From Thermoanaerobaculia bacterium (GTDB lineage: Bacteria; Acidobacteriota; Thermoanaerobaculia; UBA5066): a DNA stretch of 64,000 bases. The notes beneath the pieces are model-generated. The model had not been told where the DNA came from and made no database searches. It worked only from the letters and a program-made list of their open reading frames with translations. Numbering within the stretch: position 1 is the first letter of the stretch; each line of letters starts with the position of its first letter. Below are positions 1 to 64,000 of the stretch, piece after piece. The position numbers were made by a program, and so were the translations under genes. Location of the stretch: NCBI GenBank assembly GCA_963816185.1, contig CAWFJJ010000028.1, positions 384,001 to 448,000 on the forward strand. The letters are read 5' to 3'.

Positions 1-1216
1 GTTCCTTCCCGACGGACGGCATTTCGTCTTCGTGGCGCGCAACCTCGACCCGGAGAAGACCTCCGTCGTGCTGGCGTCGCTCGATTCGAAGGAGGTCCGC
101 CGGCTCTTCCATGCGGACTCCGCCGCCGTCTTCGCCGATCCGGATACCTCCTGTTTGCGCGGGACAACGCCCTCTTCGCGTGGAGATTCGATCCCCGGCG
201 CCTCGAGCTCGTCGGGGACCCCGTTCCCGCGTTCGAGCACGTCCGCTACACGACCGAGGACAACTTCCTGTCGGCTCTCGGCGGCCGGAAACCGCGTGGC
301 GTACCTGTCGTGGTCCATGCGGCGGAGGCTCGTTTGGGTGGACCGGAAGGGGCGCGAACTCGGCACCCTCGGCGACGTCGGCGGCTACGAGGACGTCCGC
401 ATCTCGCCGGACGGCCGGAGGGTGGCCGTGCCGTGCGCGATCCGGCGCACGGCCAGAACCAGGACGTCTGGGTCCTGGATGCCTCCCGCGGGACGGGTAC
501 GCGGATCACCGCCGAGCGCACGGACGAGTTCGACCCGGCGTGGTTCCCGGACGGCGAGCGGCTGGTCTATGTCTCCGATCGCGTGTCGGTTTCTACGATC
601 TCTACGAGCGGCCGGCGAGCGGGGGCGCCGAGAAGATTCTGGTTCGGACGAAGCAGGACAAGATCTCTGCCGACGGTGTCGCCCGACGGCCGGCATCTGC
701 TCGTGGACGTCCCGGAGGCGGGCAGGTTCGCGCGCGTTCTGATCCCGCTGTCCGGAGGCGGCGATTCCTCGGTTGAGCGGCGACTCCCGGTTCTCGGAGG
801 AGCATCCCGAGATCTCGCCGGACGGCCGCTGGACCGCGTTCGACTCGCAGCGAGTCGGGGCAGAGGGAAGTCTACGTGCAGCCTCTGCCGGAGGGTCCGA
901 AGCGTCAGGTCTCGATCGGCGGCGGCCAGATGCCGGTCTGGAATCGAAACGGCTCGGAGCTCTTCTACGCGGCCCGGGACGGGATGCTGATGTCGGTCAC
1001 CATGCGCCTGCCGCGGGCCGGCTGGAGATCGCGGAGCCGCAGCCGCTCTTCCTCCTGCAGCTCGGAGTGAGCGGGGAGATCCAGATCCACCGCCACCCTT
1101 ATGACGTCTCTCCGGACGGCCAGCGGTTCCTCGTGATCCGCCGCGCGCCGGACGCCGAGCCCGACGGCGCTGTCGTCGTCACGAACTGGACCGCGGTGTT
1201 GAAGAAAATCCCGTAA
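1..1216 (+). CDS. C-terminal TolB-like/PD40 beta-propeller protein, probably the tail of a Ser/Thr kinase-propeller protein; 5' partial, several frameshifts
   Basis: Repeated motifs ISPDGRRVA, WFPDGERLVY, ISPDGRWTAF, YDVSPDGQRFLVI and the ending VVVTNWTAVLKK are spread over ORFs 32-742, 310-990, 111-776, 773-1216 and 876-1070. Confidence 0.75.
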
Positions 1217-1448
1217 CGGCAGACTGCTAGGATCGAAACGATGCTGGCGCTCCGAACCTCCGAGATCCGCGACAAGTACACGGGCCGTTCTTCACCCAAC
1301 GCTGATCGAGTTCGGGAAGGCGCAGATCCTGGGACGGAGCGAGGAGGAGAAGGAGGAGGCCTACATCAAGCGGATTCATCTGGCGACGTGAAAGAGGCTT
1401 CCCCGCTGGCGGCGGCGGCTCCCCCCGGTTAGACTTCCGCGCGGCGCG

Positions 1449-1847
1449 ATGGCGATCTTCGGAAAGAGCGGTGGCCCGGAGTCCCCGGGCCGTGAGGACC
1501 CGGGGTCCCGCTCGTCCTTCATCGGCGCGAAGATCCGGTTTCAAGGGGAGCTCCTCGGGGACGAAGACGTCCTCGTGGAAGGCCGCCTGGAGGGCCGGGT
1601 GAAGATCTCGAAAGCCTTCCGGGTGGGCCTTCACGGAGTGGTTCTCGCCGAGGTCGCAGCCGCCACCGTCACCATCGCAGGGCGCATCGTCGGCAACGTA
1701 AGCGCCGCCGAGCGCGTGGAGCTTCTCCCGACCGGCACCCTCGAAGGCAACATTCAGGCTCCGCGCATCGTCATCGGCGAGGGAGCGCGATTCACAGGAA
1801 GCATCGACATGAGCGGCGGGGCTGCGACTCCCACGCCGTCGAGCTGA
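1449..1847 (+). CDS. Bactofilin (polymer-forming cytoskeletal protein)
   Basis: SFIGAKIRFQGEL..DVLVEGRLEGRV..IAGRIVGNVSA..GNIQAPRIVIGEGARFTGSIDM. Confidence 0.9.
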   Translation: MAIFGKSGGPESPGREDPGSRSSFIGAKIRFQGELLGDEDVLVEGRLEGRVKISKAFRVGLHGVVLAEVAAATVTIAGRIVGNVSAAERVELLPTGTLEGNIQAPRIVIGEGARFTGSIDMSGGAATPTPSS

Positions 1848-1874
1848 CCCCGCACGTGAAAGGAACGAAACGAC

Positions 1875-3404
1875 ATGGCCTCGTCCGCGCCCATCCACGG
1901 AAACTGGATCGCAGGAAAATGGGTCCCCGCCCGATCCGCTCGAACGTTCGAGAACCGCAATCCCGCCGACGTCACGGATCTCATCGGCCGCTTCGCCGAC
2001 TCCGACGAGCGCGACGCGAAGGAGGCGGTCGACGTCGCCGCCGAGGCCTACCGGACGTGGCGCCTCGTGCCGGGACCGCAGCGGGGGGAGATTCTCTACC
2101 GCCTCGGCGAGGTTCTGCGCGACCGCAAGGAGGACTACGCGCGCGACATGACGCGCGAAATGGGGAAGGTCCTCAAGGAAACGCGCGGCGACGTCCAGGA
2201 GGCCATCGACATGGCCTTCCTCATGGGCGGCGAGGGCCGGCGCCTGCACGGGCAGACGACGCCCTCCGAGCTGCCGAACAAGTTCGCCATGTCGGTGCGG
2301 TCGCCGATCGGCGTCTGCGCCTTCATCACGCCGTGGAACTTCCCGATGGCGATCCCGGCCTGGAAGACGACGGCCGCCCTCGTGTGCGGCAACACCGTCG
2401 TCATCAAGCCGGCCACGGACACGCCGCTCTCGGTCGTGAACTTCGCGCGCGCCCTCGAGGACGCGGGGCTGCCGCCCGGCGTCTTCAACGTGGTCACGGG
2501 CAGCGGCTCGAAGGTGGGGATGCCGCTCCTCAAGGACCCGCGTGTGAAGGTCGTTTCCTTCACGGGCTCGACGGCCGTCGGCCAGACGATCAACGAGGCG
2601 TGCGCTCCGACGTTCAAGCACGTCCACCTCGAGATGGGCGGCAAGAACCCGATTCTCGTCATGGACGACGCGAACCTCGAGCTCGCCGTCGACGGCGCGA
2701 TCTGGGGCGCGTTCGGCACGAGCGGCCAGCGCTGCACGGCGTCCTCGCGTCTCCTCGTCCACAAGAAGGTCGCCCGGAAGTTCACGGCCATGCTCGCCGA
2801 GCGCGCGAACGCGTTGAAGGTCGGAAACGGCCTCGACGAGAAGATCGAGATGGGGCCGTCCATCAACGAGAGCCAGCTCGACACGGTTCTCGACTACATC
2901 TCCATCGGAAAGGCCGAGGGCGCCAGGTGCGTCGCCGGCGGGCGCCGTCTCGCGGGCAAGGCTCACGCGAAGGGCTGGTTCGTGGCGCCGACCGTTTTCG
3001 CCGACTGCAATCGGCGGATGCGCATCGCGCGCGAGGAGATCTTCGGGCCCGTGACGTCCATCGTGCCGATCGGGTCGCTCGAAGAGGGAATCGACGTCGC
3101 GAACGACAGCGACTACGGCCTTTCGTCGGCCATCTTCACGCAGGACGTCAACAAGGCGTTCGTCGCGATGCGCGACCTCGAAGCGGGGATCTTCTACGTC
3201 AATCTGCCGACGATCGGCGCAGAGACGCACCTGCCGTTCGGCGGCACGAAGAAGACGGGGAACGGGCACCGTGAGGCCGGCCTCGCCGCCCTCGACGTGT
3301 TCAGCGAGTGGAAGTCGATCTACGTCGACTACTCGGGCACGATCCAGAAGGCCCAGATCGACGTTCCCGCCGGAGCGGCCCGACCTTCGAAGAAGAAAGC
3401 CTGA
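1875..3404 (+). CDS. Aldehyde dehydrogenase family protein
   Basis: [34 protein letters not shown] motifs. Confidence 0.95.
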
Positions 3405-3418
3405 GAGAGCGGGAGCGG

Positions 3419-4639
3419 ATGGGCACTCCCGTCCTCTGGCTCCTGCCGTTCGTCGGTCTTCTCCTCTCGATCGCGATCCTGCCGCTCGTCGTTCCCGGCC
3501 GTTGGAGCCGTCCCGGGTTCCAGGCGATCGTGGCCTCTCTCGCCGCCTTGCCGATCGTCGTCGGCCGTCCCCAAGCCCTCGGCCAGGTCGCCCACGAGTA
3601 CGTCGCGTTCGTCCTGCTTCTCGGCTCGCTCTACGTCGTCGCCTCCGGCATCCGCGTCACGGGCGACATCCCCGCGCATCCCGCGACGAACACCGTGCTC
3701 CTCCTCCTGGGCGCCGTTCTCGCGTCGATCATCGGAACGACCGGCGCTTCGATGCTCCTCATCCGACTCGTCCTCGAGGTCAACTCGGAACGGAGAAACG
3801 TCTCGCACACGGTTCTGTTCTTCATCCTCGTGGTCTCCAACGTGGGCGGCTGCCTCACGCCGCTCGGCGATCCGCCGCTCTTCCTCGGATACCTCGCCGG
3901 CGTGCCCTTCTTCTGGACTCTGCGGCTCGCCGAGGAGTGGGCCGTGGCGATCGGCCTGCTCCTCGGAGCGTACTACCTCGTCGAGCGGCGCGAGCACGCG
4001 CGGGAGGAGCCCACGGCGCTTCTCGCCGACGAGACGACGCGGCGGCCCATCCGCGTGACGGGACGGTGGAACTTCCTGCTGCTCGCCGGGATCGTCTTCG
4101 CAACGGCGTTCCTCGCCTCGCCTTTCCGCGAGGCCGTCTACATCGCCTGCGCGGCGGCGAGCTTCCCCCTGACGCCTCGAGGGCAGAGGGACGAGGTCGG
4201 CTTCTCGTGGCATCCCATCCTCGAGGTGGCGATTCTCTTCGCGGGCATCTTCGTCGCGATGGAGCCGGCTCTGGTCGTCCTGCGCGAGAGAGCGCCGGCG
4301 CTCGGCCTCACACGTCCGTGGCATTTCTTCTGGGCGACGGGATGGCTCTCCGCGTGGCTCGACAACGCGCCAACGTATGCCGCGTTCCTCGCCCTTGCGC
4401 GGGGCCTGGGCCGGCCGGAGGTCGCGGGCGTTCCGGCGAAGATCCTGGAGGCGATCTCGGTTGGGGCCGTCTTCTTCGGCGCAATGACGTACATCGGAAA
4501 CGGCCCGAACTTCCTCGTCCGGTCTATCGCGGCGTCCCGCGGCGTCGCGATGCCGTCGTTCTTCGGCTATGCGGCCCGTGCGGCGGCCGTGCTCCTGCCG
4601 CTGTTCCTGCTTCTCACGTTCATCTTCTTCCGCGGCTGA
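3419..4639 (+). CDS. Ion transporter superfamily membrane protein (putative Na+/H+ antiporter, CitMHS-like)
   Basis: Polytopic hydrophobic protein with IGTTGASMLLIR, SNVGGCLTPLGDPPLFLGY, LDNAPTY, TYIGNGPNF; start placed at ATG 3419. Confidence 0.85.
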   Translation: MGTPVLWLLPFVGLLLSIAILPLVVPGRWSRPGFQAIVASLAALPIVVGRPQALGQVAHEYVAFVLLLGSLYVVASGIRVTGDIPAHPATNTVLLLLGAVLASIIGTTGASMLLIRLVLEVNSERRNVSHTVLFFILVVSNVGGCLTPLGDPPLFLGYLAGVPFFWTLRLAEEWAVAIGLLLGAYYLVERREHAREEPTALLADETTRRPIRVTGRWNFLLLAGIVFATAFLASPFREAVYIACAAASFPLTPRGQRDEVGFSWHPILEVAILFAGIFVAMEPALVVLRERAPALGLTRPWHFFWATGWLSAWLDNAPTYAAFLALARGLGRPEVAGVPAKILEAISVGAVFFGAMTYIGNGPNFLVRSIAASRGVAMPSFFGYAARAAAVLLPLFLLLTFIFFRG

Positions 4640-4669
4640 GAAGCCGGACGGCGGGGCGCAGCGGGATCC

Positions 4670-5911
4670 TTACGAGCCGATGTCCTTCGCCTTCCGGTAG
4701 GCAGGCAGGGCCACGGAGAGGATGCGAACGGCTTCCTTCAGGTCGTCCTCCTTCAGGACGTAGGCGATGCGGATCTCGTCGAGTCCGAGTCCCGGGGTGA
4801 CGTAGAAGCCGCTGGCTGGGGCGACCATGACGGTCTTCCCCTCGAGCGCGAAGCTCGTCAGAAGCCATGCCGCGAAGTCGTCGCTGTCCCGAACGGGCAG
4901 GCGCGCCACGAAATAGAAAGCTCCCTCCGGCTTTCGGAGGAAGACGCCGGGAATCTTCGAGAGCCCCTCATAGAGCGTGTCGCGCCTTTTCTGGTACTCC
5001 GTCACGATGCCTCGGTAATACTCCGGCCCGAGCTCCAGGGCACCCGGTGCGATGTGCTGTGCCAGCCCCGGTGGCGAGAGGCGGCCCTGCGCCATGCGGT
5101 TGCAGGCGCCGGCCACCTCGGCGTTCCGCGTGACGAGCGCACCGAGCCTGATCCCGCACGCCGAGAAGCGCTTCGAGAGCGAGTCCACGACCACGACGTC
5201 GTTCTCGAATCCCGCGAGCGAGAGAGCGCTGGCGGACTCGCGGCCGTCGTACAGAAACTCGCGGTAGACCTCGTCGGAGACGAGGAAGAGCCCGTGGTCC
5301 CGGCAGAACTCCGCCGCGCGGACGATCTCCTCCTTCGAGTAGACGGTCCCGGTCGGGTTGTTCGGATTGCAGAGGAGGACGAGGCGGGTCTTCGACGTCA
5401 GGGCCTTCTCCCAGTCTCCGCGCGCCGGAAGGTGAAAGCCGTCCTCGCCACGCGTGACGATCGGGCGCAGGCTGAGGCCTGCCATCGCCGCGAAGGAACG
5501 ATAGTTCGTATAAAGCGGCTCCACCGTCAGGATCTCGCCGCCCGCATCGGAGCAGGCCATGAAGGCGAACAGGACAGCTTCACTCCCGCCCGTCGTCGCG
5601 AGAATCTCGCCCCTCTTCAGCGTGATCCCCAGTTTCCCGTAGTAGGCGTGGAGGAAATCGAGGTACTCGGGCGTCCCGTTCGAGGGCGAGTAGGCGTACG
5701 TCTTGTCCTTGAGCGTCGTCAGTCGCCGGCGCATCGGCTCCGGCGTCTCGAGGTCGGGCTGGCCGATGTTCAAGTGATAGACCTTCACCCCGCGCTTTTT
5801 CGCCTCGTCCGCGAGAGGCATGAGCTTGCGGATGGGGGAGGGAGGCATGGCACGCCCGCGGGCGGAGACACGGGCGGCGGACCGGGTGGCGGATCGGGTG
5901 GCGGTACTCAT
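4670..5911 (-). CDS. PLP-dependent class I/II aminotransferase (aspartate aminotransferase-like)
   Basis: LNIGQPD, CNPNNPTG, SDEVYREF, DSLSKRFSACGIRLG, PEGAFY. Confidence 0.92.
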   Translation of the reverse strand: MSTATRSATRSAARVSARGRAMPPSPIRKLMPLADEAKKRGVKVYHLNIGQPDLETPEPMRRRLTTLKDKTYAYSPSNGTPEYLDFLHAYYGKLGITLKRGEILATTGGSEAVLFAFMACSDAGGEILTVEPLYTNYRSFAAMAGLSLRPIVTRGEDGFHLPARGDWEKALTSKTRLVLLCNPNNPTGTVYSKEEIVRAAEFCRDHGLFLVSDEVYREFLYDGRESASALSLAGFENDVVVVDSLSKRFSACGIRLGALVTRNAEVAGACNRMAQGRLSPPGLAQHIAPGALELGPEYYRGIVTEYQKRRDTLYEGLSKIPGVFLRKPEGAFYFVARLPVRDSDDFAAWLLTSFALEGKTVMVAPASGFYVTPGLGLDEIRIAYVLKEDDLKEAVRILSVALPAYRKAKDIGS

Positions 5912-5963
5912 CGCGGAGCCAGACTAGCACCAGGGAGCCGCGCCAAGACGCCGAAGAGCGGGA

Positions 5964-6008
5964 GCCCCCTCCGATTGCCGGAGTTCCGGAGCCGGCTCCG
6001 GAGGGGGC
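5964..6008 (-). terminator. GC-rich hairpin downstream of the 6018-6299 gene; possible terminator
   Basis: GCCCCCTCCG..CGGAGGGGGC inverted repeat overlapping the palindrome TCCGGAGCCGGCTCCGGA; no U-tract. Confidence 0.35.
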
Positions 6009-6017
6009 GGTCGTCGG

Positions 6018-6299
6018 CTATTTCGGTCCGTTCTGATTCGCAGCCTCGGCGGCTGCCTTCAGCTCGGTATTCACCTGTTCGAGCAGCTCTTTCGCCTTCT
6101 GGGCGTGTCCATTCATGTCCCATTCGTTCGCCTTCTGCGCGGCCATGATCTTGTTGAATGCCTGGGTCGAGAGGCGCTGCGCGGCGGCGAGATTCGGGTG
6201 CCTTCTCCCGCTCACATTCCTGACGGGCTTTTCCGCGACGGCGCTCCCGGCAGCCATGACGGCAAGACCGAGAACGAGAACCGAAAGCAATCTCCTCAT
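6018..6299 (-). CDS. Small secreted helical hypothetical protein
   Basis: Signal peptide MRRLLSVLVLGLAVMAAGSAVA, RHPNLAAAQ..GHAQKAKELL; AGGAGG SD upstream. Confidence 0.8.
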   Translation of the reverse strand: MRRLLSVLVLGLAVMAAGSAVAEKPVRNVSGRRHPNLAAAQRLSTQAFNKIMAAQKANEWDMNGHAQKAKELLEQVNTELKAAAEAANQNGPK

Positions 6300-6325
6300 A
6301 GGTGCAAATCCTCCTGAGTCTCATT

Positions 6326-7324
6326 TTACATTCCTCCGGCTCGGAGTTTCGCGGCGGCGAGGAGCGCTCCGATGTCGTCCGGCACCGGCGCCGTGAACGT
6401 CATCTTCTCGCCCGTGGTGGGATGCTTCAACGTCAGGCGCCAGGCGTGAAGCGCCTGACGCGGAAAGCTCCGGCAGAGATCGCGCAGAAGCTCGTCCTTG
6501 ATCCCTTTCCATCGGGGCGAGCCGTACGTGGGATCGCCGACGATGGGAAGGCGGAGCGCCTTGAGGTGAACGCGAATTTGATGCGTCCGGCCGGTGACGA
6601 GCGTGCACTTGAGGAGAGAAAGACCGGAGTGGGAACCAGAAGACTCGGAGAGGATTTCATAGAAGGTGGTCGACGGACGCCCCTCGGTTTTCGAGGCCGC
6701 CATGCGTTTCCTGTCGGCGGGATCGCGGCGGATCTTCAGGTCGATGCGCCCCTTTCTCAGCGGCGCCTTGCCGTAAACCAGGGCCAGATATTCCTTTTCC
6801 AGGAATCTCTCTCTTATGGCTCTCCCAAGGACAGCCATGGCCGTTTCGGTCTTTGCGACGACGAGGACCCCCGATGTGTCTTTGTCGAGCCGATGGACGA
6901 GTCCGGGCCTGTCGGCTGGCCCGGCCCACTCCTTCGAGCGATGGAGTAAGGCGTTCACGAGGGTCCCGTCGCGGTGCCCGACGGCAGGGTGCACGACGAG
7001 GCCGGGCGGCTTGTTCAGAACGAGGATTTCGGAATCTTCGTAAAGGGCGGAGAGAGGGATGTCCTGCGCCACGAGGTCGGGACGAGGAGGGGCAGGCGCG
7101 GGAAGGTGGACCAGGATCTCGTCTCCCGTCTTGACCTTCTCGGAGCTCTTCTTCGGTCTTCTCCCTCCGACCGAAACACAGCCGCTCTCGATCCACTCCT
7201 GGATCTTCGTCCGCGAGGCCTCGGGCAGGTCATTCAGGTGCCGGAGCAGAACTCTGTCGAGGCGCTCGCCCGCGTCGCCCCGGTCGGCGCGGATGGTGCG
7301 CCGCGGCCGGGGCGCGTCGGTCAC
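6326..7324 (-). CDS. rluD: RluA-family 23S rRNA pseudouridine synthase RluD
   Basis: S4 domain RLDRVL, NKPPGLVVHP, GLVHRLDKDTSG, TGRTHQIRVH, RQALHA; GTG overlaps the lgt stop. Confidence 0.92.
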   Translation of the reverse strand: MTDAPRPRRTIRADRGDAGERLDRVLLRHLNDLPEASRTKIQEWIESGCVSVGGRRPKKSSEKVKTGDEILVHLPAPAPPRPDLVAQDIPLSALYEDSEILVLNKPPGLVVHPAVGHRDGTLVNALLHRSKEWAGPADRPGLVHRLDKDTSGVLVVAKTETAMAVLGRAIRERFLEKEYLALVYGKAPLRKGRIDLKIRRDPADRKRMAASKTEGRPSTTFYEILSESSGSHSGLSLLKCTLVTGRTHQIRVHLKALRLPIVGDPTYGSPRWKGIKDELLRDLCRSFPRQALHAWRLTLKHPTTGEKMTFTAPVPDDIGALLAAAKLRAGGM

Positions 7325-8103
7325 GCGGCGGCGGGCGCGGGCGTCGTCTTGCGGCGCAGAGCCCAGAGGACCACCGCCACGGCGATGCCGCAAAGGGCGA
7401 TGAACTGCGACGTCGACATCACGCCGAACACCGACCCGCGCGGGTCGCCCCGGAAGATCTCGATCACGAAGCGGAGGAGCGCGTAGCCGAAGAGATAGCG
7501 CACGAAGGTCTCGCCCGAGTACCGGCGGCGCTCGAGAGCGACGAGAAGGATGCACAGGACGAGCGTGCCCACGGCCTCGTAGATCTGGGTCGGGTGAAGG
7601 GGAATGTCGAGCGGTACGCCCACGTTCTCGTGGGCCTTCGGATCGGTGAATGTGATCGCCCACGGGAGCGTACATTCGCGGCCCCAGCAGCAACCCGCCA
7701 GGAGGCATCCGACGCGGCCGAGGGATTGTCCGAGCGCGACGGAGGGCGCCGCGATGTCGGCAAAGGTGAAAAACGGGATCTCGCGCCTGCGGAGGAGCAC
7801 GACCGTGGCCACGAGCGCGCCGATCAGGCCGCCGTAGAACACGCCGCCGGCCCGCGCGAGATCTTTGAGACCGCTCCAGGAGGAGACGTACTGCGGCCAC
7901 TCCACGATCACGAGCAGGAGCTTGGAGCCCACGAGGCCCGACAGGAGAAGCCAGATGCCGACGTCGGAAGCGGCGTCCGGCGTGACGCCGAAAGAGGGGG
8001 CGCGCTTTCTCACGAGCCAGAGCCCCGCAAGGAAGGCGAGCGCCATCATCAGCCCGTAGCTCGGAAGCGCGAAGTTCCCGATGTGGATCAGCTCTGGGTG
8101 CAC
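7321..8103 (-). CDS. lgt: Prolipoprotein diacylglyceryl transferase
   Basis: HPELIHIG..SYGLM, GGVFYGG, GRVGCLLAGCCWG, HPTQIYE, RFVIEIFRGD. Confidence 0.93.
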   Translation of the reverse strand: MHPELIHIGNFALPSYGLMMALAFLAGLWLVRKRAPSFGVTPDAASDVGIWLLLSGLVGSKLLLVIVEWPQYVSSWSGLKDLARAGGVFYGGLIGALVATVVLLRRREIPFFTFADIAAPSVALGQSLGRVGCLLAGCCWGRECTLPWAITFTDPKAHENVGVPLDIPLHPTQIYEAVGTLVLCILLVALERRRYSGETFVRYLFGYALLRFVIEIFRGDPRGSVFGVMSTSQFIALCGIAVAVVLWALRRKTTPAPAAA

Positions 8104-8588
8104 GTCTCGGGCTCTTTCTCGGGGTGCCGCCAGATGTCCCAGGCGAGGAGGATGACGCCTACGCTGATCGCGCTGTCGGCCACGTTGAAGGACGGCCACT
8201 CCCAGCGGCCCGCGTAGAAACGCAGGAAGTCCGTCACGGACTGGAAGCGAATGCGGTCGATGAGGTTCCCGACGGCCCCGCCGAGGACCAGGGCGAGCGC
8301 CGTCTGCAGGCGCGTGAGCGTCGCGGGCGACGTGAGCGACCACGCGAGGACGCCGAGGAAGACCCCGACCGCCACCAGCGTGAGGATCGCGGTCCGCGCG
8401 GGTGAGTTCGTGAAGGCGAACAGGCCGAACGCCGTGCCCCTGTTCCTCACGTGCGTGAGATCGAAAAAGCCCCGGATGATCGGGATCGTTTCGTGAAGCG
8501 GAATCCGGGCGGCCACGATCGCCTTCGTGACCTGGTCCAGGACCACGACGGCAAGGGAGATTCCAAAATAGACCAGCCGGCGCGGCAC
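8088..8588 (-). CDS. lspA: Lipoprotein signal peptidase II
   Basis: LDQVTK, NRGTAFG, GGAVGNLIDR, VTDFL, WPSFNVADSAI; downstream of ileS. Confidence 0.95.
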   Translation of the reverse strand: MPRRLVYFGISLAVVVLDQVTKAIVAARIPLHETIPIIRGFFDLTHVRNRGTAFGLFAFTNSPARTAILTLVAVGVFLGVLAWSLTSPATLTRLQTALALVLGGAVGNLIDRIRFQSVTDFLRFYAGRWEWPSFNVADSAISVGVILLAWDIWRHPEKEPETCTQS

Positions 8589-8598
8589 GTCCCGGATT

Positions 8599-11500
8599 CT
8601 ACTCGCCGACGACGCGGCGGCAGCGCGCGCAGATGCCGCTCGGCTCGACGTCGGTACGCACCTGCCAGCAACGCGGACATTTGGCACCCTCGGCGGGACG
8701 GACGGCGATGGCGTCCTCTTCGCCCTCCCGCACGACCGACGGTGTTCCAAAGACGTCGGCGAGTTCTTCTTCTGAGAGGGAAAGAACGGCGAGCGCTTCG
8801 TCGACGGCGCCGCCCCGCCCCACGACGACGGTGGCCTGAGAGGCGGACCCGACTTTCCCCTCTCTTCGGAGCGGCTCGAGGACCTGCAGGAAGTCCGCTC
8901 GGGCCGCCAGGATGCGTCGCCATGCCTTTCTTTCATTCGAAGAGATCTCCGGGAGCTTTACATCGTCCCAGCTTCGCAGGAAAAGCGCGGAGGGATCCGC
9001 CGCATTTCCCGGGATCGCCTCCCAGATCTCTTCCGCCGTGAACGGGCAGATCGGCGAAAGGCCGAGGGCGATGGTCCTGGCGAGCTGGTAGGCGGCTGTC
9101 TGCGCCGAGCGCCGCACGGGATCGTCCGCAGCGAGGACGTAAAGCACGTCCTTTCGCACGTCACACCAGAACGCCGACAGGTCCGTCGTCACGAGATCGA
9201 GAAGGCGTCGCGACACCACGTGGAACGCATAGTCGCGGTAGGCGTCCCTCGCATCGCCGGCAAATTGCGCCGCGACGTCGAGCACCCACCGGTCGAGGGG
9301 CTCGAGTCGGCTTTCCGGCACGCTGTCCTTCGCCGGGTCGAAGTCGGACAGGTTCGAGAGGAGAAAGCGCGCCGTGTTGCGGATCTTGCGGTAAGCCTCG
9401 GACGTCCGCTTGAGGATCTCGTCGGAGACGGGGTCGTCGTTCGTGTAGTCGGCGGAAGCGACCCAGAGCCGCAGCACGTCGGCGCCGTCCTTCTTGATGA
9501 CGTCGTGCGGGTCCACCGTGTTTCCGAGCGACTTCGACATCTTCCGGCCGTCTCCCGCGACGACGAACCCGTGTGTGAGCACCGCGTCGTAGGGCGCGCG
9601 GTTCGTCAGCGCGACGGAGGTCAGCAACGACGACTGGAACCACCCGCGGTGCTGGTCGTGCCCCTCGAGGTACATGACCGGGACCGGGGGGTGTGCCGTG
9701 TACGGGTCCTCGATACCGTAGTCGCCCGAGCGGAGGACGGCCGCGTGCGACACCCCCGAGTCGAACCACACGTCGAGGATGTCCTTGACCTTCTCGAAGT
9801 TCGCACCGCCACAGCGCGCGCAGGAAGCAGAGGACGTCGAGGTCGACGATGAAGAGAAAGAAGAAGAGGAAGAGAAAGAGGAAGACGAAGAATTGCTTAG
9901 AAAGTAAGACGGGGGGAAGGCGGCGTCGTCATACCAGGCATCCGCTCCGTGTTCGCGAAATGTCCCTCTTACCCTTTCAAAGAATTCTCCTCTTTCTTTC
10001 CTCTCTCGATCGCTGACTTCTCCCTCGACCGACGGGTAGTGCGAAACGACGCCCTTCTCCATGCAATCGGTGCACCTCAGAAACGTGATGGGCGAGCCCC
10101 AGCGGCGCTGGCGGGAGATCGTCCACTCGAGGCGGTTGTCGACCATCGCGCCGATGCGGTTTTCGCTGTAGGACGGGATCCACTCCACCCGGTCGTGGAT
10201 CTCGGACATCGCGCGCTCGCGGAGTGCGCCGAGGTCGATGAACCACTGGTGGGTCGCGCGGAAGATGACGGGCTGCTTGCACCGCCAGCAATGGGGGTAG
10301 GAGTGAGAAAGAGATTTCTTCGAAAGGAGGAGAGATCCGGAGTGGTCCTTGCCCGGACGTCCCGCGAAGCTCGACGCCTCGGCGGGCGTCGTCGCGAGCG
10401 CCGCGAGGACCGCGTCGTTCGCGCTCTCGTCGGGCGTTTTCGGGATGACGACTCTCTTCCCGCGCAGGAACTCCGGCGCGTTCGCGTCGTAGTACCCGCC
10501 TTCGTCGACCGGGCAGAGAGCCGGGTCGTCCACCTTGAAGGCGTGCCTCCTCACGACCTCGTAGTCGTCGCGCCCGTGGCCCGGAGCCGTGTGGACGAGG
10601 CCCGTGCCGTCCGTCGTCGACACGTGCTCGCCGAGGAGGAATCCGAAATTGGTTTCGGACGACGCGGCGAAGGGACGTCGATAGACGAGGCCGGCGGCGC
10701 CTAGGGTCGCGCCGCTTTTCTTCGAATGGGGAAGAGGGCTGGCGTCGCGCCAGCCGAGCGCGGCCGTCACTTGCGGGACGAGCGCAGCCGCGACGAGATA
10801 AGCGGCCCCAGGCTCGTCTTCCTTTCTGAGAAGAATGTATTCGATGCTCGGGCCAAGGGCGATCGCCCGGTTTGCGGGGAGAGTCCACGGCGTGGTCGTC
10901 CAGATGAGGGCGAACAGCCGCAGTGTGCCGGTCGCGTTTGCGAGGTCGGGCCACACCGCTTTCCAGGAATCTCCGTCCAACGGCATCGCGACGTAGACCG
11001 ACGGATCGGTCCTGTCCTCGTACTCGACCTCCGCTTCCGCGAGGGCGGTGCGGTCGCGCACGCACCAGAGGACGCTCTTGAATCCGAACGTGACGAGCCC
11101 TCTGTCCACGAAGCCGCCGAAAGCCCTGGCGATCTCGGACTGATAGGAGAAGTCCATCGTGCGATAGGGCGCCTCCCACCTGCCGAGGATTCCGAGGCGC
11201 TTGAAGTCGGAGCGCTGGTCGTCGATCCACCTCTCCGCGAACTTCCGGCACGCCCGGCGGATCGCGACGTCGGACATCTCGCGCTTCTTCGGCCCGAGCT
11301 CCTTGTCCACGCCCAGCTCGATGGGGAGGCCGTGGCAGTCCCAGCCGGGCACGTACGGTGCGTCGAGGCCCGCGAGAGTCTTGCTGCGGACGACGAGGTC
11401 CTTCAGGATCTTGTTCATCGCCGTGCCGATGTGGATCTTGTTGTTCGCGTACGGCGGGCCGTCGTGCAGGAGGAAACGCGGGGCGCCGGCGCGCGCTCGC

Positions 11501-11631
11501 CGGATCCGCCCGTAGAGGTCGTCCGCGTGCCACCGCGCGAGGCGGACGGGCTCCCGTTTCGGCAGATCCGCCTTCATCGGGAACCCCGTCTTCGGAAGAA
11601 GGAGCGTCGATTTCCAGTCGGTTCCGATCAT
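8599..11631 (-). CDS. ileS: Isoleucine--tRNA ligase
   Basis: LHDGPPYAN, HIGT, PGWDCHGLPIE, WTTTPWTLPAN, WTISRQR, KMSKS, C-terminal CPRCW..CARC. Confidence 0.98.
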   Translation of the reverse strand: MIGTDWKSTLLLPKTGFPMKADLPKREPVRLARWHADDLYGRIRRARAGAPRFLLHDGPPYANNKIHIGTAMNKILKDLVVRSKTLAGLDAPYVPGWDCHGLPIELGVDKELGPKKREMSDVAIRRACRKFAERWIDDQRSDFKRLGILGRWEAPYRTMDFSYQSEIARAFGGFVDRGLVTFGFKSVLWCVRDRTALAEAEVEYEDRTDPSVYVAMPLDGDSWKAVWPDLANATGTLRLFALIWTTTPWTLPANRAIALGPSIEYILLRKEDEPGAAYLVAAALVPQVTAALGWRDASPLPHSKKSGATLGAAGLVYRRPFAASSETNFGFLLGEHVSTTDGTGLVHTAPGHGRDDYEVVRRHAFKVDDPALCPVDEGGYYDANAPEFLRGKRVVIPKTPDESANDAVLAALATTPAEASSFAGRPGKDHSGSLLLSKKSLSHSYPHCWRCKQPVIFRATHQWFIDLGALRERAMSEIHDRVEWIPSYSENRIGAMVDNRLEWTISRQRRWGSPITFLRCTDCMEKGVVSHYPSVEGEVSDRERKERGEFFERVRGTFREHGADAWYDDAAFPPSYFLSNSSSSSFSSSSSFSSSSTSTSSASCARCGGANFEKVKDILDVWFDSGVSHAAVLRSGDYGIEDPYTAHPPVPVMYLEGHDQHRGWFQSSLLTSVALTNRAPYDAVLTHGFVVAGDGRKMSKSLGNTVDPHDVIKKDGADVLRLWVASADYTNDDPVSDEILKRTSEAYRKIRNTARFLLSNLSDFDPAKDSVPESRLEPLDRWVLDVAAQFAGDARDAYRDYAFHVVSRRLLDLVTTDLSAFWCDVRKDVLYVLAADDPVRRSAQTAAYQLARTIALGLSPICPFTAEEIWEAIPGNAADPSALFLRSWDDVKLPEISSNERKAWRRILAARADFLQVLEPLRREGKVGSASQATVVVGRGGAVDEALAVLSLSEEELADVFGTPSVVREGEEDAIAVRPAEGAKCPRCWQVRTDVEPSGICARCRRVVGE

Positions 11632-11743
11632 GGTGAAGCCGCGAAGGTTACGCGGTCGGCCCGTGCCGGGCAAGGCTCAGGCCTTCATTTGATTCCAACT
11701 GATCATGTGGCGGACGCAAACGATCCCTTAGACTGCGCCGCGC

Positions 11744-12688
11744 ATGGCGAGAATCCGGACAGGAGTCGTGGGATGCGGCTATCTCGGCCGGCACCACGCT
11801 CGGATCCTCACGGAGCTCGCCGACTCCGAGCCCGTCGGCTTCGTCGAGCCGGACGACGCGACGGCGGCCACGATCGAGGCCGCGCACGGTCCGAAAGGAC
11901 TCGCTCGGAGGCCTTCCGTCAAAGAGCTCCTGGGAGCGGGCGCGATGGCGGTCGTGGTGGCGTCTCCGACCTCCACCCACGCCGCGGTGGCGGAAGAGCT
12001 CCTCGCCGGGGGCGCCGACGTCATGGTCGAAAAGCCGATCACGGTCACCCTGGCCGAGGCCGACCGTCTCGTCGCTCTCGCGCGGGCCAAGGGCCGCATC
12101 CTTCAGGTCGGCCACATCGAGCGCTTCAATCCGGCGGTGGCCGCCGTGCGCCCGCTCGTCACGGATGTGAAGTTCATCGAGGCGCACCGGCTCGGGGTCT
12201 TCGTCCCGCGCGCGCTCGACGTGGACGTCGTCCTCGACCTCCTCGTCCACGACCTCGACATCGCGCTCGACCTCGTGGGCAAGCCGGTCACGGAGATCCG
12301 GGCGGTCGGCGTGCCGATCCTGAGCGAGAAGATCGACATTGCCTCGGTGCGCCTTTCCTTCGAGGGCGGGTGCGTGGCGAACCTGACCGCCTCGCGCGTC
12401 TCACAGGACAAGACGCGGAAGTTCCGGTTCTTCCAGCCCGACTGGTACTTCTCGATCGACACTCAGCACCGGGATGTGACGGCATTTCGTCTCGACCGCC
12501 TCAGCGGCCCGCCGCGCATCGTGCCGTGGCCCGTGACGGTCGAGCCCGCGGATCCTCTCACCGCCGAGGACTCCGCGTTCCTGAAGGCCTGCGCGGAGCG
12601 CACCGAGCCGGAAGTGACGGGCGAAGCCGGCCGCGCGGCGCTCAAGCTGGCGCTCGACATTCTCGAGGAGATGGGGCGGGGACGATGA
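11744..12688 (+). CDS. Gfo/Idh/MocA oxidoreductase (GnnA-like)
   Basis: GVVGCGYLG, VEKPIT, QVGHIERFNPA, DVVLDLLVHDLD, NLTASRVS. Confidence 0.9.
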   Translation: MARIRTGVVGCGYLGRHHARILTELADSEPVGFVEPDDATAATIEAAHGPKGLARRPSVKELLGAGAMAVVVASPTSTHAAVAEELLAGGADVMVEKPITVTLAEADRLVALARAKGRILQVGHIERFNPAVAAVRPLVTDVKFIEAHRLGVFVPRALDVDVVLDLLVHDLDIALDLVGKPVTEIRAVGVPILSEKIDIASVRLSFEGGCVANLTASRVSQDKTRKFRFFQPDWYFSIDTQHRDVTAFRLDRLSGPPRIVPWPVTVEPADPLTAEDSAFLKACAERTEPEVTGEAGRAALKLALDILEEMGRGR

Positions 12689-13719
12689 AGAGAAAAGGGA
12701 ACAAGAACTCTTTCTTATATACGGCGGCTGCTGATGCAGCCGCCGATAGAAGAAAGTCTTCTCCCCGAATGGTCGATGTCAAGGGCGTGCTTCGCGCGCC
12801 GCGCAGCGGTCGCAGACCCTTGACATCGGCCATTCGGGGAATACGGTCGTCGACCAAGTCTTTGCGGCGCATCGGCCTCATCGGCGGCTCGGGTCTTTAT
12901 TCACTTCCCGGCCTCGAGATCACTCGCGAAATCGGGCTTTCGACGCCCTTCGGCGACCCCTCCGACTCTTTCTTTCTAGGAAGTCTCTCTTCGGTCCCTG
13001 TCGCATTTCTCGCGCGTCACGGACGTCACCATTCGTTCCTGCCTTCCGAGATCAACTACCGAGCGAACGTCTGGGGGTTCAGGAAGCTCGGCTGCTCGTG
13101 GCTTCTCTCGGCCTCGGCCTGCGGCTCGATGAAGGAGTCCTACGCGCCGGCCGACATCGTCCTGCCGGACCAGTTCCTCGACTTGACGAAGCGGCGCGTC
13201 TCGACGTTCTTCGGAGACGGCTGTGCGGCGCACGTGTCGTTCGCGCACCCCGTTTCGGCCGTTCTTCTCGACGCTGTGGAGGCGGCCGCGAAGGCGGAAG
13301 GGGCCGTGTGCCATCGAGGCGGAACGTACGTGTGCATCGAAGGACCCCAGTTCTCGACGAAGGCCGAGTCTCTGCTCTACCGTTCCTGGGGCGCGGACGT
13401 GATCGGGATGACGAACGCCACCGAGGCAAAGCTCTGCCGCGAGGCGGGGATCGGCTATGCGTCGATGGCGCTCGTCACGGACTACGACTGCTGGCACGAG
13501 GAGCAGGCCGCGGTCTCGGTGGAAGCTGTCCTCGACGTCCTGAAAAGAAACGCCGGCACCGCGAATCGCGTCCTCGCGAACGCCGTTCGCCGCCTCGACC
13601 CGGACAGCCCGAGCGACTGCGCGGACGCCCTCGAGTGGGCCGTTCTCACGCCGAGGAACCGGATCAGTCCCGCCGCCTCGAAGCGCCTCGCGCTTCTTCT
13701 GAACAAGGACGAGAGATGA
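12685..13719 (+). CDS. mtnP: S-methyl-5'-thioadenosine phosphorylase with a 59-aa repeat-derived N-terminal extension
   Basis: IGLIGGSGLY, FLARHGRHH, NYRANVW, EGPQFSTKAES, VIGMT, VTDYDCW; ATGA overlap with the upstream stop; alternative TTG start at 12862. Confidence 0.93.
   Translation: MKRKGNKNSFLYTAAADAAADRRKSSPRMVDVKGVLRAPRSGRRPLTSAIRGIRSSTKSLRRIGLIGGSGLYSLPGLEITREIGLSTPFGDPSDSFFLGSLSSVPVAFLARHGRHHSFLPSEINYRANVWGFRKLGCSWLLSASACGSMKESYAPADIVLPDQFLDLTKRRVSTFFGDGCAAHVSFAHPVSAVLLDAVEAAAKAEGAVCHRGGTYVCIEGPQFSTKAESLLYRSWGADVIGMTNATEAKLCREAGIGYASMALVTDYDCWHEEQAAVSVEAVLDVLKRNAGTANRVLANAVRRLDPDSPSDCADALEWAVLTPRNRISPAASKRLALLLNKDER
12711..12856 (+). repeat. Palindromic element copy 1 (hairpin A + T-shaped hairpin B)
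   Basis: A: CGGCGGCTGCTGATGCAGCCGCCG at 12722-12745; B: CCCCGAATGGTCGATGTCAAGGG..CCCTTGACATCGGCCATTCGGGG at 12763-12839. Confidence 0.95.
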
Positions 13720-14726
13720 CCGCACGCCGCATCGTCGTTACCGGGTCCGTCGCCTACGACTACCTGATGACCTTCCCGGGGAAATTCCTCGACGTCGTCA
13801 TCCCCGACCGCATGGACCGCCTCTCGGTGTCGTTCCTCGTGGACTCCATGCGGAAAGTGCGGGGGGGCGTGGCTCCGAACATCGCCTACACGCTCGCGCT
13901 CCTCGGCCTCAGGCCCCTCGTCATGGCGACGGCGGGCGTCGACGCGCTCGATTACAGCCGGTGGCTCTCCGAACAGGGGGTCGACACCTCATCCCTGCAC
14001 ATTTGCGACGATCTTTTCACGGCCTCGTTCTTCGTCTCGACCGACGAATCGCAGAACCAGATCGCGACGTTCTATGCGGGGGCGATGGCGCGGGCGGCGA
14101 CGCTGTCCTTCCGCGAGCTCTCGCCGAGCAGCGTGAGCCTCGCGATCATCGCGCCGAACGCTCCCGAGGCGATGGCGAAATACGCGACGGAGTGCCGCGA
14201 GCTCCACATCGCATTCGCGTACGACCCGAGTCAGCAGGTGGCGCGGCTTTCGGGTGACGAGATTCTCGAGGGGCTGCGGGGCGCGGCGATGCTCATCGCG
14301 AACGAGTACGAGTTCGGCGTCATCGAGCTCAAGACCGGCCTCTCGGAAGCCGCGGTCCTCTCGCACGTGCCGGTTCTCATCGTGACGCGAGGCGCCGAAG
14401 GTTCCACGATCGCGCTCCGGGGCGGCCAGCCGGAGGCTGCCGCCGGCGTGTCGACGTTCCGCATTCCGCCCGCCCGCCTCCGCGGGCCCGCAGTCGATCC
14501 GACGGGCGTGGGAGATGCGTTCCGCGGGGGCCTCCTTGCCGCACGCCACCACGGCCTGCCGTGGGAGGTCGCGGGCCGCGTGGGAAGCGTGGCAGCCGCC
14601 TACTGCCTGGAAGCCCTCGGACCGCAGCCACCGCGGTATGCCGTCGCCGACTTCATCGCGCGTTACGGCGAGAACTTCGGCTCCGAAGGAGCTCACTCGC
14701 GTGTCAGCGACCTCGCGCCGCGGTGA
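13716..14726 (+). CDS. PfkB-family carbohydrate kinase (adenosine kinase-like)
   Basis: TGSVAYD, GGVAPNIAY, DPSQQ, NEYE, VDPTGVGDAFRGG; follows mtnP. Confidence 0.9.
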   Translation: MTARRIVVTGSVAYDYLMTFPGKFLDVVIPDRMDRLSVSFLVDSMRKVRGGVAPNIAYTLALLGLRPLVMATAGVDALDYSRWLSEQGVDTSSLHICDDLFTASFFVSTDESQNQIATFYAGAMARAATLSFRELSPSSVSLAIIAPNAPEAMAKYATECRELHIAFAYDPSQQVARLSGDEILEGLRGAAMLIANEYEFGVIELKTGLSEAAVLSHVPVLIVTRGAEGSTIALRGGQPEAAAGVSTFRIPPARLRGPAVDPTGVGDAFRGGLLAARHHGLPWEVAGRVGSVAAAYCLEALGPQPPRYAVADFIARYGENFGSEGAHSRVSDLAPR

Positions 14727-14748
14727 AGCTGATACACTCCTGGGTCCA

Positions 14749-15246
14749 ATGAACGTGATCGAAGGGCACCTTTCCTCGGCGGGCCGGCGCTTCGGCGTCG
14801 TGGCGGCGCGCACGAACGAGCTCGTCGTGTCGCGCCTCCTCGAAGGCGCCCTCGACGCCTTCCGCCGGACCGGTGCTGCCGACGAGGACGTCGTCGTGGT
14901 GCGCGCCCCGGGCGCGTGGGAGCTTCCCCTCACCCTTCGCGATCTCGCGCGCTCGGGCAAGTTCGACGCGCTCGTGGCGCTCGGCGCCGTCGTTCGCGGC
15001 GGCACGCCGCATTTCGAGTACGTGGCGAGCCAGGCGGCGAAAGGTGTTTTCCAGGTCTCCCTCGAGCTCGACCTCCCCGTGGCGCTCGGAGTCCTGACGT
15101 GCGACACGCTCGAGCAGGCGCTCGAGCGCTCGGGCGCCAAGGGCGGGAACAAAGGCTTCGAGGCGGCGATGGCCGCGGTCGAGGCCGCCGATCTCCGGGC
15201 CCGTCTGAAGAAAGCCCCCGCTCGCTCGTCGCGCCCGACACGCTGA
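14749..15246 (+). CDS. ribH: 6,7-dimethyl-8-ribityllumazine synthase
   Basis: APGAWELP, LGAVVRGGTPHFEYV, GVLTCDTLEQALER, NKGFEAA. Confidence 0.96.
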   Translation: MNVIEGHLSSAGRRFGVVAARTNELVVSRLLEGALDAFRRTGAADEDVVVVRAPGAWELPLTLRDLARSGKFDALVALGAVVRGGTPHFEYVASQAAKGVFQVSLELDLPVALGVLTCDTLEQALERSGAKGGNKGFEAAMAAVEAADLRARLKKAPARSSRPTR

Positions 15247-15264
15247 GAGCCGGACGGAGGACGC

Positions 15265-15705
15265 GTGAGCGGCCGCCGGCGGAAGTCGCGAGAGCTGGCG
15301 CTTCAGCTCCTCTACCAGAACGACCTCGCAGGGACGCCGCCCGAGGAGATGTTCCAATACACCGAGGAGTACGTCCTCGCGAAACCCGAGGTCCAGGAGT
15401 ACGCCGAACGCCTCGTCCGGGGCACCCTTTCGCGCCGCGACGAGCTGGACGCGAAGCTCTCCGAGCGCTCCGAGCACTGGCGCCTCGGGCGTATGGCCGC
15501 CGTGGACCGAAATCTTCTTCGCCTCGCGCTCTACGAGCTCCTTTATGAAGAGGACACCCCGGACCCCGTCGTGATCGACGAAGCCGTGGAAATCGCGAAG
15601 AAGTTCTCGACGCCGTCCTCGGGGCCGTTCGTGAACGGCGTCCTGGACGGCATCCGCCGCGCCACGTTCGGCCCGCGCGTTCGGAGCGGGGGAGAAAGCG
15701 GATGA
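15265..15705 (+). CDS. nusB: Transcription antitermination factor NusB
   Basis: RRKSRELALQLLY, DRNLLRLALYEL, IDEAVEIAKKF, FVNGVLD; follows ribH. Confidence 0.96.
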   Translation: MSGRRRKSRELALQLLYQNDLAGTPPEEMFQYTEEYVLAKPEVQEYAERLVRGTLSRRDELDAKLSERSEHWRLGRMAAVDRNLLRLALYELLYEEDTPDPVVIDEAVEIAKKFSTPSSGPFVNGVLDGIRRATFGPRVRSGGESG

Positions 15706-16598
15706 CGCCTCGGGCGCTGCTTCTCACCCTCCTCTTCGCGTGGGGCGTCCCGGCCGCGGGGCAGGACTCCGGCGAGTGGGCCCGATACAGGCTCGATGGA
15801 CCCGCGCCGTGGCGGTATGCGCAGGCCGTGGAAGCGGCCGGCTATCGCGTCGTGCTCTCTTCGGCGGACGGCAAGACGCTGGAAGCGCGCGTGGAGGTGT
15901 CCGCCGCACCGTTCACGGCGGACGCGCCGTTTCCGCCCGCCCCGTCGACCCTCTCCGCCGAAGCGCGGACGGCGCTCGCCGATCCCCTCGCGGACGATCC
16001 GGACCTCGACTTCCTGTCCGAGAGGCTTCTCGCGGGCTCGAGGACGACGCTCGAGGCCGTCGAACGGGTCATCGCGTTCACGGCGCACCGCGTTCGCTAT
16101 GCGCTGCCGGACGGCTCGCCCGAGACGGCCTCCCGAACGCTCCGCCAGCGCCGCGGCTCGTGCGTGGGACGCTCGCTCCTGGCGGCCGAGCTGCTGCTTC
16201 GCTCCGGGGTTCCGGCCCGGCAGGTGACCGGCATTCTGGCCGCGCAGCGCGCCCGGGAGCTCACTCCGGAGTCGCGCGCCGTGTTCAACGCGGAGCTGGG
16301 CGGCGTGCGGCACCGCTGGATCGAGGTCTTCGTGCCAGGCCTGGGCTGGGTGCCTTCCGATCCGAGCGGGCTCGCGAACACGGTGACGTCGAGGCATCTC
16401 GCGCTCGAAAGGCAGCCCCCCGCCGGTTTTCACGTGGACGTCGCCGGTCGCTCCGCCGAGCTGAAGCGGCCCGTTCTCGAGACCGCCGAAGGCGGCCTGA
16501 CGCTCTACCGGCCGCGCGGGGCGAGCATCGTGGAGGCCGTTGAAGGGGCGCCGCTCGACCCGCGGGCGCTCGCGGCCCCGCCGCCCGCGCGCCGCTGA
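15702..16598 (+). CDS. Exported transglutaminase-like domain protein
   Basis: Signal peptide; GSC (Cys), HRWIEVFVPGLGWVPSDP (His/Asp). Confidence 0.8.
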   Translation: MTPRALLLTLLFAWGVPAAGQDSGEWARYRLDGPAPWRYAQAVEAAGYRVVLSSADGKTLEARVEVSAAPFTADAPFPPAPSTLSAEARTALADPLADDPDLDFLSERLLAGSRTTLEAVERVIAFTAHRVRYALPDGSPETASRTLRQRRGSCVGRSLLAAELLLRSGVPARQVTGILAAQRARELTPESRAVFNAELGGVRHRWIEVFVPGLGWVPSDPSGLANTVTSRHLALERQPPAGFHVDVAGRSAELKRPVLETAEGGLTLYRPRGASIVEAVEGAPLDPRALAAPPPARR

Positions 16599-16634
16599 CG
16601 CCGCGCCTCTCCGTCGTTTACACTCGCCGACTCG

Positions 16635-19190
16635 ATGCAACGCACCGCGACGGCGACCACGAAGGCCGACGAAATCCTCAGGATCGAGGCGAAGTGGCGC
16701 GACCGCTGGGAGGCGGACCGCGCCGCATTCGTGGATACGACGAAGCCCGCGGGGGACGGAACATACCTCCTCGTCATGCTTCCTTATCCCTCGGGCGACC
16801 GCCTGCACGTCGGGCACGCGCGCACATATTTCCTGACCGACGCGCTCCAGCGCTTCCTGCGCCAGACGGGCGTGACCGTGTTCTGCCCGATGGGCTGGGA
16901 CGCGTTCGGCCTGCCTGCCGAGAACTACGCGATCCAGAAGGGCATCCATCCGCGCACCTCCACGCTCGCGAACATCGCGGCCATGAAGGAGCAGTTCCGG
17001 ACGTGGGGCGTTCTTTACGACTGGACGAAGGAAGTCACGACCTGCGAGCCCGAGTACTACCGCTGGAACCAGTGGTTCTTCCTGAGGCTCCTCGAAAAAG
17101 GCCTGGCGGTCCGCAGGAAGGCCGCGGTGAACTGGTGCCCGTCGTGCGAGACCGTCCTCGCGAACGAGCAGGCCGAGGGCGGCGTCTGCGACCGGTGCGG
17201 CACTGCGGTGGTGCCCCGCGAGCTCGAGCAGTGGTTCCTGAAGATCACCGACTACGCCGAGCGCCTGCTGGACGGCCTCGACACGCTCCGCAAATGGCCC
17301 GAGAAGGTCGTCACGATGCAGCGCAACTGGATCGGCAAATCCACGGGCGCCGATCTGGATTTCGCGATCCCGAAGCTGAACGAGACGGTCCGCGTCTTCA
17401 CGACGCGCCCGGACACCGTCTTCGGCGCCACGGCGCTCATCCTCGCGCCCGAGCACGCGCTCGTCCCGCGCCTTCTCGAGGGCCATCCGAAGCGGGCCGA
17501 GCTGGAGGCCTGGGTCAATTCCGTGCGCAGCCAGGAGCGCATCGTCCGCGAGGCCGAGGGAGCCGAGAAGGACGGCCGCGACACCGGCCGCACGGCGATC
17601 AACCCCTTCACGGGGAAGGAAGTGCCCGTGTGGCTCGCGAACTTCGTCATCGCCGACTACGGCACGGGCGCGCTCATGGCGGTACCCGCGCACGACACGC
17701 GCGACTTCGAGTTCGCGAAGAAGTACGGCATCCCCATCGTCAGGGTGATCGAAGAGGGGAAGAGAGAAAAGAAGGAAGATTTGCTTAGAAAGGAAGAGGG
17801 GGAGGGCGCAGCGGCGGCCAGCGGCGACGCGGCTTTGACAGGCCTTCCATACACGGGCGAGGGCCCGCTCATTGCCTCCGGACCATTCACAGGAATCTTC
17901 TCTTCTCTTGCCCGAGAATTCATCGCAGCCGATGCCGCGAATCGCGGCATCGGCGGGCCGCGCGTGCGGTATCGGCTCCGCGACTGGCTCATTTCGCGTC
18001 AGCGCTACTGGGGCACGCCGATTCCCATGATCCACTGCGAGAAGGATGGCTGGGTGAGTGTGCCGGAGAAGGACCTGCCGGTCGTGCTGCCGCCTGACGC
18101 GCCGTTCACGGGCAAGGGCGGCAATCCGCTCGAGAAGGTCGCTTCGTTCGTCCAGACGACGTGCCCTTCGTGCGGAGGCCCGGCCAGGCGCGAGACGGAC
18201 ACGATGGACACGTTCGTGGACTCGTCCTGGTATTTCCTCCGGTACATTGACCCGAAGAACGGCGCGGCGCCCTTCGATCCCGCAATCGTGAGGGAATGGG
18301 CGCCGGTCGACCAGTACATCGGCGGCATCGAGCACGCGATCCTCCACCTCCTGTACGCGCGGTTCTTCACCCGCATCCTGAAGGACCTCGGCCTCGTGAC
18401 GTTCGAGGAGCCGTTTTCGGCTCTCTTCAACCAGGGCATGATCACGCGCCTGTCCCCGACGGGCCGCGTGGAGAAAATGTCGAAGTCGCGGGGCAACTCG
18501 GTGTCTCTCGACTCGCTCATCGCGGAGAAGGGAGCCGACGCCGTGCGCGCGTTCGTCCTCTTCCTCGGGCCGCCGGAGAAGGACGCCGAGTGGAGCGACG
18601 AGGGCATCAGCGGGCCGGAGCGCTTCCTCTGGCGCGTGCGGGGCGCCGTGGACCGGTTCCTCGCGACGGGCGCCGATCCGCAAGCACAGCCGGCGGCGGC
18701 CGACACGCCCGCGGCGCGCGCGCGCCACATGGCGATCAAGAAGGTCACGGAGGACTTCCGGGCGTTCTCGTTCCACACGGCCGTGGCGCACCTCATGGAG
18801 CTGCTCAACGGCGCGGCGGTCCTCGTGAACGACGCGGGCGCGGACGCGGGGGAGACCGCGACGACGCTGCGCACGCTCGTCACGCTCCTCCATCCCATCG
18901 CGCCGCACCTGTCGGAGGAGCTGCACGAGAGGATGGGCGGCACGAAGAGCCTCCTTGCCTCGGGCTGGCCGACCTACGATCCGGCGCTCGCCGAGATGGA
19001 AGAGGCTTCGATCGCCGTGCAGGTGTCGGGGAAGGTGCGTGCCGAGATCAAGCTGAGAAGAGGATCTTCCGAGAAAGAGGCGCTGGCCGCCGCCCAGGCT
19101 GAGGCGGCGCTCTCGCGGTGGCTGGAAGGAAAGCAGATCGTCAAAACCATCTGGGTTCAGGATCGACTGTTGAACATCGTCGTGCGATGA
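16635..19190 (+). CDS. leuS: Leucine--tRNA ligase
   Basis: [51 protein letters not shown]. Confidence 0.98.
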
Positions 19191-19194
19191 GGAG

Positions 19195-19896
19195 ATGCTG
19201 CTTTCGGATTTTTCTGATATGCGGCGGCGGCTGATGCAGCCGCCGATGGATGGCAACGTGCCCTCGGCTGGCCGGAGTCAAGGGTCTTCGACCGCTACGC
19301 GGCGCGCGAAGCGCGCCCTTGACACCGACCAGCCGAGAGCTATCCCTCTCTCTTTTTCCTTCAAAGAAATCTCTCTTTCTTCTCTTTCCTTTCTTGTCTT
19401 TCTTGCCTTCGCTGCCTCTTCGTCCGGCTGCGGGTACACGCTCGTGGGGACCGGGTCGAGCGCGGTGCCCGTCGGCGTCAAGACGGTATACGTGCCGACG
19501 TTCATCAATGAGACGACGGTCGTGGGCCTCGAGCAGCGCCTCACGGACGCCGTCATTCGCGAGCTTTCCGCGCGTGGCCGTCTCAAGCCCGTGTCGGACA
19601 GGGGGGCGGCGGATTCGGAGCTGTCCGGGCAGCTGACATCCGCGTCGGTCGCCCCCGTCCGCTTCGACGCGAACGGAATCGCCGTCGAATATCAGGTGAC
19701 CGTTACCGGAAAGATCGTTCTCACCGAGAAGGCCACCGACAAGCCCATCTTCTCCGAGCCCGCTTACCTGTTCCGGCAGCCATACACCGTGCCGTCGAGC
19801 GCCAGCTCGTATTACGACCGAGAGCGCGAGGCCATCGAGGCGATGGCCCGCCCCTTCGCGCAGAACCTCGTCACGACGATCCTGGAAGGATTCTGA
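19195..19896 (+). CDS. lptE: LPS assembly lipoprotein LptE with a repeat-derived N-terminal extension
   Basis: SSGCGY lipobox at residue 79, VYVPTFINET..LEQRLTDAVIREL, ending ILEGF; directly after leuS. Confidence 0.85.
   Translation: MLLSDFSDMRRRLMQPPMDGNVPSAGRSQGSSTATRRAKRALDTDQPRAIPLSFSFKEISLSSLSFLVFLAFAASSSGCGYTLVGTGSSAVPVGVKTVYVPTFINETTVVGLEQRLTDAVIRELSARGRLKPVSDRGAADSELSGQLTSASVAPVRFDANGIAVEYQVTVTGKIVLTEKATDKPIFSEPAYLFRQPYTVPSSASSYYDREREAIEAMARPFAQNLVTTILEGF
19211..19375 (+). repeat. Palindromic element copy 2 (A + B with inverted interior, then TTCAAAGAA and a pyrimidine tail)
   Basis: A at 19211-19246; B CTCGGCTGGCCGGAGTCAAGGG..CCCTTGACACCGACCAGCCGAG at 19263-19337. Confidence 0.92.
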
Positions 19897-19995
19897 AAAA
19901 GGCGCGAGGAAACGTATCGGTTTCGCGGCGGCTGGTTTCTTGCCGATATCGAGTCTCACTCACATTCAGGATACAATGGCAGATGTTGAGAGGGA

Positions 19996-22571
19996 GTGAC
20001 GTCGCTCGTCTCCCTCCGTCGCGGGATTGCTGTCGCGTATTTGGGTAGCCAAACGGCGCGCGACCCGCTCCCCCTCATAGGGGGTCGTCTTGCGCGATAT
20101 CACGCTGCGAGAGCGGGCCGACGAATCGATTGAGAAGCTCGTCCGCGCCGTGGAGCAGGCGAAGAACGTCATCCTCATGACAGACCCGAACGGGACCATC
20201 ACGTACGTCAATCCCGCTTTCGAGGAGATCTACGGCTATTCCATGCAGGAGGCGCTCGGCAAGACGCCACGGATCCTGAAGAGCGGCCAACACGACAAGG
20301 ATTTCTACAAACGTTTCTGGCAGAGGCTGCTGGCCGGCGAAACGGTGCGAGAGCAGTTCGTCAACAAGACCCGAGATGGCCGGCTCGTCACCGTGGAAGG
20401 TCTCGTCAGTCCCGTCCTCGATGCCCAGGGGCAGCGCAGCGGTTTCATCGCCGTGCAGGAGGACATCACCGAGCGAAAGCGCTCCGAAGCGCGGATTCTG
20501 CAGCTCAACCGCCTCCTCAGGACGATCTCCGAGGTCAATCAGCTCATCGTCCGTGCGCAGGACCGCGCGGCTCTTCTCTCGGAGGCCTGTCGTGTTCTCG
20601 TGGACCACGGCGGCTTCGAGTTGGTCTGGATCGGTTTCGTCGACGCCGCGTCACAGGTTGTCGTTCCCGCGGCGCGAGCAGGTGTACGCCCCGAGTACCT
20701 CGCTGGAATCGTCGTCCGGTGCGACGACACGCCGGAGGGGCGAGGACCGGTGGGCACGGCGATCCGGACGGGACGGTTCGCCGTCGTGGAAGACGTCGAA
20801 ACGGATCCGTCGGCTGCTCCCTGGCGCGAGCGAATGCTCGCGTACGGGTTCAAGACCGTCGCGGCTTTTCCTATTCGGAGCGGGGGCGCCGTGAGGGGCG
20901 CTCTCGGGGTGTACGCCTCGAAAGCTGTTGAGATCGGCCACGAGGAAACGACTCTCCTCGACGAGCTCGCGCACGACATCGGTTTTGCGCTCCAATCGCT
21001 CGAGAACCGCGACGAGCGGCGTCGGGCCGAGGAGGCCCTGGCAAGAAGCGAGCTCTACTTTCGATCTCTCTTCGAGAACGCACAGGACATCATTACGGTC
21101 ATCGACGCCGGGGGACTGATCCTCTTCGAGAGCCCGTCCGTCGAGCGGATCATGGGGCTTCCGCCGGACGCGTACGTTGGAAAGAGCGCGTTCGAGTTCG
21201 TCCATCCCGACGACGTGGCCGCCGTTCAGGCCGCCCTGCAGCGCGCCTCCGCCAACCCGGGGCTGCCCCAGTCCGCACTGTTTCGCTTTCGCCACGCCGA
21301 CGGCTCCTGGAGGACCCTCGAGGGGATCGGCAGCCTCCTGACGGGCGAATCTTCTTTCCGGTTCGTGGTGAACTCCCGTGACGTGACCGAAAGCCGCGCC
21401 CTGGAGCAGCAGCTTCGGCAGGCACAGAAGATGGAGGCCGTCGGGCGGCTTGCGGGCGGAGTGGCGCACGACTTCAACAACCTGCTGACCGCGATCCTGG
21501 GCTATTCGGACCTGCTGGCGGGGCAGGCCGGCGAGGGGAGCCCGCTGCGGGAATCCATCGAGGAGATCCGAAAAGCGGGGGAACGGGCCGCTTCGCTCAC
21601 TCGGCAGCTCCTGGCCTTCAGCCGCAAGCAGGTTCTGGAGCCCGTGGTGCTGCGGTTGAACGACCTGGTCGAAAACGTCGAGAAAATGCTGCGGCGCGTG
21701 ATCGGAGAGGACGTACGGCTGGTCACGCGTCTGGGCGACTCCGTGGGCAACGTCCGGGCGGATCCGGGACAGCTCGAGCAGGTGATCGTGAACCTCGCCG
21801 TCAACGCCCGTGACGCCATGCCGAAGGGCGGCACGCTGACGATCGAGACGGCCGATGTCGAGCTGGACGGCGTCTACGCGCAGAGACACGCCATGGTTCC
21901 TCCCGGCCGCTACACGATGCTGGCGGTCAGCGACACGGGCGTCGGGATGGATGCGGCCACGCAGGAGAGGATCTTCGAGCCCTTCTTCACGACGAAGGAG
22001 AAGGGCAAGGGCACGGGCCTCGGGCTCTCGATGGTATACGGCATCGTCAAGCAGTCAGGGGGATACATCTGGGTCTACAGCGAACCGGGGAAGGGGACGA
22101 CCTTCAAGGTGTATCTGCCGACGGTCGGGGAAGGCGGTCTCGGATCTTCCAGCGAGATCCGCGGAGTTTCATCCGGCCGTCGGAGCCGAAACGGTCCTGC
22201 TCGTCGAGGACGAGCCGGCGATCCGCACTCTCGCCCGCCGGGTTCTCGTGGAGCGCGGCTACCGCGTGCTCGAGGCGGGCAGCGGGACGGACGCCCTGGA
22301 ACAGGTCCGCGCAGAAAAGGGGCCGATTCACCTGCTCCTCACGGACCTCGGGATGCCGGACATGGGCGGAATGGAGGTCGCATCCGGCGTGCAAGAGCTT
22401 CATCCAGACATCCGCGTGCTCTTCATGTCCGGGTATACCGACGACGGGGTGGTCCGCAACGGGCTCCTCGAACCGAGACGGGCTTTCCTGCAGAAGCCCT
22501 TCACGCCGTCCGCCCTTGCGCGCAAGGTGCGCGAGGTGCTGGACGCGCCTGAGCAAGGCTCGGCCGCCTGA
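19996..22571 (+). CDS. Hybrid sensor histidine kinase (PAS-GAF-PAS-HisKA-HATPase-REC); frameshifts near 20080 and 22165
   Basis: [30 protein letters not shown]; receiver [23 protein letters not shown] in ORF 21855-22571; TACAAT and AGGGAG precede GTG 19996. Confidence 0.88.
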
Positions 22572-22575
22572 GCAC

Positions 22576-23124
22576 TCACTTCCCGGCAGGGCGGGGGCTG
22601 CCTGTTTCCAGAAAGTTCTTGAGCCTTCCCACCTGCTCGCCGACCACTTCGTCCACGATCGGCGCGATCTTCTCGAATCCTCCCGCCATATAGCCGCCGA
22701 TGCCGTACGTGACCACGAGCTTCGTGCCATCTTCGGCTTTCGCGAGGTCCCACGTCATGCTCCCGGCGAGCCCCAGGCCCTGAAGGGGGCCGATGGCGCC
22801 GGTCATGCGCAGCGCCTTGCCCGGGCCTGCGTAGACGACGGTCATGTGCTGGACCCCGCCGCCGTCCGGGAACCTCTCGCAAAAGCAGCCGCCCGGAACG
22901 GCGGCGATCGAGAGGTTCCTGGCATCGTGTGAAAACGTGTGCTCCGGATTCCACCAGCTCCCTACCTTCGCGGTGAGCGTGTCGTAGACGACTCCGGGGG
23001 TGGCCTTGATCGCGACTTCGTGCTTCACGGCGAAACCGCTCGGGCCGACGCTCATGACTTCCGCGGAAAGGGGCGCGGAGAGAAGCGCCACCGCGCAGAC
23101 CAGAATGGATGGAAGTTCTTTCAT
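22576..23124 (-). CDS. Exported SRPBCC/START-like domain protein
   Basis: Signal peptide MKELPSILVCAVALLSAPLSA; WWNPEHTFS, GGCFCE, GAIGPLQGLG. Confidence 0.75.
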   Translation of the reverse strand: MKELPSILVCAVALLSAPLSAEVMSVGPSGFAVKHEVAIKATPGVVYDTLTAKVGSWWNPEHTFSHDARNLSIAAVPGGCFCERFPDGGGVQHMTVVYAGPGKALRMTGAIGPLQGLGLAGSMTWDLAKAEDGTKLVVTYGIGGYMAGGFEKIAPIVDEVVGEQVGRLKNFLETGSPRPAGK

Positions 23125-23182
23125 TTCTGATATTCGGGGCTGCTGATGCAGCCCCGATAGTAGAAACTCTTCTCGCGAGAGC
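23124..23182 (+). repeat. Palindromic element copy 3 (hairpin A only; B replaced by a 10-bp palindrome)
   Basis: TTTCTGATATTCGGGGCTGCTGATGCAGCCCCGATAGTAGAAACTCTTCTCGCGAGA. Confidence 0.88.
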
Positions 23183-23183
23183 T

Positions 23184-23459
23184 TTATTTCGCGGCGGCTT
23201 TTTTCGCCTTGTTCACGGTCTTCGAAATCCGCGATTTCAGGCGGGACGCCGTCTTCCTGTGGAGGACGCCTTTGCGGACGGCGACGTCGAGCTCGGAGAC
23301 CGCGTTCGAGAGGAAGCTGCCGACCTTTTCGGCGTCGGTTTCCGCCGTCCTGCGGAGATTCTTCACGACGTTGCGGACCTGGGTGACGACGGAGCGGTTG
23401 CGGGCCCGGCGGCGGTCGCTCTGCGCGGCGCGCTTCTTGGCTTGCTTGGTGTTCGCCAT
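23184..23459 (-). CDS. rpsT: 30S ribosomal protein S20
   Basis: MANTKQAKKRAAQSDRRRARNRS..KGVLHRKTASRLKSR. Confidence 0.97.
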   Translation of the reverse strand: MANTKQAKKRAAQSDRRRARNRSVVTQVRNVVKNLRRTAETDAEKVGSFLSNAVSELDVAVRKGVLHRKTASRLKSRISKTVNKAKKAAAK

Positions 23460-23492
23460 GTGGTTTCGATGAGGCCTTTCTCTGGAGAGCGT

Positions 23493-24341
23493 TCAGCGGG
23501 AATCGCCGCCGAGGGACTTGAGGCGCTGACGCGCGCTCTTGGCCTCGTCGGAGCCGGGGAACTGGTTGACGACGAAGTTCAGCTCGACCATGGCCTGGGC
23601 CTTCTCGCCGAGCTCGAGATGGGCGATTCCCTTTTTGAGGTGCGCAGCCGGGGCTTTGTCGCTCTGCGGATACGTGCGAAACAGCTTGTCGAACGAGGCG
23701 ATCGCCTCGCGCGGCTTCTTCTGCGCGGACCAGCACTCTCCGGCCCAGTAGAGGGCGTCGTCGGAGAGATCGGTGCGCGGGAACTTCTCGGCGTAGTCCT
23801 CGAAACCCTGCCGCGCGAGATCGTATCGGCCGCGCTGATAGTCGGCCGTAGCCTGCGCGAAGAGGTCCGCCGGCGTGATACCTCCCCCGCGCGGGCCCGC
23901 GGCCGCCGGGACGGGACCGGCAGAGGACGGAGGCGGACCCTGCGGACCCGGAGAGGTCGCCGGCGGGGCGATCACGGCCCCGGCGAAGGGATGCCCCTGC
24001 GTCTCGGCGATCTGCTGGGAGAGCTGCGTGAGGCGCCGGTTCGCATCCTCGAGCTTCCCGGCGAGGGCCTGCATCTCGCGCGTCAGGTCGTCGAACCTCG
24101 TGCCCAGATCGGCGTTCGAGCGGAGGAGCGTCTGCGCCTGCTTGGCCAGGGTCTCGTTCAGCTTCGCAACCTCCTCCTTGGAGGAAGACTGCTTCGAGAC
24201 GGCGTCGACTTTCTTCTCGACCGTCGAAAGGTGCTGGTGAAGGCCGTCGATGTCGCTGCCGCTGACGCAGCCGGTCACCGCCGCGAGAAGTCCCGCGGTC
24301 AGGGCAAGGCGGCCGGCTCGCGTGACGCGCGGGCGGGTCAC
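23493..24341 (-). CDS. cpoB: Tol-Pal system protein CpoB/YbgF
   Basis: Lipobox VTGC, coiled coil, TPRs (ALYWAGE, YPQSDKAPAAHLKKG); follows pal. Confidence 0.9.
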   Translation of the reverse strand: MTRPRVTRAGRLALTAGLLAAVTGCVSGSDIDGLHQHLSTVEKKVDAVSKQSSSKEEVAKLNETLAKQAQTLLRSNADLGTRFDDLTREMQALAGKLEDANRRLTQLSQQIAETQGHPFAGAVIAPPATSPGPQGPPPSSAGPVPAAAGPRGGGITPADLFAQATADYQRGRYDLARQGFEDYAEKFPRTDLSDDALYWAGECWSAQKKPREAIASFDKLFRTYPQSDKAPAAHLKKGIAHLELGEKAQAMVELNFVVNQFPGSDEAKSARQRLKSLGGDSR

Positions 24342-24886
24342 TTCGCGGTGACGACGAAGTGGGCGCGGCGGTTCTTCTGCCACGAGTCTTCGTCGTGCCC
24401 GGTCGCGAAGGGGCGCTCCTTGCCGTAGGACACGGTCTTGATCCGCCCCGCGTCCACGCCGAGGGAGACCAGGTAGTCCTTCGCGGCGTTCGCGCGGCGA
24501 TCGCCGAGCGCGAGGTTGTACTGCTCGGTGCCGCGCTCGTCGCAATGACCCTCGATCGTGAACTGTACGCTCGAGTACTTCTTCAGCCACGTCGCGTTCG
24601 CGGCGAGCACGTCGCGGGCGTCGGGGCGTATGTCGGCCTTGTCGTAGTCGAAGAACGCGGGCTTCAGGTAGCTCGAGATCTCGGCGAACGACCCCGCGAG
24701 CTCATCGGTGACCCTCGGCGTCGGCTGCGGAGCCGGCGGGGGAGTCTCCACGGTCACGACGGTGGGTGTCGAGACGGGTTCGGGAGTCGGCTCTGGGGCC
24801 GGCATGGGTTTTGGCTTCGGACTGCAGGCGACGATGAATGCGAGAGCGACGAGCGTGAGCGAACCGACCTTGAGGGACTGCTTCAT
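24338..24886 (-). CDS. pal: Peptidoglycan-associated lipoprotein
   Basis: IVAC lipobox; FFDYDK, IEGHCDERGT.QYNLALGDRRA, SYGKERP, NRRAH. Confidence 0.96.
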   Translation of the reverse strand: MKQSLKVGSLTLVALAFIVACSPKPKPMPAPEPTPEPVSTPTVVTVETPPPAPQPTPRVTDELAGSFAEISSYLKPAFFDYDKADIRPDARDVLAANATWLKKYSSVQFTIEGHCDERGTEQYNLALGDRRANAAKDYLVSLGVDAGRIKTVSYGKERPFATGHDEDSWQKNRRAHFVVTAK

Positions 24887-24950
24887 GGAATCGAGCCTCC
24901 GTTGACGGGGGGATTGAGGGCGCCGGACGGCGACCATCCCGTCGGCGGCG

Positions 24951-26369
24951 TCATTCTAGCGTCTTGATCCACGAGGGGGAAAAATTGTTCCCGGAAGAGG
25001 TCACGATGCGGGGCGTGCCGCCGCCGTCCGCGTTTCCGACGGCGATCTGGGTCGAGCTGCCGCGCTGCACATCCCAGGCGATCTTCGATCCGTCCGGCGA
25101 CCACGTAGGGCTCTCGTGGGCGCCCGGCCCGCTCGAAATCTGCACGGTTCGCCCGGTTGCGAGGTCCATGACACAGATCTGGAAATCGCCCTCGTTCCGG
25201 CACGCGAACGCCATCCGCCCCCCGTCCGGCGAGAAAGTCGCCTCGTCGTTCCAGTTCCCGGCGAGCGAGACCCGACGCACGTTCGCACCCTCGAGGTCCA
25301 TCATGAAAATCTGGGGCGTGCCCTGGCGGTTCGACGTGAACGCCAGCTCGCGCCCGTTCGGGGACCACCGGGGCGTCGAGTCGATCGCCACGTTCTCGGT
25401 GAGCCGTTTCAGGTTCGAGCCGTCCGTCTGGACCGTGAAGATCTCGGTGTTCCCCTTCACGCTTCCGCAGAAGGCGATCGTCTTGCCGTCCGGGGAGAAG
25501 GACGGGGACGCGTTGAGCTGCGTCGGGACGCGAATCTGACGCTTGTCGCCTCCGTCCTTCCCGATGAGCCACAGGCCCGGCGTATCCTTCTCATACGACT
25601 GGTACACGATCTTCGCCCCGTCGGGAGACCAGTCCGGCGCGAGCGACAGCGTGTTCGAATAGGTGATCCGGCGCTGGTTGTCGCCGTCGAAGTCCATCGT
25701 GTAGATCTCCTTCACGACGTTCTTCCCCGCGACCCGGTCGCGGTCGGACGAAAAGGCGATCTTCGTCAGGAACGGCCCGGGTTTGCCCGTGAACTGGCGT
25801 ACGAGGTCGCTCGCGAGCGTGTGCGCGATGCGGCGCGCCGCCCGCATCTCGCCGGAGTACTTTCTGCCCATGATGGACTTGAGCGTGCTGAGATCCCAGA
25901 GAGTCGCCTCGACGACGACGCCCCCGCCGTCCGGCGCGAGGTGCGTATCGAGCAGGAACTGCGCCGACGTGGCTTTCCACGCGTCGCCCTCTTCGCGATT
26001 TTGGGGCGGGCGCATCCCCTTCGGGTAAAGAGCCGGATCGGCCACGACGAAGACGCCGGAGCCGGCGAGGTCGTCGGTGAGCGTCGTGTAGAAAGGATCC
26101 ACGGCCCGCGTCTGAAGGTCCGGCGAGATCGGCGCGACCGTCATCGGAATCGCCAGCGGCCGGCGTGCTCCGGTGGCTCCGGTGAGCGTGAGATCGATGT
26201 TCGAGGGCTGCGAGATCCCGGACATGGTCGGAACGGGCTTCGGCGCCTGGCCGAGAAGGGGCGTCGCCGCCAGAGCGAACAAGAGCGCTACGAGCGAGGA
26301 CCGGGGAGAGATATTTCTGATATTCGGGGTTCCTGATGCAGCCGCCCGGGGAAGGGATTCTTTTCTCAT
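24951..26369 (-). CDS. tolB: Tol-Pal beta-propeller protein TolB
   Basis: TolB_N region plus WSPDG repeats; upstream of pal. Confidence 0.93.
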   Translation of the reverse strand: MRKESLPRAAASGTPNIRNISPRSSLVALLFALAATPLLGQAPKPVPTMSGISQPSNIDLTLTGATGARRPLAIPMTVAPISPDLQTRAVDPFYTTLTDDLAGSGVFVVADPALYPKGMRPPQNREEGDAWKATSAQFLLDTHLAPDGGGVVVEATLWDLSTLKSIMGRKYSGEMRAARRIAHTLASDLVRQFTGKPGPFLTKIAFSSDRDRVAGKNVVKEIYTMDFDGDNQRRITYSNTLSLAPDWSPDGAKIVYQSYEKDTPGLWLIGKDGGDKRQIRVPTQLNASPSFSPDGKTIAFCGSVKGNTEIFTVQTDGSNLKRLTENVAIDSTPRWSPNGRELAFTSNRQGTPQIFMMDLEGANVRRVSLAGNWNDEATFSPDGGRMAFACRNEGDFQICVMDLATGRTVQISSGPGAHESPTWSPDGSKIAWDVQRGSSTQIAVGNADGGGTPRIVTSSGNNFSPSWIKTLE

Positions 26370-26594
26370 ATGCGGCGGCTGCTGATGCAGCCGCCGAATA
26401 CTTGAAATCTGCTTCCCGAATGGCCGATGTCAAGGGCGCGCTTCGCGCGCCGCGGAGCGGTCGCGGACCCTTGACATCGGTCATTCGGGGAATACGGCCT
26501 CTCTGCAAAATCTCTTCTCTTCCTCCTTTCCTTTCTTCCACTTCTAAGAAAATCCTCTTCTTCTCTTCTTCTTTGTCTTTCAAAGAATTCCCCT
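26314..26594 (+). repeat. Palindromic element copy 4 (degenerate A + A + B + pyrimidine tail with two TTC-N3-GAA cores)
   Basis: A' at 26314-26347, A at 26373-26396, B at 26413-26492, TTCTAAGAA at 26542, TTCAAAGAA at 26579. Confidence 0.95.
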
Positions 26595-27392
26595 TCACTG
26601 GAATTTCAGATGCACGCCGAGCGACTCGTTCCGGTAATCCGGCGGGAGCGGCGGGAGCGGGTTCGCGGCGTAGACGGCGCGCGCCGCGGCGCGGTCGTAG
26701 TAGCTCACGCCGGAGGACGAGTCGATCTTGACGTCCGTCACCTGTCCGGAGCGCAGGATGCGGAACGAGATGACGCAGCTCGTGCCTTCGGCCGACTCCG
26801 GCTTGAACCAGTTCGCGCCGATGAGCGAGAGGAGCTGCTCCACGTAGTACGAGAAGGGGAAGTCGGCGTCGAACGAGGTGACGGATGCCCCGAAGGAGAC
26901 ACCCTCGCCCGAGGTGCTGCCGTTCGCGGCGCCCGCGGCGCTCGGGAGCTCGAGAGCGGGCCCGCCGGGCTTCGCGGCGCCCGGAGCGGGCTTCGGTTTC
27001 TCGGGCTTCGCGTGCTTCTTCGGCTCGGGCATCGCTTTCGCGGAGGGCTGGACTTTTTCCGTGGGCTTCTCGATGACGGGCTTTGCCTTCGGCGCCGGCG
27101 CCGGCTCAGCGGGCGCCGCCACGGGGGCGGGAGCGGGCGGGGCCTGGGGCCGGCCGAGGGAGGCCGGGCTCACGACACGGACGGGCAGGGACATCGGGAC
27201 GAAGACCGGCGCCTTGCGCGGCTTGCCGATGAGGAGAACGAGCGCGAGGAAGGCCGCGTGGCCGAGGATCGAGACGGCGACCGTCAGGGACCGCGGGGGA
27301 AGGCCGGTGTGCGATCGCCGCGCGAGGATGTCCGAGACGGTGGGCGCGGGAAGAGCCTCCGCGCGCGCGGTCACCGTGCTCATCGCCGTCAT
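26595..27392 (-). CDS. TonB/TolA family energy transducer
   Basis: TM helix with SILGH, Pro/Lys linker, C-terminal SSG..YDRAAARAV..PLPPLP; in the tol operon. Confidence 0.88.
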   Translation of the reverse strand: MTAMSTVTARAEALPAPTVSDILARRSHTGLPPRSLTVAVSILGHAAFLALVLLIGKPRKAPVFVPMSLPVRVVSPASLGRPQAPPAPAPVAAPAEPAPAPKAKPVIEKPTEKVQPSAKAMPEPKKHAKPEKPKPAPGAAKPGGPALELPSAAGAANGSTSGEGVSFGASVTSFDADFPFSYYVEQLLSLIGANWFKPESAEGTSCVISFRILRSGQVTDVKIDSSSGVSYYDRAAARAVYAANPLPPLPPDYRNESLGVHLKFQ

Positions 27393-27811
27393 CGACCGCC
27401 CTCGCTCCGGAGCTCGGTCACCATTCCCAGGCTCTCGACACCGAGCCGGTTCAGCGTGTCCATGGTCTCGACGACGACGCCGTACGCGAGGTTGCGGTCG
27501 GCCTTCAGGTAGACGGCCTTGTCGCGGCGGCGCGAGAGGATGAGCTTCAGCCGGTCCCGGAGCTGGCTCTTCGGAATCGGCGTCTCGTTCAGATAGTAGT
27601 TCCCGTTCTTCGTGATGGAGAGGATGAGCGGGTCCTCGGGCGTCTTTGGAAGGTTCTGCGCCACGGACTTCGGGAGCTGGACCTCGACGCCCTGATGAAG
27701 GAGCGGTGCCGTGACCATGAAGATGACGAGGAGCACGAGCATGACGTCCACGAGAGGCGTGACGTTGATATCCGAGAAGGCGTTCGCATCGTCGTCGAGC
27801 TTGAAAGCCAT
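27389..27811 (-). CDS. tolR: TolR/ExbD
   Basis: INVTPLVDVMLVLLVIFMVTAP, LKADRNLAYGVVV. Confidence 0.92.
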   Translation of the reverse strand: MAFKLDDDANAFSDINVTPLVDVMLVLLVIFMVTAPLLHQGVEVQLPKSVAQNLPKTPEDPLILSITKNGNYYLNETPIPKSQLRDRLKLILSRRRDKAVYLKADRNLAYGVVVETMDTLNRLGVESLGMVTELRSEGGR

Positions 27812-27825
27812 GGGACAGTCCTGCC

Positions 27826-28522
27826 CTAGGTGAAGTGGCGCTCGGCCAGGTTCATGAACTCGAGCTCGAAGTCGCGCATCTCGGCGCGCGCCGCGCGCAT
27901 CTTCCCGCTGAAGTTGTTGTACGCGATGAGCGCGGGCACCGCGGCGACGAGGCCGGCCGCGGTGTTGATGAGGGCCTCCGCGATGCCCGGCGCCACGACG
28001 ACGATCGACGTCGAGCCCTTCTGGGCGATCTGCTGGAACGCGATCATGATGCCCATGACCGTTCCGAAGAGGCCGATGAAAACCGTGGCCGAGGCGGTCG
28101 TGGCGAGGAACGACATCCCGCGCCCGAGGCGCGTCGTCTCGACGCCTGCCGCGCGCTCGAGCGCGCGCTCGATGGAGGCGAGGCTCTTCACGAAGAGGCG
28201 TCCGGTGTCGGCCGGCGCCACTTCGCGGCCGTCCTTCACCTGCTGGTCCAGCTCGGCGTAACCCGCGCGGAAGATGCCGACGAGCGGGCTCGACTCGCAC
28301 TTGTCGCAGACTGCCGAGAACGTCGGCGAATTTGCGGCTCTTGCGGAAGTGGTTCAGGAACGCGCGCGAGTCGGACGCGGCGCGTGAGAAACTCCACAGC
28401 CGGCCGATGATGATTGCCCACGACACCAGGGAGAAAAAAGCGAGCACGATCAGGACGGCCTTCGCCGTCGGTCCCGCCGAAAGGAAGAGCTGGGCGATGT
28501 TCGAGCCGCCGGTTTCCGTCAT
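27826..28522 (-). CDS. tolQ: TolQ/ExbB; frameshift near 28310
   Basis: N-terminal FSLVSWAII in ORF 27389-28522; FIGLFGTVMGIM, VAPGIAEALINTAAGL in ORF 27826-28239. Confidence 0.9.
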
Positions 28523-30458
28523 CGTTTCAGTTGACTCCCTCTCGGGATGTGTTCCGCGACGGACCCGTCTCGGGCCGTCTCGTCAAGGTAGCACGGAGTC
28601 TTCAAGCGGGTCAAAGCGGCGGAAGGTTCTCGCGGCTGTCGTCGCGGCTCTCGCCCTGAGTCTGGCGGGGCCAGCACGAACGGCTCCTCTTCCGGCCGAC
28701 GTCCTGCCGCTCGCCGCCGTCAAGGCGGGGATGAAAGGTTACGGCCTGACCGTTCTTCACGGCTCGACCGTGGAGCGGTTCGATGTGGAGGTGCTCGGCG
28801 TCGTGCCGAACGCTCTCGGGCGGTCGCAGATCGTCGTGCGCGTCTCCGGGCTCGGCCTCGAGAAGACCGGCATCCTCGCGGGGATGAGCGGCAGCCCCGT
28901 CTATCTCGAGGGCCGCCTCGCGGGAGCGATCGCGGCCACGTGGGGATTCTCGAAGGAGCCCATCGGAGCGGTCACTCCGATCGAATCGATGCTGGCGATC
29001 GACAGCGGCGATCCGGCGGCCGGAGCGGAAAGGACCGCACGACCAGCCTCCGGCGACGGCTTCTCCGCGTTCGCCCAGACGCTCGCGCTTCCCGAGGAGC
29101 AGCGCCTCGCGGCTCTTCAGAAGATCCTGGATGCGCGCTCCGGCCTGCCGGCACGCGCGCAAACCTCGCTGCTTGCGCCCGTGACCGCCGGATTCCCGGC
29201 CGCCGTTCTCGGGCGATGGGGCGGGGACCTCGCTCGTCTCGGAATTCCGGTTTCGCTCGCCTTGGACGATTCCCCGGCGCTCCCCGGCACCGCTCTTCAG
29301 GTGGCCGAGCGGGCGAGCCCGGCGGCGCCGATCGCCCCGGGGTCCGCGGTGACGGCGCTTCTCATCGACGGCGACCTGCAGCTCGGCGCGACGGGCACCG
29401 TGACGCGCGTGGACGGCCAGGGTCGCTTCCTGGCTTTCGGTCATCCGTTCCTCGGCGTGGGAATGATCGAGCTACCGGTCGCTCCGGCCGAGGTCGTCGC
29501 CGTCTTCCCGAGCGCGATGCTTTCGTTCAAGATGGCGTACGCCCTGGCGCCGGCCTATCGCCTCACGCGTGACCGCGACAGCGGCGTGGCGGGGCGCACG
29601 GACCGCGCGGCCGCCCTTGTGCCGGTGCACTTCCGGCTCGAGTCCGAGGGAAGGCCCGCGCGCACCCTGTCGTGGGGCGTGGCGAAGGAAGCGGCCCTCT
29701 TCCCGGCCCTCGTCGGGATCTCGATGGATGCTGCCTTCACGACGCTCGACCCGACGCCGGTCGACCGCACCCTGCGCCTTCGCGTTTCCGTCGGCACGAA
29801 GGCCGGGCCGTTCGTCTACGCGGACCAGATGACGGGTCCGCGGGCGAAAGAGCTCGCGCTCCTGACCACGAACGTCCTCACCGGCCTCGTCGCCCAGAAC
29901 GACTTCGAAGACCCACGCATCTCCGGAGTGGACATCTCGATCGTGAGCGCGCCGGGCGAGAAGCGCCTGCACGTCGTGGGGGCGGCGCTCTCGGCGCGCA
30001 AGGTGGCGCCCGGACAGACGGTTCGCGCCACGGTGCGTCTCGAGGACCGCCGCGGGGCGGAAGAGACGCGCGTCCTTTCGCTCACCGTTCCCAGGGAGAC
30101 CCCGGAGGGCCGCGCGGCCGTCATCGTGGGCGACGGCAACGCCGCCTCGGCCGCGCGCCTCGCCGCGCAGCCTGCCGAGCCACGCACGCTCTCGGGCCTC
30201 CGCGCCGCGCTCGAAAGGCTCGTGCCCGCGGATCGGCTTGCGGCGCTCCTCGTCGTCCCCGCGCGGGGCGCGACCACGGGAGACGACACCCTGAGCGCCC
30301 TGCCTCCTTCTTTCGCGATGATTCTCTCCGAAGGGGGAGATGCGACCGCGCACGCGTCGGTCCCGATTCGCATCCTCGCCGAAGAGTTCGTCACCCTCGA
30401 CCGGCCGGCGTTCGGCTCGGTGCGCCTCGAGCTCGAGGTAGAAAGGCCCCGCTCCTGA
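28497..30458 (+). CDS. SpoIVB peptidase S55 domain protein (start uncertain)
   Basis: GMKGYGLTV..FDVEVLGV, GILAGMSGSPVYLEGRLAGAI, FGHPF. Confidence 0.85.
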   Translation: MFEPPVSVIVSVDSLSGCVPRRTRLGPSRQGSTESSSGSKRRKVLAAVVAALALSLAGPARTAPLPADVLPLAAVKAGMKGYGLTVLHGSTVERFDVEVLGVVPNALGRSQIVVRVSGLGLEKTGILAGMSGSPVYLEGRLAGAIAATWGFSKEPIGAVTPIESMLAIDSGDPAAGAERTARPASGDGFSAFAQTLALPEEQRLAALQKILDARSGLPARAQTSLLAPVTAGFPAAVLGRWGGDLARLGIPVSLALDDSPALPGTALQVAERASPAAPIAPGSAVTALLIDGDLQLGATGTVTRVDGQGRFLAFGHPFLGVGMIELPVAPAEVVAVFPSAMLSFKMAYALAPAYRLTRDRDSGVAGRTDRAAALVPVHFRLESEGRPARTLSWGVAKEAALFPALVGISMDAAFTTLDPTPVDRTLRLRVSVGTKAGPFVYADQMTGPRAKELALLTTNVLTGLVAQNDFEDPRISGVDISIVSAPGEKRLHVVGAALSARKVAPGQTVRATVRLEDRRGAEETRVLSLTVPRETPEGRAAVIVGDGNAASAARLAAQPAEPRTLSGLRAALERLVPADRLAALLVVPARGATTGDDTLSALPPSFAMILSEGGDATAHASVPIRILAEEFVTLDRPAFGSVRLELEVERPRS

Positions 30459-32690
30459 ATGCGACTCTCCCGCCGGACTCCCGCCGCCGTCCTCGCCGCT
30501 GCATTTCTAGCCGCGTCCCCGCTCCGGGCCGGGACGCCCCGCATCGCCGTCACGGCCGGCGCTCGCGACTTTCTCGCGGGCGAGGCGAAGGGCGTCGCCG
30601 TCTCCGCGGACGGCAGGCTCATGCTCGGGGCGGCGCTCGCGGCGCGCGATTGGCCGGACGACGCGAACGACGCGGCCATCTTCGCGGCGGCCGCCGACTC
30701 GTCCGGCCGCGTGTTCCTGGCCACGGGCGGGGGCCTCGGCCGGCTTTTCGTCTCGAGCGACGAGAAGGTGAGGCTGCTCTTCACCGCGCCCGAGCCGAAC
30801 ATCACGGCGGTCGCGGTCGCTCCGGACGGCGCGGTCGTCTGCGCGTCGTCTCCGAACGGAAAGATCTATCGGGTCGACCCGAAGGCCGCCGATCCGGCGA
30901 AGGCCGGCACCGTACTCGCCGAGCCGAAAGAGGCGGCGATCTGGGCTCTCGCATTCGCGAAGGATGGAACGCTCTACGCGGGGACCGGGAACAAGGGCCG
31001 CGTTTATCGCAAGACGCCCTCAGGGGCCCTCGAGCTCTTCCACGAAATCGAGGACGTGCACGTGAGGGCGCTCGCCGTGGGTCCGGACGGCACCGTGTAC
31101 GCGGGGACGTCAGACCGGGGTCTCGTGGTCGCGCTGCCCGCACACGGCAATCCGCGCACGCTGTACGATTTTTCGCGCCCGGAGGTCTCGGCTCTCGCCG
31201 TGGATGCCCGCGGCGTCGTCTACGCGGCCGCATCGCAGGTCGACGCCTCGACGGGCAGGCCGGCGCCGGTCGGGCCGGGCCTTCGGCCCACCCCCACTCC
31301 GACACCGCACCCCTCCGAACACGCCGAGGAGGCTCCGCGCGGTTCGGTCTCCGTGTCCGCCTCGACGTCTCCGGCGCGGCCCGTCGTCGAACCTCGTTCC
31401 ACGAGCAGCTCGGAGCTCGTCGTCATCCAGCCCGACGGCTTCGTCGAGCCCGGCTGGCTCTTTCCCGAGGAGGCGATTTTTGGTCTGCGTCTCGAGGCGG
31501 ACGGAGCGCTTCTCGCCGCGACGGGCCCGCGCGGCCGCGTCTACGAGTGGAAGGACCGCCAGGTGCGCCTCGTGGCCTCCACCGGTGAGAAGCTCGCGCT
31601 CGCGATCCCCGCGGCCGGGCGCGGCTTCGCCGTCGTGACGATGGGATCGGCGGGAATCCTGCGGCCGTCTCACCCGGGCAGTCCCGCCACCGGGACGTTC
31701 ACGTCCGCCGTCAAGGATGGCCTGCGCCTGTCGACGTTCGGACGCCTGAGATACGAGGGAAGCGCGCCCCCGGGAGCGGCGCTCACCCTCTCGGTACGGA
31801 CGGGAAACTCGGACAAGCCCGATGGCACGTGGTCGGCCTGGATACGGGTCGGCCCGGACGGCGGCGCGAAGCCTCCCGTCGCGCGCTTCTTCCAATGGAG
31901 GGCCGAGCTGACCGCCTCGCCGAAGGGTGAATCTCCGGTCGTCGAGCGCGTGGACCTTTCGTACACCGAGCGCAACGCGCGGCCGGTGCTCGAGAACCTC
32001 GCCGTCCTCGAGCCAGGTGCCGTCTTTTCGCGCGGCGCCGCGGGCGCGGGCGTCCTCTCCGTGGCGAATCCCGACGAGTCCGGCATCTACGCGGGGCTCG
32101 AGGCTCCGCACGATGGGCCGGCCGAGGGTCCGGGAAAGCGGCTGTTTCGGAAGGGCTACCGGACGCTCACCTGGAAGGGTACGGACCCGAACGGCGACGC
32201 GCTACGGTACGAGGTCGAGGCGCGTCGCGAGAGCGGTTCGGCCTGGTTCCCCGTGAGAAAGGACCTCGAAGACTCGTTTCTCTCGTTCGACACGACCGCG
32301 CTTCCGGACGGCCGCTACCTTTTCCGGGTGACCGCCTCCGACCGTCTCTCGCAGCCCGAAAGCGAGGCCCTCACCGCGCGCGAGGAAAGCGGCGTCGTCA
32401 TCGTCGACAACACTCCTCCCGTTCTGAAGCTCGAATCCCGCAAGGTCGAAGGCAGCTCTCTCGTCGTCACGGTGCTCGCCACGGACGCGCTCTCGCCCGT
32501 TACGAAGGCTGAAGGCGCCGTGAACGCGGATCGCTGGCGCCTCCTGTCCGCGGAGGACGGCGCCGCCGACTCGCCGGTCGAGCGCTTCGTCTTCCGCGTC
32601 CCGAAGCCGCCGGGGCCGGCGGTTCTGTCGATCCGCGTTCTCGACGCGGCCGGCAACGTCGCGGCGATCGCCGTGGAGTGGCCGTTCTGA
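30459..32690 (+). CDS. Secreted beta-propeller plus Ig/FN3-like protein
   Basis: Signal peptide; repeats IWALAF.DGTLYAGTG, ALAVGPDGTVYAGT; DTTALPDGRYLFRVTASD, VDNTPP. Confidence 0.8.
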   Translation: MRLSRRTPAAVLAAAFLAASPLRAGTPRIAVTAGARDFLAGEAKGVAVSADGRLMLGAALAARDWPDDANDAAIFAAAADSSGRVFLATGGGLGRLFVSSDEKVRLLFTAPEPNITAVAVAPDGAVVCASSPNGKIYRVDPKAADPAKAGTVLAEPKEAAIWALAFAKDGTLYAGTGNKGRVYRKTPSGALELFHEIEDVHVRALAVGPDGTVYAGTSDRGLVVALPAHGNPRTLYDFSRPEVSALAVDARGVVYAAASQVDASTGRPAPVGPGLRPTPTPTPHPSEHAEEAPRGSVSVSASTSPARPVVEPRSTSSSELVVIQPDGFVEPGWLFPEEAIFGLRLEADGALLAATGPRGRVYEWKDRQVRLVASTGEKLALAIPAAGRGFAVVTMGSAGILRPSHPGSPATGTFTSAVKDGLRLSTFGRLRYEGSAPPGAALTLSVRTGNSDKPDGTWSAWIRVGPDGGAKPPVARFFQWRAELTASPKGESPVVERVDLSYTERNARPVLENLAVLEPGAVFSRGAAGAGVLSVANPDESGIYAGLEAPHDGPAEGPGKRLFRKGYRTLTWKGTDPNGDALRYEVEARRESGSAWFPVRKDLEDSFLSFDTTALPDGRYLFRVTASDRLSQPESEALTAREESGVVIVDNTPPVLKLESRKVEGSSLVVTVLATDALSPVTKAEGAVNADRWRLLSAEDGAADSPVERFVFRVPKPPGPAVLSIRVLDAAGNVAAIAVEWPF

Positions 32691-34270
32691 GAAAGCTGGC
32701 TCTCCTCGCGGTCGTCGTCTTTCTGGCCGCCTGCGGTGTGCGCGGAAAGAACCAGGAGAGCGTCGTTCGGCGCCGCCTCGACGGCGATCCGAAGACTCTC
32801 AACCCGATCCTCGCGACCTTGGACCCGGAGCAAATCGTCCTGGCTCTTCTCGAGCGGAACCTGCTCGACTACGACGAGAAGCTGAACCTCGTGCCGGGCC
32901 TGGCAGAAGAGGTTTCCGCCTCGCCCGACCATCTCGTGTACACGATCCGCCTGCGAAAGGACGCCCGCTGGGAGGACGGCACGCCGGTCACGTCTCAGGA
33001 CGTCGTCTTCACGCTCACGACCCTTCTCGACCCGAAAACGCCCGCGCTCGCCCGCCGGGCGCTCTTCGACGGTTTCGTGAAGGCCGAGGCCGTGGACACC
33101 CGTACCGCGCGCGTCACCTTCAGCATCGCCTCCGCCGGTCGAATGGACGCCTTCAACCTGCCGCTCCTCTCGGCCGCCGCCTGGGCGGGCGGCGACGTGG
33201 CGACGAGTCCCCGAAACCGGAACCCGCTCGCGAACGGCCCGTACCGCCTCGGATCCTGGGAGGCGGGCCGGACGCTGACGCTCGTGCGAAACACGCAGTA
33301 CTTCGGCGAGAAGCCCGACCCCGAGCAGGTGATCTTCCGGGTCGTGCCCGAGACGGCGCCCGCGTTCGCGGCGCTCCAGACCGGCGATCTCGACGAGATG
33401 CGCCTCACCTACGCGCAGAAGAAGGAGCTCGACGGGAAGGCGGGCACGGCCGGCGCTCCGCGCGTCGTCACGTTCGACGAGCTCTCGTACCAGTATCTTC
33501 GGCTGGAACAACAGGCTGCCGATTTTCGCGGACCGGCGCGTGCGTCGGGCGCTGACGATGCTGATCGACCGCGAAAGCATCGACCGCAACCTTTACGGTG
33601 GTCTCGCGAAAGTCGCGAACGGGCCCCTTCCGCCGGCTCACTGGGCCTGGAATGCCTCCCTCGCGCCGTGGCCATACGACCCGAAGGCCGCCGAGGCGCT
33701 CCTCGACGAGGCCGGCTTCCGGAAGGGGCCGGACGGGATCCGGCGCAAGGGCAGTCTCCGCTTCGCCTTCACGCTTTCGCTCGGCATGGGCAGCGACATC
33801 CAGAGGCAGATGGTGGAGCTGGTGCAGCAGTCCTTCCGGAAGGCAGGCATCGAGATGGCGATCCAGCCTCTGGAATGGGCGACCTTCGGGGCCAAGATGG
33901 ACGCGGGAGAGTGCGACGCGTGGGCCGCCGCGCTGAACCTCGACCCGAACCCCGACCTCGCCGTGAGCTGGCACTCCGCCCAGACGCCGCCCGAGCGGCA
34001 TGAACGCGGCTTTCTACCGGAATCCCGAGGTGGACACGCTTCTCGACCGCCTCAAGACGACGTTCGACCGGGACGAGGCGCGCGCCCTTCTCGTGCGCGT
34101 GCAGAGCCTCATCCACGAGGACGAGCCGGTCACGTTCCTGAACGTCCCGCTGATCAAGTGGGGCATCTCCTCGCGCCTGACGAACGTGAAGACGTCGCCC
34201 GATCGGCCTCTTCATGTTCTGGCCCGGGGCGGCCGGCTGGCGCACGAGCGCGACGACGAGGCCGATCTCG
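32678..34270 (+). CDS. Peptide/nickel ABC transporter substrate-binding lipoprotein (family 5); frameshifts near 33495, 33995 and 34200; end approximate
   Basis: LAAC lipobox, DPKTLNP, WEDGTPVTSQDVVFT, VRRALTMLIDR, YRNPEVDTLL across three frames. Confidence 0.85.
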
Positions 34271-34308
34271 TAGGCTTCCCGCCGCATCGCCAAGTAACAT
34301 CTCTATCG

Positions 34309-35280
34309 GTGATCCGTTTCGCTCTCCGCCGGTCGCTCTCGGCCGTCCTGACGTTGCTGGGAGTTCTCGCGCTCGTCTTCGGGCTGGTCACCGCCGCTCC
34401 GGGCGACGCGGCGACGCTCGCAGCGCGCGCCGGCGGCAACCGCGCGGTGGCGATCTCTCCCGCCGCCCTGGCGGCCTTTCGGCATCTCTACGGCCTCGAC
34501 CGGCCGGTGGTGGAGCGCTTCGCGACCTGGATCTGGCGCGCCGCGCGCCTGGATTTCGGGCGCTCTCTCGTGGACGGCCAGCCCGTGACTCTTCGGATCG
34601 CCCGCGCGCTGCCGGCGACGTTGGCGCTGAATGCCGCCGCCCTCCTCCTCGCCTGCCTGATCGGGGTGCCCCTGGGAATCGCCGGAGCGCGCCGGCCCGG
34701 CGGGCGTCTGGACAGGATTTCCGGCTTCGTCTGCGACGCGTTTTTCGCGACGCCCACGTTCGTACTCGGACTCGTCCTGCTGCTCGTGTTCTCCGGCTGG
34801 CTGCGCATCACGCCCCTCTTTGCCGACGCGGAGTCCGGGGTGCGCGGTTTTCTCCTTCCGGTCGCCACCCTTTCGCTCACGTCGCTCGCCCTGATCGCGC
34901 GGTTCGTCCGGGTCTGCATGGCGGCCGCGCTCGCGGACCCCGCCGCTCTCGCCGGGCGCGCGCGCGGCGAACGACCCTCCGAAGAGGTCCGGCGCGCCCT
35001 CAGACGCTCGGCGGCTCCGTTCGCCGCGATGGGCGCCGTGCTCGTGCCGTCCGTCGTCTCGGGCTCGATCCTCGTGGAGCGGGTCTTCTCGCTGCCCGGC
35101 GCTGGGGGCCTTCTGGCCGAAGCCGTCTTCGCGCGGGACCTCCCGACCGTTCTCGCTCTCACGTGGTGCTCGGCCATGGCGGTCGTGGCCGCGTCTCTTG
35201 CCGCCGACCTCATCGCGGCGGCGCTCGACCCGCGCGTCGCACGCGAAGTCGACGTGGCGGCGCCGGGAGTCGCGGCGTGA
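34309..35280 (+). CDS. Peptide ABC transporter permease (DppB/OppB-like)
   Basis: APGD, YGLDRP, LDFGRS, ILVERVFSLPGAG, LDPRV. Confidence 0.9.
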   Translation: MIRFALRRSLSAVLTLLGVLALVFGLVTAAPGDAATLAARAGGNRAVAISPAALAAFRHLYGLDRPVVERFATWIWRAARLDFGRSLVDGQPVTLRIARALPATLALNAAALLLACLIGVPLGIAGARRPGGRLDRISGFVCDAFFATPTFVLGLVLLLVFSGWLRITPLFADAESGVRGFLLPVATLSLTSLALIARFVRVCMAAALADPAALAGRARGERPSEEVRRALRRSAAPFAAMGAVLVPSVVSGSILVERVFSLPGAGGLLAEAVFARDLPTVLALTWCSAMAVVAASLAADLIAAALDPRVAREVDVAAPGVAA

Positions 35281-36152
35281 CGGCAGCCCGGGCGGCTCTG
35301 CGCCGCGCGGGTCTCGCCTTCGCTCTTTTTCCCCTGATCGCCCTTCTCGCTCCGCTTCTCGCCCGCGAGAAACCCTGGATTACCGGCCGCGGCGGCGAGA
35401 CGATCGTGAGCGCTCCGGTTCCGTTCGATCCCGACGCCGTGGATCTCGACCAGCGGCTCAGGCCGCCCGGCCGGCGGCACCTTCTCGGCACGGACGAGCT
35501 CGGGCGCGACGTTCTATCCCGGGTCCTTCACGGGACGCGCCTCTCCGTCGCGGCAGGCCTGCTTGCCTCTGCTCTTGCTCTCGGTCTCGGAGCCGCGCTC
35601 GGAACTCTCGCGGGCTGGGCCGGAGGACGCACGGATCGCGTCGTGATGCTCTTCCTCCAGATCGTCCAGGCGCTCCCGGCGCTCGTCCTCGTGATCGCCG
35701 GAGCGGCGTTTCTCACGCCGTCTTTTCTCGTCGTGGCCCTCCTCATCGCCCTGACCGGCTGGACCGATGCGGCCCGCCTCGTACGAGCGGGCACGCAGCG
35801 CCTGAGAAACGAGGCATTCGTGGACGCGGCGCGGGCGACGGGCGCCTCGAACGCGCGCCTGCTCTTCGTCCACGTCCTCCCGCACGCGCTCCCGCCCGCG
35901 CTCGCGACGCTGCCATACGTGCTCGGTTCTGCCGTTCTCACGGAAGCGGGGCTGTCGTTCCTCGGGCTGGGCGCTCCACCCCCGGCCGCGTCCTGGGGAC
36001 GCGCGCTCGCCGAGGCTCGCAATCTCCTTCCGGGTGCGTCGTGGTGCGTCCTGCCGCCCGCCCTCGCGCTCTTCCTGCTCGTCTGGACGGCGCGCCGGCT
36101 CGGCGACGCGTTCCTCGGCCGAAGAGGGGACGTACAATCCCGTCTCGCGTGA
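35277..36152 (+). CDS. Peptide ABC transporter permease (DppC/OppC-like)
   Basis: HLLGTDELGRDVLSR, EAA-like loop FVDAARATGAS, EAGLSFLGLG..SWG. Confidence 0.9.
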   Translation: MTAARAALRRAGLAFALFPLIALLAPLLAREKPWITGRGGETIVSAPVPFDPDAVDLDQRLRPPGRRHLLGTDELGRDVLSRVLHGTRLSVAAGLLASALALGLGAALGTLAGWAGGRTDRVVMLFLQIVQALPALVLVIAGAAFLTPSFLVVALLIALTGWTDAARLVRAGTQRLRNEAFVDAARATGASNARLLFVHVLPHALPPALATLPYVLGSAVLTEAGLSFLGLGAPPPAASWGRALAEARNLLPGASWCVLPPALALFLLVWTARRLGDAFLGRRGDVQSRLA

Positions 36153-36637
36153 AGCGCACCGCCGTCTACCCGGGCACGTTCGATCCCATGACGAACGGCC
36201 ATGTCGATCTCATCCGGCGGGGTTGCCACATCTTCGACCGCGTGCTCGTCGCGGTTCTCATCGACACCGAAAAGGAGCCGCTCTTCACCGTCGAGGAACG
36301 GCTCGCGATGATCCGCTCCGTCTTCCGGCGCGAGCCGAAGGTCGTCGTGAAGTCGTTCCGAGGCCTCCTCGTGGAGTTCATGCACAAGGAAAACGCGCGC
36401 ATCGTCGTGCGCGGACTCCGCGCCGTCTCCGACTTCGAGCACGAGTTCCAGATGGCCCTCATGAACCGACGCCTCGGCCCGGAGGTCGAGACGCTCTTTC
36501 TCACGCCGAAGGAAGAGCTCTCGTACACGTCGAGCCGCCTCGTGAAGCAGGTCCACCAGCTCGGCGGCGACGTCTCGGGTCTGGTTCCGGCCGTCGTCCA
36601 CCGGGCGCTGGCGCGCAAGGTTCCGAACGGCGACTAG
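36149..36637 (+). CDS. coaD: Phosphopantetheine adenylyltransferase
   Basis: AVYPGTFDPMTNGH, VRGLRAVSDFEHE, SSRLVK. Confidence 0.96.
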   Translation: MKRTAVYPGTFDPMTNGHVDLIRRGCHIFDRVLVAVLIDTEKEPLFTVEERLAMIRSVFRREPKVVVKSFRGLLVEFMHKENARIVVRGLRAVSDFEHEFQMALMNRRLGPEVETLFLTPKEELSYTSSRLVKQVHQLGGDVSGLVPAVVHRALARKVPNGD

Positions 36638-36663
36638 GCGGTCCGGGGCGCTTTCGTACGCGC

Positions 36664-37083
36664 TCAGATCCGCCCGAACCGCCGGAATGCCTTCGCGATC
36701 GGTTCGGGCACGGTGCGCGGCCGGCCCGACGCGTCGAGAAACAGGTGGTGCGTCTCTCCCTCGGCGGCGAGCGCGCCGTCCGCAAGGACGATCTCGTACT
36801 GGAACGTGCAGCCCCGGCTCTTGAGCTCGGTCATTCGGGCTCGGACCGTCACGGTGTCGCCGTAGCGCACCGCGCGGCGGTAGCGTACGCGCGCCTCGGT
36901 GACCGTGATGAACGAGCCCTCGGCTTCCATGCGCGGGTAGGGATAGCCGGCGCGCTCGCAATAGGCGGTGCGGGCGACCTCGAACCAGATGATGTAGTTG
37001 CCGTGATAGACGACGCGCTGCGCGTCGGTCTCGGCGTAGCGCACCTGGATGGAGGTCTCGACGGCGGGATGGGGGGCGCTCAC
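36664..37083 (-). CDS. Acyl-CoA thioesterase (YbgC/4HBT-like)
   Basis: VRYAETDAQRVVYHGNYIIWFEVAR. Confidence 0.9.
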   Translation of the reverse strand: MSAPHPAVETSIQVRYAETDAQRVVYHGNYIIWFEVARTAYCERAGYPYPRMEAEGSFITVTEARVRYRRAVRYGDTVTVRARMTELKSRGCTFQYEIVLADGALAAEGETHHLFLDASGRPRTVPEPIAKAFRRFGRI

Positions 37084-37108
37084 GATGCCCCTAGACTAGA
37101 CGATCGCC

Positions 37109-38389
37109 ATGAGAGCGCTCTTCCGGGGTGACGGTTGGGGACTGGGAGAGAGGAGAGGACCGGGGACCGGGGATTTCTTAGAAAGAGAAGAACCGGGGAA
37201 AGAGATCTTCTTAGAAGGTGAAGAGAGGGTCATTTGCGCCGAGAGGCTGGAGCAGCTGCCCGACATGCTCGCCTCGCTCGACGAAATCGCATCGTCGGGC
37301 GATTTGAACCTGATCGCAGCGGGGTTCGTCTCCTACGAGGCGGGCGTTTACCTCGAAGGATCGACGGCGCTCGCGCGCCGGCATGAATTTCTTCCTTTCG
37401 CGGAATTCTTCCTCTTCGATACCCGCCGCTCCGGCGCCGCACGACGCATGTCGCCGCCTCCCGCCGCTTCCGCCCCATTCACCTTCGAAGAATCGGTACG
37501 CGCGGAGCGCGTGTTCTTTTCGGACCCTTCGGCTCGCGAAACGGAGCCGTCGCTATGCCCGGACGCGTGGAGAAACGGAGTAGACGCCATCCGGGACGCC
37601 ATCGCCCGCGGCGACGTCTATCAGGTCAACCTCACGCGCCGCACGCGCTTCGCGGCCCGCGTCGAGCCCTTCGCCCTCGCGCGCGCCCTCTACGGCGACA
37701 GCCCCGTGCCCTTCGCCGTGACGCTCGTCGGGAACGAGTGGGCCGTCGTGTCGAATTCGCCGGAGCTCTTTCTCGACGTGGACCTTGCGGCGCGCCGCGC
37801 GGTCACCAAGCCGATCAAGGGCACGATCGCGCGGGGCGCGACCGACGCCGAGGACGCCGGCCGGCGCCGCGAGCTCCTGGCCTCCGCGAAGGATGCGGCC
37901 GAGAACGTGATGATCGTGGACCTTCTGAGAAACGACCTCGGCAAGGTGGCTGAGAGAGGGCGCGTCGAGACGACCGCCATGAGATCGTTGAAGTCGTTCC
38001 GCCATCTCCATCACCTCGAATCCACGGTGGAGGCCAGCTTGAAGCCGGACGCCCGGCTCTCCGACGTCCTCCGCGCCACGTTGCCGGGGGGCTCGATCAC
38101 GGGTGCCCCGAAGCGCGCGGCGCTGCGTTTCATCCACGACCTCGAGAACGTGCCGCGCGGCGCGTATTGCGGGGCCGCGGGGTTCGTCCGTGGCGACGGC
38201 CGGGCGGTCTTCAACGTGGCAATCCGGACGGCGATCCTCGGTCGGGATACAGTGGACTACCACGCAGGAGGCGGAATCGTGTGGGACTCGAACGCGGAGG
38301 CCGAATGGCGCGAGACGAAGGCGAAGTCCCGGGAGTTTGGGGCGGCGATGGCGGCCCTCGGCGCGGGCGAGGTGCCCCATGAACCTTGA
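37109..38389 (+). CDS. pabB: Chorismate-binding enzyme (PabB / anthranilate synthase component I-like)
   Basis: GDVYQVNL, SNSPELF, KPIKGT, AENVMIVDLLRNDLG, PGGSITGAPK, NVAIRT, GGGIV; followed by a PabC-like gene. Confidence 0.85.
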   Translation: MRALFRGDGWGLGERRGPGTGDFLEREEPGKEIFLEGEERVICAERLEQLPDMLASLDEIASSGDLNLIAAGFVSYEAGVYLEGSTALARRHEFLPFAEFFLFDTRRSGAARRMSPPPAASAPFTFEESVRAERVFFSDPSARETEPSLCPDAWRNGVDAIRDAIARGDVYQVNLTRRTRFAARVEPFALARALYGDSPVPFAVTLVGNEWAVVSNSPELFLDVDLAARRAVTKPIKGTIARGATDAEDAGRRRELLASAKDAAENVMIVDLLRNDLGKVAERGRVETTAMRSLKSFRHLHHLESTVEASLKPDARLSDVLRATLPGGSITGAPKRAALRFIHDLENVPRGAYCGAAGFVRGDGRAVFNVAIRTAILGRDTVDYHAGGGIVWDSNAEAEWRETKAKSREFGAAMAALGAGEVPHEP

Positions 38390-39170
38390 GTACGCGCCGG
38401 TCCCGTTCCTCTCGCCCGCCGTCCAGCGGGGCTTCGGCTTCTTCGAGACGGCGCTTCTGGCGGGCCGGCGCGCCGTGCTGTGGGAACCGCACCTCGACCG
38501 GATGCAGCGCATCCTCACGAGGCTCGATCTCCCGAAGCCCTCGCGCGAGCGGCTGAACGACGTCGCGAAGCGCGCGCTCGACGCGTCGGCCGCAAAACCG
38601 GCGGAGCAGCGCGCATTGCGCCTCACGTGGTTCGCCGTGGGCGACGACCTCGACGATCCGGCGTCGTACCGTCTCGAGGCGCACCTCCTGCCGATTCCGG
38701 AGAGCCGCCTCGCCCGCCGGAAGGGCTCGCACTGCGTTTCGCTGCCGCTGGAGCTCCAGCGCGACACGCCGGGCGTGAAGTCCACGAGCTATTTCGCCGC
38801 GATGCAGGGAGGACGTCTCGCAAAGAAGGCCGGAGGGGACGAGGGGCTGTTCCGCTCTCCGGACGGGAGCTATCTCGAGGGCACGACGACGGGCCTCGCG
38901 GCGTGGAACGGAGGGACGCCCGTGCTCGCGCCGAAGGGAGTCCTCCCGAGTGTGACGGCCGCCGCCTTTTTCGGCGGCAAGGCCGCCACGGCAGCCCTGA
39001 GCGCGGAGAAGCTCCGCGAAGGATCCATCCTCCTCGGCTCTCTGACCATGGCGACGCCGATCCTTACGCTCGACGGGGTGCCGTGCGCCCGGCCACCCGA
39101 AATGCTCGCGCGCATCGCGGAGTTCAATCGGCGCCTGCTGCAGGATCCGGCCTTTGGCACGGAGCTCTAG
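38379..39170 (+). CDS. Class IV aminotransferase / 4-amino-4-deoxychorismate lyase-like
   Basis: GFGFFET, HLDRM, VKSTSY, DEGLF..LEGT, GVLPSVT. Confidence 0.85.
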   Translation: MNLEYAPVPFLSPAVQRGFGFFETALLAGRRAVLWEPHLDRMQRILTRLDLPKPSRERLNDVAKRALDASAAKPAEQRALRLTWFAVGDDLDDPASYRLEAHLLPIPESRLARRKGSHCVSLPLELQRDTPGVKSTSYFAAMQGGRLAKKAGGDEGLFRSPDGSYLEGTTTGLAAWNGGTPVLAPKGVLPSVTAAAFFGGKAATAALSAEKLREGSILLGSLTMATPILTLDGVPCARPPEMLARIAEFNRRLLQDPAFGTEL

Positions 39171-39192
39171 CACGGACTAAACTTTCATCCTT

Positions 39193-40302
39193 ATGGCCAG
39201 GTCTCGCTCCACCTCCCAGTCCCGCCACGTTCTTTTCACGGGCTTTCCCGGGTTCATCGGGGCGCGCCTGATCCCGCGCCTCCTGGAGCTCGCGCCCGGC
39301 ACGACTTTTCATGCGCTCGTCCAGGAGAAGTTTCTCTCGGCGGCGGACGCGTCCGTCGCCGCCCTCGGCGAGGAGCATCCCGGAACGAAAGGGCGCATCC
39401 GCCTCGTGGTCGGCGACATCACGTCGCCCGGCCTCGGCCTCGCGGCATCGAAGGCGAAGGAGCTCCAGAAGAGCCTCGAAGGCTGCTTCCATCTCGCCGC
39501 GGTCTACGACCTCGCGGTGGCGCGCGACCTGGGCATGCGCATCAACGTGGAAGGCACGAAGAACGTCGTCGAGTTCCTCGGCGGCGCACGGTCCTTCCGA
39601 CGCCTCGACTACGTCTCGACGGCATATGTCTCGGGCACGGCCGTCGGCACGTATCGAGAGACGGACCTCGACGTGGGGCAGAGCTTCAAGAATTACTACG
39701 AGGAGACGAAGTTCCTCGCGGAGACGGCCGTGAAGGAGAGCGGCCTTCCCGCGGCGATTTACCGGCCGGGCATCGTCGTCGGAAGCTCGAAGACGGGCGA
39801 GACCGCGAAGTTCGACGGCCCGTACTACTCGCTCAACGCCATGGGCGTCCTTCCGTCGCCCGGCGTCTTCATCAAGGTGGGGACCGGCGACGCGGAGGTG
39901 AACCTCGTGCCCGTGGACTTCGTCCTCGAGGCGATCGCCCGCCTCTCGACCTGGGAGGGAGCGGTCGGGAAGACGTACCACCTCACGGACCCGCACCCGT
40001 CGACCGCGTTCGAGATCGAGGAGATGTTCGCGAAGGCGCTCGGGAAGTCGTTCCTTTACGTGCCGGTGCCGCACCTGGTCGCGAAGCTGCTCTTCACGCC
40101 GGGCCCGGTCCAGAAGTCGTTCGGGATGCCCGTCCAGTCGATCGACTACTTCGACCATCCCGTGAGCTACGACTCGGCGCAGGCTACCGCGGACCTCGCG
40201 CGCTTCGGCGTGAAGTGCCCGCCGTTCAAGAGCTACGTCCAGAAGCTCGTCGCCTTCTGGCGCACGAAGAAGGACACGATCAAGCGCGGAGCGATGATTT
40301 GA
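39193..40302 (+). CDS. Extended SDR (thioester/fatty acyl reductase-like)
   Basis: TGFPGFIG, HLAAVYDL, NYYEETKFLAE, RPGIVVG, NLVPVDFV. Confidence 0.88.
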   Translation: MARSRSTSQSRHVLFTGFPGFIGARLIPRLLELAPGTTFHALVQEKFLSAADASVAALGEEHPGTKGRIRLVVGDITSPGLGLAASKAKELQKSLEGCFHLAAVYDLAVARDLGMRINVEGTKNVVEFLGGARSFRRLDYVSTAYVSGTAVGTYRETDLDVGQSFKNYYEETKFLAETAVKESGLPAAIYRPGIVVGSSKTGETAKFDGPYYSLNAMGVLPSPGVFIKVGTGDAEVNLVPVDFVLEAIARLSTWEGAVGKTYHLTDPHPSTAFEIEEMFAKALGKSFLYVPVPHLVAKLLFTPGPVQKSFGMPVQSIDYFDHPVSYDSAQATADLARFGVKCPPFKSYVQKLVAFWRTKKDTIKRGAMI

Positions 40303-41948
40303 GGCCTTCTTTTCCCTTCACGAACGCCCCGATCATCGACGGTCAGGACGTGAAGACGGGCACGACCTTCGAGGCCGTGAACCCCGCCACGGCCGAGCCG
40401 TTCGCGGAGGTGGTCCGGGCCGGCCCGCGCGAGATCGACATGGCCGTCGGATCGGCGCGGAAGGCATTTCTCTCATGGTCGAAGACACCCGTGGCCGACC
40501 GGCAGCGGTATCTGGCGCGCCTTCTCGAGGAGGTTCGCCGCGCGCACGAGGACGTGGCCCGCCTCGTCGCGACCGAGCAGGGCAAGCCCGTTGGCGAGGC
40601 GCGCGCCGTGGACGTCGTCCCCGCCGCCGACACTCTTCGCTATCTGTCGCGCCATGCGGGCGAGCTTCTGGCCGAGCAGCCGATCGACTACGCCCAGATC
40701 CTCTTCGCCCACAAGAAGGGCCGTTTTCGCTTCGAGCCTCTCGGCGTGATCGCCGTCGTGACGCCCTGGAATTTTCCGTTCGGCATTCCGTTCGTCGAGA
40801 TCGCGGCCTGTCTCGCGGCGGGCAACACCGTCGTGCTGAAGCCCGCGTCGGCCACGGCGCTCACGGGCCTCGCCGTCGGAGACCTCTGTCGCCGCGCGGG
40901 CCTGCCCCCCGGCGTCGTGAACGTCGTGACGGCCGGCGGCGCGGACACGAACGCCCTCGTCGAGCACACGGGCATCGCGAAGGTCCTCTTCACGGGTTCG
41001 GTCCGGACGGGCATCGAGGTGATGGAACGCGCGGCCAGGAACCTCACGGGCGTCGTCCTCGAGCTCGGCGGCAAGGACGCGGCGGTCGTCGCCGCCGACG
41101 CGGATCTCGACCGGACGGCCGCGGGTCTCGTCTGGGGGGCGTTCGCGAACGCCGGCCAGACCTGCGGCTCCGTCGAGCGCGTGTACGTCGTCAAGGACGT
41201 GGCCGCGGAGCTCATTTCGAAGATCGTCGCGCGGACGAAAGCTCTTCGCCTCGGCAATCCGCTCTCGACGACGACGGACATGGGCCCTCTCACGACTTCC
41301 GGCCAGCGCGACCTCGTCGAGGCGCACCTCCAGGATGCCGTCTCGCGTGGCGCGAAAGTCCTCGTGGGGGGCGAGCGTCCGAGCGCGAAGGGATGGTGGT
41401 TCCCTCCGACCGTCCTCACGGGCGTCGACCACGCCATGCGCACGATGTGCGACGAGACGTTCGGGCCGCTCCTGCCCGTCATGGCGGTGGACTCGCTCGA
41501 CGAGGCGATCCGGCTCGCGAACGACTCCTCGTTCGGACTGACGGCCTCCGGATGGACGCGTTCGCGCCGGACGGCCCGCAAGCTCGGGGAGGAGCTGCAG
41601 GCGGGGACGGTCACGATCAACGACCATCTGTTCTCCTTCGGGGAGCCCACCGCGACCTGGGGCGGCGTGAAGAAGTCCGGCGTGGGCAGGAGCCACGGGG
41701 GCTTCGGCCTCCTCGAGCTCGTGAACATCAAGCACGTGAGCGTGGACTTCGCGGGCACTCCGGCGATGCCGTGGTGGTACCCGTACGACGCCGCCTTCCA
41801 TGCGTTCACGAAGAGCGCCTTCGGAACTCTCTACTCGAACGATCCGCTCACGAAGGTGCCCGGCGCGCTCGGGCTCCTGGGCAGCGGACGGTTCTTCGGA
41901 TACGTGAAGGTCTCGGCTCTCGCGTCACGGCTGGGGAAGGTGTTCTGA
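40299..41948 (+). CDS. Aldehyde dehydrogenase family protein
   Basis: TPWNFP, FTGS, ELGGKD, GQTCGS, ETFGP; TTG overlaps the SDR stop. Confidence 0.93.
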   Translation: MRPSFPFTNAPIIDGQDVKTGTTFEAVNPATAEPFAEVVRAGPREIDMAVGSARKAFLSWSKTPVADRQRYLARLLEEVRRAHEDVARLVATEQGKPVGEARAVDVVPAADTLRYLSRHAGELLAEQPIDYAQILFAHKKGRFRFEPLGVIAVVTPWNFPFGIPFVEIAACLAAGNTVVLKPASATALTGLAVGDLCRRAGLPPGVVNVVTAGGADTNALVEHTGIAKVLFTGSVRTGIEVMERAARNLTGVVLELGGKDAAVVAADADLDRTAAGLVWGAFANAGQTCGSVERVYVVKDVAAELISKIVARTKALRLGNPLSTTTDMGPLTTSGQRDLVEAHLQDAVSRGAKVLVGGERPSAKGWWFPPTVLTGVDHAMRTMCDETFGPLLPVMAVDSLDEAIRLANDSSFGLTASGWTRSRRTARKLGEELQAGTVTINDHLFSFGEPTATWGGVKKSGVGRSHGGFGLLELVNIKHVSVDFAGTPAMPWWYPYDAAFHAFTKSAFGTLYSNDPLTKVPGALGLLGSGRFFGYVKVSALASRLGKVF

Positions 41949-41971
41949 GCGGCGGAAAGTAGAATCGCCGC

Positions 41972-42610
41972 GTGAGCGAGATCCGCTATCGGGAGGCGAG
42001 GTCCGCGGACGAGATTCTGAGAGAGTCGGAGAGCTTCTTTGCTGGAAAAGGGGCGGTCCACGTAACGCTCCGCTCTCTGGTCGATCGCCTCGCGGAAGAG
42101 TCGATTCCGTACGCCATCGTCGGCGGGATGGCCTTGAACCTCTTCGGGTTCGCTCGCCAGACGGTCGACGTCGACGTCCTCCTGACAAAAGAGGGGCTCG
42201 AAAAGTTCCGCGAGCGATTCGTCGGACGAAGCTATGTGCCCGCTTTTCCGGCCGCCGCCAAGGCGTTCCGGGACGTCGACACTCGCGTTCGGATCGATTT
42301 CCTGACGACCGGCGAATACCCCGGTGACGGGAAACCCAAACCTGTCGCGTTCCCGGATCCCTCTCTCTCGGCCATCGACCGCGGCCCATACCGGGTCATC
42401 ACCCTCGAGAAGCTGATCGATCTCAAGCTGGCCTCGGGACTCTCCGCTCCGCATCGGATGGGGGATCTCGTCGATGTGCAGCGCCTCGTCGAGGAGCTTC
42501 ACCTGCCCCTCGACCTGGACGCGAGGCTTGATCCGAGCGTCCGCGCCGAGTACCGCCGTCTCTGGGAGCTCGCGCAGCACGCCGGCGACGGGCCGCAGGA
42601 ACGAGGCTGA
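41972..42610 (+). CDS. Nucleotidyltransferase-fold hypothetical protein
   Basis: YAIVGGMA..R.TVDVDVL (GG..DxD), LIDLKLASG..DLVDV. Confidence 0.75.
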   Translation: MSEIRYREARSADEILRESESFFAGKGAVHVTLRSLVDRLAEESIPYAIVGGMALNLFGFARQTVDVDVLLTKEGLEKFRERFVGRSYVPAFPAAAKAFRDVDTRVRIDFLTTGEYPGDGKPKPVAFPDPSLSAIDRGPYRVITLEKLIDLKLASGLSAPHRMGDLVDVQRLVEELHLPLDLDARLDPSVRAEYRRLWELAQHAGDGPQERG

Positions 42611-42657
42611 TGGTCCGCCGGCAAGAAACGGCGCCCGCCGGACGTTAGACTTTGTCC

Positions 42658-44499
42658 GTGGCCGCCCCGGACCTCTCCCTCTATCCAGACCAGCCCGGCA
42701 TCTACCTCTACAAGGACGCGAAAGGGAAGATCCTCTACGTCGGAAAAGCGAGATCCATCCGCAAGAGGCTCGCGTCGTACTTCAACGCCGGCCCGAAGCA
42801 CGTGCGCACCGAGGCGATGCTCGCCGAGTTCGTCTCGATCGACACGGTCGTCGCCAAGACCGAGAGCGAGGCGCTCGCCCTCGAGAACGCGTTCATCAAG
42901 AAGCACAAGCCGCGCTACAACATCCTGCTCCGCGACGACAAGACGTACCCCTACATCAAGGTCACGACGGGGGAGGACTGGCCGCGCGCGTTCGTGACAC
43001 GGCGGGTCCTGAAAGACGGCCACAGCTACTTCGGGCCATTCCTCCCGGCGCGCACGTGCCGCGGCGCGATGAAGATGGTCCAGCGGATGTTCCAGATCCG
43101 CACGTGCCGCATCGAGATCGACGGGACGCTGCCGCGCCCATGTCTCTATTACGACATGCACGCCTGCCTCGGCCCGTGCGTCTCCGGCCTCACGACGAAG
43201 AGCGCGTACGACGACGCCGTGAAAGACGTGCTTCTCTTCCTCTCCGGGCGGAACGAGGAGCTCAAGCCGCGGTTGGAGATGAAGATGCGTACCGCCGCGG
43301 AATCGGAGAGCTTCGAGATGGCCGCGGCATACCGCGATTGCCTGCGGACGGTCGAGGAGCTCGCCGAGAAACAGCGCGTGCAGTCGATGTCGGGCGAGGA
43401 CGTGGACATCTTCGGAGATTTCTTCGATGGAGGAAATCTGGCGATTTCCGTGCTCCTCGTACGCGGAGGCGTGGTCCTCGATTCGCGCGAGTATTACTGG
43501 GAGGGGATCGGCGAGGTGCCTCCCGAGGAGCTCTGGGTTTCGCTCCTTTCGCAGTATTACGACACGATCGCGGACGGCTCTTTCCTGCCCCGCGAGATCC
43601 TCCTGCCGATCGACCTGCCCGAGGACGCCCTCGAGCCGATCGAAACCTGGCTGTCCGAGCGACGGGGCTCGAAGGTCGTCATCAAGACGCCGCGGCGCGG
43701 CGCGGCCTTCGAGCGCGTGCAGATCGCCCGCGACAACGCGCGCCAGAATCACCTGCGGCGCTTCCGCCGGGTGCGCGAGCGCGGGGAGAAGGCGACGCTC
43801 GCCCTCGCGAAGGCGCTCGACCTGGATCGCCGTCCGTCCCGGATCGAATGCTTCGACATCTCACACCTCTCGGGGAGCGAGACGTACGCGTCCTGCGTCG
43901 TCTTCGTGGACGGCGAGCCCGCGAAGGACGAGTACCGCCTGTTCCGCATCGAGCGGCCGGGCGTCGACGACTTCGCATCGATCGCCGAGGCCGTCTCGCG
44001 CCGCTACGCGCACGCGAGAGACGAGGCGAGACCGCTGCCCGACCTTCTCCTGATCGACGGGGGAAAGGGCCAGCTCTCGGCGGCTCTTGGGGCGCTCGAC
44101 CGGATCGGAATCGACCTGGCAGCGGCCTCTCTCGCGAAGCGGGAAGAGCAGGTGTTCGTGCCGGGCCGCTCCGCGCCGATCGTGCTCCCGCGGACGAACG
44201 CCGGCCTCAAGCTGCTCCAGCGTGCTCGTGACGAGGCGCATCGCTTCGGTCTGAAGACGCATCGCCGGGCCCGCGGCAAGCATGCCCTCGAGAGTCCTCT
44301 TCTCGCGATCAGCGGCCTCGGACCTGCCCGCGTAAAGATTCTTCTCGCCGCCTTCGGAGGCTCCGAGGCGGTCCTCGCGGCCAGCGACGAGGCGCTCGCG
44401 GCGGTCGCCGGCAAGGCCGTCGCTGCCCGGATCAGGCGATTTCGCGAGCAGCACGTCGCCGAAAGATCCGCTGGCGCTGCTACACTTTCCGAGGAATGA
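42658..44499 (+). CDS. uvrC: Excinuclease ABC subunit C
   Basis: PGIYLY..YVGKA, ECFDISH, LIDGGKGQL, RDEAHRF, HhH. Confidence 0.97.
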   Translation: MAAPDLSLYPDQPGIYLYKDAKGKILYVGKARSIRKRLASYFNAGPKHVRTEAMLAEFVSIDTVVAKTESEALALENAFIKKHKPRYNILLRDDKTYPYIKVTTGEDWPRAFVTRRVLKDGHSYFGPFLPARTCRGAMKMVQRMFQIRTCRIEIDGTLPRPCLYYDMHACLGPCVSGLTTKSAYDDAVKDVLLFLSGRNEELKPRLEMKMRTAAESESFEMAAAYRDCLRTVEELAEKQRVQSMSGEDVDIFGDFFDGGNLAISVLLVRGGVVLDSREYYWEGIGEVPPEELWVSLLSQYYDTIADGSFLPREILLPIDLPEDALEPIETWLSERRGSKVVIKTPRRGAAFERVQIARDNARQNHLRRFRRVRERGEKATLALAKALDLDRRPSRIECFDISHLSGSETYASCVVFVDGEPAKDEYRLFRIERPGVDDFASIAEAVSRRYAHARDEARPLPDLLLIDGGKGQLSAALGALDRIGIDLAAASLAKREEQVFVPGRSAPIVLPRTNAGLKLLQRARDEAHRFGLKTHRRARGKHALESPLLAISGLGPARVKILLAAFGGSEAVLAASDEALAAVAGKAVAARIRRFREQHVAERSAGAATLSEE

Positions 44500-46007
44500 C
44501 GCCCTCCAGCAGCGACAGCCGCATCCGGATGCTGACCGGCGGATCCCTCGACCGAATCCCGTTCGCCGAGGTGGTCCGAAGCCTCTATCGGGAGCGCACG
44601 ACGGCGAAACTGCTCGTGTCCCGGAGCGGCGAGGAGCGGACATTCTCGTTCGATCGGGGCCAGATTCTCTTCGCGAGCTCGAATCGCGAGGCGCAGCTCG
44701 TCGGCGAGCTTCTTCGAACGTTCGGCCTTGCCGACGAGAACCTCCTCCTGTCCGCCTTCGAGAGAGCGCTGAACGAGCCTGGCCAGGGCCTCGCCCGGGC
44801 GCTCACCGAGTCGGGAGCCGTCCCCGGTTACATCGCGGAGGCCGCCGTCCGGGCCCTCTCGGAGCGCCTCTTCTTCGACACGCTCAAGTGGACGAGCGGG
44901 GTCTTCACGGTAACGCCCGTCGACACGGCGCCCGACGTGCCCGCAAAGATGGAGCGCCCGACGGGAGGAATGCTTCTCGAGGCTCTCCGCCGCGTGCCGG
45001 CTCCGGCATCCCAGCTCAACTCTCCTCTCGATCCGGGGTCGCGGCCGGTGTTCGCGTCCGATCTCCTCCTTCGCTATCAGGCGATTCTCGTCTCGGCCGA
45101 GGAAGCGGAGGTGCTCGGCAAGGTGGATGGAGCTACGACCGTGGAGCAGATACACCGCGACCAGCGCATCGTCGCGCGCCTCGCCGCCACGGGCCTTTTG
45201 CAGCTCGTGGCTCAGGGAAGGCCCATCGAAAAGAGCGGCGTCAACGAAGGTCTCCTGTTCCTCAACGTCGAGATCGCGGGCGCGCAGCCTCCCGCGCGCG
45301 TCGCCGAGCAGCACGAGCTCCAGCGCGAGCTCGTCTGGAACACCTATCGGCGCCTCGACTGGGCTTCCCACTACGATCTTCTCGGCGTCGAGGCGGGGGA
45401 TCCGGTCGATACGATCGTGAAGGCGCTCCACGAGCGCGCACGCCTCTTCCACCCCGACCATCATCTGAAATCGCATCTTCTGGACGCCCGCGAGGCCCTC
45501 GAGGCGCTGTTCGCGCGCCTCCGAAAAGCCGAGCGCGCCTTTCGGACCCCCGAGACGCGGGCGGCCTACGACCGGACGCTGGAAGTGAGTGCGGACACCA
45601 TCTCGCTTCCGGGCACCCAGCCGACGGCGGAGGTCCAGAAGGAGATCGCCCGCAAGAACTATGCAAGGGCGAAGGCGCTGTACGAGGAGGAGGACTTCTA
45701 CCCGGCGTACGAGATGACGCGCCAGGCCGTCGAGTTCGACCCGGGCCAGAAAGAGTACTGGGTGCTTCTTGCGAGGATTCAGCGCAAGAACCCGAAGTGG
45801 GTGCGGCACGCCACCGAGACGATGCGGCGCGCCGTCAAATACATCCCGGAGAACGTCGAGCTCTGGTGGGAGCTCGCGGAAGCGTGCCTTCACGAACGGA
45901 ACGAGCCCGAGCGCGTGAAAGCCCTGAAAGAGGTGATGCGGCTCGACCCGGCGAATCGCAGGGCACAATCCGCGCTGTCCGAGATCTCGGCCAAGGCGGG
46001 CCGATGA
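44496..46007 (+). CDS. DUF4388-like + DnaJ + TPR protein
   Basis: N-terminal GSL..EVVRSLYRERTTAKL; J domain HYDLLGV..FHPD..RAAYD; C-terminal TPRs. Confidence 0.8.
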   Translation: MTPSSSDSRIRMLTGGSLDRIPFAEVVRSLYRERTTAKLLVSRSGEERTFSFDRGQILFASSNREAQLVGELLRTFGLADENLLLSAFERALNEPGQGLARALTESGAVPGYIAEAAVRALSERLFFDTLKWTSGVFTVTPVDTAPDVPAKMERPTGGMLLEALRRVPAPASQLNSPLDPGSRPVFASDLLLRYQAILVSAEEAEVLGKVDGATTVEQIHRDQRIVARLAATGLLQLVAQGRPIEKSGVNEGLLFLNVEIAGAQPPARVAEQHELQRELVWNTYRRLDWASHYDLLGVEAGDPVDTIVKALHERARLFHPDHHLKSHLLDAREALEALFARLRKAERAFRTPETRAAYDRTLEVSADTISLPGTQPTAEVQKEIARKNYARAKALYEEEDFYPAYEMTRQAVEFDPGQKEYWVLLARIQRKNPKWVRHATETMRRAVKYIPENVELWWELAEACLHERNEPERVKALKEVMRLDPANRRAQSALSEISAKAGR

Positions 46008-46618
46008 CGAACGGGCTTCCCCAGCTCTTCGGGACAGGGCTCGGCCTCTCGGCGGCGGCGGGCCTCAACTCCTATGCCGTCCTTCTCGTGTACGGTGCGA
46101 TGGCGCGTTTTTTTCCCGAGGATTATCCAGGCGCGATCGCCCGCTTGCTTGCCTCGACGCCGGCCCTCGGTGTCGCCGCCGTTCTCTTTCTCATGGAATT
46201 CATTGCCGACAAGATCCCCGGACTCGACCATTTCTGGCATCTCCTGCATTCGTTCGTGAGGCCGGTCGTGGGCGCCCTCGTCGCTCTCGCCGTCGTGCAG
46301 CCCGAAGGTTCGACGGTCCTGAACGTCGCCGCGGCCGGGTCGGGCGGAGCGGTCGCCCTCGTCTCGCATCTCGTGAAGAGCGCCACGCGCCTCACGTCGA
46401 CGGCTCTCACCGCGGGCATCGCGAACGCCGGGCTCTCGCTCGCCGAAGACATTCTCGCCTTCCTGCAGAGCCTCGTCTCGATCTTCCTGCCTCTCGTGGC
46501 GCTCGTCGTCGTCGCCGCGATCGGGCTGATCTTCGTCCTCACGATTCCGCGGATGGCACGCTTCCTCGATTTGTTCGGGAGGCGGCGGCCGCGTCGGGAG
46601 ATCCCCCCGCCCGCCTGA
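46004..46618 (+). CDS. DUF4126-like membrane protein
   Basis: GLSAAAGLNSY, EFIADKIPGLDH, SLAED. Confidence 0.85.
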   Translation: MTNGLPQLFGTGLGLSAAAGLNSYAVLLVYGAMARFFPEDYPGAIARLLASTPALGVAAVLFLMEFIADKIPGLDHFWHLLHSFVRPVVGALVALAVVQPEGSTVLNVAAAGSGGAVALVSHLVKSATRLTSTALTAGIANAGLSLAEDILAFLQSLVSIFLPLVALVVVAAIGLIFVLTIPRMARFLDLFGRRRPRREIPPPA

Positions 46619-46666
46619 CCGTCAGGCCCGGCAGCCTTCGCGCACTTCCCGTTGGAGGAACCCCCG

Positions 46667-49600
46667 ATGACGCCACGTCCGCCGCGCCTGTTCGCCCTCG
46701 TTCTCGTGCTCCTCCTGGGCGCTCCTCGGCTCTCGCTCTTCGCCCGGAGGACCCGGCGACGGTCGTCGGATCGGTGCCACGCGAGGTCGCCGGCGCCCGG
46801 GAGATCGCGCGCCTCGACGGCAGCCTCCGCCTCGATCGCGTCGTTCTCGTTCTGCCGCGGCGCGATCCGGAGGGCCTCGCGCGCCTCCTCGCCGACCAGC
46901 ACGACCCGGCTTCTCCGGATTTTCACCGCTGGCTTTCCCCCGCCGAGTTCGAGCGGCGCTTCGGCGCCTCCGACGAGGACGTCGCCGCCTTGGTCAGCTG
47001 GCTCACGAGTCACGGCCTCGAGGTCGAGGATGCCCCGGCGGGACGCGCGGCGCTCGTGTTCTCGGGCCGCGTGGCCGACATCGAGGGCGCCTTCGACACG
47101 GAGGTGCACGAGGTCTTCGCCGAGGGCAAGGTCCGGATCGCGAACGTGAGGCCGCCGCACCTTCCGCCCGATCTCGCGCGGCGCGTCACGGGCGTGCTTT
47201 CGCTTCACTCGTTTCCGCACCGCCACCCGCTCGCGCAGCGGAAGCCCGCCAACACGTCCGGAGGAGAACACACTCTCGCGCCGGCCGACTTCACGGCGAT
47301 CTACGACGTGGATGCTCTCGCCGCCTCCGGAATCAACGGCGTCGGCCGAACGATCGGCCTCATCGCACAGACGAACGTCAACGTCGCGGACACGACGTTC
47401 TTCCGACAGACCTTCGGCCTGCCGATCAACGACCCCGTCGTCGTCCTGAACGGACCGGACCCCGGAATCACGCCGGACGACGAGACCGAATCCGATCTCG
47501 ACCTCCAGTGGTCCGGGGCGGTCGCTCCGGCGGCGCATACGATTCTCATCGCGACGAAATCGACCGATACGAGCTTCGGCGTCGATCTTTCGGCCCTCTA
47601 CGCCGTCAGCCACGACGTCGCGGATGTGCTCTCGCTTTCGTACGGCGGATGCGAGGCTGACTTCAGCGACACGGACACGGCTTTCTATACGAACGTCTGG
47701 GCGCAGGCGGCGGCGCAGGGAATCTCCGTGATGGTGGCCTCGGGAGACAGCGGCGTCGCGGGCTGCCAGAATTCCACGGACGCGACGGGGACGACGTTCG
47801 GGGTGAACGGGCTGGGCTCGTCGCCTTACGCCACGTGCGTCGGGGGCACGCAGTTTCTCGACACGGACAACCCGTCGAACTACTGGAACCCGACAAACGA
47901 CCCGACGACGAAAAAATCCGTGAAGGGTTACATACCGGAGACGACCTGGAACGAAAGCGGCGCGGTGCCCGGCGGTTCGACGCTGCTGGGGACGGGTGGC
48001 GGCCGGAGCATCCTTTTCGCGCGCCCGCCCTGGCAGAACGTCGCCGGCCTTCCCGCGGACAACGCCCGTTACGTGCCCGACGTCTCCGTCGCCGCCGCCA
48101 CGCACACCGGATACCTCATGGTTCAAGGGCACACGACAGGGTCGAGCGGACTGTTTGCCGTGGCAGGTACGTCGGCTTCGTCCCCCGCCTTCGCCGGCAT
48201 CGCCGCGCTTCTCGCGCAGAGAGCCGGCGGACGGCTCGGAAACCTGAACCCGCTCCTCTATGCGGTCGGTCGGGCGCAGTACGGCCTCGCGAGCGCGTCG
48301 GCCACGACGCCGCTCGCGGCCGGCTCGCCCGCCTTCCACGATGTCACCACCGGCAACAATTCGGTCCCCGGCCTCACGGGGTACGCGGCCGGACCCGGCT
48401 ACGATGCCGCGACCGGCCTTGGCTCCGTCGACGCGGCAGCGCTCACCGCATCGCTTCCGGCTCCCGCACCGGGCACGACCGATTTCACGCTCGGAGCGAA
48501 CCCCGCGGCGCCGACTCTTCCGGCGTGCGGTACGGTCATCGTGAACCTCACGCTCTCCCAGATCGGCGCCGCGGACGGCGACGCGGTGGCCACGGTTACG
48601 ATCGCCGGGCTGCCCGCGGGTGTGGCGGCAGAGTTCCGGCCGGGAAATCCCGCGAAGGTTTTCTCCGTGGGCGTCCTTTCGCGCACACAGCCCGGAACGC
48701 TGACCCTGACCTCCACAGGCTCGACGGTCGCCGGCACCTATCCCCTCGACCTCGCGGCGACGTCCGGATCCGTCGTCCGGCACGTCACCCTTTCTCTCAC
48801 GGTGGTAAGCGGCGGTGCGGCACCGGGCTCATGTGTCGGCGTCCAGGCACCTGTGGTGCTCGACGTCTTCGGCGCGGCTTCGTCGCACTACACGTCGGAC
48901 TTCGTCGCGGTGAACCGCAGCGCGAGCCGACGCGACACTCGTCCTCGTCTACGTTCCCGCGGCCGGCACGCCCGGCGCCGGCGGACCCGCCGTGGCGCGT
49001 ACGCTTCCCGCGGGGCAGCAGCTCTACATTCCGGACGTCATCGCGTTCCTCGCGGCGAACGGCTGGGCGCTGCCTCCGGACGGGTCCGGGAAGCTCGGAA
49101 CGCTCTTTGCCACGTTCGTCGGGGTGAGCGACCCGGCCGCGGTCTTCGCCGGCTCGCGCACGTCCACCCCGAACCTCTCGGCCTCCGTCGGCGGAGCCTT
49201 CGGTACCTTCGCACCGGCGGTTCCGTCGGGCAGCGCGACCTCGTCCGGCGACGCCTGGATCTACGGGTTGCGCGAGAACGCATCCTTCCGCTCGAACCTC
49301 GCGCGTGGTCCACGCTCCCGGCACCGCCTCCGGCATGACCTCCGGCCCCGTCTCAATCGAGATCCAGCTCTACGATGGCGACAGTGGCGCGCCGGCGGGA
49401 GCACCTCTCACGCAGACCCTTCAGCCGGGCGCGTTCTTCCAGTTCAACTCGATCCTCCGGTACACCTCCGAGCTGGCCCAGATGGGAATCACGAACGGCT
49501 ACGCGCGGGTGCGGCGTACGTCCGGCACCGACCGGTTCATCGCCTACGGCGTCGTGAACGACGGCGGCAGCGCGGGCGGAGGCACCTCGGACGGCAGCTT

Positions 49601-50342
49601 CCTCGCGTCGAACGCGACCGAGGGTCTCTTGCCGATCGTGCTCGACGTCCCGGGCCCGCCGCACTTCACGACGGACCTCACGCTCACGAACCCGACGTCC
49701 GCGCCCGTCACGGTCACCCTGACGTATACGGCGTCGTCGGCGTTCTCGGGGCAGGGGAGCGGGACGCGCACGACCACGCTCGCCCCCCGCCAGCAGCTCG
49801 TGCAGGCGAACGCGCTCTCCTACCTGCGCGGGCTCGGACTCGCGATCCCCACGACGGGCGACCAGGGTGGCACGCTGCTCGTCGCCGGCGCGGTCGCGCA
49901 GGCGCGCACGTCGAACCCGAACCCCGACGCGACCGTAGGCGGGTCGTACGGGCTGTCGTATCCGGCCGTTGCGGCGTCCGCACGCGCAAAGGGCGAGGCG
50001 TGGGTTTTCGGCCTACGGCAGGATGCGGACGTCCGCACCAACCTCGCGATCGCGGACGGGCGCGCCGGAAACGGCGCGACGGTCAACTACGTCATCGACG
50101 TCTTCGATGCCGACACCGGCTCCGCGACGCCCGTCCAGGCCCTGATTCGCTCGTTGACGGGCGGAGATTGGACGCAGATCAACGGAATCCTCTCGGGGGC
50201 CGGTATCGCGCACGGATACGTGCGGATTCGACCGGACTCGGGTACGTCGGATTTCGTCGTCTACGGAGTCGTGAACGACGGGCCCTCGGCGGGCTCACGC
50301 ACCTCGGACGGCTCGTACATCCCGATGGTGGTCGTGAATTAG
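46667..50342 (+). CDS. S53 (sedolisin/kumamolisin) peptidase with prodomain and duplicated C-terminal domains; frameshifts near 46750, 48930 and 49300
   Basis: ESDLDLQW, ASGDSG, PDVS, GTSASSP, DVTTGNN, GYDAATGLGS across ORFs 46652, 46774, 48992 and 49305. Confidence 0.85.
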
Positions 50343-50349
50343 GGACAGA

Positions 50350-50453
50350 GAGAATTCGGATTTCTTAGAAAGTGTGAGGAGCCGCCGCGCCTTCTCGAAG
50401 TGAAGGCGCGCCTGCCGATCCCGCGTCCTTCAGCCTTCTAAGAAATCGTTCTC
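50350..50453. repeat. Inverted pair of TTCTWAGAA motifs enclosing a GC hairpin
   Basis: GAGAATTCGGATTTCTTAGAAAG .. GCGCCTTC-TCGAAGT-GAAGGCGC .. CCTTCTAAGAAATCGTTCTC. Confidence 0.8.
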
Positions 50454-50466
50454 TTCGAAACCGCGA

Positions 50467-50472
50467 TAAACT
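50467..50472 (+). promoter_or_regulatory. Putative -10 box of rnpB
   Basis: TAAACT 5 nt before the P1 helix of RNase P RNA. Confidence 0.55.
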
Positions 50473-50477
50473 GCGCA

Positions 50478-50881
50478 TGACTCGGGCCGGACAGGCGGTC
50501 GCCGCTCTCGACGCTTCGGCGGAAGGAGGGGAGGAAAGTCCGGACTCCCGCGGGCAGCGTGCCGGAGAAATTCCGGTCGGGGCAACCCGAAGGAAAGTGG
50601 CACAGAAAACACACCGCCGACGCGCCGCAAGGCGCAGGTAAGGGTGAAAAGGTGCGGTAAGAGCGCACCGCGGTTCCGGCAACGGGACCGGCAGGCGAAA
50701 CCCCACGCGGAGCAAGGCCAAATAGGGTGACGGAAGGGGCGCCCGCCCCCGCGGTTTCGGCCGACGTCACCGGGTCGGTCGCTCGAGCCCGTTCGAAAGA
50801 GCGGGCCTGGAGGAATGACCGCCGGCTGGAAGGCGCGAGCCGACCGGTTACAGAATCCGGCTTATCGTCCGGCCCGAGTCA
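50478..50881 (+). ncRNA. rnpB: RNase P RNA (type A)
   Basis: GAGGAAAGTCCGG, GGTAAGGGTGAAAAGGTGCGGTAAGAGCGCACC, GAGCAAGGCCAAATAG, ACAGAATCCGGCTTA; P1 TGACTCGGGCCGGAC/GTCCGGCCCGAGTCA. Confidence 0.97.
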
Positions 50882-50885
50882 CTCT

Positions 50886-50913
50886 CCGGGGGCTTGGCTT
50901 CGCGCGCCCCCGG
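50886..50913 (+). terminator. Hairpin after rnpB
   Basis: CCGGGGGC..GCCCCCGG stem; no U-tract. Confidence 0.4.
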
Positions 50914-50969
50914 CCCCCCGGCTGCGGCGCACATCGAAGTCATCCGGCTTCGGCTAAACTCCCCGGACC

Positions 50970-51752
50970 GTGAAGGTCGTCGTCAAGTCCGGCGCACCGG
51001 GTGGATTCACCGACTACCTCGCTCGCTTCTCGGCCGGCCAGCCCATCTTCGGGGAGGGCGAGGTCGGCACGGAGATGTTCGTCATCCAGTCCGGCACGGT
51101 GGAGATCTACAAACGCAGCCGGCGCAACGAGGAAAAGCTCCTCGCGACGCTCGAGAAGGGCGACTTCTTCGGCGAGATGTCGATCCTCGAGGACGTCCCC
51201 CGCACGGCTTCGGCACGCGCGAAGACCGACTGCGAGCTCGTGCGTATCAACCAGTCGACGTTCGACGAGATGCTCCGCCACAACGCGGAGATCGCCGTGC
51301 GCATGCTTCGCAAGCTCTCCCGTCGGTTGCGCGAGACGACGAAGCTGCTCGAGCAGTCGACGGGCGCTGCCCCCGCTCTCGACGAAAGCTCGTCCGACAT
51401 CTTCGCGAAGGTGTCCGAGCGCCACGACATCTTCCGCCTCGTCGCCGCGAGCGGCGAGGAGTTCTTCCTGAACCGCGACGGAGAGACGACCGTGGGACGA
51501 GTCGATCCGGTCACGGGCATCAAGCCGGACGTGGACCTCGCGAATCTCGATACGCAGCGCTCCGTCTCGAGGCGGCACTCGAAGATCGTCCGCGAAGGCG
51601 GCGAATTCCGCGTCGTCGAGGAGATCGGTACCATGAACGGCACGTTCGTGAACGGCGCGCGCATCGTCACGGGACAGCCGATCACGATCAAGGACGGAGA
51701 CCGCACGCGCTTCGGCCTCGTCGACCTCACGTTTCGCGTCAGCAAGGCGTAG
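50970..51752 (+). CDS. Cyclic nucleotide-binding + FHA domain protein
   Basis: cNMP: GDFFGEMSIL..PRTASARA; FHA: VGR..VSRRH..MNGTFVNG. Confidence 0.9.
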   Translation: MKVVVKSGAPGGFTDYLARFSAGQPIFGEGEVGTEMFVIQSGTVEIYKRSRRNEEKLLATLEKGDFFGEMSILEDVPRTASARAKTDCELVRINQSTFDEMLRHNAEIAVRMLRKLSRRLRETTKLLEQSTGAAPALDESSSDIFAKVSERHDIFRLVAASGEEFFLNRDGETTVGRVDPVTGIKPDVDLANLDTQRSVSRRHSKIVREGGEFRVVEEIGTMNGTFVNGARIVTGQPITIKDGDRTRFGLVDLTFRVSKA

Positions 51753-51757
51753 GAGAG

Positions 51758-53947
51758 ATTTCCGTCCCGCTCCCGCTCCTCGCGAATCTTCCCGGCGTCG
51801 GCGCGGCGCGCGCCCGCGAGCTGGCCGAGGCCGGGGTCGAGACGGCGGTCGATCTCCTTCTCCACCTTCCGTTCCGCTACGAGGACCGCACGCGCATCGC
51901 GCCGATCGCGGCGCTCGTGCCGGAGGGGCCCCCGACGACGGTCAAGGGCACGGTCCTCTCGGCGCGCCTCATCCGGACGCGGCGCCGCGGCTTCACGATC
52001 TTCGAGGCGATCCTCGACGACGGCTCCGGCCCTCTCCGCCTCGTCTTCTTCAACCAGCCGTACCTCCAAAGATGGATGACATCGAAGAAGACCTTCTGGG
52101 TCTACGGCGTCGCAACCCAGTCGGCGCGTTATCGGCGCGGTCTCGTCATGGAGAACCCACAAATTGAAGAGTTAGTAGAAGAACCAATAGAAGATTTCTT
52201 AGAAGGGAAAGAGGGAAAGGGCGCCGTCACGGGAAAGGGCGAAGGCGCGGGCAAAGGCGAAGGCACAAGGCGCGCCGCAGATCCTCTCTCTGTCGGCCGC
52301 GTCGTGCCGATCTACCGCAAACTCCCGGGACTCACTCCACGGATGCGGCGGCGAACCGTCCATCACCTTCTAAGAAACTTTGCAGACCATCTCCCGGAGC
52401 GACTTCCTCTCTCGCGCGAGAGGGAGCAAGAATTCCCTTCTCTTTCCGACTCGCTGAGAGAAGCCCACTTCCCGGGCAGCGCCGGGGGCTCCGCGGACGC
52501 GGAGGAGTGGACGGAGCGCCGTTCGCCTTACCTCCACCGCCTCGCCTACGAGGAGTTCCTCGAGTTTCAGGTCGGATTGCAGCGCCGCCGCCGGGAGCGC
52601 GCCGCCGTACCCGCTCCCGTCCTGTCGGCAGACGACGCGATTCGCGCGCGACTCAAGGGTGCCCTTCCGTTTACGCTGACGGGGGCTCAGAAGCGCGTGA
52701 TTCGGGAGATCGGCGGCGACTTCCGCGCGGGCCGCCCGATGCGCCGGCTTCTCCAGGGCGACGTAGGAAGCGGAAAGACGATCATTGCCGTCCTCTCGGC
52801 GATCCTCGCCGCCGAGTGCGGCTTCCAGACCGCGCTCATGGCGCCGACCGAGATCCTCGCCGAGCAGCATTTTTCGTCGATCTTCCGGATCTTCCGCAAG
52901 ACGCGGTTCCGGGCCGAGCTCCTGACCGGCCGCGTGAAGGGGAAGGCCCGCGCGCAAGTCCTCGACGCGCTCGCCGGCGGCCGCGTCGACATGCTCGTCG
53001 GGACGCACGCGCTCCTCGAGGACCCCGTCGACTTCCGTCGCCTCGGCCTCATCGTGATCGACGAGCAGCACCGCTTCGGCGTCGCGCAGCGGACGACGAT
53101 CGCGGCAAAAGCGCACCCCGCGGAAGCGCGCCCGCACCTTCTCGTCATGTCCGCGACGCCGATCCCGCGCTCTCTTGCCCTGACCCTTTACGGCGACCTC
53201 GACGTCTCGACGCTCGACGAGAAGCCGCCGGGCCGCACGGCCATCTCGACGCGCGTCCTTCCGGAAACGGAGCGCGCGGCCGCGTTCCGCGAGATCGAAG
53301 CCGAGATCCGCGCGGGAGGGCAGGCCTACGTCGTCGTTCCGCTCATCGAGGAGTCGGACAAGATCGAGGCGCGCGCCGTCGAGAAGCACGCGGCCGAGAT
53401 CCGGAAAGCCCTTCCCATTCGCCGCGTCGGTGTCGTCCACGGCCGACTTCCGCCCGACGAGCGCGAGCGCACGATGGGCGAGTTCGCGGCCGGAAGGCTC
53501 GACGTCCTCGCGGCGACGACCGTCATCGAGGTCGGCGTGGACGTCCCGAACGCGTCGTACATGCTCGTCGAGAACGCGGAGCGCTTCGGTCTCGCGCAGC
53601 TCCACCAGCTGCGCGGTCGCGTCGGGCGCGGCAGGCGCGCTTCGCGCTGCGTGCTGCTGTTCGGCCCGAAGGTCTCGCCGGAATCGCGCGAGCGGCTCGG
53701 GGTGCTCGAGAGGACGGACGACGGATTCGTCGTGGCCGAGGAGGACCTCAAGCGCCGCGGCCCCGGCGACGCGCTCGGGACGCGGCAGAGCGGCGTCCCG
53801 CTCTTCCGCGTCGGAGACCTCATCCGCGACGTCAGGTGGATGAAGGAGGCGCGCGACGAAGCGCAGAAGATGATCGCGGACGGGCGCGATGCCGCGTTCC
53901 GCGAGCCGCTCTTCCTTCGCGCCGCCGCCTTGCCGGCCGCGGACTGA
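51758..53947 (+). CDS. recG: ATP-dependent DNA helicase RecG (start uncertain)
   Basis: DLLLHLPFRYEDR, LQGDVGSGKT, IDEQHRFG, MSATPIPR, QLRGRVGRG, GTRQSG. Confidence 0.97.
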   Translation: MSVPLPLLANLPGVGAARARELAEAGVETAVDLLLHLPFRYEDRTRIAPIAALVPEGPPTTVKGTVLSARLIRTRRRGFTIFEAILDDGSGPLRLVFFNQPYLQRWMTSKKTFWVYGVATQSARYRRGLVMENPQIEELVEEPIEDFLEGKEGKGAVTGKGEGAGKGEGTRRAADPLSVGRVVPIYRKLPGLTPRMRRRTVHHLLRNFADHLPERLPLSREREQEFPSLSDSLREAHFPGSAGGSADAEEWTERRSPYLHRLAYEEFLEFQVGLQRRRRERAAVPAPVLSADDAIRARLKGALPFTLTGAQKRVIREIGGDFRAGRPMRRLLQGDVGSGKTIIAVLSAILAAECGFQTALMAPTEILAEQHFSSIFRIFRKTRFRAELLTGRVKGKARAQVLDALAGGRVDMLVGTHALLEDPVDFRRLGLIVIDEQHRFGVAQRTTIAAKAHPAEARPHLLVMSATPIPRSLALTLYGDLDVSTLDEKPPGRTAISTRVLPETERAAAFREIEAEIRAGGQAYVVVPLIEESDKIEARAVEKHAAEIRKALPIRRVGVVHGRLPPDERERTMGEFAAGRLDVLAATTVIEVGVDVPNASYMLVENAERFGLAQLHQLRGRVGRGRRASRCVLLFGPKVSPESRERLGVLERTDDGFVVAEEDLKRRGPGDALGTRQSGVPLFRVGDLIRDVRWMKEARDEAQKMIADGRDAAFREPLFLRAAALPAAD

Positions 53948-53982
53948 CGCGCGTTCCGGGTTAACATCCGCCGCCGCGCGGT

Positions 53983-54648
53983 GTGACCGCGCCCGAAGGC
54001 GCCGTGGACCCGCAAAAAACGCTCGAAATCATCATCCAGATCGTCGTGCTGCTCTTCGCCGTCTCGTTCCACGAGTCGGCTCACGGCTACGTGGCGATGA
54101 AGTGCGGCGACAACACGGCCCGCGACCTCGGGCGCATCACGATGAATCCGCTCAAGCACCTCGATCCGATCGGCAGCCTTCTTTTCCCGGCCTTGCTCGC
54201 GTTCTCGGGCCTGCCCGTCTTCGGCTGGGCGCGGCCGGTGCCTGTCTCGCTGCGCGGCGTGCGGAACCCGCGCCGCGCGAACCTCCTCGTGTCGGCGGCG
54301 GGGCCCCTGTCGAACGTGCTGCTGGCCGTCATCTTCGGGTTCGCTTTCGCGATCCTCAAGCGCTTTTTTCTCGTGGACGGCGATCCGGCGATCTTGCAAC
54401 CGCTGTTTCTCGTCGCGGGAGCCTCGGTGCTGGTCAACGCTTCTCTGGCGATCTTCAACCTGCTGCCGATTCCTCCGCTGGACGGATTCGGCGTCGTGGA
54501 GAGCCTGGCGCCTCCGACCGCCATCCCCTCGATCATCTTTCTGCGGCGGTATGGATTCATCATCCTCATCGTGCTGATGTTCACCGGAGTCCTCGGGTTC
54601 ATCATGCGACCCGTCCAGAATCTCGTCATCCAGTGGCTGAGGTCCTGA
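53983..54648 (+). CDS. Site-2 protease (M50) family protein
   Basis: HESAH, AGPLSN, FNLLPIPPLDG. Confidence 0.93.
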   Translation: MTAPEGAVDPQKTLEIIIQIVVLLFAVSFHESAHGYVAMKCGDNTARDLGRITMNPLKHLDPIGSLLFPALLAFSGLPVFGWARPVPVSLRGVRNPRRANLLVSAAGPLSNVLLAVIFGFAFAILKRFFLVDGDPAILQPLFLVAGASVLVNASLAIFNLLPIPPLDGFGVVESLAPPTAIPSIIFLRRYGFIILIVLMFTGVLGFIMRPVQNLVIQWLRS

Positions 54649-55644
54649 TGTCCGCCGTTTCGAGGAGAGTCGTTCTCTCCGGCCTCCGCCCGACGGGCCG
54701 CGTCCACCTCGGGAACTACTGGGGAGCGGTGAAGAACTGGGTGGATCTGCAGGCCGACTACGACTGCCGGTATTTCGTCGCCGATCTCCATGCGCTCACG
54801 ACCGACTACGCGGACACCTCCGCGATCCGCGAGTCGACCCTCGAGGCCGTGACGGACTGGCTCGCGGTCGGCCTCGACCCCGAGAAGTCGGTGATCTTCG
54901 TGCAATCGCGCGTCCCGCAGACGGCGGAGCTGGCGCTCGTCTTCGGGATGATCACGCCCCTCGGCTGGCTCGAGCGCGTGCCGACCTACAAAGAGCAGAT
55001 CGAGCAGCTTCGCGAGCGCGACCTCGGGACGTTCGGATTCCTCGGCTATCCGGTTCTCATGACGGCCGACATCGCGCTCTACCGCGCGCATTACGTGCCG
55101 GTCGGCAAGGACCAGGAAAGCCACCTCGAGATCTGCCGCGAGATCGTCCGGCGCTTCAACGGCTTCTACGGCGACGTCTTCCCCGAGCCGCAGCCGCTCT
55201 TCACGGCCACGCCGAAGGTGCCGGGGCTCGACGGCCGGAAGATGTCGAAGACCTACAACAACGCGATCGCCCTCTCCGACTCGGCGGCCGAGGTCGAGAA
55301 GAAGGTCATGAGCATGGTCACCGACCCCGGCCGCGCGCGGCGCGCCGACCCGGGGAATCCGGACGTCTGCAACCTCTACCCGTTCCACCTCCTCTACTCG
55401 CCCCCCGAGGAGCAGAAGGTCGTGGACTTCGAGTGCCGCACGGCGGCGCGCGGCTGCGTCGACTGCAAGAAGCACCTCATCCGCAACATGAACGCCGCGC
55501 TCGAGCCCATCCGGCAGAAGCGCGCGGAGATCACGGCGAAAAAAGACTTCGTGAAGAGACGTGCTCGAACAGGGCAGCGCGAGAGCGAGAGATATTGCTT
55601 CGGAGACCATGGAGAGGGTTTCTGATGCGATGAAGTTGCTGTGA
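54648..55644 (+). CDS. trpS: Tryptophan--tRNA ligase; frameshift near 55556
   Basis: SGLRPTGRVHLGNY, YPVLMTADI, VPVGKDQ, KMSKT; C-terminus VLEQGSARARDIASETMERVSDAMKLL in the shifted frame. Confidence 0.96.
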
Positions 55645-55949
55645 TGTACGGCCAGGAAGATTCTCTTAGAAGGGTTAATGAGCGCGGCGCTCGGTCGCGC
55701 GGTGGAGCGGCGACCAGCCCTCTTCACTTTCTAAGAGGAATTAGATTCGGATCTCTTATATGCGGCGGCTGCTGTGCAGCCGCCGATAGTAGAAAATCTT
55801 TCGCTCGAATGGCCGGCGTCAAGGGCGCGCGTAGCGCGCCGCTAAGCGGTCTTCGACCCTTGACTCCGGCCGTTCGAGCGACGTCCGCCCCTCTTCACTT
55901 TCTAAGAAATCTTCATCCTCTTCTTCCTCTTTCTTCTTCCAATGGCTGA
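55641..55949 (+). CDS. Repeat-derived bridging ORF (102 aa) between trpS and scpA
   Basis: Start overlaps the trpS TGA (GTGATG); stop lies just past the scpA ATG (ATGGCTGA); contains element copy 5. Confidence 0.45.
   Translation: MMYGQEDSLRRVNERGARSRGGAATSPLHFLRGIRFGSLICGGCCAAADSRKSFARMAGVKGARSAPLSGLRPLTPAVRATSAPLHFLRNLHPLLPLSSSNG
55656..55940 (+). repeat. Palindromic element copy 5 (inverted TTCTWAGA pair, A, B, tail)
   Basis: A at 55763-55785, B at 55801-55881, 19-bp direct repeats at 55718-55736 and 55889-55907. Confidence 0.95.
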
Positions 55950-56748
55950 AGGAATCCGCATCCCCGTCCCCGCCGGTGCCGACCTCATGGGGCCGTACCC
56001 GGTGAAGCTGCCGCAGTTCGAGGGGCCGCTCGACCTGCTGCTGCACCTGATCCGGAAGAACGAGCTCGACATCCGCAACCTGCCGCTCGTCGACATCTGC
56101 CGCCAGTACCACGAGTACCTGGTCCTCATGCAGGAGCTCGACCTCGAGGTCGCGGCCGAGTTCCTCTACGTCGAGGCGATGCTCGTGCACATCAAGTCGC
56201 AGCTGGTCCTGCCGCGCGCGGCCGCGGGCGCGCCCGAAGGGGACCCGCGCGACGAGCTCGTGAGGCGCCTTCTCGAGTACCGCAAGTACAAGGGCGTCGC
56301 CGAGTCGCTGCACGAGATGGAAGCCGTGCGGCTCGGGCTCTGGAGCCGTGCGCCGGCGAAGCTCGAGACGCCGGAAGGGGAGGCCGAGGAAGCGGACCTT
56401 TCGGAAGTCTCGCTCTTCGACCTCCTCACGTTCTTCAAGGGCGCGCTCGACCGCTACCGCGCGCAGCACCCGCCCTCGATGGAGATCGAGCACCAGAAGT
56501 TCTCCATCAAGGAGAAAATGGAGCAGATGCTCGCGCGCGTGAAGTCCGGGGGTGGGCCGCTGCCGCTGTCGGACGTCTTCCGCTCTCTTTCGGGCCGGGC
56601 CGAGGCCATTGCGATCTTCCTCGCCGTCCTCGAGCTTCTCCGCCTCCGTGTCGTCAAGGCGCGGCAGGAAGGCGAGTTCAACGAGATCTACCTCGACTCG
56701 ACGGGCGAGACCGCGTCGCTCGAAGGTTACGAGGAGGCCTACCGGTGA
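55942..56748 (+). CDS. scpA: Segregation/condensation protein A
   Basis: FEGPLDLLLHLI, AAEFL..IKS, DPRDELVRRLLEY, FLAVLEL. Confidence 0.96.
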   Translation: MAEGIRIPVPAGADLMGPYPVKLPQFEGPLDLLLHLIRKNELDIRNLPLVDICRQYHEYLVLMQELDLEVAAEFLYVEAMLVHIKSQLVLPRAAAGAPEGDPRDELVRRLLEYRKYKGVAESLHEMEAVRLGLWSRAPAKLETPEGEAEEADLSEVSLFDLLTFFKGALDRYRAQHPPSMEIEHQKFSIKEKMEQMLARVKSGGGPLPLSDVFRSLSGRAEAIAIFLAVLELLRLRVVKARQEGEFNEIYLDSTGETASLEGYEEAYR

Positions 56749-57362
56749 CGACGCACGTCGCCCTCCTCGAGGCGCTCCTCTTCGCGTCGGGCAAGCCGGC
56801 GACCGTCGAGCGCCTCGCCGAGGCCGCCGAGATCTCCAAGGAAGAGGTCGAGACCGCGCTCGAGGCGCTCGAAAAGGCGTGCGAGACCGACGGGCGAGGC
56901 GTGCGCGTCGACCGCGTCGCGGGCGGCGCGCGCCTCGTCTCGCGCAACGAATACGACCTGCCCGTCCGCAACCTGCTCGGGCTGGAGGGAAAGAACAAGC
57001 TCTCGATGGCGAGCCTCGAGGTGCTTTCGATCGTCGCGTATCGCCAGCCGGTCACCGCGCCCGAGATCGCCGAGCTCCGCGGCGTGAACTCGGCCTCCTC
57101 GCTGCGCACCCTCCTCGACAAGAAGCTCATCACGACCGCGGGGCGCAAGGAGGTCGTCGGGACGCCGTTCCTCTACAAGACGACCCGGGAGTTCCTCGTC
57201 CACTTCGGCCTCGCGGACCTGAAAGACCTCCCGCGCCCGGAGGACCTCGACGCGCTCTACGGGGTCGAGGCGAACACGGCGCAGACGGAATTGTTCCCAG
57301 AGGAGATTTCTGCTGAAGAGAAGAGGGAAGAAGAGGAAGAGGAAGATTCGGGGAATGGTTGA
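56745..57362 (+). CDS. scpB: Segregation/condensation protein B
   Basis: LEALLFAS, LEVLSIVAYRQPVT..RGVNS, FLVHFGL..LKDLP. Confidence 0.96.
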   Translation: MTTHVALLEALLFASGKPATVERLAEAAEISKEEVETALEALEKACETDGRGVRVDRVAGGARLVSRNEYDLPVRNLLGLEGKNKLSMASLEVLSIVAYRQPVTAPEIAELRGVNSASSLRTLLDKKLITTAGRKEVVGTPFLYKTTREFLVHFGLADLKDLPRPEDLDALYGVEANTAQTELFPEEISAEEKREEEEEEDSGNG

Positions 57363-57540
57363 AGACCGTAGTTCCCGAATGACCGATGTCAAGGGTCTTA
57401 GACCGCTGCGCGGCGCGCGAAGCGCGCCCTTGACATCGGCCATTCGGGAAGAAGATTTTCTACTATCGGGGCTACATCTGCTTCCTCATATCGAAGAAAT
57501 ATTTATTCCCGGGCAGCCGCCGCTCTTGGGGATCGCATGA
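57355..57540 (+). CDS. Repeat-derived bridging ORF (61 aa) between scpB and rluB
   Basis: ATG overlaps the scpB end (ATGGTTGA); stop overlaps the rluB start (ATGA); contains element copy 6. Confidence 0.45.
   Translation: MVEDRSSRMTDVKGLRPLRGARSAPLTSAIREEDFLLSGLHLLPHIEEIFIPGQPPLLGIA
57356..57522 (-). repeat. Palindromic element copy 6 (reverse orientation; degenerate A)
   Basis: B TTCCCGAATGACCGATGTCAAGGG..CCCTTGACATCGGCCATTCGGGAA at 57372-57450; A remnant at 57451-57500. Confidence 0.93.
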
Positions 57541-58322
57541 GCGCCGAGCGCCTGCAGAAGATCCTGTCCGCCGCCGGCATCGCGTCGCGGCGCGCGGCCG
57601 AGCAGATCATCCTCGAGGGTCGCGTGACCGTGAACGGCCACAAGGTCAAGGAGCTCGGGGTCAAGGCCGATCTCGCGAAGGATCACGTAAAGGTGGACGG
57701 AAAGCTCGTCCGCGTCGCGGTCGCGCGGCGGTACGTCCTCATGAACAAGCCGAAGGGCCTCATCGTCACGCGGGACGATCCCGGCGGCATCCCGACGGTC
57801 TTCGAGCTTCTGAAGGGCCGCGTCGGGGAGCGCGTCGTGGCCGTGGGGCGGCTCGACGTGGAGTCCGAGGGGCTGCTCCTCCTCACCGACGACGGCGCGC
57901 TCGTCCACAAGCTCACGCACCCCTCCGGCGGCTGCCGCAAGGAATACGAAGTCAAGGTGTCCGGCGTCCCGACGCCCGCGCAGCTCGAGAAGCTACGCAG
58001 GGGCGTGACGCTGCCCGACGACGGCGCGCGGACGTCGCCCTCCGAGATCGAGCTCGTCAAGACGACGCCCGAGAAGAACGGCGCCGGCGGCAACGCCTGG
58101 CTCAAGGTGATTCTCGGCGAAGGGCGCTCGCGCCAGGTTCGCAGGATGTTCGACCTCGTCGGCCACCCCGTCACGAAGCTGCGCCGCGTCGCGATCGGCC
58201 CGATCCGCGACCGGAATCTGCCCCCGGGCGCGTTTCGCGACCTGTCCCGGGAAGAGGTCGCGGCGCTCCACGCGATCCGGCCCGCTCCACCGCGGCTTGC
58301 ACGCGCCCGAGCGCGGGCGTGA
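57537..58322 (+). CDS. rluB: RsuA/RluB-family pseudouridine synthase
   Basis: ERLQKILS..SRRAAE, NKPKG, VGRLDVESEGLLLLTDDG, EGRSRQVRRMF. Confidence 0.9.
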   Translation: MSAERLQKILSAAGIASRRAAEQIILEGRVTVNGHKVKELGVKADLAKDHVKVDGKLVRVAVARRYVLMNKPKGLIVTRDDPGGIPTVFELLKGRVGERVVAVGRLDVESEGLLLLTDDGALVHKLTHPSGGCRKEYEVKVSGVPTPAQLEKLRRGVTLPDDGARTSPSEIELVKTTPEKNGAGGNAWLKVILGEGRSRQVRRMFDLVGHPVTKLRRVAIGPIRDRNLPPGAFRDLSREEVAALHAIRPAPPRLARARARA

Positions 58323-59005
58323 AGGGCCTCATCGTCGCGATCGACGGACCTTCCGGAGTCGGGAAGTCGACTGTGGGAAAGGCGGTTGCCGCACGGCTCG
58401 GCGTGCCCTACCTCGACACGGGAGCCATGTACCGCGCCGTCGGTCTTGCCGTGAAGAGAGCGGGATTCGCGCTCCCTCTCGCCGATCCTGAGGCCGTCGT
58501 CGCGGTTGCATCCCATGTGGACGTGCGCGTGACGGGAAGCGCGGCTGATGCGCGGACGTGGCTGAACGGGGAGGACGTGTCCCGCGAGATCCGGACTCCG
58601 GAGATTTCGGCGTACGCCTCGGCCGTCTCGGCCGTGCCGGGCGTGAGACGCCGCCTCGCCGGGATGCAGCGCAGCCTCGCGCTCGAGGCCGGCGGCGTCC
58701 TCGAGGGGCGCGACATCGGGACGAAAGTCGTCCCCGAGACTCCGCACAAGTTCTTCCTCACGGCAACGGCGGAAGTGCGGGCGCGCCGCCGGTTCGCGGA
58801 GCTTTCGGCTCGGGGCGCTTCCCAGACGTTCGCCGAAGTGCTCTCGGACATGGAAGCCCGCGATCACGCGGATTCCACCCGAGCCGATTCACCGCTGAGA
58901 GACGACGGGACCTATACGCGCATCGACACGTCCGGGCTCACGGTCGAAGACGTCGTCGACCGCGTCCTTTCGGGCGTGGGCCACGGAGTTCCGCGGCCCG
59001 GTTGA
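58319..59005 (+). CDS. cmk: Cytidylate kinase
   Basis: IDGPSGVGKST, LDTGAMYR, EGRDIGT. Confidence 0.96.
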   Translation: MKGLIVAIDGPSGVGKSTVGKAVAARLGVPYLDTGAMYRAVGLAVKRAGFALPLADPEAVVAVASHVDVRVTGSAADARTWLNGEDVSREIRTPEISAYASAVSAVPGVRRRLAGMQRSLALEAGGVLEGRDIGTKVVPETPHKFFLTATAEVRARRRFAELSARGASQTFAEVLSDMEARDHADSTRADSPLRDDGTYTRIDTSGLTVEDVVDRVLSGVGHGVPRPG

Positions 59006-59110
59006 CCGGTCTCCCCCCGCGCGTCTAACATCAAGGGTTCCGGCCGCTTAAGCGTTTGCCTCACGGCAATTTAGGTGGCCCCATTTCAAGCCGCGAAGGA
59101 GCACGAGTAC

Positions 59111-60922
59111 ATGTCGCCTGTCGACCCGAAGAACGACGTCGGCCCGAAGGCCGAAGAGGGCGCGGACAATGGAGAGTTCGCACGCCTTCTCGCCGAGAGC
59201 GAGCGCTCTCTGAAGGAGGGAGAGCTCATCCGAGGCCGCGTGCTTCAGGTGACGAACGACGAGATCCTCGTCGACATCGGCTACAAGTCGGAAGGGATGA
59301 TTCCCCGCTCCGAATTCCACCACGTCCCGGCCGACCGGCTTCCGCATCCGGGGCAGGAGATCGAGGCCGTGCTGGAGCGCACCGAGGGCCCGAACGGCTA
59401 CGTCGTGCTCTCCTGGGAGAAAGCGCGGCGCGGAAAGGCGTGGGACCTCGTCGAGCAGGCGTTCGCGACGAACGCGCCGATCAGGGGACGCGTCCTCGAG
59501 CGCGTGAAGGGCGGGCTGTCCGTCGACATCGGCGTGCGGGCGTTCCTGCCGGGCTCGATCGCCGACTCGCGGCCCCTCAAGAACCTCGACGTCCTGAAGG
59601 GCCGCGAGCTCGAGTTCCGCGTCGTCTCCCTGGACAAGAAGCGCGGCAACATCGTGCTGTCGCGCAAGGCCGTCCTCGACGAGGCCGCCGAGGTCAAGAA
59701 GAAGGAAGCTGCGGCGGCGCTCGCCGACGGCCGCGTCCTCAAGGGCGTCGTGAAGAACCTCACCGACTACGGCGCGTTCGTGGACCTCGGGGGCATCGAC
59801 GGCCTTCTCCACGTGACCGACATGACGTGGGGCCGCCTCGCGCACCCGTCGGACGCTGTGCACGTGGGGCAGGAAGTCGAAGTGAAGGTCCTCCGGTTCG
59901 AGGAGGCGACGGGCCGCATCTCGCTCGGCATGAAACAGCTGAAGCCCGACCCGTGGCAAGACCTGCCGGCCCATTACCCCGTGGGGGCGCGGGTGCGGGG
60001 AAAGGTCGTCTCCCTCACGGATTACGGCGCATTCGTGGAGCTCGAGGAGGGCGTCGAAGGCCTCATTCACGTGAGCGAGATGTCGTGGACGAAGCGGGTC
60101 AAGAATCCGTCGAAGCTCCTGAACGTCGGCGACACGATCGAGGCCGTCATCGCGGACGTGAATCCCGAGACGCGCCGGCTTTCGCTGTCGCTTCGCGCCA
60201 CCGAGCCGAACCCGTGGGAGCAGCTCGCCGAGAAATACCACATCGGGGACCGCATCCACGGCACCGTTCGCAACCTGACTGACTTTGGCGCGTTCGTGGA
60301 GATCGAGGAGGGCATCGACGGCCTCATCCACGTGTCCGACATGTCCTGGGGCCGCCGCGTGAAGCACCCTTCGGAGATCCTCAAGAAAGGCGACGAGGTG
60401 CAGGCCGTCCTCACGGCCATCGACGTCGAGAACCGCCGCATCAGCCTCTCGATCAAGGAATTCCGGCCCAACGAATGGGAGGAGTTCGCGGCCAAGCACC
60501 AGCCAGGCGACGTCGTGGACGGCACGGTCGCGAAGGTGGCCGAGTTCGGCGTGTTCGTGCGCCTGCCCGAAGGCCTCGAGGGCCTCATGCACGTCTCCGA
60601 AACCCCGCTCGGACGCGGAGAGAAGCCGGCCTCGCACTACGCCGAGGGCGACCCGGTGCGCGTCCGGATCCTCCGGATCGAGCCGCACGAACAGCGCATC
60701 GGACTTTCGTCCCGCGACGTGGAGCAGCCCGTCCGCGAACCGGCGGCGGAAGGTGAGGTTTCTGCGGGGCAGCCCCAGTCTGACGGCGAAAGAGACGACT
60801 CGGCACGCGCCCGAAAATTCGCTGAGAGAGCCGGTCGACACGGACGAGAAGGCCGTTCCCGCCGGAACGGACCCGCACGAGTAGCCGAGGCGGTGAAGGG
60901 TATCCTGGAGGAGAACTCGTGA
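59111..60922 (+). CDS. rpsA: 30S ribosomal protein S1
   Basis: Tandem S1 domains (DYGAFVDLGGIDGLLHVTD, DFGAFVEIEEGIDGLIHVSD); follows cmk. Confidence 0.96.
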   Translation: MSPVDPKNDVGPKAEEGADNGEFARLLAESERSLKEGELIRGRVLQVTNDEILVDIGYKSEGMIPRSEFHHVPADRLPHPGQEIEAVLERTEGPNGYVVLSWEKARRGKAWDLVEQAFATNAPIRGRVLERVKGGLSVDIGVRAFLPGSIADSRPLKNLDVLKGRELEFRVVSLDKKRGNIVLSRKAVLDEAAEVKKKEAAAALADGRVLKGVVKNLTDYGAFVDLGGIDGLLHVTDMTWGRLAHPSDAVHVGQEVEVKVLRFEEATGRISLGMKQLKPDPWQDLPAHYPVGARVRGKVVSLTDYGAFVELEEGVEGLIHVSEMSWTKRVKNPSKLLNVGDTIEAVIADVNPETRRLSLSLRATEPNPWEQLAEKYHIGDRIHGTVRNLTDFGAFVEIEEGIDGLIHVSDMSWGRRVKHPSEILKKGDEVQAVLTAIDVENRRISLSIKEFRPNEWEEFAAKHQPGDVVDGTVAKVAEFGVFVRLPEGLEGLMHVSETPLGRGEKPASHYAEGDPVRVRILRIEPHEQRIGLSSRDVEQPVREPAAEGEVSAGQPQSDGERDDSARARKFAERAGRHGREGRSRRNGPARVAEAVKGILEENS

Positions 60923-61824
60923 AACGTTCGACCGTCGCATGGATCGTCGCGGCCGTCGCGTTCGCGTTTCTCGTGCTGGTCGTCTGCGCCACGGCCCTCG
61001 TCTTCGCGCCGCGCACCGGCGCGCCTCCCCTCGCCCTCGGCGGCCGCGTGGGCGTCGTCGACCTCGAGGGAATCATCCTCTCGGCGGACCGCTTCCGCGA
61101 CATGCTGAAGCGGTTCCACGATGCCTCGAACATCAGGGCCGTCGTCGTGCGCATCAACTCGCCGGGCGGAGGAGTGGCGGCATCGCAGGAGCTCAATAGC
61201 GAGCTTCGACGCTTCCGGCGGGAGACGGGGAAGCCCGTGGTCGTCTCGATGGAGTCCGTCGCCGCCTCGGGCGGCTATTACGCGGCGGTGGCCGCAGATC
61301 ACATCGTGGCGAATCCCGGCACGATCACGGGATCGATCGGCGTCATCATCCAGTGGATGAACTACGGGGACCTCCTCGAGTGGGCGAAGATCCGAACGGT
61401 CACCCTGACGAGCGGTGCGCTCAAGGACGCGGGGAACCCGACCCGCCCGCTCACGGACGAGGAGCGGAAATACTTCGAGGACCTCATCCTGAAGCTCCGG
61501 GCGCAATTTCAGGCGGCCGTCGCCGAAGGCCGGAAAGGCCGGCTCAAGCCGGGCGCGCTCGAGCAGATGTCCGACGGACGCGTCGTCACGGGCGAGGAAG
61601 CGCTCGCGCTGGGGCTCGTGGACGAGATCGGAGACTTCCGCGACGCCGTCGACCGCGCCGCACGGCTCGCGCATCTTTCCGTGCCCGCCGAGATCTGGCA
61701 TCCGCGGCCCATGCGGCCGGGACTCATCGATTTGTTGACGGGAACTTCTGAATCGACATGGACGGGGCGCCTTTTCTCCGGCGCACCGGTGGGGGGCGGA
61801 TGGAACGTCTTCTTTCTGTGGTAG
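60919..61824 (+). CDS. sppA: Signal peptide peptidase SppA (S49)
   Basis: RINSPGG, AASGGYY, TGSIGV, GLVDEIG. Confidence 0.93.
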   Translation: MKRSTVAWIVAAVAFAFLVLVVCATALVFAPRTGAPPLALGGRVGVVDLEGIILSADRFRDMLKRFHDASNIRAVVVRINSPGGGVAASQELNSELRRFRRETGKPVVVSMESVAASGGYYAAVAADHIVANPGTITGSIGVIIQWMNYGDLLEWAKIRTVTLTSGALKDAGNPTRPLTDEERKYFEDLILKLRAQFQAAVAEGRKGRLKPGALEQMSDGRVVTGEEALALGLVDEIGDFRDAVDRAARLAHLSVPAEIWHPRPMRPGLIDLLTGTSESTWTGRLFSGAPVGGGWNVFFLW

Positions 61825-62177
61825 GCCGTGCGGAAGGTACGACGACGAAGGCGGACCTGGTCGAGCAGGTCGCTCACGCCACGGACGTGACCAAGAAGCA
61901 GGCAGAGGTCATCGTGGACTCGGTCTTCGACGGCATCATCGCCTCGCTGAGGTCGGGCCAGAAGATCGAGCTGAGGGGCTTCGGCAGCTTCCGGCTGCGG
62001 CAAAGGGGCGCGCGGATCGCTCGCAATCCGAAGCGCAGCGGCGTGAAGGTCATGGTGCCGCCCAAGCGCGTGCCGTATTTCAAGCCGGGCAAGAAGCTGA
62101 AAGAGCTCATCAATCAGGCGACTCCTGCGGCCCCCCCCGCCGGGGACGACCGGGTTTCGGGAGCCGGCCCGGGCTGA
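61818..62177 (+). CDS. ihfB: Integration host factor beta / HU-family protein
   Basis: TKADLV, KIELRGFGSF, ARNPK, PYFKPGKKLKELIN. Confidence 0.88.
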   Translation: MVGRAEGTTTKADLVEQVAHATDVTKKQAEVIVDSVFDGIIASLRSGQKIELRGFGSFRLRQRGARIARNPKRSGVKVMVPPKRVPYFKPGKKLKELINQATPAAPPAGDDRVSGAGPG

Positions 62178-62665
62178 TGGAGAGCCTTTACACGCCGTGG
62201 CGCGCGGCGTACCTCGCCGGCGAGGGTGAGGTCGTGACGGGGTGTCTGTTTTGCGTGCTCGCGGGCCGGAACGACGAGGACGGCCTGATCGTCCATCGGG
62301 GCGTGCTCGTGTTCGCCGCGCTGAACCGGTATCCCTACACGAACGGGCATCTCATGCTCGCGCCCTTCGCACACCGAGGATCCGTGTCCTCGATGTCGGC
62401 CGCCGAGCGGCACGAGCTCGTCGACCTCGCGGCGACGTCCGAAGATGTCCTGACCGAGGCCTACCGGCCTCACGGGTTCAACCACGGCTTCAACATCGGC
62501 CGCAGCTCGGGCGCGGGAGTCATCGAACATGCGCATCTGCACGTCGTGCCTCGCTGGGAGGGGGACACGAGCTTCCTGACGGTCGTCGGCGCCACGCGGA
62601 CGATTCCCGAGGAGCTCCCCTTCACGCGGGAGAAGCTCGCCGCAGCGTTCGCCCGCCGCTCGTGA
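62177..62665 (+). CDS. HIT domain protein
   Basis: CLFC, LNRYPYTNGHLM, HAHLHVVPRW. Confidence 0.93.
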   Translation: MESLYTPWRAAYLAGEGEVVTGCLFCVLAGRNDEDGLIVHRGVLVFAALNRYPYTNGHLMLAPFAHRGSVSSMSAAERHELVDLAATSEDVLTEAYRPHGFNHGFNIGRSSGAGVIEHAHLHVVPRWEGDTSFLTVVGATRTIPEELPFTREKLAAAFARRS

Positions 62666-62931
62666 AGCGGCCGGGCCGAGAGCTCGCCCTCCTCGTGCTC
62701 GCATCCGCGGCCGTTCCCGGACTCGGGCACTTCCTACTCGGCCGCCGCGCGCGCGGCGCCGCGTTCTTCGCCCTCGTTCTCGCGACGGCGCTCGTCGGGC
62801 TCTCCCTCGAGCCGTGGAACCTGACCTCGGCCACGTGCGAATACGGGCGCACGTATCTCCTCGTGTCGGCGATCATGCAGATCCTTCTCGTGCTCGACGT
62901 CTTCGAACGGAAATCCGGGTGGCGGGGATGA
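62662..62931 (+). CDS. Small membrane protein
   Basis: VPGLGHFLLG motif, hydrophobic; overlaps both neighbours. Confidence 0.65.
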   Translation: MKRPGRELALLVLASAAVPGLGHFLLGRRARGAAFFALVLATALVGLSLEPWNLTSATCEYGRTYLLVSAIMQILLVLDVFERKSGWRG

Positions 62932-63107
62932 TCCTGTCAGATCACTTCCCGCTTCTTTTCCTGCTCGCGGCTTTCCTGGCCGCGTTCTTCGCTCTTCTCT
63001 GGAAGGACGACCCCGCCGAAGGGCGCCGTTTCTTCCTGAAGGCTCTCCTCGGCCTCGTGGGCTGCGCCGTGGCCTTCGGCTTCCTGTTCGAGGCGGTGCT
63101 GCGTTGA
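62928..63107 (+). CDS. Small two-TM hypothetical protein
   Basis: MILSDHFPLLFLLAAFLAAFFALLWKDD..; ATGA and TTGA overlaps with neighbours. Confidence 0.65.
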   Translation: MILSDHFPLLFLLAAFLAAFFALLWKDDPAEGRRFFLKALLGLVGCAVAFGFLFEAVLR

Positions 63108-64000
63108 AGCTCCTCGTCGTGGCGGGAGAGGTCTCCGGCGACCAGCACGCGAGCGCGCTCCTCGCCGCGCTCGGGGCCCGCGTTGGTGCGCTCGAGACCT
63201 TCGGCGTCGGGGGCGAAGGCTGCCGACGCGAAGGAATGCGGCTTCTCGCGCATCAGAAGGACCTCGCGGTCGTGGGTTTCGTCGAGGCGCTCGCGAAAGC
63301 TGCGATATGCGCGGCGGCTCATCGGCTCGCTCGCGGCGGAGGCCGTAAGAGAGAAAGCCGACGGCGCCGTCCTCATCGACTCGCCGGACTTCAATCTTCC
63401 CCTCGCGAAGCGCCTCTTTCGCGCCGGGATCCCCGTCGTGTTCTATGTCTCGCCCCAGGTGTGGGCGTGGCGGAGCTCCCGCGCGGAGACGATCGCGGCC
63501 CTGGGGCGCGCGGTTCTCGTCCTGTTTCGCTTCGAAAAACGCTGGTGGGACGCCCGCGGCCTCGGCGCCAAGGCGACCTGGGTGGGCCATCCGCTCGTGG
63601 ACCGCGCCGCCGAAGAGCTCGCGACTCCGGCGCCGCGGCCGCCCGGGGGCGCGCGCCGCGTCGTCCTGATGCCGGGCTCGCGCTCCGGCGAGATCCGCCG
63701 CAACCTGCCCGTCCTGCGCGACGCCGTCCGCCTGCTTCGGCAGACTCGTCCCGATCTCGAGATCGTTCTCGTGAGGGCCGACTCGATTCCGGCGGATCTC
63801 CCGCGCAGCGTGGCCGGGCCTGACATCGATTCGTGGCGCGTCGTCACGGGCCCGCACCTCGCGCTCCTCGCGGCGTCGGACGTCGTCCTCGTCGCGTCCG
63901 GAACGGCGACCGTGGAAGGGCTTCTCGCGAACGTCCCGATGGTCGTCGTCTATCGCGTTCATCCGCTGACGTTCTGGCTCGCGCGCCGGCTCGTGAAAGT
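63104..64000 (+). CDS. lpxB: Lipid-A-disaccharide synthase; 3' partial, frameshift near 63300
   Basis: VAGEVSGD, LAVVGFVE; shifted frame gives IDSPDFNL, YVSPQVWAWR, VGHPL, MPGSR, ASGTATVE. Confidence 0.93.

Follow-up and report, generated by a model that had tools for sequence, protein, structure and literature searches.

Divergently paired units with a short AT-rich core in a soil acidobacterium and its genus: a putative chromosome-level recognition signal

Why does a short AT-rich sequence, TTCTWAGAA, recur between and inside unrelated genes of a GC-rich bacterial genome, and at which level, DNA, RNA, or protein, is it read? The source genome belongs to a soil acidobacterium (Thermoanaerobaculia bacterium; 5.09 Mb, 67% GC), and the window, i.e., the whole stretch of DNA analyzed, comprises 64 kb. 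A preliminary description of this window had listed eight exact copies, all of which are present at the positions given, and had estimated that far fewer than one was expected by chance; 100 dinucleotide shuffles of the window agree with this estimate (mean 0.06, maximum 2). Across the genome, 337 copies compare with 3.7-5.6 expected under Markov models of orders 0-3, a 60-90-fold excess, and among 2,520 nine-mers that share its composition (median count 1), the motif ranks first. The codon-preserving null that had been named as a check holds protein sequence and codon usage fixed (20 shuffles of 2,685 called genes, those beyond the window stemming from a crude in-house caller) and yields 1.4 +/- 1.1 copies in genes, with a maximum of 4, vs. 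101 observed, an excess of about 70-fold. Thus, the enrichment exceeds composition and codon usage.

The concern that these patches could be assembly artefacts is answered by the taxonomic distribution and by independent contigs. All 24 sampled genomes of the genus carry the motif, in 56-346 copies, a six-fold spread, and the pair at 50362-50444 is bridged by contigs from the reads of two public soil DNA runs, perhaps from the same sample as the genome. In one sister genus, the motif was found in 6 of 6 genomes (2-45 copies), where '-+' pairs occur as well. Copy numbers are 0-8 in other genera of the family (22 genomes, eight genera) and 0-4 in other families of the order (12 genomes). The motif is restricted to the genus lineage and close to absent in genera beyond the sister genus. 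The direction of change between the two genera is ambiguous, as the motif may have been lost in the sister genus rather than never gained.

Alignment of the 337 copies confirmed and sharpened the extended consensus proposed before: CCCYYTTCMCY is followed by TTCTAAGAA, an A, and a G-depleted C/T tract reaching to about +30. The resulting unit is asymmetric and about 30 nt long; its core TTCNAAGAA lies between an inner flank rich in C/T and a G-poor CT tract on the outer side. All 12 near-matches listed earlier were found, eleven with one mismatch and that at 6797 with two; a weight matrix derived from the exact copies of the source genome (score threshold 14 bits) places eleven of them above the threshold and 6797 below. 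Exact copies are nearly balanced in orientation (172:165). The genome holds 743 units, about one per 6.8 kb, which are clumped (variance/mean 3.5 in 20-kb bins; 65 of 224 bins without a unit) and differ in density between contigs, from 0.5 to 2.4 units per 10 kb.

The main structural fact, missed in the preliminary description, is divergent pairing. Neighboring units no more than 400 bp apart are oriented '-+' in 226 cases, '++' in 39, '--' in 38, and '+-' in 11, and 433 of 567 strong units (76%) have a divergent partner at 30-400 bp, while 20 have a convergent one. Such inverted pairs enclose 45-300 bp of locus-specific DNA and are found within essential genes, too. Of 217 pairs, 195 bracket unique DNA; the remaining 22 are paralogous kinases or duplicated contigs. 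Wholly within genes lie 77 of the 226 pairs, and a sample of 20 of the 73 genes concerned (kinases, ABC transporters, ligA, xseA, accC, ggt, and others) reveals no preferred gene class. The two arms of a pair are independent of each other: in no segment does the similarity of partner arms exceed that of shuffled ones (|z| <= 1.6, 217 pairs), and the T/G state of core position 4 shows no covariation between arms after removal of kinase paralogues (odds ratio 1.5, p = 0.32). Units and hairpin repeats of the window are collected in Table 1.

Table 1. Motif units and hairpin repeats in the window; G011 and G003 are related genomes used for comparison.
Feature	Position	Strand	Score	Remarks
Unit core, pseudouridine synthase gene (minus strand)	6656..6664	-	23.5	ORF 6326-7897, Pfam PseudoU_synth_2; pairs with weak partner 6797-6805 (+); both arms conserved in G011 and G003; partner <14 bits here, 19.8 in G011
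Weak unit (TTCGAAGAG) in ileS, about residue 911	8936..8944	+	16.6	Within AT-rich island retained genus-wide
Divergent pair in ileS	9894-9902, 9976-9984	-, +	28.7, 26.9	Native IleS sequence inside; poly-Ser tract outside right arm; outgroup IleS has FFD/FL without motif; sister genus has equal-length GC-rich codons
Unit in ileS, peptide LLLSKKS, immediately ahead of HSYPHCWRC motif	10316..10324	-	25.9	Residues 447-457; basal species without motif
Divergent pair in ileS	10718-10726, 10824-10832	-, +	16.7, 19.7	Codons of PLPHSKKSG arm almost invariant in 23 species, rare CCT and CTT included
Hairpin repeat	12713-12836			Replaces left arm of 12974 unit; left arm intact in G011 and G003
Right arm, 5' part of PNP_UDP_1 phosphorylase gene	12974..12982	+	23.2	
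Left arm in leuS	17782..17790	-	30.5	Right arm deleted in source genome, retained in G011 and G003 (three-genome alignment)
Hairpin repeat	19203-19337			Inner to 19360 unit; replaces left arm and bracketed DNA
Right arm, leuS-lptE spacer	19360..19368	+	32.6	Complete pair with GC-rich bracketed segment in G011 and G003
Hairpin repeat	26364-26487			Inner side of tandem units 26542/26579
Two tandem right-arm units, tonB-like/tolB-like spacer	26542..26587 (cores 26542, 26579)	+	35.5, 25.7	Aligned with G011; neighboring genes assigned by Pfam
Two tandem left-arm units, 5' region of pabB-like ORF	37175..37216 (cores 37175, 37208)	-	30.2, 37.5	Peptides GDFLEREE, EIFLEGEE; upstream of divergent thioesterase gene; true ORF start uncertain because Pfam Chorismate_bind starts only at residue 152
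Complete intergenic pair	50344..50466 (cores 50362-50370, 50436-50444)	-, +		
Divergent pair in recG, between wedge and helicase domains	52196-52204, 52368-52376	-, +	37.5, 30.2	ORF 50894-53944; Pfam RecG_wedge to residue 431, DEAD from residue 599; conserved in G011
trpS-scpA complex	55663-55671, 55729-55737, 55900-55908	-, +, +	29.5, 25.5, 39.4	CT tract of third unit reaches scpA start codon
Hairpin repeat, trpS-scpA spacer	55754-55876			Between second and third unit of the complex
Hairpin repeat with degenerate unit 57490-57498	57376..57498	minus orientation		Relatives have ordinary pair; G011 pair at orthologous position

Since both arms follow one consensus in inverted orientation, they can pair, so that stem-loops in transcripts or single-stranded DNA, acting in mRNA processing, stability, termination, or priming, have to be considered. 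In three of four folded pairs the arms are paired in the minimum-energy structure, and the intergenic pair at 50344-50466 folds with z = -3.4. However, the other two of these three folds do not surpass shuffled sequences (z = -1.0, -1.0), the arms are unpaired in the fourth pair, and partner arms lack covariation. Within 49000-58000, the units are free of overlapping terminator-like and sigma-70-like sites, and the Rfam scan of the window returned RNase P RNA only. We consider a stem-loop function very unlikely. Even more doubtful is a role of the arms as inverted repeats at which a site-specific recombinase would invert or otherwise process the DNA between them, within genes too. The geometry of asymmetric-center inverted arms around short segments would survive inversion, and the core serves as an insertion point for the hairpin repeat (see below), with a TTCTT-like half core at about 20 of 35 5' ends counted by eye. 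Yet flipping would destroy essential proteins, as many pairs lie in ileS, leuS, and ligA, and 45-100 bp leave very little room for synapsis. No strand-changing joint at a pair was reported in contigs of four runs, which is weak evidence because contigs drop rare variants.

Inside genes, units are translated in all three frames and on both strands, and the rare codons and peptides claimed before for ileS, leuS, recG, and the pabB-like ORF are present in the translations. Core position 4 carries T in 0 of 31 units where an in-frame TAA would result and in 5 of 28 in which it would create TAG; elsewhere, T is found in 200 of 266 intergenic units and in 37 of 49 and 21 of 21 units. The central T is swapped for G or A where a stop codon would arise, and the units fit the frame. 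Selection was assessed in one gene, ileS of 23 species, and in 64 kb of three-way synteny. The arms in ileS are conserved in 23 orthologues of the genus, as had been proposed for examination. Within units, the commonest codon ends in A or T in 20 of 34 conserved-residue columns vs. 19 of 610 outside, and GC3 is 0.44 as compared to 0.90 (p = 2e-10). The use of all frames and both strands, the departure from the GC3 bias, and the excess over the codon null uphold the earlier proposal of a DNA-level signal rather than an effect of peptides or codon usage. As it is retained on the level of DNA, the motif behaves like a selected genome-wide signal.

Our best reading, to which we give a little less than an even chance, is that the units constitute a selected or driven DNA-level recognition signal, double-stranded sites for a putative lineage-specific factor with a chromosome-level role; by analogy, the signal would be akin to HIP1 or uptake sequences, with a REPIN-like doublet layout. 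Each unit of about 30 nt would be recognized by a putative sequence-specific factor of the lineage, and sites would work two at a time, back to back, around 45-300 bp of arbitrary DNA. They would arise mostly in situ, through substitutions and short insertions at tolerant positions (loops, linkers, protein N-termini, spacers between genes), and would then be maintained by purifying selection or sequence-biased drive. Given such an origin and maintenance, the signal would act on the level of the chromosome rather than in single-gene regulation, parallel to proposals for HIP1 of cyanobacteria and for uptake sequences. Candidate roles are nucleoid or topology organization, or self-recognition in DNA uptake or recombination. 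We infer a protein reader for each arm, a two-sided reader as the basis of pairing, and a benefit to the cell. Against this reading, a distance of 45-100 bp leaves little room for looped contact of two bound proteins; furthermore, the rnpB pair, the trpS-scpA complex, and the leuS element are insertion-like and, as the six-fold spread of copy number in the genus, fit mobile DNA equally well.

Mobile DNA would here mean an old selfish family similar to MITEs or Rickettsia palindromic elements (RPEs), with the arms as terminal inverted repeats. Whole elements would have inserted in the genus ancestor, in frame into genes too, their internal parts would have drifted past recognition, and the 123-nt hairpin repeat would be related to them and younger. 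Short DNA flanked by inverted arms and a copy number of 56 to 346 are in accordance with such a family. Some intergenic pairs exist in one species but not in another. The complete pair 38 nt upstream of the RNase P RNA gene (rnpB), which brackets a 65-nt segment unique in the genome, is absent in G011, where the flanks are otherwise contiguous. DNA contigs from runs X1 and X2 bridge it, and those of relatives in runs X15 and X16 skip it. With its occurrence in 3 of 22 species of the genus, this 114-123-bp element shows a clean presence/absence pattern, and the three bracketed segments are far more diverged than the arms. Along this line, a stretch of about 293 bp between trpS and scpA occurs in the source genome only and is missing in G011, where both genes overlap by ATGA, and the whole leuS element is a 20-50-residue insertion compared to LeuS of other lineages. 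RPEs, too, are tolerated in frame.

In ileS, however, the arms coincide with native FFE and FL positions and enclose native conserved residues, and the net gain of about 12 residues falls short of what an element of 135 nt or more would add, so that no whole element was inserted there; some units replace native sequence of the same length. The ileS unit at 10316 is shifted by one codon between species at unchanged length. AT-ending codons in 23 species at a GC3 of 0.90 are unexpected under neutral decay, the unique bracketed segments do not suggest a common element, and the rnpB site is devoid of a target-site duplication. A search of 14 ORFs, taken from six regions between unpaired '-' and '+' units 1.2-2.3 kb apart, detected no transposase domain. 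A family of this kind is unlikely, in our estimation. The classical MITE reading of the units is rejected in our best reading on account of the unique bracketed DNA, the in-place arms, and the kept AT-ending codons.

Still somewhat less probable is a competence receptor that prefers unit-bearing DNA, such that biased uptake and recombination (molecular drive) spread the units. Uptake sequences occur about once per kb, several times more densely than the units; the clumping of the latter and the 76% of strong units in divergent pairs of fixed orientation are not predicted by uptake bias alone. The patchy distribution of the rnpB pair, whose species are not each other's closest kin by IleS identity, would fit such a drive. 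ComEC is present, but uninformative because it was found in 10 of 14 control genomes. The units resemble the uptake sequences USS (Pasteurellaceae) and DUS (Neisseriaceae), whose properties are in part documented in PMC2817400 and PMC1939737, in their strong core with weaker flanks, lineage (here genus) specificity, about equal use of both orientations, tolerant in-gene positions, and frame-compatible variants in every frame. Positions are conserved between orthologues, and both kinds of sequence probably accumulate by substitution. Differences are the lower density, the clumping, and the obligate-looking divergent pairs with a gap of 45-300 bp.

Returning to the recognition signal, HIP1 of cyanobacteria (GCGATCGC) is characterized in PMC5861425 as a highly iterated palindrome, 15- to 300-fold over-represented in and between ORFs and, from its conservation between genomes, held by selection. 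The same paper reports no peptide, RNA, or gene-regulatory role, proposes a chromosome-level role, and gives a density that 'exceeds one motif per gene' (PMC5861425). A short palindromic core, lineage restriction, and signs of selection are shared by our motif, which is over-represented 60-90-fold and retained at the nucleotide level in ileS. It differs in its AT-rich core in a 67% GC genome, its long asymmetric purine/pyrimidine flanks, a density about ten times below that of HIP1, and above all, its divergent pairs.

REPs are targets of other mobile DNA, as are the units here in case of the hairpin repeat. RPEs are in-frame repeats within unrelated housekeeping genes, to which they add surface-loop peptides, and the leuS element resembles such an insertion. 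In contrast, RPEs have a full-length consensus of 100-150 bp, whereas in our case the arms alone are shared, some overlie native residues, and arms are retained at synonymous sites, a difference to MITEs as well. RPEs are among the elements named in the review PMC10969869, and PMC3337134 describes REP doublets (REPINs, BIMEs) as spaced inverted short units, genus-specific and present in hundreds of copies. The layout of two inverted short units plus spacer, the copy number, and the genus-specific sequence are common to both. However, REPs are extragenic while 77 of 226 pairs here lie wholly in genes, each REP is a GC-rich stem-loop, and the spacers here are unique DNA. REPINs need a RAYT (Y1) transposase, which was not found in the source genome and occurs in 3 of 26 genomes of the genus.

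The 123-nt hairpin repeat is separate from the motif and inserts into pairs in a fixed orientation. Among 35 full copies, 19 have a same-orientation unit within 150 nt on the 3' side and 8 an opposite unit on the 5' side, while the reverse geometry does not occur. At three loci of the window, the repeat replaces a left arm that is intact in relatives. The preliminary description had regarded the motif as target or terminus of this element. These neighborhoods and replacements support its being a target; a terminus is not supported, since the distance from repeat to right unit varies from 5 to 141 nt and the motif occurs in every genome of the genus, the repeat in 16 of 26 only (0-43 copies). 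In about 20 of the 35 copies, as counted by eye, the 5' end of the repeat lies directly next to a GA tract that terminates in a TTCTT-like half core.

All eight exact TTCTWAGAA sites of the preliminary description were found in the window where it had placed them, and the mean over 100 dinucleotide-shuffled versions of the window was 0.06 sites, the maximum 2. Its twelve near-matches are likewise present; a single letter separates eleven of them from the word, and these score above 14 bits, whereas the one at 6797 differs by two letters and fails the 14-bit threshold. Throughout the assembly carrying the window (G000:C28:384001-448000; 5.09 Mb, 30 contigs, 67% GC), the word occurs 337 times versus 3.7–5.6 expected copies under Markov models of order 0–3. 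It ranks first of the 2,520 nine-mers that share its composition (median count 1). When all nine-mers with 150 or more occurrences are compared, over-representation is higher only for a homopolymer artefact and for shifted forms of TTCTWAGAA itself. In 2,685 called genes (3.62 Mb), 101 copies were counted versus 1.4 ± 1.1 (maximum 4) in 20 shuffles that preserved protein sequence and codon usage. The earlier claim of enrichment thus holds over Markov and codon-aware backgrounds alike. In a literature search for the word, based on titles and abstract openings, the matches listed concerned eukaryotic STAT sites, primers and similar subjects, with no bacterial genome motif among them.

Two homopolymer A/T runs, of 1,028 and then 65 bases, lie at 1147-2240 of contig C10; they are almost certainly an assembly artefact, which inflates the counts of poly-A/T nine-mers. 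The nearest LeuS-encoding contigs are titled Thermoanaerobaculia or Acidobacteria metagenome-assembled genomes.

Aligned by their central A or T, the 337 copies read CCCYYTTCMCY, then TTCTAAGAA, then A, followed by an outer tract to about +30 in which G falls to 2–20%. We refer to this asymmetric motif of about 30 nt, composed of a C/T-rich inner flank, the core and a G-poor outer CT tract, as the unit. A weight-matrix scan above 18 bits revealed 743 units in 5.09 Mb versus 152 in a reversed-genome control. The core variants are TTCTAAGAA (327), TTCGAAGAA (154), TTCAAAGAA (43) and TTCTAAGCA (35), plus others, a spread which indicates that the core is really TTCNAAGAA. A possible likeness of CT tracts and core to the 16S rRNA 3' end with the start of the spacer was considered.

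Units predominantly form divergent pairs. Among neighbours at most 400 bp apart, 226 are divergent (-+, arms back to back), 39 are ++, 38 are -- and 11 are convergent (+-); 433 of 567 strong units (76%) have a divergent partner at 30–400 bp and 20 a convergent one. On the plus strand, a divergent pair reads GA tract, core, inner flank, bracketed DNA, inner flank, core and CT tract, with the tails pointing outward. Partners are 45 to about 300 bp apart, most often about 75, and the layout recurs in 80 kb of the genus relative G011 (six pairs) and at sister-genus positions. Exact copies are balanced in orientation (172:165), and a skew with replication direction, as in polar signals of the Chi/KOPS type, was not found in the genome; the pairs, being symmetric, carry no polarity. 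The bracketed DNA is locus-specific: leaving out 9 of the 226 pairs as too short, 195 of 217 segments lack a similar counterpart, and the other 22 belong to paralogous kinase genes or duplicated contigs. Identical pair elements with their flanks occur on two contigs each in C14/C24 and C25/C27 (C14:41639 with C24:143238; C25:162388 with C27:6233), so the assembly contains redundant or duplicated stretches.

Such a layout might be taken for a hairpin acting in a transcript or in single-stranded DNA, and arm-to-arm stems were indeed predicted in three of four pairs (z = -3.4, -1.0 and -1.0), the arms of the fourth staying unpaired. Likeness between partner arms is no greater than between arms of different pairs in any segment (217 pairs, 9 being dropped as too close). 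The T/G state at core position 4 does not covary between arms when kinase paralogues with a spacing of 93 bp are left out (odds ratio 1.5, p = 0.32); with these kept, the odds ratio is 2.05 (p = 0.048). On these results, the arms look like separate copies of a single consensus and not like halves of a selected hairpin. An Rfam gathering scan of the window returned RNase P RNA and no known RNA family at the units. We regard the hairpin explanation as very unlikely.

Two roles in expression were rejected. For a promoter or 5' leader, 166 of the 337 exact copies lie inside called genes, with 79 sense and 87 antisense, and intergenic copies share the direction of their downstream gene in 97 cases and oppose it in 74; a sigma-70-like site was not found in 49000-58000. 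In the same stretch, four terminator-like sites were predicted, none of which overlaps a unit, and intrinsic termination was dismissed.

Both arms lie in one well-supported gene in 77 of the 226 pairs; a further 72 lie entirely between genes, and the remaining 77 extend across gene ends or weak calls. Genes beyond the window were called with a home-made codon log-odds caller that mis-sets starts near units, and for this reason statements on window genes rest on Pfam, as listed in the table. Pfam backs the in-gene pairs of ileS, leuS and recG and of 19 out of 20 genes drawn at random from 73 pair-bearing genes, the remaining one (L122) being without a Pfam family. The sample comprises seven Ser/Thr kinases as well as ABC transporter parts, ligA, xseA, biotin carboxylase, fadB-like, ggt, alpha-2-macroglobulin and others; no functional class stands out.

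Features located in the window (plus-strand coordinates of the 64,000-nt stretch)
Feature	Position	Strand	Remark
ileS	8599-11673	minus	Pfam; seven units of at least 14 bits
leuS			Pfam; host gene of unit
recG			Pfam; pair between wedge and helicase domains
pabB-like ORF			Pfam; host of units
pseudouridine synthase gene			Pfam; host of unit
PNP_UDP_1 phosphorylase gene			Pfam; host of unit
rnpB pair	50344-50466		intergenic divergent pair
RNase P RNA	50483-50880	plus	Bacterial RNase P RNA class A; 265.8 bits, cut-off 100
hairpin repeat	12713-12836		copy
hairpin repeat	19203-19337		copy
hairpin repeat	23123-23176		partial copy
hairpin repeat	26364-26487		copy
hairpin repeat	55754-55876		copy
hairpin repeat	57376-57491		copy

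Ser/Thr kinases fused to PD40 or TPR repeats form a large paralogous family genome-wide (e.g., C24:602899-622894); in every member the kinase domain bears a pair, its arms 93 bp apart at the same two places, and the family accounts for 7 of the 20 sampled genes. In the window, 19898-22567 harbors a PAS/GAF histidine kinase gene (20090-22552) that is missing from the syntenic region of G011; in G003, the second relative used for three-way synteny, only a partial match of 68% identity is present.

Units inside genes are translated, and which letter stands at core position 4 varies with the reading frame. The frame test used units above 20 bits, 186 in strong genes and 266 clearly intergenic, with 203 ambiguous ones dropped. 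Where a sense unit would place TAA in frame, T at this position occurs in 0 of 31 cases (G in 27, A in 4), versus 9/12 and 37/49 in the other sense frames; where an antisense unit would place TAG in frame, it occurs in 5 of 28, versus 30/45 and 21/21 in the other antisense frames. The intergenic figure is 200/266. As units use all six reading frames, selection does not act on any single peptide.

Exact copies number 56–346 in all 24 sampled genomes of the genus, 2–45 in all six genomes of one sister genus, 0–8 in 22 genomes of eight other genera of the family, and 0–4 in 12 genomes of other families of the order, a range that stands also without the unpublished G019 and G024. Conservation in orthologues, which the preliminary description had proposed as a check, was found in ileS: units lie at the same places in 23 species, with 75–84% protein identity to the window copy, and rare AT-ending codons are kept, as in the near-invariant codon run encoding PLPHSKKSG. 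The commonest codon ends in A or T in 20 of 34 conserved-residue columns inside units versus 19 of 610 outside, and GC3 is 0.44 inside versus 0.90 outside (p = 2e-10). For the share taken by the commonest codon, the values are 0.84 inside and 0.78 outside, a difference that is not significant (p = 0.10). The selection test spans one gene, ileS, plus 64 kb of three-way synteny. As for HIP1, an over-abundant palindromic word is kept between genomes within ORFs; its intergenic conservation is partial.

Broken ileS copies (split or frameshifted) in genomes G008 and G006 were excluded from the alignment, G007 gave no match, and the G011 match (L002) contains one in-frame TGA. At 9840-9900 (minus), the CT tail of a unit codes for a poly-Ser tract whose length differs among the 23 species, between 0 and about 25 residues, a microsatellite-like variation within an essential enzyme.

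How units arise can be followed in ileS. Five outgroup IleS proteins from other families (G019 and four that agree with it) have FFD and FL at the two arm positions of the 9894/9976 pair, and the bracketed GADAWY region is native. Between fixed anchors in this region, IleS of the genus is only about 12 residues longer than in the outgroups, which is too small a gain for an inserted element of at least 135 nt. The sister-genus gene is of equal length, with GC-rich codons at the arm places. At IleS residues 447-457, neither the sister genus nor the basal species of the genus have the motif; the other species have it, at positions one codon apart between species and with unchanged length. On these alignments there are signs that the motif was written in place by substitution; between genus and sister genus, the direction of change could also be loss.

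Elsewhere, three elements look inserted, to judge from comparison of orthologous loci. The leuS element amounts to 20–50 extra residues compared with other lineages, and its interior differs freely from one species to the next. The rnpB pair is absent in G011, with flanks otherwise contiguous, and occurs in just 3 of 22 species (G000, which carries the window, G031 and G034), where its arms are conserved and the bracketed DNA is much diverged. About 293 bp between trpS and scpA are specific to this genome among the three compared and are absent in G011. Genic units of the window, for their part, are common to G000, G011 and G003. Contigs of two soil DNA runs bridge the rnpB pair, and contigs of two RNA-library runs skip it; in both RNA-library runs, RNase P RNA far exceeds the rest of the 9-kb stretch in contig depth, and 52010-52610 around the recG pair has little contig cover in all four runs.

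Presence or absence of whole elements at orthologous sites, as at rnpB and between trpS and scpA, is what an old MITE- or RPE-like family with drifted internal parts would leave. The internal sequence shared by such a family is missing from the 195 segments without counterpart. Target-site duplication is not evident at the one clean empty site, the outer arm ends being fuzzy CT tracts. A limited search of 14 ORFs, taken from six regions of one genome between unpaired - and + units, yielded no transposase family. This origin appears unlikely to us. The doublet of two inverted units with a spacer recalls REPINs. REPIN/RAYT was ruled out by the missing Y1 transposase, by the 77 pairs inside one gene and by the lack of compensatory change between arms: RAYT/Y1 (PF01797) has no match in this genome (95% complete) and is matched in 3 of 26 genomes of the genus, all of which carry the motif.

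Strong lineage-specific over-representation in both orientations, in genes and spacers, is shared with uptake sequences, and a drive by DNA uptake proper would account for it. Uptake sequences have a density of about one per kilobase and are spread fairly evenly. The 743 units in 5.09 Mb are sparser and clustered, with a variance/mean ratio of 3.5 in 20-kb bins and 65 of 224 bins empty; ComEC is present but was also found in 10 of 14 control genomes. Uptake-sequence drive in the strict sense seems distinctly improbable. That the arms are inverted repeats of a recombinase, as their opposed orientation might suggest, is the least credible reading. Contigs of four runs, which hide rare variants, report no strand-changing joints at pairs. 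Resemblances to primase, Xer and Hin sites were dropped as superficial. An 18-nt arm word matched five IMG/VR contigs, each with a single core copy; as this is about what chance gives, no conclusion on phage origin was drawn.

Our preferred reading, which we hold tentatively, is that the unit may well be a DNA-level recognition signal for a putative lineage factor, arranged in back-to-back pairs that were largely built in place and are held by selection or sequence-biased drive. With less assurance, we consider it possible that the motif represents a new class of genome-wide DNA signal, two-sided and back-to-back, written by substitution through coding sequence of essential genes and spacers alike; a putative dedicated genus factor would read it and mark about 370 short brackets per chromosome, which might serve chromosome organisation, or a recombination or uptake process acting on the bracketed segments. 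Why pairs are needed is explained by none of the readings.

To our knowledge, few lineage-wide DNA words are maintained at the nucleotide level in genes; the main examples are Chi, uptake sequences and HIP1, whose function has been debated for decades and still is. The motif adds an independent case, in an uncultured genus of soil acidobacteria (Thermoanaerobaculia). Its nearest analogues are HIP1 (PMC5861425) and uptake sequences. Its architecture of asymmetric units in obligate-looking divergent pairs with unique DNA in between is one not described for uptake sequences, Chi or HIP1. The genus offers natural contrasts, namely more than 25 species genomes, a six-fold range of copy number, a low-copy sister genus and a site-specific repeat landing on the core. 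With these, phylogenetic profiling could be used to seek the putative reader, and selection could be measured against drive. Through the units, housekeeping genes also acquire rare codons and their proteins low-complexity stretches rich in Ser or in Glu/Lys, and gene callers are misled by units at the 5' ends of genes.

The hairpin repeat, a separate repeat 123 nt long with two GC-rich hairpins and no matching Rfam family, is probably the 'hairpin element' of the preliminary description. Full copies number 35 in this genome (55 BLAST segments), and across the genus the count is 0–43, with 16 of 26 genomes carrying the repeat; this distribution marks it as a young, patchy mobile family. It sits inside TTCNAAGAA pair elements in one fixed orientation: on the 3' side, 19 copies have a same-orientation unit within 150 nt, on the 5' side, 8 have an opposite unit and 2 a same-orientation one, 12 copies have no neighbouring unit, and none shows the reverse geometry. 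The motif had been proposed as either target or terminus of this element. The 3' unit lies at distances of 5–141 nt, which speaks against a terminus; at about 12713, 19203 and 57376, the repeat occupies the place of a left arm that is intact in G011 and/or G003, which identifies the motif as its target and not its end.

Follow-up and report, generated by a model that had tools for sequence, protein, structure and literature searches.

The window analysed here, a 64,000-nt stretch of the genome of an uncultured Thermoanaerobaculia bacterium, contains six copies of a palindromic element that in full is ~140 bases long and consists of two hairpins, A followed by B. All six copies reported in the initial annotation were present in the sequence, and we refined their limits by reading the sequence together with nhmmer matches. 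Copy 1 (12707-12850, plus strand; C28:396707-396850; 154 bits) is flanked by plus-strand genes for a GFO/IDH/MocA oxidoreductase and a PNP_UDP_1 phosphorylase, and is composed of hairpin A (~12711-12759), hairpin B (12763-12839) with its core in the orientation we call flip, and the tail AATACGGTCG. Copy 2 (19207-19345, plus) separates leuS and lptE, also both on the plus strand, and has hairpin A followed by hairpin B (~19262-19337); here, unlike in the other copies, the inner part of B is reverse-complemented (flop), which corrects the earlier description. Copy 3 (23122-23177, plus), between a hypothetical gene and rpsT on the minus strand, is hairpin A alone, as had been proposed, in a short CGGGG variant with the tail GATAGTAGAAAC; its match of 34 bits covers model positions 6-64, and match coordinates place it at the border of a 3.3-kb stretch absent from several relatives. 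Copy 4 (26358-26499, plus; 149 bits; hairpin A 26358-26409, hairpin B 26413-26492, flip, tail ATACGGCC) is antisense to transcription because the tolA-like (TonB_2) and tolB-like genes on either side of it are on the minus strand. An extra, decayed hairpin A at its 5' side (~26312-26349, plus; tatttctgatattcggggttcctgatgcagccgccc), read by eye and with no score of its own, makes the arrangement there A'-A-B. Copy 5 (55750-55888, plus; 133 bits), located between two plus-strand genes, one for a class I tRNA synthetase (tRNA-synt_1b) and the other scpA, has hairpin A followed by hairpin B at 55801-55881 (flip). A direct repeat of 19 nt, CCCTCTTCACTTTCTAAGA, brackets it (55718-55736 and 55888-55906; score 19 versus a shuffled maximum of 8.5). 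Copy 6 (57362-57501, minus; 139 bits), between scpB and a pseudouridine synthase gene on the plus strand, has a hairpin B (57372-57450) that is flip with respect to its own hairpin A, which is decayed (57453-57499). Three copies are therefore antisense to local transcription, namely 3 and 4, whose neighbours are minus-strand genes, and 6, which is reversed while its neighbours are on the plus strand.

Hairpin A is made up of a GC stem and a bulge above a GATTTCT/AGAAATC base, and this basal stem recurs in other hairpin repeats that are abundant in the genome. The loss of one base per arm described earlier for copy 3 proved to be a discrete, recurrent variant (CGGCGG/CCGCCG versus CGGGG/CCCCG). 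Hairpin B has a 15-bp outer stem, whose sequence varies by place, around a T-shaped core of the form GTCAAGGG, three mini-hairpins and CCCTTGAC, in which 47 columns are invariant in 66 copies from several species. The outer stem only has to pair, and the core is constant letter for letter. Outside the hairpins the sole conserved sequence is a tail, RAATAYSS, and the family consensus has no conserved GTAG or CGTC tag. Elements were also found as A alone, A-A-B and A-B-A, indicating a modular organisation.

The covariation of the stems claimed in the initial annotation was borne out by an alignment of 66 distinct flip-type copies, in which 16 of 51 pairs had changes on both sides and 169 cells were compensated, compared to 58.0 +/- 7.1 in shuffles (0 of 500 reached 169) and 16-37 in slid controls. 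In the helix of hairpin B, 14 of 21 pairs had double changes and 95.5% of cells were paired. One copy folds at z = -8.9 as RNA, and its other strand at z = -9.25 as DNA, with 0 of 200 shuffles doing as well. Such a strong, covarying fold, together with an excess of G-U over A-C pairs of ~2:1 on the element's own strand (83 versus 44, and 39 versus 17), is consistent with a family of small RNA genes of ~140 nt, each copy being separately transcribed. We consider that reading very improbable, as the G-U excess comes mostly from a few positions that copies share by descent, a scan of copy 4 revealed no promoter or terminator at its ends, and a search of Rfam gave no match to the element, in keeping with the initial annotation, which recognised no named family in it. 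In addition, inversion of the core is tolerated without loss of the copy, and some copies lie inside an open reading frame (both described below).

The element is repeated far beyond chance. A profile built from five of the window copies produced 51 non-overlapping matches in the 5.09-Mb genome (best E 1.9e-45), 46 of which are full length and represent 44 distinct places, two of them assembled twice. Of 18 further genomes of the genus, 13 have matches, with counts per genome ranging from 0 to more than 50, and in the class Thermoanaerobaculia 20 of 151 genomes match: 11 of 16 in the same family and, weakly, 8 of 20 in one other family. There were none in the remaining 15 families of the class, none in viral contigs and none in plasmids. 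The repeats are therefore confined to one family-level lineage of Thermoanaerobaculia, with weaker relatives in a second family. The initial interpretation is upheld in part: the family is dispersed, lineage-restricted and of varied copy number, but the more specific suggestions of a REPIN or a MITE were not supported (see below).

The hosts are uncultured soil Acidobacteriota, in which the repeats lie between, and sometimes inside, housekeeping genes. The proposal that copies occupy stop/start junctions of co-oriented genes holds within the window but not genome-wide: by crude codon-model gene calls, which supplied gene positions outside the window, of the 45 copies whose two neighbours were called, 35 have co-oriented, six divergent and four convergent genes on either side, and relatives have intragenic copies. 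Copies are for the most part intergenic, and in 10 of 33 cases, approximately the chance level, the next gene's frame stays open across the element. The orientation of the element is independent of transcription (47 of 125 copies sense, 55 antisense, 12 convergent and 11 divergent). Between co-directional genes the element is typically 6-70 nt from the upstream stop codon, in either orientation, and farther from the next start.

The intragenic copies were found in a UvrA-family gene. In the short-read assembly L041 there are two in-frame copies within this open reading frame, which continues unbroken across both to the end of the fetched DNA. The same two copies occur in the genome G007 and are absent from the 88%-identical protein of the window's own genome.

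The proximity to upstream stop codons in either orientation, an outer stem that keeps its structure and not its sequence, and the persistence of copies across species at orthologous places are all points in favour of a selected cis-acting RNA structure in operon mRNAs, that is, a terminator free of a U-tract, a stabiliser of 3' ends or a processing site, working in either orientation and kept for that role, not as selfish DNA. PMC8355165 proposes that clusters of hairpins lying no more than 80 nt from stop codons are terminators lacking a U-tract. However, the consensus scan of copy 4 identified no terminator-like site, and copies lie within the tightly coupled, conserved pairs leuS-lptE, tolA-tolB and scpB-pseudouridine synthase, where termination would be polar. 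Moreover, the letter-perfect 47-column core is unexplained by a pure hairpin function, the G-U excess tracks the strand of the element and not the transcribed strand (57 versus 21 in antisense copies, 34 versus 24 in sense copies), and the UvrA-family copies are translated. On balance we regard a cis-acting RNA as unlikely.

A portable promoter is less probable still. It would use CCCTTGACA in the 3' arm of hairpin B as its -35 and TACGGT/TATCCG, 16 nt downstream in the tail, as a weak -10, and, if real, would mean that the element re-starts transcription of the downstream gene after inserting into an operon. A perfect TTGACA is invariant, the tail is the only sequence conserved besides the hairpins, copies 1, 2 and 5 are directed toward the next gene, and the insertion at leuS-lptE parts genes that overlap in three relatives, where a new promoter would be useful. 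Yet TTGACA belongs to the stem and has its mirror image on the opposite strand, which means that the palindrome accounts for its conservation, and the element points toward or away from the downstream gene at random. A sigma-70 scan of copy 4 found no promoter, and in the element's distant relatives the site of the would-be -10, as read from the sequence, falls inside the outer stem and is not -10-like.

Comparison of orthologous junctions, which the initial annotation had proposed, revealed that the presence of the element differs between relatives. At the place of copy 1, 22 loci were resolved (our own included): two have A+B, five another repeat and 15 spacers of 9-75 nt, the one ortholog being in G007. 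At that of copy 2, one of 16 resolved relatives (in addition to our own genome) has A+B, ten have another repeat and five a gap of 59-83 nt, three of the latter having overlapping GTGA/ATGA stop/start codons at leuS-lptE. The ortholog of copy 2, in G008, has compensated stem changes (GGCTGG/CCAGCC versus GGATGG/CCATCC). Copy 4 has an ortholog in G007, and in other relatives the flank matches are 12-80 nt apart; conversely, among the matches listed, our genome is empty at the places of 46 copies of relatives. Many orthologous junctions thus have no copy or have another repeat family, and as the latter is often the case at the same junction, part of this presence/absence may reflect replacement or loss and not insertion.

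The occurrence of A+B, another repeat family or nothing at one junction would be explained if these were small non-coding cassettes exchanged by site-specific recombination, with the shared palindrome GATTTCTT...AAGAAATC as a putative crossover site. The different inserts are bounded by this motif, the basal stem of hairpin A is identical to the ends of the other family, target duplications are absent, and the 19-nt direct repeat flanking one copy ends in the shared motif. Against this, no recombinase is tied to the copies, long flanking direct repeats are found at only 4 of 46 copies, and the motif is short, AT-rich in a GC-rich genome and also simply the base of several hairpin families. We regard cassette exchange, too, as very unlikely.

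An additional finding was that both orientations of the core exist within 12 of 22 orthologous groups; the ortholog of copy 6 in L013, for instance, has its core as flop. We know of no description of such a core inversion for REP/BIME families, and our literature search, in the portions of the sources it covered, found no bacterial case. The flips are most likely hairpin-mediated inversions. Outer arms of flipped ortholog pairs have a mean identity of 0.80 compared to 0.65 for non-orthologous pairs, although the lowest value is 0.36 and some flips with very different arms may be re-insertions or conversions. The ratio of flip to flop is 107:46, whereas free, fast flipping would give 1:1.

Copies also stay near the family consensus while their flanks diverge, a sign of constraint or homogenisation that, along with the invariant core, favours the conserved cis-structure offered in the initial annotation. 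The median best paralog identity outside the core is 0.90, and only 11 of 34 comparisons place the ortholog nearer than all paralogs. In our genome no pair of copies is at least 95% identical outside the core (maximum 0.95), hence there is no sign of recent copying.

All genomes searched were metagenome bins, which often lose mobile genes. None of the 57 predicted proteins scanned in the window matched a transposase Pfam family, in agreement with the initial annotation, and searches found no TnpB, no Rep/HUH gene, no recombinase linked to the copies and no IS with ends matching the element; the control of the IS91 search matched nowhere. IS110 copies and a 1.33-kb IS were rejected as parents, their ends and flanks being unrelated to the element. 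The REPIN suggestion is not supported, as our genome has no Y1/RAYT gene; only 4 of 29 genomes of the genus have one, and in those four it has unrelated GGGGTCAGGTCT inverted ends. Similarly, a MITE is disfavoured by the lack of matching IS ends and of visible target-site duplications, as flanking direct repeats exceeded shuffled controls in only 4 of 46 copies.

Taken together, we think these are probably lineage-specific structured palindromic repeats of the REP/BIME/RPE kind, non-coding and non-autonomous DNA built of two modules. What is new here is the flip/flop inversion of the core between species, the in-frame copies in a UvrA-family gene and a consensus kept far beyond that of the flanks. 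Most likely, a copying process that leaves no target duplication would place new copies at gene junctions, and now and then in frame within a gene, using an enzyme presumably encoded elsewhere than beside the copies. Selection on the fold and core, gene conversion between copies, or both, may uphold the consensus. The core of hairpin B is a likely site of protein recognition, and we infer that it flips in place when the paired arms of its stem recombine or allow template switching, a mechanism known from small inversions bounded by hairpins in plastid DNA.

Several known systems invite comparison. Correia elements of Neisseria are hairpin-forming MITEs that insert at gene junctions in both orientations and are transcribed together with their neighbours; the present element is alike in all these respects and in size, but has no target-site duplication and no parent IS sharing its ends. 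The inverted terminal repeats of adeno-associated virus are T-shaped, a long stem around small palindromes (two or three, as here) whose inner part flips and flops, whereas our element is not at the end of a linear replicon and no Rep/HUH gene was found; we regard the likeness as one of shape only and claim no membership. Rickettsia palindromic elements (RPE) are repeats of ~100-150 nt, intergenic and also in frame in protein genes, to which they add a peptide. They share palindromic form, size and both kinds of location with our element, but are unrelated in sequence and host, and our copies are mostly intergenic; RPE are also mentioned in excerpts of PMC3733652. Plastid genomes have small inversions of 5-50 bp between inverted repeats of 11-24 bp, according to the portion of PMC12928735 citing Kim and Lee 2005, and here likewise a short segment (~31-37 nt) between inverted repeats (at least 21 bp) occurs recurrently in both orientations at one and the same place of related genomes, except that it is the conserved structured core of a dispersed repeat of a bacterial chromosome. 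Relative to enterobacterial REP/BIME and the GTAG- and CGTC-tagged REP families, the element is 4-5 times longer (~140 versus 20-40 nt), has two different hairpins in fixed order with a three-way-junction core, and lacks both the tag and, in its own genome, a RAYT. In the excerpts of PMC3733652, those families nevertheless share with it multiple extragenic palindromes, mostly at co-directional junctions just downstream of coding regions, mosaic modules, copy numbers that differ among related genomes, some families without a dedicated transposase and occasional in-frame copies in DNA-repair genes, including double insertions inside uvrA.

All six copies of the A+B repeat, a dispersed element of ~140 nt composed of a hairpin A and a hairpin B, were found on re-reading the window at the places proposed in the initial annotation, and a profile built from five window copies showed that the family extends beyond it. 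The search of the whole assembly (5.09 Mb, 67% G+C, 30 contigs, of which C28:384001-448000 is the window) returned 51 non-overlapping matches (best E = 1.9e-45), 46 of which span both hairpins. Since two of these 46 sit on C14, a contig that duplicates part of C24, the number of distinct full-copy places is 44. Several small contigs repeat sequence of large ones with at least 90% identity (e.g., at C24:140572-155345), indicating that the bin holds redundant or second-strain sequence. Three of the partial matches, window copy 3 among them, comprise only hairpin A and the others the 3' half of hairpin B, and the modules also occur as A-A-B and A-B-A. In line with the initial annotation, which recognized no named family, no Rfam family matched the repeat within the window at gathering score; the best match to copy 4 at E <= 10 was mir-599, whose 19 bits fall short of the 94-bit threshold. 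The only Rfam family in the window at gathering score was bacterial RNase P RNA class A (50483-50880, plus strand, 265.8 bits). The A+B repeat is most likely a family of structured palindromic repeats of the REP/BIME/RPE type, and both its sequence and several of its properties are new. It resembles REPs and BIMEs in the broad sense in comprising many extragenic palindromes, situated mostly between co-directional genes and in mosaic arrangements.

Copy 4 (window 26355-26500) folds into two hairpins, with -87.5 kcal/mol for the plus strand as RNA (z = -8.87) and -53.2 kcal/mol for the minus strand as DNA (z = -9.25), and none of 200 shuffles was as good in either case. From base to tip, hairpin A has an AT-rich GATTTCT...AGAAATC stem, an internal loop, a TAT/ATA segment, then a bulged base and a GC stem of 10 bp capped by a TGAT loop. 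Hairpin A exists in two discrete variants, CGGCGGCTGC/GCAGCCGCCG and CGGGGCTGC/GCAGCCCCG, differing by one base per arm, which accounts for the earlier observation that one copy had lost a base from both arms. In hairpin B, an outer stem of ~15 pairs is followed by TGTCAAGGG/CCCTTGACA and a T-shaped core of three mini-hairpins (GGCGCGC-nnn-GCGCGCC, GC-nnn-GC and GGTC-nnn-GACC), after which comes a short conserved tail, RAATAYSS; beyond the tail, conservation falls to background level. The stem covariation noted by eye in the window held in an alignment of 66 distinct copies sharing a core orientation (four window copies and 62 from other genomes). RNAalifold predicted 42 pairs, 15 of which have compensated double changes, and 94.9% of cells pair in a hand-written structure of 51 pairs. 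Two-sided changes occur in 169 cells compared with 58.0 +/- 7.1 in 500 shuffles, none of which was as high, and with 16-37 in a control whose partners were slid by 1-3 columns. Double changes were found at 14 of the 21 pairs of the long B helix, while 47 columns, nearly all within the A stem and B core, are identical in 66 of 66 copies. The outer stem is therefore free provided that pairing is kept and the core is fixed by letter, and a core conserved letter for letter within a freely covarying stem is unusual among bacterial interspersed repeats.

The family has a narrow distribution. A scan for an exact sequence pattern, with one genome representing each prokaryotic species, gave at least 100 matching stretches; among the 80 matches listed, 70 are titled as Thermoanaerobaculia or Acidobacteriota metagenome bins and the remaining 10 all come from one bin labelled Acidithiobacillales, which we attribute to labelling or binning. 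By BLAST, 13 of 18 other genomes of the genus matched, with from 0 to more than 50 matches per genome and some close relatives carrying few or none, and matches outside the genus were only marginal (E ~1e-4), one of them in the unpublished genome G019, which enters into none of the other claims. A covariance model built from the 66-copy alignment and searched against 151 genomes sampled from the class matched 20, concentrated in the element's own family (11 of 16 genomes, in four genera). Weak matches (E 1e-6 to 1e-9) were found in 8 of 20 genomes of one other family, and the genomes of the other 15 families of the class gave none, nor did the viral contigs and plasmids searched. Our literature search found no description of such repeats in the Acidobacteriota class Thermoanaerobaculia. 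With the A+B repeat, a phylum for which metagenome bins are almost the only source gains a well-defined repeat family supported by covariation.

In the second family, the weak matches retain TGTCAAGGG/CCCTTGACA and the T-shaped interior with other mini-hairpins, and lie within a larger perfect palindrome that has a Shine-Dalgarno sequence and an ATG on both arms. These B-like hairpins, present in up to 12 copies per genome (L194, L198 and L199 of genomes G088, G128 and G157; also L174-L193), adjoin PF05635 genes (23S rRNA IVP/four-helix bundle; E 1e-11 to 8e-16). A PF05635 gene beside the copies in our own genome was considered and rejected: the sole match, of 28.5 bits and below cut-off, lies away from the copies and lacks a B-like hairpin. 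A literature search for PF05635/TIGR02436 with palindromic repeats found nothing relevant. We regard the PF05635-linked hairpins as a lead on the origin of the A+B repeat and not as a finding on its function.

All six window copies lie at junctions of co-oriented genes (neighbours by Pfam), as the initial annotation had stated. Three plus-strand copies are in the sense of plus-strand genes, namely copy 1 (12707-12850) between an oxidoreductase and a nucleoside phosphorylase gene, copy 2 (19207-19345) between leuS and lptE, and copy 5 (55750-55888) between a class I tRNA synthetase gene and scpA. Copy 3 (23122-23177, plus strand, hairpin A only), between a hypothetical gene and rpsT, and copy 4 (26358-26499, plus strand), between tolA-like and tolB-like genes, are antisense to minus-strand genes, and copy 6 (57362-57501, minus strand) is antisense to the plus-strand genes scpB and pseudouridine synthase. 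The generalization did not hold in full across the genome, where 35 of 45 full copies are between co-directional genes (20 sense, 15 antisense), six between divergent and four between convergent genes, based on our own codon-model gene calls, which are crude outside the window. Lone hairpin A of copy 3 is also the right edge of a 3.3-kb stretch (window 19895-23186, encoding a PAS/GAF histidine kinase and a hypothetical protein) that is missing from several relatives, such as G017. Two inverted copies (C30:221080 and C30:223217) enclosing thrS were examined as a composite element and rejected, as they bound an ordinary thrS-infC-rpmI-rplT stretch.

Between co-directional genes, the element tends to lie no more than a few tens of bases from the stop codon of the upstream gene, in either orientation, and a scan of 26250-26600 for intrinsic terminators (GC-rich hairpin plus T-run) found no site on either strand; we rate selection as an RNA terminator or stabilizer lower than a palindromic repeat family. 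A portable promoter, which has a perfect -35 box in its favor, is also rated lower, as a sigma-70 scan of copy 4 (-35 and -10 hexamers spaced 16-18 nt apart) returned no promoter despite that box and the copies point towards or away from the next gene at random (47 sense and 55 antisense among own and relatives' copies, with 12 convergent and 11 divergent). A family of sRNA genes is likewise given a lower rating. The shares in soil sequencing runs, which matched at contig level only, were small (best 0.26), with 0.04-0.05 in RNA runs. Preferential in-frame placement with the downstream gene was rejected, as the element leaves the reading frame of that gene open in 10 of 33 co-directional cases in our own genome, which is about chance level and indicates that most copies are truly intergenic. 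For assembly and annotation, the family accounts for contig breaks, false long open reading frames and apparent N-terminal extensions at junctions.

Orthologous junctions differ between genomes in whether they carry a copy. At the place of copy 1, 29 loci were fetched (28 relatives and our own genome), and of the 22 that were resolved, A+B is present in our own genome and G007, a different repeat in five, and a spacer of just 9-75 nt in fifteen. At the leuS-lptE junction of copy 2, resolved in 16 of 20 relatives, A+B is common to G008 and our own genome, ten relatives have the other repeat, and in five the two genes are just 59-83 nt apart. Three of these, with a 59-nt gap and no repeat, show overlapping leuS stop and lptE start codons (GTGA or ATGA). 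The other repeat is placed in frame in G003 and G011, after that GTG and before the signal peptide of LptE, and our own genome has an ATG at 19195 whose frame continues into lptE across all of copy 2. In the reverse comparison, at least 46 copies of relatives map to places in our own genome that have no copy, several being clean insertions when set against a junction with closely spaced genes.

Junctions without A+B are often occupied by this second hairpin repeat, whose ends are AGATTTCTTYGAA...TTCRAAGAAATCT and whose basal stem is the same as that of hairpin A. Its motif TTCTAAGAA has 172 and 165 occurrences on the two strands of our 67% G+C genome, and the motif and its relatives occur ~340 times with no fixed relation to gene starts; sites in the window are 19350-19375, 26535-26560, 55718-55741 and 55888-55912. 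A single junction can hold A+B, the other repeat or nothing, depending on the genome, and part of the presence/absence may therefore be replacement. Such swapping with another repeat family at one junction is unusual for bacterial interspersed repeats.

The proposal of a non-autonomous mobile element is supported in part by presence/absence at orthologous junctions, but not by a target-site duplication or an enzyme tied to the family. Flanking direct repeats exceeded shuffled controls in just 4 of 46 copies, were 11-39 nt long and irregular, and included a 19-nt repeat flanking window copy 5. Comparison of filled and empty junctions showed no short duplication, although very short ones could be missed because the ends of the element are not sharply defined. 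None of the multi-copy insertion sequences found in our own, incomplete genome shares its terminal inverted repeats with A+B as a parent element would, and a MITE is not supported on either count. The 1.47-kb IS110-type element (at least six copies, 99% identical; C25:393088-394564 and five more places) has ends and flanks unrelated to the repeat, and the TGAATCGCCCCGG ends of a 1.33-kb insertion sequence (C5:223789-225119 and at least three more places) are also unrelated to those of A+B; neither insertion sequence touches the A+B family. None of the 57 predicted window proteins scanned is a transposase, in agreement with the initial annotation.

Nor is a RAYT-mobilized REPIN supported. REPs and REPINs have a 20-40 bp palindrome with a conserved GTAG or CGTC tag at one end, whereas the 66-copy consensus has no conserved tag of either kind, the letters after GATAG being variable. 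Y1/RAYT (PF01797) had no match in our own genome and is present in 4 of 29 genus genomes. The Y1 transposase genes of those four (G038, G018, G031 and G014; L143-L146) have inverted repeats of 15-24 bp, ~950 bp apart and starting with GGGGTCAGGTCT, that are unrelated to the A+B repeat, which had no profile match at the four loci at E <= 10. These Y1 genes resemble the TIR-flanked tyrosine transposases of Acidobacteria described in PMC3733652. Neither IS110 nor Y1/RAYT genes, which had been suggested as flanking partners, adjoin A+B copies. Our own genome has no TnpB and one reverse transcriptase gene, and RAYT, IS110, TnpB and reverse transcriptase were all rejected as partners, none being linked to A+B copies. 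The lack of a transposase is weak evidence, however, because all of the genomes are metagenome bins. Exchangeable recombination cassettes are another explanation that we rate lower. Integron attC sites have RYYYAAC...GTTRRRY core sites and occur in arrays of promoterless cassettes beside an integrase; by eye, the inner stem TGTCAAGGG/CCCTTGACA does not fit that core consensus, and the genes flanking the copies are syntenic housekeeping genes.

Copies of the A+B repeat also occur in frame within a protein-coding gene, as do RPE-like palindromes. A UvrA-family gene of the related genome G007 contains two copies separated by 1.3 kb (L201, G007:C2:593000-595000), near which the assembly seems to contain a frameshift, to judge from its 53% completeness in six contigs. 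The same two copies lie within the UvrA-family open reading frame of an independent short-read bin (L041:5385-7999, plus strand), which is open through both copies to the end of the locus (871 aa read) with UvrA and ABC domains on either side. These copies are translated on their antisense strand and add ~47 residues each. The corresponding protein of our own genome (1004 aa, 88% identical; L204, C30:383700-386850) is without both inserts and has, at exactly those two places, shorter peptides for which the other repeat codes. PMC3733652 reports uvrA genes with two internal REPs each from other phyla; the A+B family shows the same in an unrelated lineage, with palindromic repeats twice in frame in uvrA-type repair genes. 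The 1.3-kb and 2.9-kb stretches between paired G007 copies were considered and set aside, as they comprise a UvrA-family segment and CorA plus adenine deaminase genes, respectively, and no transposase.

The core of hairpin B occurs in two orientations relative to hairpin A, flip and flop, which are exact reverse complements. Of 155 copies, 107 have the flip and 46 the flop orientation, and 2 are unclear. Both orientations were found at 12 of the 22 places in our own genome that have orthologous copies elsewhere, as judged by both flanks. The place-specific outer arms of flip/flop orthologous pairs are on average 0.80 identical, compared with 0.65 (95th percentile 0.88) for non-orthologous pairs, and some cases may be re-insertions or conversions as arm identity extends down to 0.36. 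A convincing flip is that between C24:525702 and L061, a locus in a relative, which have in common an unusual arm, CGATTG(A/G)CCCG...CGGGCCAATCG, with the core inverted. The variant of hairpin A also switches between orthologs. Repeated inversion of the core at one chromosomal place is unusual for bacterial interspersed repeats, and no bacterial family with such flips was found in the portions of the literature available to our search. The geometry, a segment of ~31-37 nt between arms of at least 21 bp, agrees with the small hairpin-bounded inversions of plastids (5-50 bp between 11-24 bp repeats, in PMC12928735). An association of core orientation with transcription direction was rejected (Fisher p = 0.20, for copies that are not independent).

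We consider it improbable that the T-shaped core, invariant in every letter, is the recognition and processing site of a structure-specific DNA enzyme and the element is copied as a folded single strand, flip and flop being the footprint of hairpin resolution and not of passive recombination. Such an enzyme would be encoded elsewhere or have been lost from the bins, and the two states would arise as in parvoviral terminal repeats. If true, this would represent a RAYT-independent spread of hairpin repeats and would tie the stand-alone A+B repeat to the B-like hairpins beside 23S-rRNA-IVP genes in the sister family.

Copies within our own genome have a best-paralog identity outside the core of 0.90 (median; maximum 0.95), orthologous copies are 0.70-0.97 identical, and orthologs are closer than every paralog in just 11 of 34 comparisons. 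The copies thus show neither a recent burst nor drift like that of the surrounding intergenic DNA, and their near-consensus state is kept by either selection or gene conversion. Selection at the mRNA level was rejected, as the excess of G-U-type over A-C-type mismatches on the element's own strand (83:44 in flip and 39:17 in flop copies) does not track the transcribed strand and is also present in copies antisense to transcription (57:21). The excess is concentrated at a few positions that are common by descent.

Follow-up and report, generated by a model that had tools for sequence, protein, structure and literature searches.

The palindromic sequence called module B, which lies downstream of leuS in an uncultured acidobacterium from soil, belongs to a dispersed family of non-coding palindromic intergenic repeats found in one genus-level group of uncultured Thermoanaerobaculia (Acidobacteriota). 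The flip/flop isomerism that an initial annotation had proposed from the sequence of a single genomic stretch is real, common and recurrent, as counts across the genomic copies demonstrate, and it is most likely a by-product of copying palindromic DNA and not a virus-like replication mechanism. The account that we regard as probable is that of a new, REP- or MITE-like repeat family, in which the centre of the palindrome is inverted by template switching across the stem and is kept by recognition.

The copy under study occupies positions 19263-19337 on the minus strand of the window, by which we mean the whole 64,000-nt stretch of DNA that was analysed; the strand of a module B is the strand that reads its GC-rich arm first. 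The 75-nt palindrome matches the letters given in the initial annotation exactly. Its outer stem (19263-19282 and 19318-19337; CTCGGCTGGCCGGAGTCAAG and CTTGACACCGACCAGCCGAG) is 20 bp long with one A·A and one C·A mismatch, and encloses a GGTC-TTC-GACC arm (19283-19293), a GC-TAC-GC spacer (GCTACGC, 19294-19300) and a GGCGCGC-GAA-GCGCGCC arm (19301-19317). Hairpin A of the same unit (19208..19264, plus strand) has a 9-bp stem and a loop at 19225-19245, and begins about 20 nt downstream of leuS (16635-19190), whose stop codon is at 19190. It is followed after about 12 nt by module B, both here and in the family generally, and beyond B the repeat unit closes with a short tail, often ATACGG. The consensus around hairpin A is ...ATAT-stem-loop-stem-ATAG-nn-GAAA, the two bases after ATAG being variable. 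Module B consists of an outer stem of 20-22 bp that encloses a 35-nt core comprising three mini-hairpins, all with loops of 3 nt, namely a 7-bp arm, a 4-bp arm and a 2-bp mini-hairpin between them, and the folded core can form a four-way or 'T' junction.

Five B modules lie within the 64-kb window, each with a hairpin A alongside, and the 17-nt GC-rich arm has eight matches in it versus 0.67 expected, which places the repeat far above chance. Copies in which the GC-rich arm adjoins A are referred to as form I, and those in which the GGTC arm adjoins A as form II. Form I is found at 12764..12838 on the plus strand (hairpin A at 12706..12765, plus), at 26415..26489 on the plus strand, downstream of two tandem A hairpins (26309..26416, plus), at 55804..55878 on the plus strand between trpS and scpA (hairpin A at 55751..55802, plus), and at 57374..57448 between scpB and rluB, where the whole A+B unit is on the minus strand (hairpin A at 57447..57503, minus). 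The module at 19263 is the only one in the window whose GGTC arm adjoins A. The initial annotation was thus right that the interior of this copy, its 'copy 2', is inverted relative to A, whereas its 'copy 3' is a hairpin A alone. A-only hairpins of the window lie near 23121 and 26309; the former (23121..23175, plus strand) has no module B and is followed by a short CTCGCGAG palindrome, which may be the remnant of a deleted B. A transposase between the inverted units at 55804 and 57374 was considered and rejected, the bracketed genes being scpA and scpB.

An nhmmer search with a profile built from the five window copies recovered 48 distinct module B copies (best E = 1.9e-25) in the source genome, G000, an assembly of 5.09 Mb in 30 contigs that is 94.9% complete. 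The repeat is present in 16 of the 24 other genomes of the same genus that were searched, with 1 to 40 matches each, and its copy number is uneven across the genus (0 to 40 matches); outside the genus the matches were borderline and weak, one of them in genome G025, which enters no other result given here. An exact-pattern scan with one genome per species located at least 103 loci; the pattern fixed the core stems of these loci (L013-L115) and left the loops free (NNN), so that the loops were not ascertained. About 80 record titles among the matches listed all belong to Thermoanaerobaculia/Acidobacteriota MAGs, with the exception of one bin labelled Acidithiobacillales. Viral contigs, plasmids and phages gave no matches to the repeat, and a 20-nt junction word from the 19263 locus had four matches in a metagenome scan, all of them in unrelated coding DNA. 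With Rfam 15, RNase P alone reached the gathering score on the window, leaving the repeat without a family, and a permissive search with the A+B unit gave a microRNA model as its best match (E = 0.14). No such repeat was found described in searches of open-access papers and bioRxiv.

Form I prevails in the source genome with 31 copies against 9 of form II and 8 without a clear A, and a looser pairing of A with B changes this to 33 and 9. The 103 copies from other genomes comprise 63 of form I, 36 of form II and 4 without a clear A. Nine copies of the source genome therefore share the orientation of the 19263 module, and the proviso that it might be the sole inverted case genome-wide can be set aside. 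A, the spacer and the distal tail are placed alike in the two isomers, and B alone is reversed. The ratio of the isomers is 2-3:1 and not 1:1, which implies that inversion is slow or that one form is favoured. When the non-core parts of 137 copies are placed in a tree, at least 29 changes of form are required, versus 37.5 +/- 2.3 (minimum 31) for shuffled labels; this tree is weak, resting on about 120 short, repetitive columns, and is used only to show that forms I and II are thoroughly intermingled.

Comparisons at single loci reveal what has turned. Forty-eight copies of relatives were placed on the source genome by their flanks; 44 of them mapped to one site, and B is present in the source genome at 18 of these 44. 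Both forms could be assigned in 15 comparisons, 12 with the same form and three inverted, and the 19263 locus, which is common to G000 and G008 in the same form, brings the total to 13 same and three inverted (n = 16). The inverted pairs are C24:74412 versus G008, C25:315317 versus G003 (at this site G011 matches the form of G000) and C24:152066 versus G007. In each the core is turned, while A and the flanks are unmoved. In two of the pairs the stems are asymmetric at position 7, where the distal arm has a T, and at position 12, where there is a T·G. These features stay in the frame of the flanks, which argues that the core alone has turned; the simplest history at both is an inversion of the core only, with one extra substitution versus two to four for a flip of the whole module. 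The third pair has perfect stems and is hence uninformative on what turned. The stem is a near-perfect palindrome, and for that reason the exact breakpoints of an inversion are not mappable. Across all copies the common mismatch at stem position 7 goes with the orientation of the core and not with the flanks (A·A versus T·T on the core strand, 19:8 in form I and 25:5 in form II), a pattern that interior-only flips alone would not predict. It could reflect variable switch points, with some inversions carrying part of the stem, or two old lineages plus recent flips of the core only.

All three loops are 3 nt long in every anchored copy, and none is an RNA tetraloop. The observation of the initial annotation that one strand or the other mostly reads G-N-A in them holds across the 139 copies with a clear A, and the middle base is free. 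The loop of the GC-rich arm reads T-N-C on the core strand, that is G-N-A on the other strand, in 112 of the 139 copies and G-N-A on the core strand in eight; the spacer is GC-GNA-GC in 116, most commonly GCGCAGC, and the loop of the GGTC arm is G-N-A in 59 and TTC in 19. Among 46 copies of the source genome the GC-rich arm loop starts with T in 43 and ends with C in 37, the spacer loop begins with G in 40 and ends with A in 41, and about half of the copies vary in the middle loop bases.

Among 107 aligned copies, 93% of the outer-stem cells are paired, and 12 of the 20 pairs of this stem show two-sided changes (257 cells versus 84.7 +/- 14.8 in shuffles), a covariation signal that is lost when the partner is slid; one column pair, 20-68, is unpaired in 58 of the 107 copies. 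Compensatory stem changes are also seen between orthologous copies, and the outer stem has merely to pair. The core stems are invariant in the same alignment, by construction for the 102 scanned loci. Measures free of this bias agree: in 46 anchored copies of the source genome only 16 of 1196 core-stem positions deviate from the consensus. Between the members of the 16 orthologous pairs the core stems differ at 6 of 416 positions (1.4%), a conservation that is inflated to the extent that orthologs with decayed cores would count as lacking B, although no intermediate class was seen. The inner six stem pairs (GTCAAG/CTTGAC) differ at 1 of 192 positions (0.5%) and the loops at 50 of 144 (35%); outer stem positions 7-20 differ at 79 of 448 (18%) and the bases just past the stem at 64 of 192 (33%), the last two values being somewhat raised by comparing the three inverted pairs in the frame of the core. 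Conservation thus alternates between stem, loop and stem at single-base resolution, which points to selection on the core and argues against gene conversion as the source of the pattern. Judging from these comparisons, the core of module B is under constraint.

We infer that template switching causes the inversion. The asymmetric core is the spacer between two inverted-repeat arms, and would occasionally be copied from the opposite strand during replication, a template switch also known as quasi-palindrome 'spacer inversion' that would invert the core in place. The same process could copy changes from arm to arm and thereby help to keep the arms complementary. In published descriptions, a switch of template from one inverted-repeat arm to the other makes the arms alike and reverse-complements the segment between them, with arms and flanks unmoved (PMC8604942), and both loop inversions and compensatory changes have been attributed to it (PMC8794818). 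The likeness to module B extends to independent recurrence, here at three loci and in at least 29 changes on the tree, and to compensatory double changes in the arms (PMC8794818). Module B differs in that its inverted 'loop' is a conserved set of three hairpins of 35 nt, both isomers of which are maintained genus-wide. Both isomers persist since each stem of the core equals its own reverse complement, so that an inversion changes the order of the arms and complements the loops, and nothing else. Template switching would cover the flip/flop, its recurrence, the core-only inversion and part of the covariation without the need for a dedicated enzyme. It does not explain the conservation of the core, which would instead be due to recognition by a putative protein, either as a folded hairpin or cruciform or as a transcript.

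The history of individual sites suggests units that come and go. B is absent from the source genome at 26 of the 44 mapped sites and A is likewise missing at 24 of the 26, indicating that A+B behaves as one unit; the two rows that keep A refer to the same site, C29:155343. At the leuS site A+B is carried by G000 and G008 only, and most species have either nothing there or a different GC-rich element of about 70 nt, for which Rfam gave no match. In eleven alignments of filled versus empty sites the intergenic DNA was replaced or deleted in part; none of the empty sites was clean, and neither clean excision footprints nor target duplications were seen. A partial deletion is exemplified by C28:77575-77728 of the source genome, where a ...CGGGAAATACGG tail is retained.

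The initial annotation had suggested that B inserts independently of A in either orientation, which would make it a separate miniature transposon and forms I and II independent insertions. Its arms resemble terminal inverted repeats, A occurs without B at three sites of the source genome, and the position-7 mismatch travels with the core across the whole population of copies, all of which would suit a mobile module. However, the position of B between spacer and tail does not differ between the forms, A is missing along with B at nearly all of the B-less sites described above, the A-only sites retain remnants of B arms, and neither a target duplication in the site alignments nor a parent element in the source genome was seen. 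The suggestion is disfavoured by the two informative orthologous loci, at which the inverted copies share the rare flank-frame features of the stem and the core alone is inverted, re-insertion of the whole module being the costlier history by the substitution counts given above; we consider independent insertion highly unlikely. An invertible segment between inverted repeats is the formal layout of recombinase switches, and module B has this layout, so that a site-specific recombinase acting on the inverted arms could in principle operate it as a programmed switch. Yet the inverted piece is just 35 nt long and has no promoter-like site, unrelated housekeeping genes border the copies, which have no recombinase gene next to them in the window, and the orientation is common to the species compared in 13 of 16 cases, which makes such a switch improbable in the extreme.

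Whether the repeat acts at the level of DNA or RNA was addressed with strand-sensitive features. Stem mismatches are G·T in 36 and A·C in 43 cases (30 versus 34 in form I, 6 versus 9 in form II), and hence show no G·U bias that would be a sign of an RNA strand. Fold z-scores range from -5.8 to -9.1 as DNA and from -6.6 to -8.3 as RNA; both strands fold far better than shuffles in either chemistry, so that folding energy does not discriminate. The orientation of the core is random with respect to local GC skew (20/40) and to co-directional flanking genes (12 versus 12, on crude gene calls), and in the frame of A the gene contexts, again from crude calls, are ++ in 14, -- in 10, +- in 10 and -+ in 5 cases. 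No strand is thus marked as a functional RNA, in line with the DNA function that the initial annotation suggested. Hairpin A is on the G-rich strand in 27 of 40 copies, a weak tendency that is possibly an effect of gene orientation. A consensus scan detected no T run after A or B, and a reading of either as a terminator was rejected on this ground.

The initial annotation had also envisaged processing as single-stranded DNA or as a cruciform, with HUH endonucleases near the copies. Y1_Tnp (IS200/RAYT), Relaxase and Rep_trans had no matches in the source genome, whereas control genomes were positive; Viral_Rep and Y2_Tnp also had no matches there, in searches whose controls were silent too. Y1_Tnp occurs in four of 29 genomes of the genus (G014, G018, G020 and G044), none of which is repeat-rich: the repeat is lacking in G018 and G020, has three matches in G014 and a few weak ones in G044, and no A or B lies within 1.5 kb of the four Y1 genes. 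No HUH endonuclease of the Y1_Tnp, Relaxase or Rep_trans type was thus found in the source genome, nor are the Y1 genes of the genus flanked by the repeat. TnpB was found in none of the 29 genomes, and IS110-type genes, present in 13 of the 29, are unrelated to the copy number of the repeat and do not adjoin its copies. The candidate mobilisers Y1, Relaxase, Rep_trans, TnpB and IS110 were accordingly rejected, on absence or for want of a link to the copies. A search of the source genome with the arm gave 85 close matches, all inside B, and 116 matches outside it that each carry three substitutions, with no solo arms and no parent element.

Two further explanations were weighed. One holds that the selected function is exerted by RNA, with A and B transcribed in operons or at 3' ends as stabilising, processing or terminating hairpins. 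Copies between co-directional housekeeping genes, such as leuS and the downstream lipoprotein-like gene, trpS and scpA, or scpB and rluB, are probably transcribed; the RNA folds are strong, as the z-scores above attest, and since the core stems are each self-reverse-complementary, both isomers give transcripts with the same stems, so that flips would be tolerated. Many REPs are moreover thought to act as RNA elements (PMC3733652). The absence of a G·U excess over A·C speaks against this explanation, as do loops that are all 3 nt long and of the DNA-favoured G-N-A type and not tetraloops, the occurrence of the unit in every gene context, divergent ones included, the lack of T runs after A or B and the absence of an Rfam family match. 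An RNA role of the repeat is unsupported, and we regard selection at the RNA level as unlikely. The other explanation invokes active processing, in which a structure-specific enzyme other than a Y1-HUH protein recognises the core, mobilises the unit and produces both isomers through hairpin-mediated copying or resolution. The unit would then be the chromosomal equivalent of a parvoviral ITR or a REPIN-RAYT pair. Near-invariant core stems and a near-invariant GTCAAG/CTTGAC inner stem, next to loops and an outer stem that drift, are the pattern expected of a protein recognition site, the G-N-A triloops with their free middle base match the very stable d(GCGNAGC) mini-hairpin, and the patchy copy number together with the many B-less sites suggests gain and loss. 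Set against these are the failure to detect Y1_Tnp, Relaxase or Rep_trans in a 94.9%-complete genome with working controls, Y1 genes that reside in repeat-poor genomes without A or B at their sides, the absence of TnpB, IS110 genes that do not follow the copy number, the lack of solo arms or a parent element in the source genome, a core orientation unbiased with respect to GC skew, and several 'empty' sites that resemble partial deletions and not clean excisions. Such processing seems rather unlikely to us, and it is distinctly unlikely that the core is the recognition site of a putative non-HUH enzyme which acts on an extruded cruciform or single-stranded DNA, spreads and maintains the repeat and causes flip/flop by hairpin-templated copying. 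A hairpin- or cruciform-forming DNA element is a fair description of module B; no HUH nuclease of the Y1_Tnp, Relaxase or Rep_trans type was found to accompany it. If true, the enzymatic explanation would give bacterial chromosomes an equivalent of the viral ITR, in which G-N-A mini-hairpins serve as the structural keys.

Module B agrees only in part with known bacterial elements. Intergenic hairpin repeats of bacteria such as the Correia, ERIC and BOX elements share the likenesses given for MITEs below. Like REP and REPIN sequences with their RAYT transposase (PMC3116915; PMC3337134; PMC3733652), module B is a short GC-rich extragenic palindrome that is present in tens of copies, is lineage-specific and kept at orthologous sites, is often combined into composite units and is able to fold as a single strand. 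By the definition in PMC3733652, the hairpin of a REP carries at one end a conserved tetranucleotide, GTAG or CGTC, and this tag is missing here: A is followed by G-A-T-A-G and then by variable bases, and the ends of B are untagged. Unlike in a REPIN-RAYT pair, a Y1/RAYT gene is absent from the source genome and the Y1 genes of the genus are not repeat-flanked, and unlike the single stem-loop or doublet of REPs the core is a junction of three hairpins. Bacterial MITEs, as characterised in PMC3184786 and PMC10969869, resemble module B in size class, intergenic location, inverted terminal arms (here 20-22 nt) and presence/absence polymorphism, but a parent insertion sequence with the same arms was not seen in the source genome, target-site duplications were not seen in the alignments of filled sites with the not cleanly empty ones, and B always lies beside A at a fixed spacing.

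The T-shaped inverted terminal repeats (ITRs) of adeno-associated virus (AAV), to which the initial annotation had likened the element, stand at the ends of a linear single-stranded genome, where the HUH protein Rep nicks a fixed site, and flip and flop are equal in amount. With this structure module B shares an outer palindrome around two small unequal palindromes, 3-nt loops and isomers that differ by an inversion of the interior. Unlike ITRs, its copies are internal to long contigs, between genes such as leuS, trpS, scpAB and rluB, no HUH gene of the Y1_Tnp, Relaxase or Rep_trans type was found, and the isomer ratio of 2-3:1 departs from 1:1. The analogy fails on this chromosomal interior location and on the ratio. 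Integron attC sites were dropped as a comparison; the copies are dispersed singly between conserved housekeeping genes and not in cassette arrays.

The closest parallel at the level of the loops is the d(GCGNAGC) mini-hairpin, closed by a sheared G·A pair and found at single-strand priming sites (PMC13037366; PMC3201870). The spacer of module B is literally GC-GNA-GC in 116 of 139 copies, the loops conserve their first and third bases and leave the middle one free, as would be expected with a sheared G·A pair, and GCGCAGC, the commonest spacer here, is the sequence modelled in PMC3201870. The mini-hairpin is a finding of physical chemistry for which roles at phage priming sites are proposed.

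A well-defined repeat family is hereby added for the Thermoanaerobaculia, with an unusually clean anatomy: a stem that only has to pair, core stems that hardly change between species and loops that follow the rule of the DNA mini-hairpin. It provides a natural data set for the frequency with which the centres of palindromes are inverted in bacterial chromosomes, here in three of 16 interspecies comparisons at one locus each. For annotation the family counsels caution, in that flip/flop isomers alone are no sign of rolling-hairpin replication or HUH processing. It also prompts one to ask whether some protein, and which, reads the 35-nt four-way junction independently of its orientation. The four arms of this junction all open with GG/CC, which allows it to slide by two steps with equal numbers of pairs; this sliding may be a chance outcome of GC-rich arms, and both of the slid forms appear among the predicted folds.

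The repeat unit, in which a small hairpin (A) is followed by a 75-nt palindromic module (B) whose two-armed outer stem surrounds a core, is found in several variant forms in the source genome (contig number and position are given for each). Some units carry A-like hairpins on both sides of B in various orientations (C8:244868, C25:420620, C28:223883, C1:396378 and C24:509895), and therefore the modules combine in more than one way. Three truncated B copies (C24:130059, C25:499867 and C30:540001) form a chimeric sub-family, in which the proximal arm is replaced by a common G-rich hairpin containing GGGGGTCCGGGGGCGCCCGAAGGCAAGCCCCCGG. Hairpin A also occurs without B, at 23121-23200 of the window; the short palindrome CTCGCGAG comes after it and resembles what would remain if a B stem had been deleted and its outer ends joined. 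A similar remnant is located at C29:155343.

The intergenic site downstream of leuS, which holds the A+B unit in the source genome and in a relative of the same genus (G008), is occupied in most species of the genus by another element, GC-rich and about 70 nt long (locus L118, 2385-2520; the same site in L119, L120, L122, L124, L125 and others). This element contains TTCGAGTGGTCGCGGGCGG and, further along, GCCGCGCTCCGGG, and had no match in Rfam.

The source genome encodes 11 IS110-family transposase matches, none of which adjoins a repeat unit. Six of them (C2:6234, C24:337853, C24:734084, C25:393243, C25:608617 and C25:610599) are apparently copies of a single insertion sequence: they share a score of 54.1 bits and have similar open frames, 403 aa long in five of the six.

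Between many units and the next gene start there are long pyrimidine-rich (CT) tracts of low complexity, as at 19340-19400 of the window and likewise past other units. The palindromic motif TTCTWAGAA, possibly a promoter or operator element specific to the lineage, occurs eight times in the window (26542, 37175, 37208, 50362, 50436, 52196, 52368 and 55900) against 0.06 expected. It is found again just past many A+B units in the source genome and its relatives, and the RNase P RNA gene (50483-50880) is preceded by one copy at a distance of about 40 nt.
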